A stretch of DNA of 64,000 nt from contig JBHGNT010000014.1 in the NCBI GenBank assembly GCA_043228905.1, forward strand, positions 806,001 through 870,000, written 5' to 3'. A program made the translations under genes and the position numbers. Under the pieces are notes generated by a model. That model was not told where the DNA came from, did no database searches, and worked only from the letters and a program-made list of their open reading frames with translations. This document shows, one piece after another, positions 1 to 64,000 of the stretch. Source of the stretch: Azolla caroliniana (taxonomy: Eukaryota > Plantae > Polypodiophyta). Within the stretch, counting starts at the first letter, position 1; every line of letters begins with the position of its first letter.

Positions 1-991
1 CACCGTAGGACGCCAGATACTTCGTGGCATCCCTCCCATCGAACCGGCCGATCGTGCCGACGACCGCCTCGATAGCTCTGTCGAGGGCACCGGTGCCCTC
101 GCGCGCATTTACAATCCGATCCACGGCCGAAGCCATGGCCTCTGCAAGATCCGACCCCCTCATCTTCTGCTCTTCTGCCGCCTCTTTCACGTCGGGTTCA
201 CCAAAGATGTCTAGATATTACGCAAGTGCGTGTGGAAACGAGGCGGGACCGCGGGGGTCTCGAACCAAAGAGCAAGCGAGGGAAGAGAAAGAGGGAGAAC
301 CGGCTACGCAGGACCGGGGATACACAGGGACACGGCCCTTCAGCACGGAGAACGCGAACAGACACCGACACAGACAGATGCGAATGACTAAATATGTATA
401 TTAAGAAAAATGGCTAGCATGACTACAACCCCCGATGGGGCACAGGTTGGTTACAACCGAACAGGCCGGCGAACAGATGCCGATGCCTGTTCGCTTCGAC
501 GCACAAAGGGGGTAGCAGGTCGGAGGTGCTGCCGGAAGCGCTCGGGCGTTCCTCGAAACAGCGCGAGCCTCCTCGGAACCCTGCACAGAAAGCTATGGAG
601 CTCAAGAAGGAAGGAAACAGAGAGAGAAGCGTCCAGAAACGGTCCGACAGCACTTCGTCCTCTCTGCGCGAGATGCCCGCAACAGCTCTTTCCTCCTCTT
701 ATATAGGCCGACGAGCAGGCCGTCGTGTCAGCTTTATTCCCTGTCCCTTTCGAACAGGGATCCGCTCCGTTCTTCACGCATCCGCGTAGTTACGCCGCCG
801 ACTCGTACAGTTCGCGCGCGCGACCGGAAAGACTGTTCGCGCGGTCTTTGTCTCCACTCGTGTTAGGGCCCGTTCCTGCCAATTATCCTCCTAATTCGCT
901 TCTATGTACAACTTGGAGCGTGCGCGCGTGAAGAACCGGTTCCCACGCCTTGGTGCGCCGATTCCGCTTATGGACGGTTTTCTTCACGACA
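1..991 (-). mobile_element. 5' end of a Ty3/gypsy LTR retrotransposon (5' LTR 208-991, tRNA-Trp PBS ~187-203, gag start at 163), running off the left edge
   Basis: On the minus strand the LTR reads TGTCGTG...CTAGACA, then a 4-nt spacer and TGGTGAACCCGACGTGA (same PBS as at 38187). The gag begins MRGSDLAEAMAS...GRFDGRDATKYL, similar to GQFNGKDVSRYL in the gag at 38249. The outer flank is ACGT (992-995). Confidence 0.8.
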
Positions 992-3160
992 ACGTGATTG
1001 ATGTATGTGATTATGGCATTGCACCGGAGTATGTAGAAGCATTCATTAGAAGTTGTGGTTGCCAAATGGTGTCAAAGGTTGACCCGAACGAAAGTTTGGG
1101 AGAGAGCATGGTCACATATAACAAGACCCTACCCATAGAAGTGATCAAGGTAGAAACCCACCAGTTATATGATGCGCTCACGGATTTGCAAACCAAGTAT
1201 CACACAAGCTTAAGGAAAGGAGTCAAGAAGGGTATGCGTGTGACTAGGTATAGTTGTCATTGTGTCTAATTCCACTTGACGACATAGTTGCACACCCCGA
1301 TGTGGGTGTACATTCCATGTGGGCATTAGAATGAATGACAGGTTGACAATGAGACATTGTCCATTTTGATATATGGACCTCACAATGGTCATGTACCATG
1401 TAGTAGGTTGGATGTGTACCATTTGCCAGCACACCCCAATGTCATAAGTTGTTGCAAAGATGACCTATTTGATATTGGGTGTGCAAGGCATGTGGCACGA
1501 ATGAGCATGCGTAAGTAAGCATATCATAAGTCCAAGGCTAGTCCATTAGAGCTTGTTAGCTATAAGTTCTTGGGCAATCGACTCGACATTTAAAACAAAC
1601 CAATTTGGGCTACCCCAACGCCATGGGCATTGGGATCTCGTTATGGTACATGCTTTGTAGTTTTGATAAGGGGTCAAACCATGAGCAAGTCGCATTAGAA
1701 ACTTTCTTGAGAGTCATATTCGCAATGATGCCCATGGTGAGGCCAAATGAGATAGTGATTGATAAATGTTGGACATCATATAATGCCATAACTAATGTGG
1801 TTTCAATAGATTGTCAATCTTGGATTGTTGTAAATGGGCAACAGTCGCAAACAGATTGTTGACCTTTGTTGTGTCTGTTTCACGTCAAAAAATCATGGGT
1901 GGACCATTTGTTGTAAGTGCAACTGAGAGAAACCATCTTTATAAATGAAAGTGCCAACTGATGCAATGCATTACTAAATCCACATTCAATTTTATGTGTG
2001 AGGAGTTAAAGGTAGAATATGCAAACAAGCCCGATGTTTGGCCATATATAGAAGGAGGATGGTGTGGTTTGACATGTGTGTGGAGGAAAGTCTAGCCCAA
2101 GTTAGGTAGAATGTTCAACTACGGACATGTTGACACTACCAATATCATGGAAAGACATTGGCAGTTTATCAAGTATACTGCCTTGAGAGGAAGAATAAAC
2201 CGATCAATTACCGACCTTGTGCATGTCTTAATTGGGGATAGTGAAACTGACACTTGCATTAGAGGAACGATCGTAGAGTGGTACAAGCAACGACTAGAAA
2301 TATGTGAGAGTGGTCGATTTGCACCCCATGCAAATTGTAGGGATCAAAGGATCAAACTTAAAGAGGCCGAGAGAATATTGGAAAGTTATGTCAATGATAC
2401 TTCCACAATGCATATTGTAGACAAGGCCTAATATTGGTTTAGAATCTTGATCATGATGACTCCCAATCTATGGTATAATGTCTCACTCCAATGCTCATAT
2501 TGTGATTGCCAAGACTGGGCCAAGACCTTGCGAGTAAATGCTTACATTTACTTGGTATTTGAATGATTATTGAGATGCACATGCCACATTTATGTGGCTC
2601 ATTGCATTTTAGAGATCATGCAACCCAAATGCGAATGGACCACAATATAGAAATAGAAGTGGAGACAGAGGTAGAATGAGTCGAGGAGATAAACCCCACA
2701 ACATCAGAGATGGAATCATTGAAGTCCAAAATACAAATGGCCGAGGAAGCACTTCAATGTCTCAAGCATGGGTTAGGAACTTCGACCATACAACTATTTT
2801 GGAATGTATACAAACATTGGAAGATATGACTGAGAAGTTGTATTGCATTGGTGCACCAAAATCAACCAATGACGAAGATGGCAGATCAATAAGTCACAAC
2901 CAACAAATCGGTGCCAAAAGAAGCGCCACAATAGACATCTCGCAAGAACTTATTGGTAGCTCCCCAAACACATCCAAATCCCACACCGGAAAACTACAAA
3001 GAGGTGCAACTCGGGCTAGGAGGTGATTACCAATATGTGACCATGAGAAGGTTCGGTGTTTGCGTTGTAATGGCTTGACCTTGACTTCAAGGGACTCAAT
3101 TGTTACTTGTTGTAAAAATTGTGGCTGCATTTTGCCATCATCCCCACGTGAGCCATAATC
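992..3160 (+). mobile_element. Degenerate Mutator/MULE-like transposase with SWIM zinc finger (pseudogenised)
   Basis: Fragmented ORFs carry IVIDKC...YNAI, CLFHVKKSW (CxxH), TTNIMERHWQFIKY and a CDC..W..C.. SWIM-like remnant near 2490-2545. There are many stops and frameshifts. Short subterminal-type repeats (GGCTCCTGGTTACAGAG) lie at ~3475-3600. Confidence 0.7.
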
Positions 3161-4629
3161 TTAATATGTAACATGTGTATTCATAGTTCATTATAGGGTT
3201 TTTGGCTTGGATTATTCCCATTGTCGATATTTGACGTTTAAATCTTTTACGTAAGACTTGTTATTTGAAACTTTAAGTTGATTTTTTATTTGAAGCTTGG
3301 AGATATAAGTTTGTGTGATTTTTGAGTTTTAAGTTTTAGGTTTTGAGCAATTGGAAGTTTAGGTTTTTTTTGAGTAATTTTATGCATTATTTTCACGACA
3401 AATATTTGTTGTACACTTAATTTTTTTTGGAGTTTTTGATGTTTGTTTCTAAGTCGGGCTCGTGCCTTGAGTCGGTTGGGCTCTTGGTTATAGAGACTGT
3501 CAGACATCGGGGCTCCTTTTGACAAAATCGGGCTCCTGGTTACAGAGGTTGTTATACAACATGGCTCCTTTTGACAAAGTTAGGCTCCTGGTTACAGAGG
3601 CAGTAAACTTTTTATCCACATTGGATGGTGGAGATCGCACACGCCATCAACTAAGCGACCTGCACTGTCCGCGCCCACGATCCCCTTACTTGCCCTCTTT
3701 AATTTTTGGTAGCAGTTAGACACGGGTGTACATACATAGATTCATAGAACATAATAAACGTGTTCGTGCAAGCATACAAATGTTTGAAAACGAACACGTT
3801 TGAAAAGGGAAAAATGCATGGTCCTTTTTTAATTTTTTGTTTTCCTTTTCAATTATTAGAAATTACCTTACCTTTGTGGTAAGTTGATATGTTACTACTA
3901 CCTATGTTTTGGGTTTGAATCCTAATTTTCTCATCTCTCATCTCTCTCTCTCGTTATTGTCATGTAATACCAAAATTGTATGTTAGTGTCATGTTTTCTT
4001 CGTATTCTCAAATATAAGTTTTATGAGTTTTTTGAGCGTTTGATTCAATCTCTAAAGTTCATACTCATTTTTTTGGTAAAGTTCTAAAGTGAAGAAATTG
4101 ATACCTTCACTAGTTGCGAGATGAGAACATTTGATGACTGCAAGATGAGCTCATCATCAATACAATTTATGGCTTTGAACTATTTGATTATTATGTTTGT
4201 GCTTTCTAATGCTTTAGTAGTCAAACTAAAGTTTTGAACTTTCAATTGTGTTAGACATTTGTTTCAATCAATATATATATATATACATAGACAATATAAA
4301 GTCCCATAGTACATAATATACTCGAATGCATTGGCAAACATGTTTTTTTTCCCACACGAATGAAAACGAATGCGCATGCTATCAAAACATTTTTATGTAT
4401 TATTATTATTATTATTACACTTTTTTACCTTAACGTTCTTAGCTTAAAAAATAAAATTACCTTCTAATAAATAATGAATACCAAAGTATTGAGTCTTTGG
4501 ACCATATGTGCTTCGAGGGTGTTTACCGCACTCGAATGGTTTAAACATTCGTGAATGCGAATGCACGTATGGTTCAGCCCATACGAAAAGGCTACTTTTG
4601 TAAATAGTAGAAACGTGCGAGATAAGGGT

Positions 4630-4706
4630 CTCTTCTTCGTCTTCTTCCTTCTTCTTCTTCTTCTTCGTCTTCTGCTTCTTCTTCTTCTGCTGCTTCTTCT
4701 GCTTCG
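4630..4706 (+). repeat. (CTT)n-rich microsatellite in the ArgRS 5' leader/promoter
   Basis: Imperfect CTT/CTG repeat run about 120-200 bp upstream of the ATG. Confidence 0.85.
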
Positions 4707-4827
4707 ACGTTCTCTGCGGCCGCCTGCTCCTCGATCTGCCTTCTGCTTCGCTCTGTCTCTTTCTCACACGCATACACAGTCACAGTCACAGGCAGAGGCA
4801 AGAGGCAGTGACAGACAGTCAGGTACG

Positions 4828-7800
4828 ATGTGGCAATCCCTAACTCCTTGCCTTTCTCTCTCTTCGCGCTCGCCTCTTGCCATCGCCAAATCGTCTGGTA
4901 ACTCCAGCCCTTTCTCCTCTTTGTTCCGTTCAATTTGCTTAGGAAGACGTCCCCTGAATCTCATTGCAGAAGAGAGTGAAGAAAAAAGAGAAAAGGAAAG
5001 AACAGAATAATGAAATGAAATGAAAGGAAAAAAAGAGATAAAAGAGGAAAAGAAACCTGACAAGGGAATCCTCATGGCATTCACGACTCTGGATCTGTCT
5101 GTCTTTCTGCTTAGACATGCGAATGAAGTATGTCTTCCTTTTCTGCTTAATTCACCCCCTCCTTTCAAAGAAAGAGCTCTCTGAATCTAATGAAAAAAAA
5201 CACACAACAAATAAAAGGAAGAAGGGAGAGAAGAACGGAAAGAGACATGGGAAACTTATGTTTTTCTTCACGAGTCGATCGTAAGCATTCTGTGTAGTAA
5301 TCATGCGAATGAAAGCACTAAAAGAAATGTTTTTCCTTCCAAATTGTCTGGTAATCTGGTCGTTTTTTTGGCAGCTTACAGAAGGACTCCCCTCTAATCT
5401 TATGAACCATCTTCTGTATAGATCCATGGAATAGAATAATATTTTTGGGAAACTTATGCTTTTCTTGCTCACCTTGTCTGATCTGTCAAAACTTTTGACA
5501 CAGTGTTGTATTTTCATTCTTTTCTTTCAATTTCTGATGTGATAAGCCTGACCTCTTTTTGCAGGATCATCACAATTTCAATCAAGAACATCTCACCTGC
5601 ACAGGCTTCCATTTTTGCTGAAGAATTCCCGAAACAGAAAATTGTTCTTTGTTCGCTTCCAAAATAGTTCTTTCAGTTCTCACCTCACCATGAATCAGAC
5701 TTTGAGTTCTCCAAATGTACCAAAGGTTTGTGCTCGATTGGTCAATGTGAGCATGCGTAAGCTACTTCATGACGTTCATGGAACATGTGGGAATACTTTG
5801 TGCGTCGAATCATTCTTTTCCCATGTATATGCATTTTATGTATATTTGGAGGAAAGCAAACATGAATTATGTGGAGACTGTTTTCATTATCCAAAGTGGC
5901 AAATAAAATGAGATGCTATATGAACATAATTGAAATACCATCTGAAATATTCAGCTAGACTGAAGTTCTATCCATATGAACATCATGACAATGCCTGAGA
6001 ATAGGGATTACATAACTAGCTATGGCATTATACGTTGTGTAGAGAGCTCTGCACTTGTGACATAGTGGAAAAACTATGTAGGGGTGCGATAAGAGTGCTA
6101 CTTGTGTGAGGATGAAAAATAAAGAATGGAATATGAATGATGATTTGGATATGCACATTAGTTTAGCACCAATTAATCTCATGAGCATAAAAGGAGAAAT
6201 GATTGTTCTTCCATGTCCTTTTAATCAGCTTGCTACGTCTGCACATGCACGCCGTCAGATTGCAGATCTGGTACAAGAGGCATTAACATCTTTATTTCCA
6301 GAAGAATCAGGAAACGAACCTTTAGTTGCTGCTTGCACAAATAAGTTTGGGGATTACCAATGGTACATCTACTTTTTGGTTCTGGAATTTTGTGGAATTC
6401 TTGTTATGTGACAAATGGTTGGTAACACTGTCATTTCAGCAACAATGCAATGGGTATCTGGTCAAAGATCAAAGGTAAACACCCAGATTTCAAGAGTCCT
6501 AATGCTGTTGGACAGGTATGTCTATTGTTGGGGTTGTAAGAGTTCAAAAATGAACTGGAATGATTGTTGAACGTTTGACTTACATTGTCCAACTGTGTGT
6601 GACTTTCAATTTTGCAGGGAATTGCAAAAGCTATACCAGCTTCGCCCCTTATTGGGAATACTAGTGTTGCTGGTCCTGGATTTGTGAATATTGTTGTCTC
6701 TAGTGCATGGATTGAAGAAGTGAGTCTCTGTTTCTTTTCTGTACTTGCCTTATAGTTAAGTTGCTAATGCAAATATTTAGACCATTTAGATGCACTAGAA
6801 CCTGGGTTTGTGAATGTTGTTTCCAGTTTGTGGATTGAAGAAGCAAATGTCTGTTTCTGTTCTGTATTTAGCTGATTCTTAAGTTACCGATGCCAGCAAA
6901 TTGTTAGACACATGTAGATTCCTAGGGTGCTCATATACTTTTTTGTTCACTTGTTGTAATTTTGCTGCAACTCTGTTTTTGGAACACTGGTATAGAAATC
7001 CATAAACTATGTCTGGATTATGACCATGTCCTACTCTCTCCCTTCCTGTGTTATTTTCACAAATCAAAGGCAGGTGCAAAAATGCACTATGCTTGCGAAC
7101 GGGTAGTGAGTTTAGTTCAGTGTTTTATCATTATGGTATGGACATTGGACCTTCTAATATCACTGGGAGGTTAACTTAGTCTTCTATTATGATGGTTCAA
7201 GTTCAAAGTTCACCTTACACCCTAAAGCAAGAGTAAAAGACTTCTCGAGTTTCTGATCATTCATGTAATTTTGATAGGAATGGAAGTACAAGTCTATTTG
7301 ACTACCTTAGAAATGACAATGTCTTGGATGCAACATGTTATGCTCATATAGAATATGGCATGTGTATTCATGCCTTGGTACCAATGATCTCAGGACTCAA
7401 ACCTCACTAAGATGACACTCTCACACTTACTCCCATCAAAGATATTCACTTAGTAACGACGACACGCAGATGTGAAGAATGCAATATAGTTCTCAAAACC
7501 CTCAGCAAGTAATTCAATCGGGAGGATTGCTACACAAGGTGGATGGAAAGAAATCGAGAAACAAGGAAACGTCTATGAAGAAATCTCTATGCAGTCAAGT
7601 AAAGTCGGTCACTTAAACAGAAGAACACCCTTGCATGTTGTTCTCTTCACCAATCTAGTTCTAGAAAACTGGACAGAAAATCTTGTATGTTGAGTTGGAA
7701 CTATGGGATGTGATCCCAAGGATGCAATTGATATAAAGGTATATATGGTCTTCATATTGGCCACGCTGACATGTTTATAGATGTCTATACAATGGTCTTT

Positions 7801-10800
7801 GGTGCATTTCACGTCATAAACATATTTTCATACTTTATTTCTTTATGTACACATTAATGCAGAGAATACACAAAATGTTGGTTGATGGCATAGACACTTG
7901 GGCTCCTGAACTCAATTTGAAAACGGCTATTGTCGATTTTTCTTCCCCAAATATAGCAAAAGAAATGCATGTTGGTCATCTACGGTCGACAATTATCGGC
8001 GATTGTATAGCTCAAATGCTTGAATATTGTAATGTAGAAGTGCTACGCAGAAACCATGTTGGAGATTGGGGAACTCAGGTCAGTGAAAATTGGCCATTTA
8101 TCTTTCAGGAGAAATTTTCAATCTTATTATTGGGTTGTTCGGTGAAGTTATAATATCTCATCACACCTTAATATGATAAAGGCTGGAGTATGAAGTTCTA
8201 AAGTAAAATAAATAATAACTAAGCTAGATTTTGTCTTTTATGACCATATCCTAACAGTTCATCAAAACTTGCAGTTTGGAATGTTGATTGAGAACCTTTT
8301 TCAAGAACATCCCGATTGGGAACAAGAAAATGATGAGAATGCTGTTAGTGTATTGCAGGTGAGTTTTTTAACCTGGGAGATGGTTCTGGATTTCAATCGT
8401 GTTCTAGAATATTGATAGATGCCTCAATTAGTATCACCAAATGGTCCACTTGTTACACTATTGACTTTTCTTAGGTTGAAACCTATTAGTTAATGTTTCT
8501 TACTGAGTGCATCTTTAGACAAATGAATGGCATGGCAGTAATTTTGATCAACCAGTGTCTGTTTTCTAGTATTTATTTTTCTCAAGCTGTGTGTTCTCTT
8601 AAACATTGTTTGGTACTTATTTGCTCAAACTTATGTTGCTATATATAATCTGGGCACAAATAACTGTCTCTTAGATTCGTGAATGGTGATCTGAAGAAGT
8701 ATCACGTGCCTGATGCTCATAAAGATTGAGGTGAACCTTGTTTATGCAGAAACTTTATAAAGAATCAAAGAAGAAATTCGATGCAGATCCTATTTTCAAG
8801 GAAAAAGCTCAACAAGCTGTAGTTCTACTTCAGGTAAAGGTTTAAAAAAAAATGATGTTATGGTTTCAAAAATGCTCAAAAATACTAATGGTGGATATTT
8901 CTCCACTTTGACAGGGTGGAAATGAAAGATATCTTGAAGCATGGAAACATATTTGTGCTCTTAGTCGGAAAGAGTTTGAACAAATCTATCAACGGCTCAA
9001 AGTTAGAATTGAAGAGAAGGTGTCCCTCTTAGTCATACTTTTCTTTGAGACAATTATATTTTGCTATTGCTGTTAGGCCCACTGCTTCTCCTGCAAAATG
9101 TGTGAAAGCTATTTAAATATAATTATAGAATTTATAATGATACATCTATATGTTGTGTTCAGGACTTTATATCACTTGTTAGATTCTTATAGTTTATCCT
9201 CATTAAATATGATTTTGAAGTCAAATTGGGACGTATCCACCTATCAGGTTCATGTAATTGATCCTCTTGGTTATTTGTAAATAACAGGACTTAAACACAT
9301 TGAAGCACGGTAATTTTCACGTAGAAAAAGGCAAATGCTTGATAAATTTTCAAATCAACATTTTTGTTGTCAACAATTCACAATTAGAATAATCAATCTG
9401 AACTTAAATTTTATTGATCTTGGAGAATGAAGTCATATCCTCGATTTCTGAACTGAACAAATAGACAAAGACATGACCAACATCCCTATAATGGTTAGGG
9501 TGGCATATGAAACTCAAATACGTCCCAATTATAATGTCACAGGAAACCTTATCCATACAAAAACAGAAGGTCATTGAGGTGGCTATAAGCGAAAAAGTGA
9601 CCCTAATCTGGACTTATCTATTATAAAAATGGAAGAATTATATCTAGTATGTACTTGAGAAATCCTTCTTCCAGTATAGTTGTATACCTTGAGACTATAC
9701 TTCAATGTGTTTGAATCCCATTGCACTTCATTGCAACAACGTATGGGTCATGGATGCATTCTTAATTAATTATGTAATGTTTTTCATGCCATACTTTATG
9801 TAACAGTTCCTAATTTCTTTGGGTAGACCTCAACAGTAGTTTCTGTTCTTCTATCAAAAGTTCTCTTTCCTGATACGGCTTGGAATTCCTTTTTGATCCC
9901 TTCTTTGACTGAAATTTTGCTTCGATGCCCTCTGGAAAGATTTTTCTCACCAGAAATTTATGGTCGTTGGTCGATTTATTCGAGAATTCCTTGATCCCAG
10001 ATATTTCTATGCCGTGAGGCCATATTTTTCCACATTTGAATCCTGTTGCACTTCATTGAACTGCGCATTGGCTGCAGATGCATTCTCGTTCAATTATGTT
10101 ATGTTTTTCATGCTAGTCTTTCATTGAACTGTGGTTGCTGGACGATTTACTCAGAAAAAACTTTCTACTGGATAATTATATGCCTTGAGTTTGTTCTCTG
10201 CACAGCTTTTTAATCCCATTACGCTTCATTTGCAACAAGGCATTGGCTACAGTTGTATTCGCAATCAATTATGTAAACTCTCTGATAGTCTTTGAATACT
10301 AGTTTCTTTTCAATATGTTCAGACCATTAAACTTCTTGAAAAATCTAATAGGCAATAAGGCTTCCCAAAACTTATATATTCTTCAAGATTTTGGTAACTT
10401 TTTGCATCCTACTGGTGGCAAGCTCTTGTGACATCTGCTACAATATTGTTTGTCAACAACACAGACTAGGAAACATGTTTGAATTTGGTCCATGCAGAAG
10501 GTACTTGGCTTTCTAGTGAACAGCATCTCATTGAAGGCGGTGACTTTCGTTCATGGTTTTGATGATTCAATTAACTTTCATCGCGTTTGCTGCATCTAAT
10601 TATTGTATAAAATTTAAAGCCTTTAGCCTATCCTGTGTAATGCTAATAGTTGCACCTCTTCATCATAATCCTTCGTTTTTGTGTAAGCATCAAGTGGTAA
10701 TAAATAGGTTCTGTTAAAAGTGATGCTTCACCATTTTTCATTTGTGAGCCCCTACCATATGGTCTTGTAGCCATATATGAATGAATGAAAGAAAGAAATA

Positions 10801-13800
10801 TATATGAACATCTTTTAAGAGGCCAAAATGGCCTATAAGACCATAGATGCCCACATATGGTTTTAGAAAGCCAGCTATTCCAAAATGTCCTCCAGGACCT
10901 CGAATGCTTCCAAAAGGTCCTTAGAAGCATGGTTGCATGACAATATTTTTGTATATAGGATTGGCCATGCTGGTTTGCATTTGCCCAGATACTTTCCCCC
11001 ATATGTAGGATTGAAAATTTGTCGAATTTCCAGCCAATCTCGATCACTGACCCACTGCCAAAGTAACTGGATGTGCAGAGGGCACTAGAATTATCAGATA
11101 CAACCTATTCACTATTTCTGTGTTACATTTTGAACATCTAATAATTGTCTTAAAATATGGTCTCACCCTTCTCAGCCTTCCTTCTGAGAGGGGAATTGAC
11201 ATTCTTCATGGGCTTCGGAAATTTTGGGTTTTGTATCAGTTACGGAAATGTATTTTGAACATTTAAGAATTGTGTCTTCAGAGTACGGTCCCAATCCTAT
11301 CATCCTTCTTCAATGGTTGCAATACGATCACTGTTCTAGAAATGCTATGAGAAACATGTGGTACTTATTCAGTTTTGTGACTAAATGAAAAGATCTCATT
11401 TGTAACATCACTCTGATCTGCTTTGTTGTTAATGTGTTCTCCAACAACTAACCAACTGTCATGTTTTTTTTGAAGACAAAATGATCAAATCCTTTTGATG
11501 GAACCATAAAACCTGTCTGCCTCTGGAGATTCCAGAGGGCGACAAAACACTAGTCGAACCATCAATTTGAAAAGATACTTGAAAAGTTTTTACAGAAAAA
11601 CACCTCAATCAACGTTTGAATCCACTAAGGCATAATTTCACATCCATGAAGTTTGAACTTTCACGCCTTCTGGGTCCACCTTCCTGCGGGTGCTATTCAT
11701 GTGTCAAGCATTGGTGCACACATGTTTGCGCATGAGGTAGGGCATGGCGGGAAGACGTAAAGTGAGACAAATTTGTTTTAGTGCGTTGATATCTGTACAT
11801 TTTCTCTCCAAAGGCTCCTAAAGCAGCATGCCTCATTGTCAAATTATCTCTTCCTTTATCTTGAATTGGGGCCCCACAAAAGCGACTACCAAGTTTGTTC
11901 CTAATTTATGCATTTTGTATTTAGCTCCATTGTTTTGTCTCTACATTTGTTTCGATGTTTCCATCATTAATGTAAATTATTTTTGTTTCCATTTTTAGAT
12001 CAGAACCTCAAATATCTTTATTCATGTTTTTGGTCGATCATTCCCTTTCTGTTTCTCGTTTTTTCTATGTGTGATACCTTGTATTAATGGATATTTTTAT
12101 GTTTGTCAATCATTACTTTTTTTAATCTTTATTCATTTGTTCAAACTCTTTGACACAGGGTGAGAGCTTTTATAATACATATATTCCCTCTGTTATACAA
12201 GAGCTTGAAGGAAAGGGTCTTGTACATGAAAGTGAAGGTGCAAAAGTTATACATATAGATGGCCAAAATATTCCATTAATTGTTGTTAAGAAGGATGGTG
12301 GATTCAACTATGCTTCAACTGACTTAGCTGCTCTCTGGTATGATGGTTGTGAATTATAGGGTATGATGGTTGTGAATTATAGAAATCATGTGAATTCTTT
12401 ATAGAAGTTATTTCAGATGATGTTCCATTTCTCTATGATTTTAAGGTACCGTTTGAATATAGAGAAGGGACAGTGGATAATTTACGTCACAGATGTTGGA
12501 CAATCCCTGCATTTCGACATGTTCTTCAGTGTTAGTATACTATTCCCATTTTATATGATTTTAACTCAAGGTCCGAGTTCTCATGTGTAAGATACGATTT
12601 ATGATTTTCTTACTGCAAGTATGCTATTCATCCTAAGGTTTCTACTATTGAAGAATGATGCTTATTTTTGTTGTTTCTATGCATGCATGGACTTTCTGAA
12701 CTGGGATCGAGGGTTCTAATAATAGTCTACTGTCCTACTGATGATGATAATGAGAAGATTTTTTAAGCTCCTTTCATTTTAGTCATAGAGCTGATCATAT
12801 CGAGTTCTTGAACTGACCTTTAGGTGTCTGTGTATATTGTATTGTTTTGTTAATTTCTCAAACTAGATCTTGAGAACTTGAAGTATTTATTTTGCAAGAG
12901 AAAATTTGGTTGATTACATTCCCCAGAAGAGGCAAGGATAAGAATGAAGATAAATGTAAAATACGACACACCAATCTTTGAAACATATACTCAATCATGT
13001 CTGGCAGGAGAAGAGACAAGTTACGTATGGTTGACAAATTGATCTTGGTGGCCATCCATCATGGTGAACAAGTGATTACATGGATTCTAGAGTCACAACA
13101 GAATCCCGTTTCTGTGCCATTCTCACATGTGGTTGGTAATAATATCCAATTTGTATTTAGGTGCCATCTTGCACGCAACATTATGTGAGAAAAGCTGTTA
13201 ATAGCAGCAGTGGAACAGTTGTTAGAACAATATAGACACAGCCAAGCTGTGAGAAGGCTGTTAGACAGCAGTAGCAAAAATGGTAGTTAAAAGTAGAGAC
13301 ACAGCCAAAGAGTAGAGCTGCTTTGCAAGTAGCGGCAAAAATCAAGTCTTTACAAAAGAGGCTGGTATAGCCTATTTATACAAAATTGGGGAATGTGGGT
13401 GAAATGGTTGTTTGGTAGTTAAGTGACTCTTGTACTACCAAACAGGTACAATAAATTAGGAATAAGAGGGAATATCTTGGAAAAAGTGGAAGAGAGAGAA
13501 GGCATTTAAAGTGTTGCAGAATCTAGATAGAGAAGGCATTTAAAGAGTTGCAGATCTAGAGAGAAGAATCTAGGAAGAGAGAATGTAGAAGAGAGATATT
13601 AAAGATGAAAGAGAGTGCAGGTCTGGAGCTGCCACCCTCTCAGCACATTATCTGCATACTCAAGATAGGCCATTGCAAACTGGGTTATGATCTGAGCAAC
13701 AGCAATAATTGAAGTGGATAACCTTATTTCATTCAGTGAGTCATAGCAAAAAGGTCTTTCGTTTTTCTGAAATCTGGTTTTTGGATGGGCTACAAAAGTA

Positions 13801-15645
13801 AAAACTGTGTTGCTGTTGTCTGTACAAGTTATGGTAAGGATTCAGTCACAGTACATTAGAGTATGCAGGCATGAGAAGAGAGCTATTAATGTAGGAAAGC
13901 AAAAATATATGTGACATTCATTATGTCAGATGAGATGAAATGGCTTATCCAAGAGGAGGGATTTTGGTCTTTATCAGTAACATTGCCCACATGTAGAGAT
14001 AGGCCGTTTTGCTGTAAAGCTTGGTTCCTATGTATATGTACGACTTCATGCAAGGTTTATAACCTTGCCCTCTAGATGTAGGCTTCTTTGAAATTGGGCA
14101 GAAAGATTTCCAACATTTGATAATGTGTTACAACCATATAAAAGGTCTTGAAGAACCTGATTATTTTGTCCATGTCACAAATGTAAACAATGCACCGGAA
14201 AGATATGGAGACATGAAAGCATGAATTTGGTATTCTTGTATTTAATCCTAGAAAGGAGTAATTACTTTTATTTTCATTATGAACCCAGGACTCTGGGAGA
14301 AAATATTCACAATCTTTGGTTGGAACTCATGTATATGCAAATGCAATTTTATGTATGAGTGGCATTTATTTCTTGAGACATCTCAGTCTGATTGATTTAC
14401 TTCCTACAGGCTGGAAGACTTGCTGGTTGGCTTCCACAAGATCCTAAGCAGATTCCAAGAGTTAATCATATTGGATTTGGCTTGGTGCTTGGATTAGATG
14501 GGAAAAGATTTAGAACTAGGGCAAGTGAAGTGGTCCGGTTGGTGGACCTACTTGATGAGGCCAAAGCTCGTAGTAAACAAGGGCTTATTGATCGAGGTTT
14601 GTTCTCTCTTTCTCAATACATTTCTTCTTCCTTTTGAGTTTTACCCTCTACATTTGTCCATATTACAGGAAGAGAGGAGGATTGGGGCGCCGAAGAGTTG
14701 GATTTAGCAGCAGAAGCTCTAGGCTATGGAGCAGTAAAGTATGAGAGCAATTTATGCTTTTTTTTCCACGTAGAAATATGCTTGTCCATTTGTGAAATGG
14801 ACTTAATCTTATTATTGATATTAGGTATTCTGACCTGAAGAATAATCGGAGTACGAATTACACTTTCAGTTTTGATCAAATGCTGGATGTTAGGGTAAAC
14901 AATATTCATTTATTTATTTTAAGCAAATGCTAAATGCATTCTCATTTCACATAGTAAAACCCTGATTTCCCAGGGAAATACAGCTGTATACCTTCTATAT
15001 GCACATGCACGGATTTGCTCTATTATTAGGAAGTCTGGCAAGGATATTGAGGAGTTGAAACAGGTAAGGCTCGACGAACTAAATCTGTAGTTCTTATAGA
15101 TGGCTGAAATCTATTCCTCATTTTTCTACTATACCAGACAGGAAAAATAAAGCTGGTTCATGAACATGAGCGATCTTTGGGGCTTCACTTGATCCGTTTT
15201 CCAGAGGTAAGTTATGCTTGCTAGAACCAGGAACTTTATTTGAGTTATCTTTTAAACCCCTCTACCTCCACATGGCAGATTGTTGAAGATACACTAGCAG
15301 ATCTTCTTCCGAATACACTTTGCGAGTATTTATATAACTTATCTGAAGTGTATACGAAATTCTACTCAACATGCAAGGTAAGTCAATATATTTTAAAGTT
15401 GACTGAACTTTTTCATCTGTAAACCTTTGCACCACGACATGCTTCTAATTTGCATATATCACACTATTATTTTGCGGTTCATTTGTAGTTATCTTTTCTC
15501 TTTTACTAATTTGATGAAAGGTTTGTCCATACAGGTGGTGGGCTCCGAGGAGGAGACAAGTAGGCTGCTGTTATGTGAGGCTGCAGCTGTGGTGATGAGG
15601 AAGTGCTTCACCTTACTAGGGATTACTCCATTATACAGGTTGTAG
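4828..15645 (+). CDS. ArgRS: Arginyl-tRNA synthetase (class I), ~663 aa, with an N-terminal transit-peptide-like extension; 18 exons
   Basis: GT-AG exons in consistent phase: 4828-4897, 5565-5725, 6229-6362, 6440-6515, 6618-6719, 7863-8078, 8275-8358, 8750-8833, 8915-9019, 12159-12337, 12446-12530, 14410-14596, 14669-14738, 14825-14894, 14974-15063, 15138-15206, 15279-15377, 15535-15645 (1992 nt). Motifs: [40 protein letters not shown] (HIGH), [58 protein letters not shown]. Confidence 0.96.
13184..13853. mobile_element. Possible old solo-LTR-like insertion in ArgRS intron 11
   Basis: Starts TGTGA, contains an internal CCTATTTATA and GA-rich repeats, and is flanked by CATTA on both sides, but the right end is ...GTA rather than CA. 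Confidence 0.3.
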
Positions 15646-16022
15646 ACAGGAACAGAGGAAACGATTATTTGAACAGATGAATTGATCTTTGATTATAATT
15701 GAGAATTAAAACCCTGCCATAAAAGTTTTTCGGGGTGCGTGATATATATAACTATTATCTGTATACTAAATACCCTAAAGCCTACGAAACAGAGCATATG
15801 CTTCATTGCTTCAATTATGTTATTAAAGATTTTGCCTTAATCATGTCTGTACTAATGCACAAATTCTTTTGTCGTGTTATCTGCATTGAATGTTAATTTG
15901 GTTTTTGCTGTGTGCTGCAATCTAGTTTATGGATATTGGAAGCTTATTACCTATAGTAGTCTCAAAATGACCTATCTATGCTAGTTCCTAAATAACACAA
16001 TGTACAAAGCAAGATTGTTTAA

Positions 16023-17226
16023 ATACATGGTAGATCTGCTGAAAAAATCAAATTGATGTGGTTTCATGTGTAACAGCCATAATATGTTCTGATTTATTTT
16101 GGAAAAAAAAAATAAAAAAAAATGTTGTGATTTCATGCGAAAACACTGACTTCAATGGTTCTTTTCAAGCAATCCTACAAGATTGCACTACCATTCGAGA
16201 ACTCCTAATGGAAACACCGGAATGGTCTTTGTTCGTCTCCTTAACTACAAAACTAGCATCATGGAAGATCCAAACAGTCAAATTTGGAAACAAAGCTCCT
16301 CTTTGAACCTTTCAATTTTTCTTTTGTTATCACTTTAAATACATGCATGGATACTATTCGTGATGACATTGGCATTCTTCAAGAAATGTTAAATTAATGT
16401 ATGGGCTTCGAAATTTAGTTTTGAAACGGATAATGTAAATGGAGACAATTGTATCAAATCCTCCCGATTTTAATGACCATGTCATGCAAAGCAGTCATCT
16501 AATCCCAAGTTGCAACAAAACACATGATGGGAATACTTCTGATGAGTGTTATTTCCTTGTGGAAAAAAAGCTTGGCATTGTACATAGTTGACTACTTACA
16601 TTAGAAATTTTGATCCATACAGCTCATTTTGGAAACATGAAAGTTATACAAATATGCAAAGGATGAGAACTCTAGGCTACATATGGAGTAATCCTCAATT
16701 GTATTGTACAAGTAGAAGTACACTATAGCTCTCAATTGAAGACAAACACCACCAGAATGGAAAGTGTTGGTACAAGCCTAAATTGAATAACATAAAGGCT
16801 GCATATGTTACATGCCATTTTGGAGATGTTGATGAGGTTCAAGCTTCGATCTACAACTCAAAGCTCTTCCTAAGAACGAACACATAGGCTGGAATGAAGT
16901 AAAGATCACCATTAATACCTTAAAGATACGAATTACATAACAAAATAAATGATACAACTATTTTGACAATAATAATCGCTACTAGTTCATTGTTGGTCAT
17001 AGATGGTATTATTTATTTTAAGAATGAGACACAATGAAGTCTTCATGAAATGATTGCAATATAAGAGAAGCCCATGATGCCATGCATGTAGCACGTGCAA
17101 TTACCTAGATATTGCACAACAAAGCAATGCGTGTCGAGTTGATACACCTATTGGAATTCACTTCATTTTGTCAAAGCACACCTCACACATTTGGTATCAT
17201 AGATACATACATACATACATACATAT

Positions 17227-17257
<31 letters not shown>

Positions 17258-17272
17258 CACACACACACACAG

Positions 17273-17307
<35 letters not shown>

Positions 17308-17476
17308 TATATATATATACATACACACATATATATATATACATACATATATATATATATATACACATACATATATATATATATATACATACATATATAT
17401 ATATATATATACATACATATATATATATATATACATACATATATATATATATATATACATACATATATATATATAT

Positions 17477-17509
<33 letters not shown>

Positions 17510-17536
17510 CATACATATATACATATATACATATAT

Positions 17537-17570
<34 letters not shown>

Positions 17571-18178
17571 GATATACACATACCTACACATACATTTGTG
17601 CATAGATAGATATCTTGAAACGATACAAAATGTGTGAGGTGTGCATCGATATATCAACGTATGTATGTTGGGGTTTTCCATAACTAATATAGACAAGTTA
17701 CTGTCGAAAAAGAGACCGCAAGTAATATAAAGAGTTACTCTAATTTTTAAAGTATGTTAAGGTAAGTGTACCAGGCAAGACGATGTTCCATCATGTTCTC
17801 TAACGTTGAGAAGTTGTTCCTCAACCTCGATTAACCGAAGTAGGACCGATGAGATCTTGGGCGCGCCCACATTGGGGACTGATTGTGAATCATCTTTTTG
17901 GTCATCCGTATCGATGTTCGATGACTCGGTGGATGATGATACATGTGGAACTAAATTGTCAAGTTGTGTTGAATGCTCGTCTGACGGGGTCTTCTTTAGT
18001 ATAGACTTGAGAGGAGGTTGGGTGGATGTGGGGCTATGAACATCATGGTGTAGATTGTGTACCTTGGAAGAGATCCTATTCAAATACAAATTTTTGTGCG
18101 AGAATTGGGAGGATCTCCTAGGCGAGAAAACAAAGGCGGAGGCCACAGGATAGTAGACAAATGCGTTGTTATCATTTG
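16023..18178 (-). pseudogene. Copy A: duplicated 3' part (last ~140 codons) and downstream flank of the 524-aa gene
   Basis: Colinear and near-identical to 23330-25273. The translation NDNNAFVYYPVASAFVFSPRR...SSCLVHLP matches the C-terminus of the 524-aa ORF. It is truncated at a junction with copia gag. Confidence 0.92.
17203..17580. repeat. Expanded compound (TA)/(CA)/(CATA) microsatellite
   Basis: Seen directly; it explains the cluster of IYIY/MYVY spurious ORFs. Confidence 0.95.
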
Positions 18179-19120
18179 TTATCTCCCTTCGTGTATAGCA
18201 TCTTGTTGTCAGTGTGCGTGGTCGTTGACGCACCCACGTGGTTCTCCTCTATAAGGAGCATCGACTGTAGGTCGAAAAAGGACGGTATGTTCTCCCGTGT
18301 ACACACAACAGTTCGGAATGCTCCAAACTTTGACATCAGTCCCCCGAGACAAATCTGCACCATCTCGTCTTCCTCGACGTTCACATTGATAGAGGCTAAG
18401 GAGTCGCATATCTCTTTGATCTTCAAGGTGTAATCAGCCACCGACAAGTCACATTGTCGTAAGTTGCTCAGCTCCTATCGGAGTTCAAGCTTCCTGGTTG
18501 TGGTGCTTGCGGTGAAAATCTTCTTCAGATTTCCCCAAGCATCTTTTGGTGTTTTCACATCCCGAATGTAGCTTAGAAGTTGTTCGCCCACACAAGACGC
18601 GAAGTAGTAGAGGACTCTACTCGTTGACTGTTCCCAAGCCGGGAAGTCTTTGTGTGTCAAATAGGGTGTTGTGTCATTTGCTCTGTCGACATAGCTCCAG
18701 TAACCGTGCCCGAGTAGGTACTGGTGCATCTTGTAAGACCAAGACGCGTAGTTGTTTCTGTCAAGCTTCTCCATCGGAAGTGAGCTAGCCATGCCTCTAT
18801 CCATCGGTTTTACCGGTTCTTCTTGGTTGGTTTTCCTTTCAAGCTATGTCGGATGCAGAGGTTCTCAACCCTCGCGCTCTGATACCATGTAGAAAGAATA
18901 ACGTGCGGAAGCAAGTAGAAAACCGAATACAGAAATGGAGGTTTAATGGAGAGCTTGAATGTACACAGTACGCGGGAGAGACAGACAGAGGAAATACACA
19001 AAACTCAATTAAAAAATAATACTCAGTCTATACATTCTTCGTGCTTAGTGAACACCTTTTATACAAGCCCTGACTATCGGGTTGAGAGTACTTGAATGCT
19101 CATAAATGAGCCTACTACAC
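18175..19120 (-). mobile_element. Truncated Ty1/copia 5' portion (partial LTR from 18888, tRNA-Met PBS 18876-18887, gag)
   Basis: PBS TGGTATCAGAGC on the minus strand; gag MASSLPMEKLDRNNYASWSYKMHQYLLGHGYW...; in-frame stop; ends abruptly at copy A. Confidence 0.88.
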
Positions 19121-19129
19121 TAACTCCCA

Positions 19130-19428
19130 AAATTATTCCTTACGAGGAATACCATACTAACGGCCTTCCGGTTTACGCACCGATACGACCACGTTATACA
19201 TACTATTTTATGGACCCAGTCTACGCATTGGGTTACGCACCGTATTACGCACTCAATGTTGAGCTTGTCACTCAATAGAACCGGAAGAGAAGACATATTT
19301 GTAAATATGTGTTGAGTAAGCCTATTCAGGCTATATTTGTAAATAGCCCTAAGTTCATATGAGTATAAATATGACCTAGGGCAATGACAGAAGATGGTTG
19401 TCATATTGTTGTATGTGCATAGCTGTTG

Positions 19429-19480
<52 letters not shown>

Positions 19481-21160
19481 CAAAGTGATACTTTGTTGGC
19501 CGCTTGGCAAAGATACAAAGCTCGAGGTCGTTGCCTCCAAGTCTCTGATTGTACCTTTCTTATATAGTGATAGTTTGGAGCCTGTGGGCTCCCGTGGTTT
19601 TTCCCAATTAGGGTTTTCCATGTAAACATCTTGTGTACTCTCTATTGTTCGTGTGTGTACATGTACTAATCTCCAACCCCATTTCTATGTTTGATTCTCA
19701 TTGAAGTGATTCAAGACTCGGTTGTGGCCGAGCAATATTCCGCGCTATTTCCTTCAAACTGGTATCAAAGCGAACAACATAGGAAATGGAAGAATCGTTC
19801 GACGGCATGTTCAAGCTCACTGGCTCCAACTACTTAGTGTGGAAGTCGAAGATGAGGGATATGCTGGTGGTTAAAGATCTTTGGTTGTTGGTTCAGTTCG
19901 GGGGACAAGAGACCGGATAAGATTGACGCCACAGTGTGGGAGGTGATGCACATGAAGACGACAACATACATCCAGTGCTTCATCGACATGAGCGTGTACA
20001 ACAATTTCAATGAAGAGAGCAAGGCTCATGAACTCTGGGAGAAGCTCAGCATCATGTTCCAGAACAAGAATGTTGTTAATCGGGTTTCGGTATTCTGGAA
20101 GCTAGTGAGGCTCCAATACCAGGACGACTCCAGTATGGCGGAGCACATGAATGCCTTCCAGGGACTAATAAACCAAGAAACCTTGTTAAGTACCTCTCAT
20201 CGATGAGGTACTCGCATTACTCCTGCTCTGTTCCCTCCCGGATAGTTGGGATATGCTAGTTGTCACGTTGGGCAATGCCAGGCCGGAAGGAAAACAGTTA
20301 TCCCTAGCAAGGGTAAAATCAAGCTTGCGAGATGAAGAAGCTCGCTGAAAGGACCGGGAGTCCAGAACCAATCCGAAGGGCTTGGTTACCGAAGATGACC
20401 ACAATAGGGGAAGAGGCCGGTATCGGAGTCCCCAAAACCAGGACAAATCGGGGACGAGGTCGAAGTCAAGGGGGAGGCCCACTTGCTTCTACTGTGGGAA
20501 GCCGGGGCACTTCCAGAAGAATTGTCGGCACTTCTGGAAAGAGAAAGCAACTGAGAGTGCCGATTCGAAAAACGGTTCGGACCGGAAAGGGTCGGCTCGG
20601 AAGGGAATGTCGGCAATCGCGACAAGTGAAGAAGAACTTATGCTCATTACCGAGGAGAATGAGTTGAACCTTGTTGGCGACGAGACAATGCGGGTTGTTG
20701 ATTCCGGAGCATCGTTCCATCTTACACAGGACCAGAGATGCTTCTCATCCTACACATCCGGAGGTCGTGGTTGTGTCCGGATGGGCAATGAAAGTACATG
20801 CCGAATTGTTGGCATAAGAGATGTGTCGTTGACGACATCAAACGGATGCAAGTTGCTGCTGAAGGATGTCTAACACGTTTCGGAGGTTTGACTGAACCTA
20901 ATATTAGCCTGACGGCTAGATGACGAAGGCTACACGGGTAGCATCCAGAACGGAGTCATGAAATTCAGCAAAGGAAGCTTGATCGTGGCTCGAGCCCAGA
21001 AGATCAAAACATTGTACCTGAAAAATGACCGGATATGCCAGGAAGAAGTGAACGTAGCATCCGACACTGCCGGTGAGCTATGGCACAAGAGACTACGTCA
21101 TATGAGCCAGAAGGGGATGAGAAGACTTGACGAAGACAACCTCATTCTGGAGGTGAAAGA
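19130..21160 (+). mobile_element. Truncated Ty1/copia (Tnt1/Tork-like) 5' portion: LTR to 19756, PBS 19760-19771, gag-protease-GAG-pre-integrase
   Basis: PBS TGGTATCAAAGC; ATG at 19786 (MEESFDGMFKLTGSNYLVWKSKM); zinc knuckle CFYCGKPGHFQKNC; protease VVDSGASFH; ELWHKRLRHMS; frameshifts and stops. The left LTR boundary is uncertain. Confidence 0.88.
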
Positions 21161-22549
21161 CGATTGTATCAAATCCTCCCGATTTTAATGACCATGTCAT
21201 GCAAAGCAGTCATCTAATCCCAAGTTGCAACAAAACACATGATGGGACTACTTCTGATGAGTGTTATTTCCTTGTGCAAAAAAAACATGGCATTGTACAT
21301 AGTTGACTACTTACATTAGAAATGTTGATCCATACAACTCATTTTGGAAACATGAAAGTTATGCAAATATGCAAAGGATGAGAACTCTAGACTACATATG
21401 GAGTAATCCTCAATTGTATTGTACAAGTAGAAGTACACTATAGCTCTCAATTGAAGACACACACCATGAGAATGGAAAGTCTTGGTACAAGCCTAAATTG
21501 AATAACATAAAGGTTGCATATGTTACATGCCATTTTGGAGATGTTGATGATGTTCAAGCTTCGATCTACAACTCAAAGCTCTTCCTAAGAACGAATACAT
21601 AGGTTGGAATGAAGTAAAGACCACCATTAGTACCTTAAAGATACGAATTACATAACAAAATAAATGATACAACTATTTTGACAACAATAATCGCAACTAG
21701 TTCATTGTTGGTCATAGATGGTATTATTTATTTTAAGAATGAGACAAAATGAAGTCTACAGGAAATGGTTGCAATATAAGAGAAGCCCATGATGCCATGC
21801 ATGTAGCACATGCAATTACGTAGATATCGCACAACAAAGCAATACGTGTCGAGTTGATGCACCTATTGGAATTCACTTCATTTTGTCAAAGCACACCTCA
21901 CACATTTGGTATCATACATACATATATATATATGATATACACATACATTTGTGCATAGATATCTTGAAACGATACAAAATGTGTGAGGTGTGCATCGATA
22001 TATATTAATGTATGTATGTTGGGGTTTTCCAAAACTAATATAGACAAGTTACTATAAAAAAAGAGACCGCAAGTAATATAAAGAGTTACTCTAATTTTTA
22101 AAGTATGTTAAGGTAAGTGTACCAGGCAAGACGATGTTCCATCATGTTCTCTAACGTTGAGAAGTTGTTCGTCAGCCTCGATTAACCGAAGTAGGACCGA
22201 TGAGATCTTTGGGTGCGCCCACATTGGGGACTGATTATGAATCATCTTTTTGGTCATCCGTATCGGTGTTTGATGACTCGATAGATGATGATACATGTGG
22301 AACCAAATTGTCAAGTTGTGTTGAATGCTCGTATGACGAGGTCTTCTTCAGTATAGACTTGAGAGGAGGTTGGGTGGATGTGGGGCTATGAACATCATGG
22401 TGTAGATTGTGTACCTTGGAAGAGATCCTATTCAAATACAAATTTTTGTGCGATACTTGGACGAATCTCCTAGGAGAGAAAACAAAAGTCGAGGCCACAA
22501 GAGAGTAGACAAATGCATCGTTATGTTTTGCTTCGAGGACCACCTCATG
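21158..22549 (-). pseudogene. Copy B: second duplicate of the 3' part and flank of the 524-aa gene, frameshifted
   Basis: Colinear with 23726-25292. An extra T near 22208 (GAGATCTTTGGG vs GAGATCTTGGG) splits the frame, and the microsatellite is much shorter. Confidence 0.92.
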
Positions 22550-23179
22550 CGCAACCTAGTATTCCACGCTCGTACCAAGCACATTGAGGTGCATTATCAC
22601 TTCATCTAAGTGCGTGTCATGGCCGGTCACGTCGACTTCTAACACATTAGCAACGAACCTGTAGACGACCGACATCTTCACCAAGCCCTCGGTGTTCGAC
22701 AAGTGCGGCAATTCACGATGAACGTGGGTCTTTCTATTACCAGCCAAGCTTGAGCGAGAGTATGGATAAGGAGCCGTCCAACACGACTTCGAACAAATCA
22801 GAGCAAACACAAGAGAGAGCTGGCCATCTGAAGCCGACCCAAAAACCAGTCCGAACCAACTTTTCGGCTACCGGAAGTTGTGTTTGAAGGGGTGTGTTGA
22901 GAATCAAACTCAACTTCCCTAGTGTGGGAACACACCTTAGTATACTCAAGTGTGTAAACACCCCACCTCCTAGTATAGTAATTAGTGTGTCATAGAACTT
23001 TACGGTTCTATGACACATATTTAGTAGGTAGTTAAGTCTCCACCACTTTTGTAAGAGATGATTGTAGTAGAGAATATAGAGAGAAGATGACTACATAGGC
23101 ACCTTCTCCACCTTTGTGTAACTGTTGGTTCATTCTTGTTCTTTTTAATACAATTTTATTGTTTTCTGTATACACTGTG

Positions 23180-23249
<70 letters not shown>

Positions 23250-23293
23250 TACATATCTCTTCTGCTGCACAAAATCACTCCTGATTCTTCACA
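22550..23293 (+). mobile_element. Ty1/copia 3' fragment (RNase H end, PPT, 3' LTR 22895-23293)
   Basis: NLVFHARTKHIEVHYHFI; PPT GAAGGGGTG; LTR TGTTGAGAATCAAACTC...TTCACA with (CT)n(CA)n. The LTR start is the same as at 33493. Confidence 0.88.
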
Positions 23294-24539
23294 GGATGAT
23301 TCCAAATAACATGGATGGGCCTCTTCATCATACATGGTAGATCTACTGAAAAAATCAAATTGAAACCCAAGTATCTCTGTGCTTTCATGTGTAATAGCCA
23401 TAATATGTTGTGATATCATGCGAAAACACTGACTTCAATTGTTCTTTTCAAGCAATCCTACAAGATTGCACTACCATTGGAGAACTCCTAATGGAAATAC
23501 CGGAATGGTCCTTGCTCGTCTCCTTAACTACAAAACTAGCATCATGGAAGATCCAAACAGTCAAATTCGAAAACAAAGCTTCTCTTTGAACCTTTCAATT
23601 TTTCTTTTGTTATCACTTTAAATACATGCATTGATACTATTCGTGATGACATTGGCATTCTTCAAGAAATGTTAAGTTAATGTATGGGTTTCGAAATTTA
23701 GTTTTGAAACGGATAATGTAAATGGAGACAATTGTATCAAATCCTCCCGATTTTAATGACCATGTCATGCAAAGCAGTCATCTAATCCCAAGTTGCAACA
23801 AAACACATGATGGGAATACTTCTGATGAGTGTTATTTCCTTGTGCAAAAAAAGCTTGGCATTGTACATAGTTGACTACTTACATTAAAAATGTTGATCCA
23901 TACAACTCATTTTGGAAACATGAAAGTTATACAAATATGCAAAGGATGAGAACTCTAGACTACATATGGAGTAATCCTCAATTGTATTGTACAAGTAGAA
24001 GTACACTATAGCTCTCAATTGAAGACACACACCATGAGAATGAAAAGTCTTGGTACAAGCCTAAATTGAATAACATAAAGGTTGCATATGTTACATGCCA
24101 TTTTGGATATGTTGATGATGTTCAAGCTTCGATCTACAACTCAAAGCTCTTCCTAAGAACGAACACATAGGCTGGAATGAAGTAAAGACCACCATTAGTA
24201 CCTTAAAGATACGAATTATATAACAAGATAAATGATACAACTATTTTGACAATAATAATCGCTACTAGTTCATTGTTGGTCGTAGATGGTATTATTTATT
24301 TTAAGAATGAGACACAATGAAGTCTTCATGAAATGATTGCAATATAAGAGAAGCCCATGATGCCATGCATGTAGCACGCACAATTACTTAGATATTGCAC
24401 AACAAAGCAATGCGTGTCGAGTTGATACACCTATTGGAATTCATTTCATTTTGTCAAAGCACACCTCACACATTTGGTACCATACATACATACATACATA
24501 CATATATACATACATACATACATACATATACACACACAC

Positions 24540-24570
<31 letters not shown>

Positions 24571-24605
24571 TATATATATACACACACACACATATATATA
24601 CATAG

Positions 24606-24665
<60 letters not shown>

Positions 24666-24851
24666 GATATACACGTACCTACACATACATTTGTGCATAG
24701 ATAGATATCTTGAAACGATACAAAATGTGTGAGGTGTGCATCGATATACCAACGTATGTATGTTGGGGTTTTCCATAACTAATATAGACAAGTTACTGTC
24801 AAAAAAGAGACCGCAAGTAATATAAAGAGTTACTCTAATTTTTAAAGTATG

Positions 24852-26426
24852 TTAAGGTAAGTGTACCAGGCAAGACGATGTTCCATCATGTTCGCTAACG
24901 TTGAGAAGTTGTTCCTCAGCCTCGATTAACCGAAGTAGGACCGATGAGATCTTGGGCGCGCCCACATTGGGGACTGATTGTGAATCATCTTTTTGGTCAT
25001 CCGTATCGGTGTTCGATGACTCAGTGGATGATGATACATGTGGAACCAAATTGTCAAGTTGTGTTGAATGCTCGTCTGACGGGGTCTTCTTTAGTATAGA
25101 CTTGAGAGGAGGCTGGGTGGATGTGGGGCTATGAACATCATGGTGTAGATTGTGTACCTTGGAAGAGATCCTATTCAAATACAAATTTTTGTGCGAGACT
25201 TGGGGGGATCTCCTAGGCGAGAAAACAAAGGCGGAGGCCACAGGAGAATAGACAAATGCGTTGTTATCATTTGCTTCGAGGATCACCTCATGTGGAGGCC
25301 TCTCTAATAGGTTCTCGTCCATTACCATTGTTTGGTAAGGGTCCATGAGCACGTTATCAACGTTTGTGATTGAGGGAACCGTGGGTTTATTATTAACGGA
25401 CACATCCACGATAGGCACGGCCATTTGAGCAACATTGTTAGGAACAAGAGACGACGGTTTCATGCGGGTTCGATTCGGAGGCTTTAGTGGGAAGAGCTCA
25501 TCCAAGGAAAATTGGTCCAGCCTTCTCAACGGTGAGATGTTGGCACTAGCCCCCACATTACCAAGTTGGGCTGAGTGATACAACTTCTTGTCCACGGAGG
25601 AGGGCTTCCCATACGAAGAATTCTTCGAGGAGTTTCTAGTGACCGCGGGCCGACCTTGTGTGGTTGAAGACGATGAATCATGCACGGACAATGATGGAAT
25701 TCGGGCGAATGTGCCGATGCCACCACAGCGCGAGCCAACTGGGGAGTCGGTGGCTGAGAAAGATCGCATGAGTGCGGGGCCACCACGACGGATGAAATCC
25801 TCCATACCGATTCTACTCTCGGCTTTGCTCGCGTGGCCCCCGCGAATTTCCGCACCAATGCCATCTCGTTGCGCCTGAAGGTCAGGGTCCGAGAAACTCG
25901 GAATGTGTTCGTCATCATCCCGATGTGCACCACTAGAACTTGTCATGCGTGCACTTATGGAGACACCCATGTTTGTGTGGGGGACATTGTTTTCATTAGG
26001 GACTGTGGTTGTAAGGGGGTTCCGACCCGAGAAGCTCCTCATTGGCGGTGATGAGACAATGTCATGGGACATGGCCATGGCGGTGGTGTTAGTGGTGACG
26101 ACCGACGAGCATGTCGACACGGGCGAGAAGTAATAAGGCGACAAGGAAGTGACCGGGCTATATGCCATAGAGTTGAGCAACCTATCATGATGATTAGTGA
26201 TGATTTCATGAAGATCGGATGATGCGAGGAGGTTCGAGGTGGGCGTGTAGAAGCGTGGCGTGAGGAGGAGGCTCGAGGCGGAGGAGGTTCGAGGTGGAGA
26301 AGAGCATCTTGCATAGAAGCTTCTCTTGGGATGAGCTTCATAGGTGCCATTGTCACCATGAAAGGTGGGTTTTGTGTGGTGAGGCTCTTTGAGCTCATCA
26401 CCAACCATGGCTGCTTCTAGAAGCAT
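24852..26426 (-). CDS. Intronless 524-aa Ser/Pro/Thr-rich, probably disordered protein of unknown function
   Basis: Uninterrupted 1575-nt ORF with a CT-rich upstream leader. No TE motifs and no domain I recognise; contains LKSILKK. Confidence 0.75.
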   Translation of the reverse strand: MLLEAAMVGDELKEPHHTKPTFHGDNGTYEAHPKRSFYARCSSPPRTSSASSLLLTPRFYTPTSNLLASSDLHEIITNHHDRLLNSMAYSPVTSLSPYYFSPVSTCSSVVTTNTTAMAMSHDIVSSPPMRSFSGRNPLTTTVPNENNVPHTNMGVSISARMTSSSGAHRDDDEHIPSFSDPDLQAQRDGIGAEIRGGHASKAESRIGMEDFIRRGGPALMRSFSATDSPVGSRCGGIGTFARIPSLSVHDSSSSTTQGRPAVTRNSSKNSSYGKPSSVDKKLYHSAQLGNVGASANISPLRRLDQFSLDELFPLKPPNRTRMKPSSLVPNNVAQMAVPIVDVSVNNKPTVPSITNVDNVLMDPYQTMVMDENLLERPPHEVILEANDNNAFVYSPVASAFVFSPRRSPQVSHKNLYLNRISSKVHNLHHDVHSPTSTQPPLKSILKKTPSDEHSTQLDNLVPHVSSSTESSNTDTDDQKDDSQSVPNVGAPKISSVLLRLIEAEEQLLNVSEHDGTSSCLVHLP

Positions 26427-26773
26427 CTTTTTTACCTAAGCAAGGAACAGGAAGGAAAAAAAGAGAGGAAGAAAGGGGCAGAAGGTGTGTGAGAGAGAGA
26501 TGGTCGCATTTGCATTTGCTTTTTAATTGGGGGGGGAGGGGGGGGGGCAAGCTTATACTCTTAACACGTTTTGTGAAGCACTCTGCTCCCACTCCTCTTC
26601 CTCCTCCTTAACATACAAGAACGTGCACCCTTCGTGTGTTCATGTGTTTTGCTTCACTTTTTTGAAAACGCTTTCAAATTGATAAGGAAGGTCTCCTGTG
26701 GGGGGGGTGGGGGGGGGCAGATTCGATTCGAACCCTCGTGCATTGAAGGAACCACGAACACTTCAAGCATGAC

Positions 26774-27190
26774 ATGAGCCTAGGCACACTGATTTAACTC
26801 TAGCACATTGACATCTAGAGTGGCATTTGTTGTATCACGAGAAGCACTTATAGCATAAGCCTAGGCACACCAATTAAACTCTTCGCGCACCGACATCTCG
26901 AGTGTCGTTCGTTGTATCATCCATCGGCTTGCGAGTGACAATTCTAACATGAACCTAGATGCACATGATTAAACGCTTAGCACACTGACATGTAGAGTGT
27001 CGTTTGTGTATCATCCATCGGCTTGCGAGTGACAATTCTAACATGAGCCTAGATGTACCGATAAAACTCTTAGCACACCGACATCTAGAGTGTCGTTTGT
27101 GTATGACCCATCAGCTTGCGAGTGACAATTCTAACATGAGCCTAGATGCACCGATTAAACTCTTAGCACATTGAGATAGTTCTTTGTATC
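26774..27190. repeat. Minisatellite of ~4.5 units of ~80-94 bp upstream of the 524-aa gene
   Basis: Recurring unit CATGAGCCTAGATGCACCGATTAAACTCTTAGCACACCGACATCTAGAGTGTCGTTTGTGTATCATCCATCGGCTTGCGAGTGACAATTCTAA. Confidence 0.9.
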
Positions 27191-28539
27191 AGACTCATGC
27201 GAGGCTGACTCAGAATTCTTCACATGATTTGACGTCATTGTCTCCAAATTATGTAGGTATGCATGCTAGATGAGGTCAGGTTAGCTCCATTTAGTTTGGG
27301 GGATTAATCCCATTTCTATATTTGGGATGTAATGTGCGCAAACCAATGGTAACCATAGATCCTTACACATGGTCTTCCAACCTCTAACCTTATGCATACC
27401 CTTTTCAATGCCCTTACAAGATTTGATCGCCTTGATGCGACATGCTCCTTAGGCAACAACTTCTGAGATCATTGAATTTGATTACAAATTATGAAACTTT
27501 TGAACATCGTTTCCATGGTCAAGATGGTTAGCCGGTTCCCAAGTGGCTTTTCCAATCAAGACTTTTTTAACTTCTTTCTTGTTTGCCGAGCATCAAGTTT
27601 CATTGGGGGGGGGGGGGGGGGGTGACACAGGTTGTGAACAAGGATCAAGTTTTCATGATAATACGAGGATTCCAAGTGCAATGTGTGTGGAAGATACCAT
27701 GAATCCAAAAGTGCATGGAGAGGTTAAGTCAAAACACAACTTGGTTAATTTGTTTGATGATGTGGATGGGGTCCAACCGCGCGTCCTCCAATTTGGCACA
27801 AGGGTATGCAGTGGAGTAAAAGCCAAACCATAGCTTCGACCTTGAAATTTGACCGAGTGGCCCCGCCTCAATGATCAACGTGGTCCTTGTGGTATTCTTG
27901 AGTGTGAATTCTCTAGGACCAAGTCTTGATGAATCTCATTCTTTCATAGATGAAAGGATTAATGAACCCCTCAAAGATTTTATTTGTAGTTCACAAAGAA
28001 TAGTGTTGTCATGCAAGTCAAGGAGTGGAAAGTGTTATTGTAAATGAACTCATTGAAAAATAGGAATTGAATGGTAAACCCCCAATCATCTTCCTAACAC
28101 TGAACTTACTATTCCAAGGTATGATTTAATTGTTTTGTTTGTCTATTGGTATAAGGATGGAATGGTGAAGATAGCTTGGCATAGGTCTTGAGCAGCTGAA
28201 ACAATTATTTTAGAAATGGAAGATGGGCGACCAACCAGAATTAGAAATGATGCCATTCAAAATCCTAGAAAGCCGAATAACATTCTCGAGTATTAGATTC
28301 GATGTTCATGAGACAAGCTTAGAACAAGGGATAATGTAAGCCAAATTTGTAAACTCACCATCCACAATCAACTCAAAATAAAACCCTTTGATTGATGGAA
28401 GGTTGATTGAGATTGGGGCTTGGCACTAGTTTTATAGGATTGTAGGGATGATGGTGGGGGGCCTTGGATCGAGCACAAGTGTCCCATACTTCATAAATTT
28501 TTCCCAATTGGCGCCTCTTTCCCAATAGGCGCCTCTAGT

Positions 28540-28747
28540 GAGAGATTCTAGAGAGAAGGTGATTACATAAGCGCCTTCTCCTTCTCTTTGTAATTGTTGG
28601 TCATTCTTGGTTTTCCTTGTAATATAGTTTTCTATTGTTTCTGTAATCTTGAGCTATCTCTCTTTGTCTCTCCCTCCCTCTCTTCACACACACACACACA
28701 CACACACAGTTCTTTCATTGCACAGAATCACTCTCGATTTTTTACAT
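28540..28747 (+). mobile_element. Partial copia LTR remnant related to the 22895-23293 LTR
   Basis: Shares AGAGAAG.TGA.TACATA.GC.CCTTCTCC...TTTGTAA.TGTTGG and TGCACA.AATCACTC...TTACA with that LTR. Confidence 0.65.
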
Positions 28748-28865
28748 ATCATTCATACTTTCTTTGATCTCCTTGGTGACTTGATCAAAGCTTATGCCAT
28801 GATGATATCATATATTATAGTTTTGTTTGTGAAAAGGGAATATGGCGTAAATATTTTGACTTGGT

Positions 28866-31800
28866 CTAGAGAGGGTGACTTGATATAAAGCACCTTCTTC
28901 CTTTGTATGTTGTTGGTTGCTAGTTTATTTTCTTACTCCTTGTTATTATACATTTGAGTCTTTCATCTTCTATCTATCTTGTGTCTCTTCACACACACAC
29001 ACATCTAATCTATTCTGCCGAACATAATTACTCTAGCTAATTATTTACATGGTATTAGAGCGCATTGGTAGTTCAATCTAACTCATTCACGTGTGTTGTG
29101 TTCTACGTCGATGTTCAAGAAGAACCGGCTCATTGCTATCGTAGTGCCACTACATAGCTCATGCCTAAGGAAGAAGAAGCCCATTTGCGCTACCCATTTG
29201 AGTGTCTATGATCACATGCTTCGCTACATTCAGGAAGTCAAGACACCAAAAGAAGCTTGGGAGAATATCAAAAAAGTATTCGCCATCAATATGACAACAT
29301 GAATGCTTCAACTTTGCCAAGAGTTGAACAATGTCCAACAAAGGGACATGTCCCTCACAAGCTAAACCTTGTAGATCAAGGAGCTTTGTGATTCATTCAG
29401 CTCAATAAGCTTCAATGTAGAGGATGATGAAATGGTGCAAATATGCCTAGGCGGCCTCGCACCATGGTTCGGTGCAATGAGAACTGTTGTTCTAGCAATA
29501 GAGAATCCTCCTTCTTTCTTTGATCTTCAATCAATGTTATTGGTTGATGAAAGCCATGTTCAAACCAAAAGCAACGCCTTGGAAATATTCCGATGGGGGT
29601 AGAGGACGCAATTGTAGAAGAAGAGGCCAATTCAGGTAAGGAAGAAGTGGACAAGGACTATCTCATGATGACAACTCCTACTTTCGACAAGATAATGGAA
29701 GTACACGAAGAACCTTCGGAAGACGGGGGAGCTTCCATGCCGGACCAAGCTAGCAAAACAACCCCATCAAATGCGGATACTATGGCAAAATCAGTCACCA
29801 TGAAGAAGAATGAGTTGGCGTCTACAAGTTAGCAACTCACCAATTATGCCACCAACTCGAATACGAGTACTATGGTGGAACGTTTTGATGAGACATAGAG
29901 CAAACTCTATGTCAGCCTCCAATCCAATCAACACCTCTAATTCAGAAGATGTATGGTTTGTCAACTCGAGCATCTCAAATCACATGATGTCTCACTAAGA
30001 ATGGTTTTGTGAATTGAGCACGCCCAATTGACCTGGCTACGTGGAGATTGGGGATGACAATAAACATCTGATTCGACATGTCGGCAATGTCCCATATGGG
30101 AAAGAAGATAACAAAACCTACATCAAGAATGTCTTGCATGTTTCGACCATAACGAAGAATTTGGTTTCAGTCGGCCAAATTGTGGAGTAAGGCATACAAG
30201 TCCGATTCAACCAAGGCAGTTGCTTCATTGAGAAGGAAGGCTGACTCACTCTTGTGGTTGAAGAGAAGGCCAAATGTTTATCCTCATGTCGAACGAGGTA
30301 AAATCGGCCATGTTCGGAAAGGGCCATCAAGCCAACACTAACATAGAGCTATGACACAAAAGAATCGGCCATATCAATCCCTAAAAACCTAAGGGCATGC
30401 AGTCGAAAGGAGTTGTCATTGGACTCCTGATGTTCAAGGATAAGGGAATTGAAGGCATATGTGCAACATGTCAATTCGGCAAACAACATCGACAACCATT
30501 CCCGAAAGAGAGGAATGTAAGCAAAGAACTTCTGGATATAATACATTCAGATGTGTGGGAACCAGCCCAAATGGCAACCTTTGGTGTATGTTGATACTAC
30601 GTCACGTTGATTGATGACTTCTCCAAGCGCACTTGGTATTGGCCATAATTTGCAGGAACATTCGGTGGTCCTTGTGAGAGGCGGAAGGGTCAAAGACTTA
30701 CCCGGTGTGAGGTATCACATCGTTAGAGGAACATTAGATGCTGTGGGGGTAAAGGATCGTAAGAAAGGGCATCCTAGTGCGTTGCAGAGCGTTGTCGCAA
30801 CTTGTATCATCGCAGTGATTCCGTATCAGTTGTTCTGATATGTCGAACGTGTAGCTGACCCAACATTGCCAGGGGACTGAAGCCTGCTACTACAATACAA
30901 GGAGGATTGCCATGAGGCAGAAGAGTGAAGTGTTCGCACACTTCCAACAACTCAAAAGTCGAGTCGAAAAGGAAATAGGTGGGCATGTTTGATGCCTTCG
31001 GTTGGACGGAGGAAAAGAGTACTTCTCCAACGAATTTTCAATCTTTGCAAAGAAGGAATTCGGTGAGAGTTTACATGCTGACACACACCGCAACAAAACG
31101 GAGTGATCGAATGCAAAAGTCAGCACATCCTCGAGGTAGCAAGGGAAATGAAGAAAAAAAAGAATCTTCTGAAATCATACTTGGTAGAAGCAACAAATAC
31201 TGCCATCTACCTCATGAACTGGTGCACAACATCCGGAGTGCACGATGTAACCCTTCATAAAAAATATTACGGAAGAAAGTCGGATCTATCCCATCCACAG
31301 ATATTCAGCACTATTGCATAGGTACACGTCCCGATGAGAAATGATAGAAACTAGACCCAAAATTGAAGAAGTGCATCCTCGTGGTGCACTCACCCGAACA
31401 AAAGGGATATAAGTGCTTCAACCCCTCTACCCGAAAAGTGTGTGTGAGTCAAGATGTCGTATTTGAGGAATCAACATCGTGGTATGAATCTTAGTTGACT
31501 CTGGTCAAACCATTTACGACCAACCTTAACAACACAGAGGTCAATGATAAGTTAAGGTCAATACGTAAGGAGAGTTCGATATCAACTAGATTGGCTGGAC
31601 CATAAGAGCTTCCAAGCAACCGAAACAAAATTTGATGTGTGCTGAACTAAACAAAGGCAAGGCCAAAATGTCGGAATATGAAGATGATCAATCTGACGAC
31701 AGCAAATCGTTTAACTCATTGGATAATGAGTTTGGTGCCTTCGATGTGCCTATTATGAGGACATATGGAGTGAAGAAAGCCATTGCTACAACAAATGAAA

Positions 31801-33887
31801 AACTTTTTTGCTCCACCCGTTAGAAGAACCTCATCAACTTATTTGGCTACAACGACTATATGGCATATCACTATGCCTTTATCATGAAGGTGGCAGAAGA
31901 TCAGGAACCAGAAAGCTTTGCCGAAGCCGCTAAGAACTGTGATGGGTCGAAGCGAGGAACAAGGAGATGTACGCTCACAATAAGAACGAGTGTCCCCCAC
32001 TCACCTCACAAGAAGGCAATTGGCTACAGATGGATATACAAGGTGAAGAATAATGCTGATAGCTTCGTCAACTGCTACAAAGCTCGTCTCATAGTGAAAG
32101 GTTACGCATAGACACATGGAGTTGACTATGAAGAGACATTTTCCCTAGTGGAAAAGATGACAACTATGCGGACCATGATAGCACTTGCAACAGCGAAAGG
32201 GCGGCACCTCCATCAAATGGATGTAAAGGACGCCTTTCTGTAGAGTAAATTACATGAAGAGGTGTATATGGTACAATCACTCGGCTTCAAATCGAGCACA
32301 CATCCAACATCAGTATGTCGACTCAAAAAGCCTCTCTACGGCCTCAAGCAAGCACCCCGAGCATGACACTCGAAGATAACACAATATCTTAATCAAATCG
32401 GCTTTCAGATGTCTAAGTCCGACAACTCATTATTTGTCCGAAACAATGCCAATGATTAGATATTCATCATAATATATGTGGACAACTTGCTAATCAAAGG
32501 AGCACAATTAGCCGACATCAATAACATTAAGATGCTTCTCTCTGGCAAATTCGAGATGTTGGACATGAAAGAGCTCCATTACTTCCTAGGTATTGACGTA
32601 ATTCGGACTCCAGACGGGATAATGATCTGTCAACGACATTATATCCTCCATCAACTCTTCAAGTTTGGGATAACAAAGTGTAAACCCACCGCTACCCCAC
32701 TCGACTGAAACCTCAAACTAGATGCTGACTCCGGCACCATGGACTGTGAGCCGACATACTATTGAGAACTTGTTGATAGTCTTATCTACCTCACAATCAC
32801 TCGACCCGACCTCAACTATCGAGTCGGCCTCCTTAGTCAATCATGCAAACTCCACGAGATATTTATTTAGATGGTGCCAAGGAAGTGTTACAATAGGTGA
32901 GTGGAACAATGGATTACGACATTCTCTATAAGTTGTCCATGCCAATTCAACTAGAAGGGTATTCAGATGCAGATTGGGTTGGCTACAAAGCCGACCGACG
33001 ATCAATTTCGGGCTTCTTATTTTCAATCGATAGCGGAGCCATACCATGGAGCTGTAAGAAGCAACCGACTATTGCATTGTCAAGCAAAGAAGCCAAATAT
33101 AGAGGTGTGGTTGTTGTTGCATGTGAAGCCATATGGCTTAAGAGAATCCTGAAAGACCTTGGCATATCTATCAATGACCCTATCCTTATCTACTGCAACA
33201 ATCTTAGCAACATCCACTTGGCTCAAAACTCGGTATTCCATGCTCAAACAAAGCATATCGAGGTGCACTACCACTTCATTCGGGAACGGGTCATCGTTGG
33301 GCATGTCGAATTGCGACACAATAGTACCAATCTTCAAATGGCCGACATCTTCACGAAAGCATTGGGGACCGACAAGCTTCGGCAATTTTTAGCCAGGCTT
33401 GGCCTTTTGACCTACACTTGCCGAGCTTGAGGGGGAGTGATAACCAACTTGATAACCAACTCAGTCGTGACATAGTTGAGCTTGAAGGGGCGTGTTGAGA
33501 ATCAAACTCAACCTAAGTGTAGTGTGTGAACACACCTTGTTGAGAATGTATGAATACTCAAAGCTCAAAGGTCGCCACTACTTTCTAACATTAACGGGAC
33601 ATTAACTATGTGCCATAGAATCATATTCTATGACACAGAACTAATGACGTTCCATATTCTCCAAGTTTCTAGACAGAGTGGGTTGTTTAGTGAGAGACTG
33701 TGGAGAGGCAGTGACTTGATATAAAGCACCTTCATCCTTTGTATGTTGTTGCTAGTTTATTTTCTTACTCCTTGTTAATATACATTTGAGTCTTTCATCT
33801 TCTATCTATCTTGTGTCTTTTCACACACACACAAAGAAACATCTAATCCATTCCGCCTAACATAAATACTCTAGGTAATTATTTACA
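28866..33887 (+). mobile_element. Near full-length degenerate Ty1/copia (partial 5' LTR to 29049, PBS 29050-29061, gag-PR-INT-RT-RH, 3' LTR 33493-33887)
   Basis: PBS TGGTATTAGAGC; PR WFVNSSISNHM; INT CATCQFGKQHR...IIHSDVW; RT YKARLIVKGY, YVDNLLI; RH YSDADW, TKHIEVHYHFIRE, ADIFTKAL. 28869-29049 matches the 3' part of the 3' LTR. Many stops. Confidence 0.93.
30634..30909 (+). pseudogene. rps12: Nuclear plastid DNA (NUPT): 3' part of plastid rps12 exon 2 plus 5' end of its group II intron
   Basis: Translates [45 protein letters not shown]. The group II 5' splice motif GTGCG follows at 30777, where the plastid rps12 cis intron normally starts. Confidence 0.9.
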
Positions 33888-34540
33888 AGTTGTATTCCCA
33901 AGTTTGGCCATAATGTGTTGGCTCAAAGTATCCTTGCTAAGAGCACGTCTTTGTATTGGTGGAGTTTTGCCCCCATGTTAATATTCTAGGCTAAGGGTTT
34001 GCATTGTCACATACGTAGTTGATGGTGAGTTGTGAGATGGTAGTTACGCACTCTCAAGTTGTCAACCTTACTCGCCCTAATACAACAAAATCTCACTCAC
34101 CTCCCTCTGAAGCTTATTATGGCCTTTTGTAGGCTTAAGAGTTATACACTACAAGTAAATAGATCAAAAGTAATAAGACTAACCAACCTTCTATTGAAGA
34201 GAGTAGCCAAAACAACACATACCAAAGGAGGATTGGTTAGGGTTTGGCTAAATAATACTTAAGACTAATCACTCACTTCACATGTATGAGAATGAGAGAG
34301 AGCCCTAACTTAGATTACTCGGGGAATCAAATACTCAAACATTAAGAAGAAGACCTAAAAAAGCACAAAGTGACTTTTATAGCTGTCTTATGAAATGTTT
34401 TCCCCTTTCACATTTGGGTGGTCATTAGATAGAAACCTCTATGGATATTTGTTATACTCCCCCGTTCTTGGTCTTGCACTTAGTTTTTAGTACCAACATT
34501 GATATCTTCATAGTTCATGCTATTTAGGTAGGTACTTAAC

Positions 34541-36650
34541 TGTTGAGCGGACAAGCTCAACATGATCCGGATCAACTAAATAAGCCAAGCGTCGGATCGG
34601 TGTCCGGTAAGGGGAGCCGGATCCAGGAGGCGAATCGGAGAGTCAGACCCATGTGCAAACCGGTAGGCCGTTGGAGGCCTACGCTCCTACTCTACTAGGT
34701 AGTTATGGTTCTAAGAGTTAGTGTCAGTAGCTCAGTATGAGCATTGAAGTACTTGTCAGTACTTCTATCAGTCCTTTTAAGGACTTGTATAAAAGTCCTC
34801 TATGAGCACATTGTATGTATAGAGTCCATAGAGTATTTCGAATATAGTTTTTGTGTGTTCTGCTCTCTCTATCTCTCCCACATATTCTCTGTGTATTTTG
34901 AAGCTTTCCATTAAACCTTGATTCTAATTTTTGTTGCTATCCGGTAGAACTGATTGTGTCTACAAGCTTCCGCACGTTAACTTTTACATGATATCAGAGG
35001 GCGAGGGTTGAGAATCCTTTGCTGCCGACAAGATTTGCAACACAAACAATCCCTAATACCCGGTAAGAACAAATAGAAGAGAAATGGGTAGAAGCATGGC
35101 AAGCTTGCTTCCGACAGAGAAGCTCGATAGAAGCAACTATGCATCTTGGTCCTACAAGATGCACCAATACCTGCTGGGGCATGACCACTTGAATTATGTC
35201 GAAGGAACAAACGAGGTAGCACCGGAGCCGACACACAAGGACTTCCCGGTATGGGAACAAGCAGCGAGCAGAGTGTTGTACTGTCTCGCATTCTGCGTGC
35301 ACAACCAAATGTTTGACTACGTCAAATAAGAGAAAACGCCGAAGTAAGCTTGGGAAAATCTCAAAAAGATTTTCGCTACAAGTACCACGACCCGAACATT
35401 GTAGCTCCGGCAAGAGCTTACCAACGTTTGGCAAAGGGACATGTCGGTTACAGGCTACACAACGAAGATAAAGGAGATCTGTGATGCACTAGAGTCCATC
35501 AACGTGATAATTTATGAAGATGAGATGGTGCAGATCTACCTCGGTGGTCTAGCGTAGAGGTACGAGCCAATCAAGATGGAGATATGCACCCAGGAGAAGT
35601 CACCGTCCTTCATCGACTTGTAGTCAATGGTGATGGTTGAAGAAAACCATGTGAGTGGGTTGAGGACCACTCAATCGAACAACCGGATGTTGTAGAGGGA
35701 GGCAGATCGGCCTAATGGGCATGGTGGACGAAGTGGATCGTCACGCAACAATGGCAGTCGACAAGAGCAGGAAAGAAGGCATAGAGGTGGTGCCGACAAC
35801 AATTCCGGACCCTCCACAAGCAGGGGGAGTCAAGGTGATGCCAGAAACCGAATGTTGGTATTGTGGCAAAAAAGGCCACTGGGAGAGCGACTGTTGGAAG
35901 AAGCGCGCCGATTTGGACATATCCGGATCTGGCAAGGCTGGACAAGGGAGTCGAAAAAGCCCTCACTACGCCGAAGGATCCAGAATTGGAAAGACTGGAA
36001 AAGGGCCAACCTTTGTGATGAAGCACAAGGCGAACTCAATGAAGAAGACCACCTCACAATTGGATGAGGTGTGGTATGTTGACTCCAGAGCATCAAATCA
36101 CATGACGAGCCATGAAGAATGGTTCTCATACTTAGAGAAACCGGAGCACTAGGGAGTGGTCGAAACCGGAGACAACACTCTGCACCGCAAAGTCCCCATC
36201 AGTCATGTCGAAAAAAGAGGAGTTAATGAATGTGTTACATGTACCGAAAATTATAAAGAACCTGGTATCGGTTGGGCATATCATCAACAAAGGAATGGAA
36301 GTTCGATTCACCCGCCTTAGGTGCTTCATCGAGGAAGAGGTCCAAATTATTGCACAAGGGCGCTAGGATGAGAGGATGTTCATCCTCGACACAAATGATG
36401 TTGGCACCACTTTGTTTGCAAAAGGACAGAAATTCGAATCGGACATTGACTTATGGCACAAGCGGATCGGCCACATCAGCTACCAGAGGCTTCAAGATCT
36501 GCAATTGAAACAAGTGGTATTTGGATTGACAAAATTTAGTGGCCGGAAGGCCCAAAATTGTGACGCCAGCCAGCTAGGGAAGCAAAACCAACTTCCATTC
36601 CCAAACGAGCGAAACCGGAGCCGAAACAAGCTCGACTTGATACATTTGGA
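34541..36650 (+). mobile_element. Truncated Ty1/copia 5' portion (LTR 34541-34988, PBS ~34989-35000, gag, PR, start of INT)
   Basis: LTR TGTTGA...TTTACA; degenerate Met PBS TGATATCAGAG; gag MASLLPTEKLDRSNYASWSYKM (same family as 18475-18804); CWYCGKKGHWESDC; WYVDSRASNHM; breaks off at LDLIH. Confidence 0.88.
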
Positions 36651-37534
36651 ATGTAGCATTACAAGGGAGGACAATCGACACTATATGAAGTAGGAGGAGG
36701 GTGCTTTATATATAGTCACCCTCTCTCTTCCTTAACTAACTATAACAACCACTCTCTCTTGGGGAATGTGAAGACTCATTAGACATGGGGAATATGAAAC
36801 TCATTAGTTATGTATCATAGAATATGATTTTATGACACATAGTTAATGTGTAGAGAGTAGTGGTGTGACTTTTGACCTTTGAGTGCACATAGATTCTCAA
36901 AGGGTGTGTTCACACACAAGGTTAGGTTGAGTTTGATTCTCCACACGCCCCCTCAAGCTCAACTCGGGTCAGTTCCTTTCGATTGATGTCCGCTTCAGCT
37001 GGTACTTGGTTCAGATGGTATCTGGTTCTCTCTTGTACTCACCCTCAAACTTGGCAAGTCAGGGATCATCAATCCAAGGTATGACATGAATTTCCGAAGC
37101 TTGTTGGCTCCTAGGGCTTTGGTGAAGATGTCAGTTGTTTGAAGAGTCGTATTGATGTGTTGAAGGTCGACATCTCTTGCCTGAATGTGCTCTCGAATGA
37201 AGTGATAATGCACTTCGATATGCTTTGTGTGTGCGTGGAACACGGGGTTCTGAACCAAATAAATACTGATCATGTTGCCGTAGTAAAGGGGAGTCAGATC
37301 CTTGATGGGAACGCCCAAATACTTCAAAATCCTCTTGAGCCATATGGCTTCACATGCAACCACAACCGTGCCCCTGTATTCAGCCTTTGTGCTCGCTGCC
37401 GAGGGAGAAAATGAATACGGAGGTTGATCTTTGGTTGGCTCTATAGCCGGCCCGATCGGGATCTGTGTATCCTTTGCGTCGAATTGATGTGGCTGATTTG
37501 TAGAGAATACCACAATACATTGTGCCGCTCACGT

Positions 37535-40500
37535 TGTCGTAGTGTATTTCGTACACTACGTGAAAAACATGTATACTATTCGATTCAATAAATATGAAGA
37601 AATAGAAGAAAATGTTAAAATACGTGATACATGAATAGGGCAAGATTTGAACCTTGTACCTCCATGTATGTAAAGTAATGCCTTACCATTACACTAGCAT
37701 ATTATTAGTATTAAAAATAAATGTCCACATAGAAAGGTAAGTGCACACTAGGATAAACTTTAGTTAAAAACGCATGATAAAAGAAAAAGCTACACATGCA
37801 CATCTAGAGTGCATGAACACTATAGTCGATAAAAAAACGCATGAGGTTAGAAAAAGCATGAGCACTATATTTAGGAAATAAAAAGCATGGTTGAGAAAGG
37901 CAACTCATGCACATCTAGTGTGCATGAACACTTTAGGAAAAAGCATGATGTTATGCTTAGCCTCTTCCATCACTATATAAGGAAGAGAGAAAGATGTATA
38001 TGAGGGTTGATTTTTATAAGGGTTGATTAATATAAAATATTCGTGGGATTCACGAGTTTCATATCTTTCTTCTTGCAATCTATTTGTAACTAATCTTACC
38101 TCATATTCTTCCTTCTCCTAGTCCAAAACCTCAACAGTTCCCACACGACTCACGCAACGATTCAGAGCCGAAAGGCACGACACAAGTGGTGAACCCGACG
38201 TGAAACCCGGGTGGCAAGGAGATAGAAAATCAACCGGAAACTAACAACATGATGACGATGTTCGAGCGGATGCTACAAGAACAACGCGCGATGTCGGAGA
38301 TTACGGCGGCAGTAGAGCGGCTCCTACAACGGAATGGGCAATTCAACGGGAAGGATGTGTCGCGATATTTGCAGGATCACAAGGCGGAAATGCTACGGTG
38401 CGGAATATCGGAAGGATTGCACGTGACATCCTTCAATCGGGTGGCTATGGACGGGCTTCAAGGGAGTATCCAAGGGATACGACAACAAAATCCAACGTGG
38501 GAAGCATTTGAAGAAGTGCTAAAGACCACATTCTCCATCGAGGACTCCTCCAAGGCAACGCGGAGGGGATTCGAAGATTGGGTGGAAACGCCAGACAAGG
38601 GGCTGAAGGTCCTCGATGTGTTTTCAACATTTGAAAGTTGGTTCGAGAGGTTGTCCGCAAGAGATTAAGCTATCCTCACACCAGACAAAGTGATCATGTT
38701 CTTATGAGCCGTGTATGTCCGGGACCGGAAAGATCTTGGAATGCTTCTAGAGGACACCACTATTGAGAGTGGCCTCACCAATACATGGGAAAACGTGCGG
38801 GCTATCATCGTGCGATACACAAAGAGGGGGCAATGTCTTGGTAGTGAAGTAAAGAGGGTTTTGGAACCAATTCCGAAACCAAGATCTGGATTGGAAGACC
38901 ATCAACTGTGGGCTCGAGAGACTATGACCGAGAAGGGAATCGATGCAACCACGGTGGAGCAGTTGCTGACGGAGATGGAGAATCTGAAAATCGCGATGGT
39001 GAAGAAGTCGGATGACCGTCCCACAAGTTCCAAGTATATGGATTGTCGATGCATATGGTGTGATAGCACCGAACATGATCGGAGGGATTGCGAGGAGCAC
39101 AAGGAGGCGCTACGATGGGACTGACAGGAACTGCACGCTCCCTATGCGCAACGCTCGGCCACAACCGAGCTTAGAAACATACACAGAAAAACGGGGAATG
39201 GATGCACGACACAAAAGGAGAGAAGAGTACACAGGATGTTTAACATGGAAAACCCTGAGAGGGAAAAACCACGGGAGTCCACAGACTCCAAACTATCACT
39301 ATATCACAAGGATTACAACAGTGAGCTCACGGAGGCAACGACCTCGTGCTCACGATCTTCGCCACAGGCGGCGGTTACAACAGAGGCAGCGACCTCTTCC
39401 TCTCTCTCTCTCTGTACATTGTTACACGCTCTCAAGTCTTGCACCAACAAGAATGACAACAACAATAAAAAAAAGTTTGCCCTAAGTCATATTTATACAA
39501 ATATGACTTTTCAGCTATTTACACATATAGCCCCGATGGACTCTTAGAAACATATTTACGAATATGTCCCTTCATCCAGTGAGCACTCCTCACCGGGCCT
39601 GCATCATCCGGCGCTTGACGGGTACTCGTCATCCGGTTCTCACCGGATCTTCCGTTGCCGGGTACTCTTCATCCGGTTCTCACTGGGTCTTCCGTAGCCG
39701 GGTACTCTTCATCCGGTTCTCACCGGGTCTGCACCATCCGGCTCATGCCGGGTACTCCACATCCAGTTTCGGCCTCGGCCTATCGGCCACGGCCGAGTTT
39801 GCTCATCAGTACTGCTCTTCTCACTTCCCATCCGGAGGGACCTATTTCCTAACAGGGACCTTATCTACTACGAGGGAAATCGGATTCAATCGATGGACTC
39901 TTGGAAGCCACTCTGACCGAACTTTCAAAAAGGTGGCATGAAGAAGGTCCTAGAGGAGGAAATAGTGGCGAAAAGCAACTATGCGACAACCGCGGGGATA
40001 TGTGTGGGTGAGTCATTTGGAGCAAAGGCGTCTTTTTGGCCGGAAGTGCTAGAAAACCCCGAGAAAACTAACTCTAACGAGATCCGAAGCACTTCGGAAG
40101 GCATCCGAGAAGCTACGGGATGGGAGTGCCCCATTGATAAGAATAGTGTGTACACCCTATGCCAATTACATGAGGTGTACGTAGATGAGAAACGACGGCG
40201 CACGGATGATGTGGCCGGACCATCAAAGACGCCAGAGAGTTGGAACTCCGAAGGGAAGGGGAAAGGAAAAAAAACTCCGGCATTCAAACTCGCTTCGGAC
40301 ATTGAGCAACGAATGGACTTAAAAAAGGTGTTCAAGGAGAGAATCCTCGATAGCCGGGTAGATTTTTCGCTTCGGGAATTGCTCGGAATAGCGAAGAAAC
40401 AGTTCCAGGATCTTCTTGTGGATCTCGTGAAGAGAAAAAGACAAAATACGGAGGAAAATGCTCCAAGGGTGAATGCAAATACCGTTCTAATGATTGACAC

Positions 40501-43500
40501 CGAAGTGGAGGATGAAATTCCGAACTCCCACTACACAAGGCCACACTGGGCACGCGCAACTATGGAGACACCGGTGCGAATCGGAAACATCAAGGAGCCC
40601 GTACTAGCATTGATTGATCACGGATCAGAGATCAATTTGATGTCCAAGGAAATCTACCGAAAGGGGAAGTGGCTAATTAACACTAATCATGGATGGAAGA
40701 TCCGAGCAGCCACTAAAACAACGGAAGATTTATTTGCGGCTTGTCCGGATGTGACAGTGAAGATCGGAGATGTGGAGATTGACCAAAATTTCTTCGTGCA
40801 AGATGAGGTCTCACACTCAGTGATCCTCGGACAACCCTTTATCACAGCTTCACGAATGGAGACAAAGGTGCTCGATAGCAAAGCGTCTTTTGCACGAATT
40901 CGGAGCCAAAGTGGAGGGAAAACCGTCCAATTCCTAACTTTACCATCAAATCACGAAAGGAACAAGAGAGAGCTCTTATCCCAAACAAAAATGGAATTTT
41001 AAAGCGGATTGTTGTAGAGTGGGGAAGTGATAGTCTGAGAAGCCCTGATACTCCACACAGGAAGAAACCTCTCGAAGCAAAACAAGTACAAATCGGTCTG
41101 GATGGGGCATCTACGTACACAGCCGTAACTGGAGTAATGAAGAAAGAATTCTGAAAGGCGCAAGATGAGTTACGGTCTGCATCAATAATAAAAGAAGACG
41201 AAGAAATCATGGGAGTAGTTGGAGAAGTGTTCTATGGGAGCATGCTACAACGGCTTGAAGAGCTTGCAGAAGAGAATAACCAGGGAGACCAGGTAGTTCC
41301 GGTGGAATCGGTCGAGATGTATGAGATCATTGCGAAAATGGGGTCGGATGCGCTCCGCAAAGAAGAAGAAATGGTATGTACGAAATATAAGACCGTGGTC
41401 GCGGGACCTCGGGAGATCCGACACTTCGGAAGTCCGTAGATATCAAACATGCCTTCACAAATGAGACCCAGAAGAAACTTCGGATCAGTGGAGGTGGTTT
41501 CCTCTCACAAAATGAAGAAGAACGGTTTCGTGAGATGTTGGAGTAGCATGGAAGAGCATTTGCATTCACATCGAAAGAGATAGGGTGTGTTGACCCGAAG
41601 ATAATGGAGCTTATGGTGATCATCACGATTGATCATGTGTCGTGGAACCTGAAGCCGATTCCGGTGCCATGAGTGCATATTCCGAAAATCATTGACTTGC
41701 TCAAGGAGAAGGTGGGGATCGGGATTTTAGAGGCATCCAATGCTCTGTACTCAAATCGATGGTTTACAGTTCCGAAGAAGAATGGGTCTCTCCGATTTAT
41801 TCAAGATTTGCAACCGGTGAACAAGGTCATGATCCGGAACTCTAGAGTCGGTTCGATAGTGGACGAATTTGCGGATGCGTTTTCCAGTCGCGCGATATAC
41901 TCCAGCGGAGACCTATGCTCTAGGTATGACCAATTCCAACTAGTCGTGGAGAGCCGAGACATCACTACCATTCGAACACCGATAGGATTAGTCCAGATGT
42001 GCACGCTACCACAAGGCGCAACGAACTCGGTCACACATATGATGAATGCGATGAACAAGGTGCTCCGAGACTGCATTCTGGAGATAACGATGCCATTCCT
42101 AGATGACATTCCGATAAAAGGATGTGCGGTGGAAGAAAAAGATGAGACTATGGATGATCGGGGATGCCGAAAGTTCGTAGTCGACCATATTCGCGATTGC
42201 AAGAAAGTGTTACGGAAGTTAGAAGATGTGCAGCTAACGCTCTCCGGAGAGAAATCGGCATTCGGACAAGAAGAGATATTGGTAGTCGGACAACTATGTG
42301 GGCCCTACGGCTGAAGACCATCGCCAGTCAAGATCAAAGCGATTCAAGCTATGAAAGAAATATGCGAGTCACAATCCGAAGCTCGTAGATTTCTTGGAGC
42401 ATGTGCATTCTATCACATATGGATTCCGCACTATGCACACATTGCAGACTCACTCTATCACTTGTTGCGGAAGGGGAAGAAGTTCGAATGGAAACCGGAA
42501 CATACCAAAGCCGTGAAGAAGCTCAAGAAATCACTACAGAGGGAAAAAGCACTTAAGAAGCCGAACTATGATCGACCGATTATAGTAACGGTTGATACAA
42601 GTCCAACCAGGATCGGATGGGTCATCAATCAAGCCAATTCGGATGGTTCACGATATCCGATCTGATCCAGAGCAAAGGTTCTCAACGAAAGGAAACGCGG
42701 ATATGCACAAGTTAAAAGAGAATTATAGGGAGTCGTGTCAACGATAAAATCAGTTCGAGATTACTTGATTGGAGCCGAAATAGTGATCGAAACATATTGT
42801 CTTCCGATACTCGGGATGATGTGGTGTTGCACGATACCGAATGTGGCTATGCTAAGATGGATTGCATATACAAAGTCACTTAATCCGGAGATACAACACA
42901 TCTCCGGAAAAGGAAACGTGGTAGCGGATATGCTATCAAGGGCACGGTTCGGAGACGACATAGCCGAATCCGATAATGAAGAAGTTTCCGAAAACTACTT
43001 TACTTTGGAGCACATATGCCGGGTGAACGTAATCCGAGAATTCTAGGAAGAAGAATACGAGGGAGAAAGTTTGTTGATCGGGAAAGTGCTACAAGAAATC
43101 GAGGAATCATCTAACAATAAAGAAAAGAGAGTCAAGATCCGAAGTAAGAAGCGGCAAATCCAAAAGTTTTTCTTGAACAATGGATTAATCTGGAGGGAGC
43201 CGAAAAGACCGAATGGTATACCACTACACGTAGTCGGAACAAAAGAGCAACGAAACTGGTTAATGTCCGAATTTCACGAATCTGATTGGGCTGGACATCG
43301 AGGAACATGGGCAACATTTGCGAAGATCAAACAAAAATATTGGTGGAAGAATATGTACAAAGATGTAGCAGAGTTCACGGAAAGCTGTGAGAAATGTTAA
43401 ATCTACTCCGGAGTTTGACACTGAGATGAATTACATCCGACATTCTCATCGACAATCAACTTCAAATGGATGGTCGACATTGTGGCCATGCCAACCGGGA

Positions 43501-45094
43501 TCTGACAAAAGAAGTACTTGGTGTTAGCTCGGGAAGATTTGACAAACCAAGTAGAAGGACGGGCACTACAGAGGAAAACATGTTCCGTAGTATGCCAATT
43601 TCTCTTGGAAGAAGTGTTCTGCAGGTATGGGTGCATAGGACAAGTGATTACGGATCGGGGAGAACTTGACTCTGATACAGCTAGGGAATTCTTTGCCAGA
43701 CATGGAGTACGGTTAACACTAACCACGGCATACAATCTGGAAGCCAACAGAAAGATCGAGCGAGGACATAATCCAATCGTTAAAGCACTTGCAAAAGCAT
43801 GCGACGGAAGGGTGAAGGATTGGTCGCAAATGCTTTTGTATGCACTATGGGTGGATCGCACGACGCATAGTTCCGTGACCGGTTATATGCCAGCTAAACT
43901 TATGACCGGACAAGCACCGGTAATGCTGACGGAAACCACAATTGCAACATGGACAGTGCTACCGTGGAAGGAAGAAATGAACCAGGAAGAACTACTAGCA
44001 TTCCCGATACAACAACTAGAGGGAAGACCAGAAGATATAGTGGAAGCAACACGCCGACAATAGGAAGCACGATTCCAGAACAGAAGTCGATTCGACACAA
44101 AGCATCGACTACGACCACGGAAGATTGAAGGAGATTGGGTGATTGTCTATGATAGTAGTTTGGATCATCAACATACAACGATACAAAAGTTCGCTAAAAG
44201 GTGGTTTGGCCCATGCGAGGTTCGGAAAGTTTTCGACAATGGAACTTATCGACTATGCGAGTTGGATGGAACAGTACTACGGGTGCCCATAGTGGGGAAA
44301 CAGGTGAAGATTTTCAAGAAGCGGACTAACGAAGAACCTTATGTAAGCTTAGACAAGACCGACAACGAGGAGCAATCGGGCAAAGATCGCGGTGATGCGG
44401 AAAATGAAGAAAGTGGACTACAATTGATAATCGACATAAGGGGAGAATCGGAGAGTGCTACGGATGAAGGCGAATAACAAGCATCGGGAACTTCGGCACA
44501 TACCGGAGGATGTGCGGGTTCGGAGGGGGTGAGTGTCATAGTGTATTTCGTACACTACGTGAAAAATGTATATAGTATTCGATTCAATAAATATGAATAA
44601 ATAGAAGAAAATGTTAAAATACGTGATACATGCATAGGGCAAGATTTGAACCTTGCATGCTAGGATAAACTTTAGTTTAAAACGCATGATAAAAGAAAAG
44701 GCTACACATGCACATCTAGAGTGCATGAACACTATAGTCAATAAAAAAATGCATGAGGTTAGAAAAAGCATGAGCACTATATTTAGGAAATAAAAAGCAT
44801 GGTTGAGAAAGGCAACTCATGCACATCTAGTGTGCATGAACACTTTAGGAAAAAGCATGATGCTATGCTTAGCCTCTTCCATCACTATATAAGGAAGAGA
44901 GAAAGATGTATATGGGGGTTGATTTTTATAAGGGTTGATTAATATAAAATATTCGTGGGATTCACGAGTTTCATATCTTTCTTCTTGCAATCTATTCGTA
45001 ACTAACCTTACCTCATATTCTTCCTTCTCCTAGTCCAAAACCTCAGCGGTTCCCACCCAACTCATGCAACGATCCAAAGCCAAAAGGCACGACA
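37535..45094 (+). mobile_element. Full-length (degenerate) non-chromovirus Ty3/gypsy: 5' LTR 37535-38182, tRNA-Trp PBS 38187-38203, gag-PR, RT-RH-INT, PPT 44522-44533, 3' LTR 44534-45094, 4-bp TSD ACGT/ACAT
   Basis: Highly similar LTRs TGTC...GACA; zinc knuckle CIWCDSTEHDRRDC; PR ALIDHGSEIN; RT LPQGATNS...FLDDIPIKG; RH VTVDTS...NVVADMLSR; INT H-H-C-C, VDIV, ITDRGE, IERGH; GPY/F-like RWFGP; no chromodomain visible. Confidence 0.95.
39122..39854 (-). mobile_element. Solo LTR (copia type) inserted in the Gypsy gag, 5-bp TSD GGGAC
   Basis: TGACAGGA...TCCTAACA flanked by GGGAC on both sides. Its reverse complement shares GGGTTTTCCATGT.AAACATC.TGTGTACTCT and TATAGTGATAGTTTGGAG with the LTR at 19130-19756. 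It contains ~40-bp tandem repeats at 39600-39760. Confidence 0.9.
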
Positions 45095-45773
45095 ACATAT
45101 CATAAAACTCGCTTAGCACAATCCAAATGGATATCTCGTGGAGTTTGCATGAATTGGCTAAGGAGGCCAACCAGATAGCTCAGCTCGAGTGGAATGATCA
45201 TGAGGTAGATGAGACTCTCGATCAATTGTCGATGTTGAGTTGGTTCGCACTCTTCCGTGCCGGAGTTGGTCGTTAGCTTTAGGTTCCGATCGAGAGGGGT
45301 TGCCGCAGACTTACACTCAGTCATCTCGAACTTGTATAACAAGTTAAGGATGTAGTGTTGTTGAGAGATCATAATGTCGGCTAGAGCCCGAATTACTTTG
45401 ATGCCAAGGAAGTAATGGAGCTCCTTCAGGTCCATTATCTCGAATTTGTTGGAGAGTAAGGTCTTAACCTTGTTGATGTCAACTAGATGTTCTCCGCCAA
45501 TAACCAGAGCATCCACATATCGGATGATGACAATCGGGCTTTCAGAGTCATTTCGTACGTAGAGGGAGTTGTTGTATTTCGACATTCGAAAGTCGATTCG
45601 ATGAAGATATTGTGTTATCTTCGAGTGCCAAGCACGTGGTGCTTGTTTAAGGCCGTAAAGTGGCTTCTTCAGTCGGCAAACTACTTTCGGATGGATGCTC
45701 GATTTGAAGTAGGGTGGTTGTACCATGTACACCTCCTCTTCTAATTCACCTTGAAGAAAGGCGTTCTTTACGT

Positions 45774-46372
45774 TGTCGTGACGATTTTCGGCTACGGTGT
45801 GAAACCGAGTGAGACAAATAAACGAAGGATGTGCAACATTGCACATACACTTAGAAAATAAGCCTCCTAAGGCCTAGTTGCACTTGAGTTCATACAGAGG
45901 GGTGCAAGCAAGGTTTGAACCTTGCACCTCTAAGATACAAGATAATTGCCTTACCACACCTTTTCATATACAAATTATAGACGAAACAACCATAGAAAAC
46001 CATGTGCACAAAACCATGGTTTGTGCATGACATAAGCAAAACCGTGTGCACAAAACCATGGTTTTGGCCCATGGTTATGTGCATGTCACGAGCATGGAAA
46101 GACCTATAAAAGCCTCTAGTTGGGCTTGTGTAAGGGGGGCTCAATATGTGATATCACCAACACCATTATCATCAATATAATTATATTTGTCTTTATCTTC
46201 TTCATATTTTTCTACTTCTCAAGTGTACAATCTTTCTTCTTCTCAAGTAAACCAATTTCATCTAATCTTACATTGATCGTCATCTAGCGTCGATAATTCC
46301 GCGAACGTCCTCCCCAGTCCAAGACCCCGGTGGTCGCTCGAGTAGCACACGCACGCGTGAATCTTCGCGACA
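45774..46372 (+). mobile_element. Solo LTR (Gypsy-type termini) inserted in the copia RT, 4-bp TSD ACGT/ATGT
   Basis: TGTCGTG...CGCGACA with TATA-like CCTATAAAAG at ~46103. Its removal restores the host codons ATG GAC GTA AAG (MDVK). Confidence 0.88.
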
Positions 46373-48510
46373 ATGTCCATTTGATGGAGGTGCCACCCTT
46401 TTGCTACTGCAAGTGCAATTACGGTCCGCACAATTGTCATCTTTGCCACCAGGGCAAAGGTCTCTTCATAGTCGACTCCATGTGTTTATGCGTATCCTTT
46501 CGCTACGAGTCAAGCTTTGTAGCAATTTACGGAGCCGTCGACATTATCTTCACCTTGTAAATCCATCTGCATTTGATTGCCTTCTTGTGCGATGAGTGGG
46601 GAACGAGATCCCATGTCTCATTCTTCCATAGTGCCCCCATCTCCTCATTCATTGCTTCGACCCATCGTGGATCCTTGGCTGCTTCTGAAAAACTTTCCGG
46701 TTCTCGAACTATGGCCACTTGCATCATAAAGGCATAGTGGTATGCCATATAATCGTTGTAGCTAAATCCGCTAACAGGATTCTTCTCATGGGTGGAGCGA
46801 CGGAGTTTTTCGCTTGCCGTGGCAATGACGTTCTTTATGCCAGGTGTCCTCATGATAGGTACATCGAAGCCACCGAACTCACTGTCGAGGGAGTGAGTCG
46901 ATTCGTTGATGTTGAATTGATCGTCTTCATACTCCAGGATTTTCATCTTGCCTTTGTCCATCTTCGGACTAGGCTGAGATGTGCTTTGGTCACTCGGGGG
47001 TTCTTGTAGCCCACTAAGCCTTGTCGTAATCGGACTTTCTTCGAACATGTGTTCGAGTCGATCTCCATCTTCTATCTCTTGTTCTGTGGATTCCGAGTTG
47101 ACTAGAATTGATTCGGGAGGAGTCGACTCAGGTTCGTACCATGATGGCGATTCATCGAAGACTACATCTCGACTCACACAAACCTTCTAAGTCGAGGGGT
47201 TATAGCACTTGTACCCCTTTTGCTCCAATGAGTATCCTACGAGGATACATTTCTCTGACTTCGGGTCGAGCTTCTGTCGCTTCTCGTCGGGGATGTGCAC
47301 GTATGCAATGGAGCCAAATATCTGAACATGTGATAGATCGAGCTTCTTTCGGAAAAACTTCTCGTATGGGGTAACCTCATGCACTCCGGATGTCGTGCAC
47401 CAATTCATGAGGTAGACAGAATAACCATATTCTGCTTTGGCCCAATATGACTTTGGCATGTGCTTTTCGTTCATCATGGCCCGTGCTACTTCGAGGATGT
47501 GTCAATTTTTGCATTCAGTTACTCCGTTTTGTTGTGGTGTATGTGGACACGAAAACTCTCACCGAATTCCTTCTTTTCGGAGAAAAGCGGAAAACTCGTC
47601 GGAGAAGTACTCTTTTCCTCCATCCGACCGAAGACATCGTACATGTCGACCTGTTTCCTTTTCAACTCCACTCTTGAATTTTTGGAAGTGTCTGAACACT
47701 TCATTCTTTTGCCGCATGGGGTAGATCTAAGCGTGCTTGGAGAAGTCATAGATGAAGGCCACATAATATTGATATCCGCCGAATGTAGCCATCTGAGCCG
47801 GTCCCCATACATTGGAGTGAATTACATCCAATATGCCTTTACTCACGTTCCTCTCCTTCGACAACGGGTGCCGATGTTGCTTGCCGAATTGGCAGGCTGC
47901 ACATATGCCTTCAATCTCTTTCTCTTTGAAGGTCGGGAGTTCGATGACGACTCCTTTCGATTGCATTGCCTTGAGCTTTTGGAGTTTGATGTGGCCAATC
48001 CACTTGTGCCATAACTCTACGTCGGTGTCGGCTTTGGTGCCTTTTGCAAACATGGTTGATTTCATCTCGTGCAAGTCGAGAATGAACATTCGGCCCTCTC
48101 TTTGTCCACAAGCGATGTGTCGACCCTCTTTCTCGATGAAGCAACCGCCTTGATTAAATTGAACTTGCATCCCTTGCTCAACAATTTGGCCAATGGAGAC
48201 CAAATTCTTTGTAATGGTTGGTACATGTAAGACATTCTTAATGTAAGTTTGGTTACCTTCTTTTGCGAATGGAACGTTGTCGATGTGCCGAATCAAATGA
48301 GTAGTGTCGTCTCCTGTTTCGACATAACCGGATCAGTCCGGCTCTCGAAGTTCTCAGAACCATTCTTGATGAGATGTCATATGGTTCGAGGCATCGGAGT
48401 CGACGAACCATACGTTTTCCGAACTAGAGGCACTATTCGAAGTAGAAGCCAACATAGAATTACATGAATAATAATAAAGTTACTTGCTTGTGTCATCTCC
48501 AAGCAATCAT

Positions 48511-48654
48511 TCTAACAGAAAAAGATAGTGTTTGTACTAGTATGCTCGGCAAACAATATTCGATAAATTCTCTCACGTCAATCAATCTAATAGAAAAAGA
48601 TAGTGCTTGAACTATGCTCGGCAAACAATATTCGGGAATTTCTCTCACGTCAAT
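48511..48654. repeat. Tandem duplication of ~70-75 bp
   Basis: TCTAA.AGAAAAAGATAGTG...TATGCTCGGCAAACAATATTCG...TCTCTCACGTCAAT occurs twice. Confidence 0.85.
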
Positions 48655-49232
48655 ATCTCTCTAGAGATATGAGATAAGTTTCAAGAATTAGGGTACTATG
48701 GTAACACTCAAGTGTTTTAAAAACCACAGGGGTGACATAAATGTCTTGACTTGATCTATATTTTGAATGTTCATGATGGCTCTTGAGACTCAACCATGTT
48801 GTCTACCCGGAAGCATTGGCCATATGCAGGACAACATTAGAGTGTAATGTTATAGGTTATTTGTCACATACTAACAACACATCATGATGTATTCGGTCTC
48901 TCTTTAGATGTTGATGAACGAGATAAGTCAAATGCTTGTTCCTGTATTTGACCATGGTGTAAGACCATCTGATTGTAACCTAGAATTCCAACCAAGAACA
49001 TTGTAAAACATGTTCGACAAAAGTCAAGGATTACATCGCAATGGACATGTAAGATATACTAGCCAAATTTGAAAAGGGTGTCGCCATATGTAAGGCAGAC
49101 CAAGATATGTGTGTAACATAGTGTGTAGATTCTTCGTAACGAAAGAATTTTGTTTTCCCAAAGTTCGTGTTTGGGTCATGTGAATTGGACAATTACTTTG
49201 ATTCACGACCTTAGGTTGGCCATGTACAAAAT

Positions 49233-49623
49233 CATTGTTGTAGAATACTTAGCATAACAATATGCGTAGAATGTGTATGCTAAGCATTCTACAAGTATTC
49301 TAACTTTTACGTATTTTACAAATAAAAAACGTAAATATTTAGAATACGTGTAGAATACTTTAAATACGTAGAATACGTGTAAAATATGTTAAATGCTTCT
49401 TAAATTTTAAAGATTTTTTTTCAAAAAAAATATTTTGAATTTTGAATTTTTTTTAAACATTTTTGAAATGTTAAATATGTAGAATATGTCAAATTTTTAG
49501 AGTATGTAGAATACGTGGAATTTTTTAAAATGGTAGTTCTAAAACGTAGAATACATGTAAAATACGTCAAAGTATTCTAAAACATATTCTAAATATAGAG
49601 TGCACGTGTTTTTAACAACTATG
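49233..49623. mobile_element. hAT-like MITE / non-autonomous DNA transposon (~390 bp)
   Basis: Imperfect TIRs CATTGTTGT.../...ACAACTATG; 8-bp flanks TACAAAAT / TGCAAAAT (7/8 match); internal subterminal TAGAATACGT repeats in both orientations. Confidence 0.6.
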
Positions 49624-52588
49624 TGCAAAATAGGTTTTTGCCCTAGATGGAAAATGTTTCACTTTTCCAAAAACAACCAAACAACATTGCAATGATCAAA
49701 TACATGAAAAAAACTAGGGAATCTAATTGGTCATGCCAAACGACACACTTGAGGGAAGTGAGGAGTAATGTGTGTTTGGTGCTCTATTTTACAGTGTCTG
49801 GATGTAAGACATATAAACTGGGAAATTGCGTGTGAAAAATAAAAATATGTCTTTTTCTAAAAATATTGTGTATCGTTCCATGAAAATGCTTGAATGGTGG
49901 GGAGCATGTAAATCTTGAGTGTTGTAGCATGAAAACCCTAAAATCTAATAATAAGAAGTAAAATTATTTTCAGCGAAAACCCTAATCTTTCCAAAACTTG
50001 AGCATTCTACAAAATTTACAAGGAAACATCTAGAACCCCAAAAAATGAAGAAGAAGAGAAAGAAATTGAAAATTCCCAAGAAGAGGGAACCCAAAACAAT
50101 TGGGTTGGGCTTTATTTGATATGTTGTAGTGCTTTGAATTTTGCACATGCTCAACAAAGTGAGTGCTTTTTTATCATGGCAGGGAATTTGGTTTGATGTA
50201 TGTGGTCATTTTGAACAATGTGTCCTCGAAAAGGTTAAAGTGATGATCACTTATTCTAAACTAGATTTGAACCCACTCCGTTTTAACAATCATCTATCTT
50301 ATCCAGTTAAACTAATGTATTTTTGTTGTAATAATTTTACTTATTGTTAATTTATCTAGAATTATTTCCTTATCCCTTCCTACTTTTCATCAAACCTCAT
50401 AATTTGCAACATACAAGATAGATACTCGCACCTAAACTTTAGAAACTAAAGTGTGAAAGGGCCCTTATGACAAAATACTTTTGTTAAGAGAAGTATATAT
50501 AAAAGGTTCTTTTTGTCCATTGTCAAACTTCGTCTTGACTTAACACATTTTTAAGCTTATCGTTCTCCCCCTTAATTTTATAAGCGGAAGTCTTGAAATC
50601 TTGATTTCAATTAATGAAAGCTTATTATTAATGTTACTTAAGACTTACGTATCTTTGAAGTAATTAGAGAATGTCAATAAGTTGAGTGATTATTTGGGTA
50701 ACTTTCTCGATTTGATTAAGCTTGAATACAAGAGTTTGCATAAAAACTAGCTCACTCATTGGGTTGAAGCATGGAGGAGCCCAACCTGTTAGCCTCCTTT
50801 GCTTGTCTCACCTACGAGGGGGTAGATGATAGTTTAACCCTAAAGAATGGCCTAGATCAAAGTATAAACTTTGGTCGAGTAAAGATGAGGAATACCTCGT
50901 CAAGCCTCACAAGTGTTTACAGATTGAACAAAAAATGATATGATTGATTATGCAAATTAAATTAATTGACAAATTTGGAATAAATAAAACTGAGTGTAAT
51001 GTTGATTTTGTCTTTTAAGAGAATCTCATAAACCTTTTTTGAATAACTGAATGCATATCCATATCTTAATATGCAAGGAGTTCATTAATTTTCGGTGGAA
51101 TGCATAATGGCTAAATACAGATGAATACACATCTTTCATTGATTTTTTATCATTAATGAGCAAGTAGATGTTTTCATGAATAAACAATCAATTGATTATC
51201 GACATTTTCTCTAAGAATATACACATCTGTCTTTATATCACTCAATACTTTTCTACCCTCGAGTGAAATTTAGATCCTATTTCTTCACATCATGACAAAG
51301 AAAAAGAGATGGATTCATTTAGTTCATGTGAAACAAATTGATTCTTCGAAGGCTTACTTGTCTTTTGTCGTTAATTTAACTGTCCACGCGGTTTTAATGG
51401 TGACATGCAACTTTGTGCGTCAATTTGCCGTAACAATGTACAGTGCTAGCCATAGTCAGCTAGTTTGATATATTCTTTTATCCAAGTTCTTTTGAACAAT
51501 TATATGCAATTCATTTGTTAACGTATAAATCTTCCCTAAATTCTAAAGCATACTCAACCCGATGTCAAAAGCATGTGACGATTTTAATGCCTCTCTTCTT
51601 AGCTTTTTTTTGTGTGGCAATAGTGCCAATAAAAATAATATAAAAAGGTATTAAAAGAACACACAAAGGTAAACTAAACCAATTTGCATTTTGTTCTTGA
51701 TTTTGTACTTCATACTTGTATATGGAACCTTCAAGCTCTCCAGAATATAAAACCATCATCTTTTCTTTTCACAACTGGAATGTCTATCTTTTGTTGCATG
51801 TATATGATTACTTTAAGCATGTAGGTGACTAATTCCCCAAAACTAACGGGATATACCAAAAAACAAGGACGACTTCAGTTTGATAACATGACCCATTATG
51901 TCATACACACGGCTATTAGCTGTGAATGAATTTGTGCACAAGATGGTAATATCAATAAGGAAAAGAGAGTAGGGCCATGCACGATTTATGAAGTAGTTGT
52001 CTCCGAGCCTCCTTTATGGTACGTAGTCAAAAAAGCTTGTTTGAAATCAACAATAAAGAGATTATCCCTTGTGTTTGATTTCTCCCATTCCAACCCAATA
52101 GGATAACCATGAAAGAGGTGGTGTGTTGCAGAGTGTTTTTTTGGTGCAAAATGTCCAATCATGTACCCCTAGTCACTTGCTGAATTCTCCAGCCTCTTCT
52201 TAAATTTCCTTTCCATGATGGGTCTTGCTCACTAGCTAAAGAGCACACCCGTTTTTTTACTTCATGCCCTCTGAAAGTTACTCTGTCAGTTAGACATACA
52301 TCTATGTGCATTGAAGTGGAAGTCAGTTAGAGGGAATAAATTATTGAATGTTTTGTGGGAGAACCAAAGAGAAGTTTTCTTCTTTACCATCCCTTGAGCC
52401 CCGACTCTTGGAGTCACATAGGCCGACCAGGAGGCCTCGCCCCACCCAAAGCATGGGAAAATGAACGCACTTTCTTCGCACAAGGTGTGGGATAAGCCCT
52501 AGAAATTCAGGGACAATTGAAGAGGGGAGTTCCTAGAAATCCAATCCAATCCGGTTCTCGTCCTTATTATCATTTTTTTTAATGAACA

Positions 52589-52602
52589 CCACGTGCACGT
52601 GG
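52589..52602. promoter_or_regulatory. Tandem G-box palindrome CCACGTGCACGTGG upstream of the IQM gene
   Basis: Two abutting CACGTG motifs ~450 bp upstream of the ATG; function is inferred. Confidence 0.4.
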
Positions 52603-52905
52603 GTTGGAAGCCTTCTACTCCCACACGGATTCGGTCATACCATCGTTTTTTTATACTTCTTCTTCTTAGTGTAGGCCCAGATACGCAAGATCAATGTATG
52701 GGATAACAGATCAATGATCTCAGATCCTTTTCGGCCGACACAACATAAACATCCATCCATTGCTTGGCATGCATGTCCATCAATCATCAATCATCAATCA
52801 TCAATCATCAATCTCCTTCTCCCACAAAATATATCCTCCAAAAAAAGACCTACTCACCTCAAGCACTTGCTTTGCTTTATGTAGACATCCTTTTCAGATA
52901 TAGCC

Positions 52906-52939
<34 letters not shown>

Positions 52940-53012
52940 GAAAGGAAAAAGAGGAGGTGTTTGACTCTAATCACAGTGCTTCAGAGCTTCTACTTCTACA
53001 ATTTTACAACAT

Positions 53013-53047
<35 letters not shown>

Positions 53048-53049
53048 CT

Positions 53050-53334
53050 ATGGCGGCCAATATAGTTGATAATTCCACTAATCTGCTGAATCCAGATGAT
53101 GGGTTCCTCCCGAACTTGCCACCGTCCTCTAATTCCACTGATCTGCTGAATCCAGATGATGGGTTCCTCCCGAACCTGACACCGTCCACGAATGGATGCC
53201 CGGAATCAGCCCGATCGGAAGTACCTTCCGAGGTTCGAGCCGCGATCAGAGTGCAGAAGGTATTTCGAGGTTACCGAGCCCGAAGGCAACTTGCCGACCA
53301 TGCTGTCACGAAGAAAAGTTGGTTAGTGTCTCTC

Positions 53335-53380
<46 letters not shown>

Positions 53381-56300
53381 CATATTTGTATGTATATGTA
53401 TATGTATATGCATATTTGTATGTATATGTATATGTATATGTATTGTATATGTATATTTGTATGTATATGTATGTGTATATGTATGATATGTATATTTGTA
53501 TGTATATTTGTATGTGTATGTCTGTTTTCTTGTGAAGCCCTTTTAAAAAGTGAAATTTGTGAGATCAGAGAGTATTTCATGCCATTTGCTTCTGGTCTTT
53601 TGCACCAATTTTATCATTTTATTGGATGTTGACAAATGAATGCTTCATGCCATGTCATGAATGTTGACCCAGTAAGTGAACATCTAGTGTGTTATGTTTG
53701 ATGCTTGAAGAACGACTCTCGCTGTCTCTCGCTGTCTCTCACTGCTCTTCCATTGTGTTGCAAGGGGAATTCTCTCTCTCTCTGTCAATCTCAATTACGA
53801 AGTTCATTAGTAAAATTCCTGAACAATGAGAAGCAATACTTGGTTCCACACATACTAAGTGAAAATGTTTTGACTTTTGGTCTCGTACACGCCATATTTG
53901 ACCTCTCTCCTTTGGATTTATTGATGTTTACTAGGGGCCGAAATCCGCATATGAGACCTCTCATGATTCCAAATATGGGTGACTTCAGATTATCCTTACT
54001 GCAAAGAATAAACACTCTAGCTTTCGTAAATATCCATCAGAACATTCTTGATGCATACCACAAAAATTAAAGCTTTAGCTCTCATAAATATCCATAATAG
54101 TAATCTTGGTACATACTGTCAAAAGTCAAAATTCTAGCTTTTGTAAATATCCATAAATAACTATCTTGATGCATGAGCTCATTTTACTGTTGATAATGAT
54201 TCTTGACATGGGTTTACAAGCTTGAAGTATAGATAAACCGCACTGAGTATAATATAAATTACTATGTGCATGGTAAGTAGTGGTGAAGGGACAGGGTGTC
54301 TGATGCTATTGTTGTAGATATATTTTATTACTGTACTCAGGGGTTCAATCTGACATTTGAGACCAAGTGAAACATTTTCATACAGTATGGAGTTTATATG
54401 AGACTCTTGATACAAATGTGAGATTAAGATTAGCAGATTTCGTTATGCACTTCTGGTAGGTGTTTTCCGCCACCAAATTAAGGTTAGTTTTACTTGAGTT
54501 AAAACATTTGGTTATTGGAAAAATATAAATAATGGGACGGCCTTCGACAGGCCCAGTACTCGAGATGCATAATCTTACGTTGGGTGCTAATGATTTGATG
54601 GAAATTGTCTAGTTTTGAGAGTAGATTGACATTTATCATTTTCGAAATGTAATAATGTCTTGATTCATTACTTACATCCATTATCTCAAATTTTGATTAC
54701 TGCTCAAAATGATTCGAGTGGCATCTATTTACTGGAAAAAGATTCATTAGCTTTCTAATTTTAGGTGGGAGGTGATTGAAGGGGCTTTTCTTCGGCAGAA
54801 TTCGCAGACATTCTACGCTTATGAAAATGAGGATACAGCAGCAAGACGATGGTCGCGGCTGAAAAAAAAAGCTGCCAGAGTATAGAGTGATGATCTTGTT
54901 ATTATGCTCTTGGGCACAATTCTTTTCTTGCATCAGTATTGAATTTGTAAAATCAATGTAAGTGTAGGTTGGGAAGGGTTTATCCAAGGATGAGAAGGCA
55001 CAGAAATTAGCTATTCAACACTGGCTTGAAGCTGTATGTTTCTTAGAAAAAGCCCTTGTGATGTCTTCTTTTCAATTTGTATATAATTTATTTGCAGTCT
55101 AATATTAACAAAAGAAAATTGAAATGATATCAAAGTTACATTCTTGTGGGTTGTCTTGTATAGATTGATCCAAGGCATCGTTATGGACATAACCTCAAGT
55201 TCTACTATGATGTGTGGAGGGAAAGTGCAACAAAACAGCCATTTTTTTATTGGTAAATAATGCCATTGTTTCCGGAATTACTTGTTTCTCTGAAATAGTT
55301 TTTTATCAAGTGAAGAGTATATTACTCTTGTTTATTCTTGTACATTGTCTTGTTCCTGTCATGTTAATAACTCTTTGTTTATTCCTTTGAGATCCTTTTT
55401 GTTTAGTTAATGTTTTATAAAGCTGCCTCCAGCTATACATCAAATGGATACCGGAATATAGAAATACTATCAGATTGTTGTGAAGTAATTAAGGTTATGA
55501 AGTATCATCCTGTAGTTATTAATGTGGTCTGCCATATTGTTTCAACTCTGTGATCCATCTTATGCTTATGATTGAAAGGTGCTTGCAACTATTTATACTG
55601 ATATGTGCTGGTTTGAAGGTTGGATATTGGGGAGGGCAAGGATGTGAATATACCTGAATGCAAAAGAACCAAATTGTTTAAACAACAAATTGAGTATCTA
55701 GGGCCTGTAAGTATTTTCAACATCTCCAGTGTCAAAAACATAGTCGCCCTGTAAAATTCAGTTGAGTTTATGCAAAAAGGTTTTTATTTATTATTTCATA
55801 GTCTCAACTTTTATGATAGATGATGATGATGATACTTGATGATAGAATGAAAGGGAACAGTATGAAGTCATAGTTGATAACGGGAAGCTGTGTTACAAGG
55901 AAAAGAAAAAACCGGTTGACACTCAAGACGAAGACAAATGGATCTTTGTTATGAGCACATTGGGGAAACTCTACGTCGCAAAGGTTTGGTTTTACTATCT
56001 TATTTTAATGTCATTTAACATATCAAAAGTATTGTCGGAATGAATGTCTTTCTTCCTGTGTGCTGGGATTGAAGAGTGATGTGAGAAAAATGCATGAGAA
56101 GAGGTGTCTGTTTTGTCTCTGTAACTTTTCAGGGTTTTTACACTTTATGGTGTAGGGATTATAGTAGAGCCACAAGTGTGTGCACATGATTTTAGGGAAT
56201 GGAAAGAAGGTACCAGAAGTCCACAGGATTAAGGTTAAGTGTGGAAAGTGAAAGGGAAAATATAGAAGAAAGCAAGGTATATATATATAGATATAGATAT

Positions 56301-57554
56301 AGATATAGATATATATATAGATGTATATATATATATATGAGAGAGAACCTAAATTTGCTTAGGAGATACTTCTTGTATATAGCAGGAGTATCGTTTAAGG
56401 ATCTAAGGGGGGAGCGAGAGAGAACTTTAATTTGCTCAAGAGATACTTACTTGAATATTTAAGGATCTAAGGTTTAGGGTTTCAAGTTTTCGCTAGAGAC
56501 ACAGAGTATGGTGTTGCTATGGATTTCGGAAACTGAAACAATGTATTGTTAGGTTTTAGGATTTAGGGTTCATTAGAGATACAATTAATATGTGTGGCCA
56601 TGGAAAGAAAGTGATACTAGGGCCTAGGTTTTATATCAATAGAGAAGAATGTGTGCCCATATACAATAGAAGTTCTTAGACTCTTGTTCTTGGAATTAAA
56701 ACCATGCGAAATGTAGGGCTTTCACACATGAATTTCTGGTTTTCACTGAACAAGCTTGCCAACTGAGTTACTCTACTGTCTCATCTTTTGGCATGGTGGT
56801 TCTATTCAGCTAAATGTGTCTGTGTTCACATCACAGAAGGTAAAAGGGAGATTTCAGCACTCGAGTTTCCTGGCGGGGGGAGCTACCAAAGCTGCTGGAA
56901 GACTGATTGTGAGGGAAGGAATATTGGAGGTATATGTCGCCGGATATGCTTTTATTTATTTCATTCACGTGAAAACATGCGATATAGTTATATTGATTTC
57001 GTTAGCATGAAAACAAATGAATCCCTAGTTTCGTTTATTTTGTGTGTATACTATATAAAGTCTGTCAATGAAAGAACTAAACCTAATTTTTTTTATGTGT
57101 GCATAGTTGATGGAAGCACATAGCGGACACTATCTTCCAACGGAAGAGAATTTTAGTAGTCTCATCAAGGTTCTAGAAGAGCTTGGAACTGACCTCAGCA
57201 AAGTTCTGGTATAATAATACAAAGAGATCAATCCATCGATTCTATATGCATGTACTATGAAGAAATGAAAAGGAACTAAATATGTCTACATTTCAATTGA
57301 TAAAATGTTGCTCAATACTTTTTGTGTTTCTTTTTTGTCTGAGTGGGGGGTATCAGGTGCAAACAGTATCTGATGATTTATTGAAAAAATCCTCGAGTGT
57401 TAGAGGCCCTGATGATGAGGTTGGAGATCTTCATAACACCTTGGATTCCCACAATACCAAAGAGGCTCCTTTTGGAGATAACAGTAAAGATGAAGAAGAA
57501 AGTTCTAGGTATAGAGTCCATTTGATCAAATCACAACGCTCCGGATTAATTTAG
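53050..57554 (+). CDS. IQM: IQM-family IQ-motif calmodulin-binding protein, ~386 aa, 9 exons
   Basis: Exons 53050-53321, 54765-54879, 54968-55033, 55164-55252, 55619-55706, 55846-55983, 56837-56929, 57107-57208, 57357-57554 (1161 nt, phases consistent). Motifs: [20 protein letters not shown] (IQ), [75 protein letters not shown]. Confidence 0.93.
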
Positions 57555-60090
57555 CAGCCCGAAGGTGATTCTATCGAAGGTTCGACAAAGATGATGACGA
57601 TTAAGTTGGAGACAAAGTAAAATATAGTATGACTCCATTGTATGTATTTGTTTTGTCATACAAGGTTCCCCACAATAGGTGTATTTTTGTTGTATTGGAG
57701 TAACTTAGCGCTTTTGCCTTTTTCCTTGTATACCATCATTCACAAACTTATCCTTATAAGATCTTTTCATCTATACCATCATTCACAAACTTATCCTTTA
57801 AGAATAGCCACTCATAGTTCACCCTAAAGTCAGACTTCGCTTTTATATTTTGGATACAATACCCTTGTAAATATTTGTAGGATTTAATCTAGCGATTCTG
57901 TGGACAACAAAATTATAAGTTATTGCACATGTTTGATATCCACTTAAAGATGGATTTAATTGAAAAAGCAATGCAATGTCGACGATGTAATTGAAATTGA
58001 TCCTAACCTATTTTTATCAAGTTCATTGTTCCAATGTTTGTTAATCTCAATTTAAAGATGGATTTAATTGAAAAAGCAATGCAATGTTGACCAAGTATGT
58101 CATTGATGATAGTCTTAAGCCATTTGTATCAAGTTCATTGAACCCAAATTTAGTAAATTTCTCACAACCCTATTGTAGTTTCTCTCTTTCCAACCCCTCT
58201 TAAAAAGAGTCGCATGCAAGATGATATGTTTATTGGTACCATAGGTCAAAATCAGTTTTCCTCATGGAAGATAAAGATCTATTCTCACTCTCAAAGTTAT
58301 ACTCGAGAGGGTTGGAATAATTTGAATGTTAGAGAATCAATGCAACCAAAGTATCACTCAAGGATGGGAACGGAGATTGATACTATTAAATGTTATGGTG
58401 GTTCAAGTGTTCCTTTATAGAATGGAAGTGTGAGGTGACACTATGTCACTTGGCGCATGGAATGAAATAGAGAAAATTCAAAAGATTATTCTAAAACCCT
58501 TAAACATCTTATCTTTTTAATGCTATTAGAAACAAACACTTGGCTCATAGAGGTACTAGCCATGCAAAGGCTGTACAAGTATATTGCCCTTGGGACAATA
58601 TTTGGAAACAGTTGCTAATGCCCCCCAAGTTGAGGAACAAAAGCAAGGGATCTACCTGAGGAGGGGCTTGTGTCTAATTAGCTAGTTGATGATGTATTGG
58701 CTTACCAATGTGATGATCAATCGCTAGATCAACCACATTGGGATCAACACGATCAAGATAGTAGTGGGGAAATTTGCAAAACTCAAGAATATGCTTGATC
58801 GTAGATCATCACCAACACAAGCTTCGACCATGGGATGGAAAGTACAAAAACTAGTAAGAGCAAAATCCTCTCATTTTGTTGGGTGCTTGAACTTATGAAA
58901 TAATTTAAGAGATATGTGCAAAATATCTAATAAAGCTCTCGGGTGATGTTATGAAGTATGTTATCATCGAGGATAGATTACTACAGGCACTATGGATGAA
59001 GTGGCAAGATGCTAAAATGTCAAAATTGGAATATACATAGTAAATACTAACCCCCAACATTGGCCCAATACATGGTAAAAATGCAAGAACGTATCCAATC
59101 ACATGTCATTATGCCCATGAGCTTTGGTTCTCAAATAGCCTTTGACACTTCTTCGAACCCAATCACATAAGTTGGGTTTTGAGGTAACAACATGGCATCA
59201 TCATCCAAATATGAAGATATGAAAGATACGCAATGAAAGCTTACTGGAGGATGAATATCTCTTACTTTTCACATGCAAGGCGATTCCCCGAGAAAGATGA
59301 TGACTTTTTAGATGGGCACGATAATATAATTATCATACTCAAATGTCCACCAAGAAGGTTGTGGACATTAAACGCATGCATTATTTTCACATAGAGGGTT
59401 TTTACTATAGAGTATTAACCCCCTATATTAGGAAGGAGTCACATACATGTTTTCTTTTCCAAACAAAATATGCTGTCATTAGTAAAATTCTGCATACATG
59501 ACAACATGATTAGGCTAACAACATTACAATGGCTCTAGCCATGACGACCTATGAAAACCACAAATAATACAATCTAAGATTATTTCCACCTTCTCACCCA
59601 ACATTTTTGCCAAAAACTTAAAGGCACAAAACTATTACCACTATTTGCATAGCATGTGATCAATGCATTCAATGATGCCCTACCTATTATAGTCATGGTT
59701 CATTTCCCCCCCCACATCAAACTCATATCAACCAACATCCATGTCATGTATGCCCTGACATCATTGCATTCCATGAAACCACATATGTAGTTAGAAGCCT
59801 CGGGAACACATCTCATGCTTCAACAACCCGGCTAACATGATCATGAGAGTTCCATTTCCAACTTTCATAAAAAAGTGTGTTACACCGTCCATTTCCAACT
59901 ACTCTTTTCTCTGCGTGAGCTTCCATTGCAACCATTGCAACAACTACTGCCAAGGTTCATTACAACTTCTACACCAGAATTCATATGAATCCTCCAAATT
60001 TCTTGCATCTTACCAAAGTTGGTTCGTAAACATGAAGTCCACAATTGATGAACTTACCATATGAAAATACTAGTTCTCTACTGCAATGAG

Positions 60091-60570
60091 TGTTAGAGGA
60101 AATTGTTGTCCGCCGGAATAGTAACCGACGGACAGAAGCGAAGAAGTATTATAATATAGTAAAAGCGTAAGAAACGTATGTAACGGTTCATGCAGGAAGC
60201 GTGAACGGCTAAAAGATCCTGTGTATATAAAGGGCATAAATCCTCTGTAAGAGGTAGCGTGTAATTTTGGTGCATAGAGCGTTATTCTAATAGAGTATTA
60301 TCTTCTCTGATTTTTGTGCATATTTGTGGTTGATCTACTGTGTTCTTTGATTCTCTGTGGCGTATTGTAATCGTAAGGGCGTAGGCGTAAGTGCGGTTAC
60401 TAGTGCACTGGCTAAGGAGTTCGGTTGTAGCCGTCTCCCTTATACGCTACTAGGATACGGGGAAGTATCCCATTACGTATTACGGTATGACAGTACCAGT
60501 CTTTGCAACGCAGTCACCTTGAGGTCTAGGTCGAAGGATTGACCGTAGACAGTGTTCCTAATCGATAACA
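60091..60570 (+). mobile_element. Solo-LTR-like element (480 bp) without a matching TSD
   Basis: TGTTA...TAACA inverted termini, internal TATATAAA and CpG richer than the flanks. Flanks ATGAG / GAAAA do not match. Confidence 0.55.
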
Positions 60571-61389
60571 GAAAAAGAAAGGTTCATGCTTCTTCAAGCA
60601 ATAAACTAGCAAGAGTAGTCCATGAAACACTACTCTGCATGTAGCTCCTCAAACAATACTTGTTCCTCAGCTAAGTAACCACATGCCACATGCATACCAA
60701 TTTCATTGCTTCCAAACAACATAATAGGTTAATCTTCATAGTTCAAAGAGTTGTTCTTTGTAGACTTGGTGGGAAGATTACAAATGGGAGGATGTTTGTT
60801 TTCCACATCAAACATCACGCCAATTATCACCAAAGTCTTGTACCTACACAAACAGAATGAGTCTACTCTCCCCATCCCCTCATGATGGCATGCTTCAACC
60901 CCCGACTCCATCCTCACTTATCCTTAGCAAATAAAAAATCCAAATCGGCTTCATTTTCCACATCCACCATCTTGTCGATTAAGAACAAAGTCATGTACCT
61001 CTCCAATCTCCTCAGACCCTCATGAAAATTTGCTTTTGCCTCCGCCACCATCTTCACTCATTGTTCTAGAAGCTAAAAATAAATAAATCTACTTCAAAAA
61101 ATTTCCACATAAACCATCTCGCTATTTTCCACCAAATTCATGTATAGACAACAAACAAAACATATCAGATGTCCTCATCCCCTCATGTTCTGCTTTGACC
61201 CTCGACAACATCCTCACTCATCCTTTCAAAAATAAATCAGCGTCATTTTCCACATCAACCATCTTGCCATTCATCACCCGAGTCCTGTACCCACAAAAAA
61301 CAGAATGAGTCTATTGTTCTCATCCCACAATGAAAGGATGCTTTAGTGCCTAATGAAAAGATACTTCAACCCTAAATCGAGTGAAAGGT

Positions 61390-64000
61390 ACATTCTCTCT
61401 CCTTCCCTCTCTATCTCTCTTTTCCCGTAGGGTTTGTCCCTACAATGGCAAATACTCATAAAACCGCCGCAAAGTTTGGGGGTATGATTGATAATGAGCC
61501 GAGATCACCAACAAATCTCGATTCTAATGCAATGGACAAAATGCTTATGAGTCTCTTGATTTCTCTTTAAGAAACCATAAACAAGCAAGGTGAAGAGATT
61601 AGGATGTTAATGAAAGAGAATACTAAGCTCCAAAGTGTTGTCATTGAGAATGAAAGTCTTAAACAAGTGGTTGCAAAACTTCAAGAAGAGATTCAAGAAT
61701 GTAAAAGATCTTCTTTTGAAACAAATGAGCGCCTTAACAAGATTGAGTTAAAGGAAGCATTAAAAGAAGAAAAATTGGACACGATGAGGCGGGATGTAAG
61801 TGAGATGAAAAATGTATGTACAACGAAGTCATGGGCCGATGTATGTGGTGGGGATGTGCTATCAAACTCATCTAATATGCATGTGATGCATCAAGAGAAG
61901 AATATAGAAAGCATAGATGTCCGAGAATTGAAAGAACGTGAACGACGATCAAAGAACATTGTTGTCCGTGGGATTAAAGAAGAGAGTATTGAAACATCCG
62001 CATCCCTTGGAAAGGCCATTGGTGAATTTTTTAGCATGCATTATGGGATGTCAGATGTGAATGTATATGGGGCACACCGAGTTGGGAAACATGGTGTTAC
62101 TCGCTCCGGAGAAAGGCCTATTGTATGCACAATGACAGATGATACAAAGCGGCGGATCATACTCGAAAATAGTTGGGTATACCTCAAAGGTACACAATGC
62201 TTTGTGAGTGAAGATCGTACTATCTCACAACAAAATGCTCGTCGTAAAACATATGAAGAAAGATTGAAAAACAAGGTTAAGGATGTGCCTAAAGATGGAA
62301 ATGTAGGCAAATAGGGACACGTGATCTATGAGACTAACCCACGCCTTTTACGACTATGCTTTTGGAATTGCAATGGATACCCATGGAATGCGGGATTTGG
62401 CATAGAGGAGTTCACCGATGACTCGGATATCACACTTCTTGTTGAAACATGGGAGCATGATACTCAAAGGATTCAAGGTTTAGGAAACTATAATGTACAC
62501 TCTTTGATATGGAAGAAAAATCCAAGACAAAGAAGAGGACAAGGAGGGGTGGCATGTTTGATTAAGAAGGAAATAGAGAAATGTGTCAATCATAAAAAAC
62601 GATGAAAATAAATGCTACATATGGCTCAAAATAGAAACACCTAATGATTTGCCCACTTTTGTAGTTGGATGTTACATTCCTCATCAAGATTTTAACTTTT
62701 ATGCTTGTTTGGATAAAGATCAACCGTTTGCCAATCTAGAAGATGATATTGCTTATTTCAAATCCAAAGGGGAAGTTATTGTCTTTGGTGACATGAATGC
62801 TCGTACAAGAAGTTTCCAACTTGATTCACAAGAATCTTTCATGCCACATATCTCAAGGATGCAAGAGGATATGCAAATGTATAATCGCTCTTCTAGTGAT
62901 GAAAAAGATCCGGACCAATTTGGGAAGTTACTCCTACAAATGTGCAATAGTACCGGATTGCTTATTGCAAATGGTATTTCCTTATGGCCCAACACTAATG
63001 GTTTTACATGTAGAAAACATAACGGAAATAGTGTGATTGACTATGTGCTACTTTCCGAAGGTATTTTGGATCGTATACATAAATTCTCACTTGGTGAATG
63101 GACACCGGAATCCGATCATAAGCCTTTATGTATTGATCTCAAATGTATGCATAGGTTTGATTGTGAGAAAGCTATTGAAGATAATAAACAACCGCACTTG
63201 AGCATGAACCTTAAGCGAGCACCCATGTACTCCAAGATGGTTGAGGATATGTTACAAATGACAAAGATACAACATGGTGCCACACTAGAATGCAAATGGG
63301 AAGCTTTCAAGAAAGTCATTCTCTCATGTACAAACAAATGTTTTTCGACCAACCGCATATCTTGGAAATGCACCAAGAAACTTAGGAAAAAATGGTTTGA
63401 TAAAGAATGTCGTGAAGCTCGAAAGTGCCTTATGGTTTTGGATGTAGTTAAGGATAAAGAGAATTACCAAAAGCATTTGCATGAGTATAAAAGGCTTATT
63501 CAAAGAAAGAGAAGATTATGGGAAGTTACTCAACAATTTATCCAAACGCAAGAGAAAGCACATGCATGTGCTAAATTTTCGGGAAATCTAAAGGGAAAAC
63601 GTGTTGAGAGTTATGGTGACTTAACTCTTCACGACTTGTCTATGCATTGTAAGAATTTATATGAGTTATCTCTTGCCGGAAAGATGATGTGTTATGGTTC
63701 TCTTTCACATATGCCTCCCTTCTTTACAATTGAAGATATATATGCATAGGACTTAAGAAATTGGCCTCTTGAAAGGCAAGCGATCTTGAATGTATAAAGG
63801 CTGAAATGCTCAAATGGACAGGAAAGGAAGCACATATATGGATAAGCGATATGTTTAATGATGCATTGCAACATGGTATGCCGTACGATTGGACTACAAA
63901 TTGGATCAAACCTTTACATAAAGGTGGAGATATAAATAATGTAAACAACTATCGAACCATCATGGTTGGCTCATTAATGGCAAAACTATTTGGATGTATA
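61390..64000 (+). mobile_element. LINE (RTE-X/CR1-group-like): ORF1 61445-62314 (one premature stop at 61568), ORF2 APE endonuclease from 62321 with frameshifts, start of RT at the right edge
   Basis: ORF1 has a coiled coil plus RSKNIVVRGIKE...AHRVG...RPIVC...VSEDRT. ORF2 has FWNCNG, LVETW, GQGGVA, GDMNART, SVIDYVL, SDHKP, KWFDKEC and IKPLHKGGD...NNYRTI. Confidence 0.88.

What the first reader, a model, noticed from the sequence alone, without database searches (positions are those of the whole stretch)
208..46376. Gypsy lineage that appears to target the palindrome ACGT with 4-bp TSDs (3 of 3 insertions)
Seen: three LTRs with TGTC...GACA termini and otherwise dissimilar sequences all abut ACGT. 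(1) LTR 208-991 is followed by ACGT; only one flank is visible. (2) Element 37535-45094 is flanked by ACGT/ACAT. (3) Solo LTR 45774-46372 is flanked by ACGT/ATGT. In 2 and 3 the mismatch is a CpG transition, and deleting the insert plus one 4-mer restores the host copia frame (Y-V-S-G-T-M; M-D-V-K). The copia-type solo LTR at 39122 shows an ordinary 5-bp TSD as an internal control. Established: most plant LTR elements make 5-bp TSDs with little sequence preference, while 4-bp sequence-biased TSDs are known from insect errantiviruses. Inference: this lineage has a sequence-selective integrase for a CpG palindrome. All three landed in coding regions of other TEs, which could make ACGT (possibly methylated) a route into silent chromatin without a chromodomain. 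I cannot check whether this is already described for non-seed-plant Gypsy clades such as Phygy or Selgy.
Basis: partly seen in the sequence, partly recalled or inferred. Interest (0 to 1): 0.82.

Follow-up and report, generated by a model that had tools for sequence, protein, structure and literature searches.

The report
Phygy-like retrotransposons insert at CG
Three jumping-gene insertions here do sit at ACGT, and the two with both flanks in view duplicate 4 bases, but related copies use many CG-centred 4-base sites, so this is likely the CG preference already published for the moss Phygy lineage, with ACGT as its commonest form.

Summary
All three LTRs abut ACGT at the stated coordinates. 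Empty-site contigs from public runs show a 4-bp duplication for element 2 and for the solo LTR, and 5 bp for the copia control. The target is not strictly ACGT: of 19 independent junctions of related elements, 18 are NCGN and 1 is ATGT; 5 of 19 are ACGT and none is TCGA. This is already in print. Neumann et al. 2019 (PMC6317226) give the Phygy lineage a 4-bp TSD (100%), an NCGN preference, a tRNA-Trp primer site and no extra domain. The window elements match on these points: no chromodomain or aRH, and 51-62% protease-region identity to Physcomitrium proteins. A formal REXdb tree could not be run. The likely mechanism is the 4-bp integrase geometry that needs a flexible central pyrimidine-purine step and disfavours T/A at the edges (PMC4422553), here narrowed to CG. 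Modest additions: ACGT as the modal site, TCGA avoidance, and presence in a likely fern. Methyl-CpG targeting is untested.

The parts
1..140 (-). start of gag of element 1 (runs off the window)
   Evidence: translation resembles element 2 gag N-terminus; end coordinate approximate
188..203 (-). primer-binding site of element 1 (tRNA-Trp 3' end, identity recalled)
208..991 (-). 5' LTR of element 1, 784 bp, TGTC...GACA
   Evidence: homologous starts in L005, L006, L036, L061, L065
992..995 (.). ACGT flank of element 1 (only one flank in the window)
37531..37534 (.). left TSD copy ACGT of element 2
37535..38182 (+). 5' LTR of element 2, 648 bp
38187..38203 (+). primer-binding site of element 2 (tRNA-Trp 3' end, identity recalled), 4 nt after the LTR
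38249..41002 (+). decayed gag-protease ORF with DUF4100, interrupted by the copia-type solo LTR
39122..39854 (.). copia-type solo LTR, 733 bp, 5-bp TSD GGGAC (control)
   Evidence: empty-site skip 738
41002..44477 (+). decayed pol: RT, RNase H, integrase (H2C2, rve, SH3-like); no chromodomain, no aRH
44522..44529 (+). polypurine tract, 4 nt before the 3' LTR
44534..45094 (+). 3' LTR of element 2, 561 bp (87 bp shorter than the 5' LTR); 23 mismatches in 561 aligned columns
45095..45098 (.). right TSD copy ACAT (CpG transition)
45770..45773 (.). left TSD copy ACGT of the solo LTR
45774..46372 (+). solo LTR, 599 bp, of a related family with the same PBS
   Evidence: 72% to the L077 LTR; same end as L041/L076
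46373..46376 (.). right TSD copy ATGT (CpG transition)
36995..48400 (-). host Ty1/copia element (integrase, RT, RNase H region) that carries both element 2 and the solo LTR in its RT/RNase H coding region; outer limits approximate

Best explanation
These are three decayed insertions of one non-chromovirus Ty3/gypsy lineage, likely Phygy, whose integrase likely cuts the target with a 4-base stagger centred on a CG step, giving NCGN sites with ACGT the commonest and TCGA avoided. Shown: 4-bp duplication for two insertions, NCGN at 18 of 19 outside junctions, outer-base bias (A at the first or T at the last position 22 of 38, the reverse 1 of 38), no chromodomain and no aRH. From the literature: 4-bp-duplicating retroviral intasomes bend the target sharply at a central pyrimidine-purine step and disfavour T at position 0 and A at position +3 (PMC4422553). 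Inferred: the same geometry, plus base contacts that pick CG over TA/CA/TG, gives the preference, and the two TSD mismatches are later CpG decay. No methylation step is needed to explain the data.
For: TSD length from empty sites. Junction table: 18 of 19 NCGN against 5.8% background, p about 1e-21; 18 of 22 with the three set-aside rows kept, p about 3e-19; ACGT 5 of 18 NCGN against 3.6%, p 3e-4; outer T depleted, p 2e-5. All 19 have a central YR step. In the host copia TCGA is the commonest CG 4-mer (45 of 159) and ACGT is rare (7 of 159), yet both insertions used ACGT, p about 0.003. In the window's own species, many unrelated-flank contigs align to 37530-37532, that is through ACGT or CGT (X2 18+24, X5 22, X1 17). 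Phygy definition: n=186, 4 bp (100%) NCGN, tRNA-Trp 81%, no extra domain. Protease region 51-62% identical to 15 Physcomitrium proteins; RT about 70% to Riccia and Adiantum proteins. No chromodomain or aRH hit in Pfam.
Against: No REXdb Phygy RT-RH-INT sequence was available. The only tree is of the protease region, has no outgroup, and the Physcomitrium proteins in it are not labelled Phygy. Element 2 is 6822 bp without its nested LTR, below the published Phygy range of 7656-9968. The tRNA-Trp identity of the PBS is recalled; no tRNA-Trp gene turned up in 36 loci or the window. The 19 junctions are single flanks from 17 contigs of one series of assemblies, selected for an intact CG-containing PBS, which favours young copies. 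The one contig with both outer ends of an element (L051) has unmatched flanks CCGC/ACGT, probably because it is a collapsed high-coverage contig. The loose-end table hides 99 rows and favours contigs that match more letters, so it gives no frequencies. Nothing here measures integrase activity.
Confidence: 0.85

Rival explanations
1. The lineage has a strict ACGT-specific integrase, unlike the looser NCGN of Physcomitrium Phygy.
For: 3 of 3 in the window. ACGT is enriched among NCGN sites (p 3e-4). In one search the 37530-37531 classes are among the largest listed for element 2's family (X2: 18 and 24 contigs).
Against: 14 of 19 outside junctions are not ACGT (CCGT 3, ACGC 3, ACGG 2, and GCGC, CCGG, CCGC, GCGT, ACGA, ATGT 1 each), including copies homologous to LTR1 (L006 CCGT, L011 CCGG, L036 ACGC). 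Run X1 lists 17 contigs that match only CGT, and 13-16 per run start at the LTR edge, mixed with PPT ends. A family-specific tilt towards ACGT in element 2's family is not excluded.
Confidence: 0.07
2. The CG preference is a read-out of methylated CpG that steers this chromodomain-less lineage into silent, TE-rich chromatin.
For: Both two-sided sites lie inside a copia whose relatives differ mainly by C>T/G>A. Phygy is reported nested in Tcn1 in Physcomitrium (PMC6911290, passage) and enriched at Apopellia centromeres along with Tat and Selgy (PMC12885004, passage). There is no chromodomain.
Against: No methylation data were available. CG and TE content are high throughout the TE part of the window, so TE hosts are expected. 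The central-YR and edge bias is shared with 4-bp retroviruses and needs no methyl group. Centromere enrichment in Apopellia also covers Selgy, whose TSDs show no stated CG motif.
Confidence: 0.1
3. The elements are TatI, the other plant lineage listed with a 4-bp TSD and a tRNA-Trp PBS, or three ACGT flanks arose by chance.
For: TatI: 4 bp 100%, tRNA-Trp 75%, n=4.
Against: TatI carries aRH in 100% of copies; no second RNase H was found in element 2 or in its long relatives, apart from one weak RVT_3 hit (E 0.048) overlapping the ordinary RNase H of P0029. Chance is excluded.
Confidence: 0.03

Closest known systems
Phygy, non-chromovirus Ty3/gypsy lineage of REXdb (Neumann et al. 2019, PMC6317226; passages and supplementary file 3 read)
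   Same: 4-bp TSD, NCGN target, tRNA-Trp PBS, no chromodomain, aRH or extra ORF, coding region filling the interior; close protein homologues in Physcomitrium
   Different: Defined from Physcomitrium alone; here the host is likely a fern. Element 2 is shorter (6.8 kb). The ACGT mode and TCGA avoidance are not stated in the passages read.
4-bp TSD class in Jedlicka et al. 2019 (PMC6911290; passages)
   Same: 4-bp TSDs with a GC-rich centre, AT-rich edges and palindromic character; Phygy nested in other elements
   Different: Pooled over lineages and 12 genomes, not resolved by family
4-bp-duplicating retroviruses PFV, MoMLV, PERV, XMRV (Serrao et al. 2015, PMC4422553; passages)
   Same: central YR step favoured; T at position 0 and A at +3 disfavoured
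   Different: Their preference is weak and accepts any YR step; here it is nearly fixed on CG
Drosophila errantiviruses, ZAM subgroup (PMC5408687; passages)
   Same: palindromic 4-bp target with CG (CGCG)
   Different: Insect, env-related lineage with a different motif; no sign of close kinship here
TatI and Selgy (PMC6317226)
   Same: 4-bp TSD; TatI also uses tRNA-Trp
   Different: TatI has aRH; Selgy uses tRNA-Ala, is about 5 kb and has no listed target motif

Membership tests
Phygy | Clade placement by RT-RH-INT phylogeny against REXdb | tested here: inconclusive
   No REXdb sequence at hand. Protease-region tree of 69 rows: element 2 groups with metagenome rows (99/93), next to Adiantum (89/84), in one radiation with Physcomitrium and Riccia; no outgroup. 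Identity to 15 Physcomitrium proteins is 51-62%.
Phygy | 4-bp TSD | tested here: met
   Empty-site contigs for both two-sided insertions
Phygy | NCGN target preference | tested here: met
   3 of 3 in the window; 18 of 19 outside junctions
Phygy | tRNA-Trp primer-binding site | tested here: inconclusive
   An intact 17-nt PBS ending in the CCA complement is present in elements 1 and 2; its match to plant tRNA-Trp is recalled, and no reference tRNA was found
Phygy | No chromodomain, no aRH, no extra ORF; coding region spans nearly the whole interior | tested here: met
   Pfam scans of element 2 and of long relatives; gag starts 45 nt after the PBS and pol ends about 45 nt before the PPT
Phygy | Size range 7656-9968 bp (descriptive; the paper calls size of little value for classification) | tested here: inconclusive
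   Element 2 is 6822 bp, below the range; relative L051 spans about 7.86 kb between its outer LTR ends
TatI | Additional archaeal-type RNase H (aRH) | tested here: not met
Selgy | tRNA-Ala PBS | tested here: not met
   PBS read as tRNA-Trp (identity recalled); Selgy definition
Chromovirus (e.g. Tcn1) | Chromodomain at the integrase C-terminus and mostly 5-bp TSD | tested here: not met
Errantivirus | env-type third ORF and insect lineage | tested here: not met
   No room or ORF between integrase and the PPT; the named homologues are liverwort, moss and fern

The most novel reading that the evidence does not exclude
The Phygy-type integrase, conserved from mosses and liverworts to ferns, reads methylated CpG in a VCGB (best ACGT) context directly, so that a DNA methyl mark rather than a chromodomain or a host tether steers these retrotransposons into silent repeats and centromeres.
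Probability: 0.1. Interest if true: 0.7.

Novelty: new member of a known kind. Interest (0 to 1): 0.2.

Why it matters
The headline property, a plant Gypsy lineage with 4-bp CG-centred targets, was reported in 2019 for Phygy, so a specialist would not be surprised. What is useful is modest: the preference persists in several diverged families (gag about 30% identical) outside Physcomitrium, and the motif is sharper than NCGN (ACGT favoured, TCGA avoided). Near-intact relatives exist (for example P0002, P0003, L051) that could supply an integrase for biochemistry. The molecular basis of the CG preference, and whether methylation matters, was not found in the papers my searches returned. A near-obligate CG-reading integrase would be of interest for integration-site engineering.

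Tried and rejected
No assembly is held for this window, so the genome-wide TSD table could not be made directly. The PBS pattern gave 0 hits in viral contigs. A 2-bp 'CG' TSD with TTGTC...GACAA ends was rejected by the internal LTR ends. A 5-bp TSD was rejected by the empty-site contigs. A mod-3 count over the whole of element 2 is uninformative; frame continuity was read from the host translations instead. Self-avoidance of ACGT inside the elements was tested: ACGT is below expectation in L018, L025, L043, L051 and element 2's pol, but not in L003 or L013, and it is also low in an unrelated contig (L044), while A-before-CG is low in the host copia, so the test is inconclusive. No Physcomitrium RT or integrase appeared among the listed hits (best 120 of 257 and of 277 shown). 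An Atlas search of the integrase ranked an unnamed eukaryotic cluster first (phylum known for 3 members), which says little about a fungal Ylt1 link; PMC2864245 passages did not tie Ylt1 to moss elements. PMC7466625 passages gave no TSD data. The ORF beside LTR1 had no Pfam hit and only low Atlas scores. A tRNA-like piece in the LTRs got no Rfam or ARAGORN support. Rows set aside before the count: L017 (shorter copy of L018's contig), one duplicate call of the L051 3' junction, L016 and L102 (spacer plus broken PBS, not flank) and L044 (long contig without lineage proteins, TAGC).
Full report
Observation. LTR1 (208-991) is the 5' LTR of a minus-strand element: its PBS is at 188-203, a gag start follows, and ACGT lies at 992-995. 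Element 2 (37535-45094) is a decayed full-length Gypsy with DUF4100-type gag-protease, RT, RNase H and integrase, flanked by ACGT/ACAT. The solo LTR (45774-46372) is flanked by ACGT/ATGT. The internal LTR ends are followed by CAAG plus the PBS and preceded by the PPT plus TGAG, so the LTR is TGTC...GACA and the duplicated unit is four bases. ACGT makes up 0.19% of the window's 4-mers.

TSD length from independent DNA. No assembly is held, so I used contigs of public runs. Over 36900-46900, 31 contigs in four runs (three samples) join 45771 to 46375 and skip 603 bases, which is the 599-bp solo LTR plus 4; a further 19 give the same net skip with one other letter. Ten contigs skip 738 = 733+5 at the copia-type control (15 of 838 joints shown, element 2's joint not among them). 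A short lay over element 2's left junction showed 13 contigs in run X5 that stop matching after 37534 and continue with sequence matching 45099-45128 at 27 of 30 letters, which is the empty site with one 4-mer. Element 2's LTRs differ at 23 of 561 columns and at 8 of 17 CpGs, so a CpG transition in each TSD pair is expected. Both two-sided insertions lie in the same host copia copy.

One lineage. The PBS pattern found 120 of about 420 matching stretches in metagenome contigs (40 of them with only 300 bases of flank). Most end in GACA plus a short spacer before the PBS. L041 and L076 end like the solo LTR, L003/L012/L059 like element 2, and L005/L006 like LTR1, so all three window LTR families use the same primer. 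Their gag proteins range from about 25% to 80% identity to element 2's.

The target motif. A fixed rule (terminal 30 bases, at least 22 identical to a PPT- or PBS-anchored seed) was applied to 119 of the 120 loci and gave 23 non-window flank calls. One was a duplicate and three were set aside (two broken PBS ends, one unrelated contig). The 19 left come from 17 contigs: ACGT 5, CCGT 3, ACGC 3, ACGG 2, and GCGC, CCGG, CCGC, GCGT, ACGA, ATGT 1 each. That is 18 of 19 NCGN against a 5.8% background (p about 1e-21; 18 of 22 with the set-aside rows, p about 3e-19). ACGT is enriched within NCGN (5 of 18 against 3.6%, p 3e-4), and the symmetrised outer base is A 22, C 8, G 7, T 1. In the host copia, TCGA is 45 of 159 CG 4-mers and ACGT 7, yet both insertions took ACGT (p about 0.003). 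In the window's species, contigs with unrelated flanks align up to 37531 (X2 24, X5 22), 37530 (X2 18), 37532 (X1 17) and 37535 (13-16 per run, mixed with PPT ends); that table hides 99 rows and favours longer matches, so it is qualitative. Limits: these are single flanks, from one series of assemblies, selected for an intact PBS, and the only contig with both outer ends (L051) has unmatched flanks.

What is known. Neumann et al. [quoted passage not shown] Their supplementary table lists Phygy as n=186, 4 bp (100%) NCGN, 8628 bp (7656-9968), tRNA-Trp 81%, no extra domain (file 3 read whole). Jedlicka et al. 2019 report 4-bp TSDs with a GC-rich centre and AT-rich edges, and Phygy nested in Tcn1 (passages). 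Element 2 has no chromodomain or aRH, which excludes chromoviruses and TatI. Its protease region is 51-62% identical to 15 Physcomitrium proteins, and named RT and integrase homologues come from Riccia, Adiantum and Ceratopteris. The protease-region tree places it with metagenome rows (99/93) next to Adiantum (89/84) but has no outgroup. Membership in Phygy is therefore likely rather than formally shown; the tRNA-Trp label is recalled, and element 2 at 6822 bp is under the published size range. An earlier unreviewed note on this genome also files related elements near Phygy and calls the host a likely fern; it is a lead only.

Mechanism. Serrao et al. 2015 found that retroviruses with 4-bp TSDs select a central YR step, disfavour T at position 0 and A at +3, and likely bend the target sharply as in the PFV structure (passages). 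All 19 junctions here have a central YR step and show the same edge bias. The simplest model, which is inferred, is a symmetric 4-bp intasome that kinks the target at the central step, with added base contacts that restrict the step to CG. The methyl-CpG idea is compatible with the TE and centromere locations reported for Phygy but has no direct support, and those locations are expected in repeat-rich DNA. I give it about 0.1.

Novelty. A whole-word search for NCGN with retrotransposon returned only the Neumann paper and an unrelated one. Searches for Phygy (15 papers listed), for fern plus Phygy (3 listed, not read) and for target preference terms did not show the ACGT mode or a mechanism, but Additional file 1 of Neumann et al., which I did not see, may contain it. 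Verdict: real, correctly seen, and largely already known. It is a new member of a known kind with a small refinement of the motif; interest 0.2.

Noticed in passing
window 37640-37698 and 45898-45960: The otherwise dissimilar LTRs of element 2 and the solo LTR share about 50 bp (80%) that on the minus strand looks by eye like a tRNA-derived piece with A- and B-box-like motifs; element 2's 3' LTR has lost most of it in its deletion. Rfam and ARAGORN gave no hit.
   Followed up: partly
window 992-3000: The host sequence beside LTR1 carries degenerate motifs that resemble a Mutator/MULE transposase with a SWIM-like finger (recalled motifs; no Pfam hit).
   Followed up: partly
window 16119-18250, 21158-22540, 23402-25260: Three 93-98% identical copies of a stretch of about 2 kb with a (TA/CA)n microsatellite inside, two of them breaking into copia fragments; the third runs into a 527-codon open frame without Pfam hit at 24852-26435.
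   Followed up: no
loci L009, L027, L032, L066, L075, L089: A second, AT-rich element group uses the same PBS but has LTR ends in AACA rather than GACA and low CpG; no RT, integrase or gag match to element 2 was seen in the stretches held.
   Followed up: no
window 38183-38186 and 44530-44533; loci: The spacer between LTR and PBS is 4 nt here and varies from 2 to 8 nt across families, longer than the 1-3 nt recalled as usual.
   Followed up: no
window 7770-8153, 52936-53535, 62577-63749: An arginyl-tRNA synthetase exon, an IQ-motif ORF and an endonuclease/exonuclease/phosphatase (LINE-type) ORF flank the TE cluster.
   Followed up: no
window 45994-46080: A strong hairpin inside the solo LTR scores weakly against miRNA precursor models (E 0.013, far below the gathering score).
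   Followed up: no
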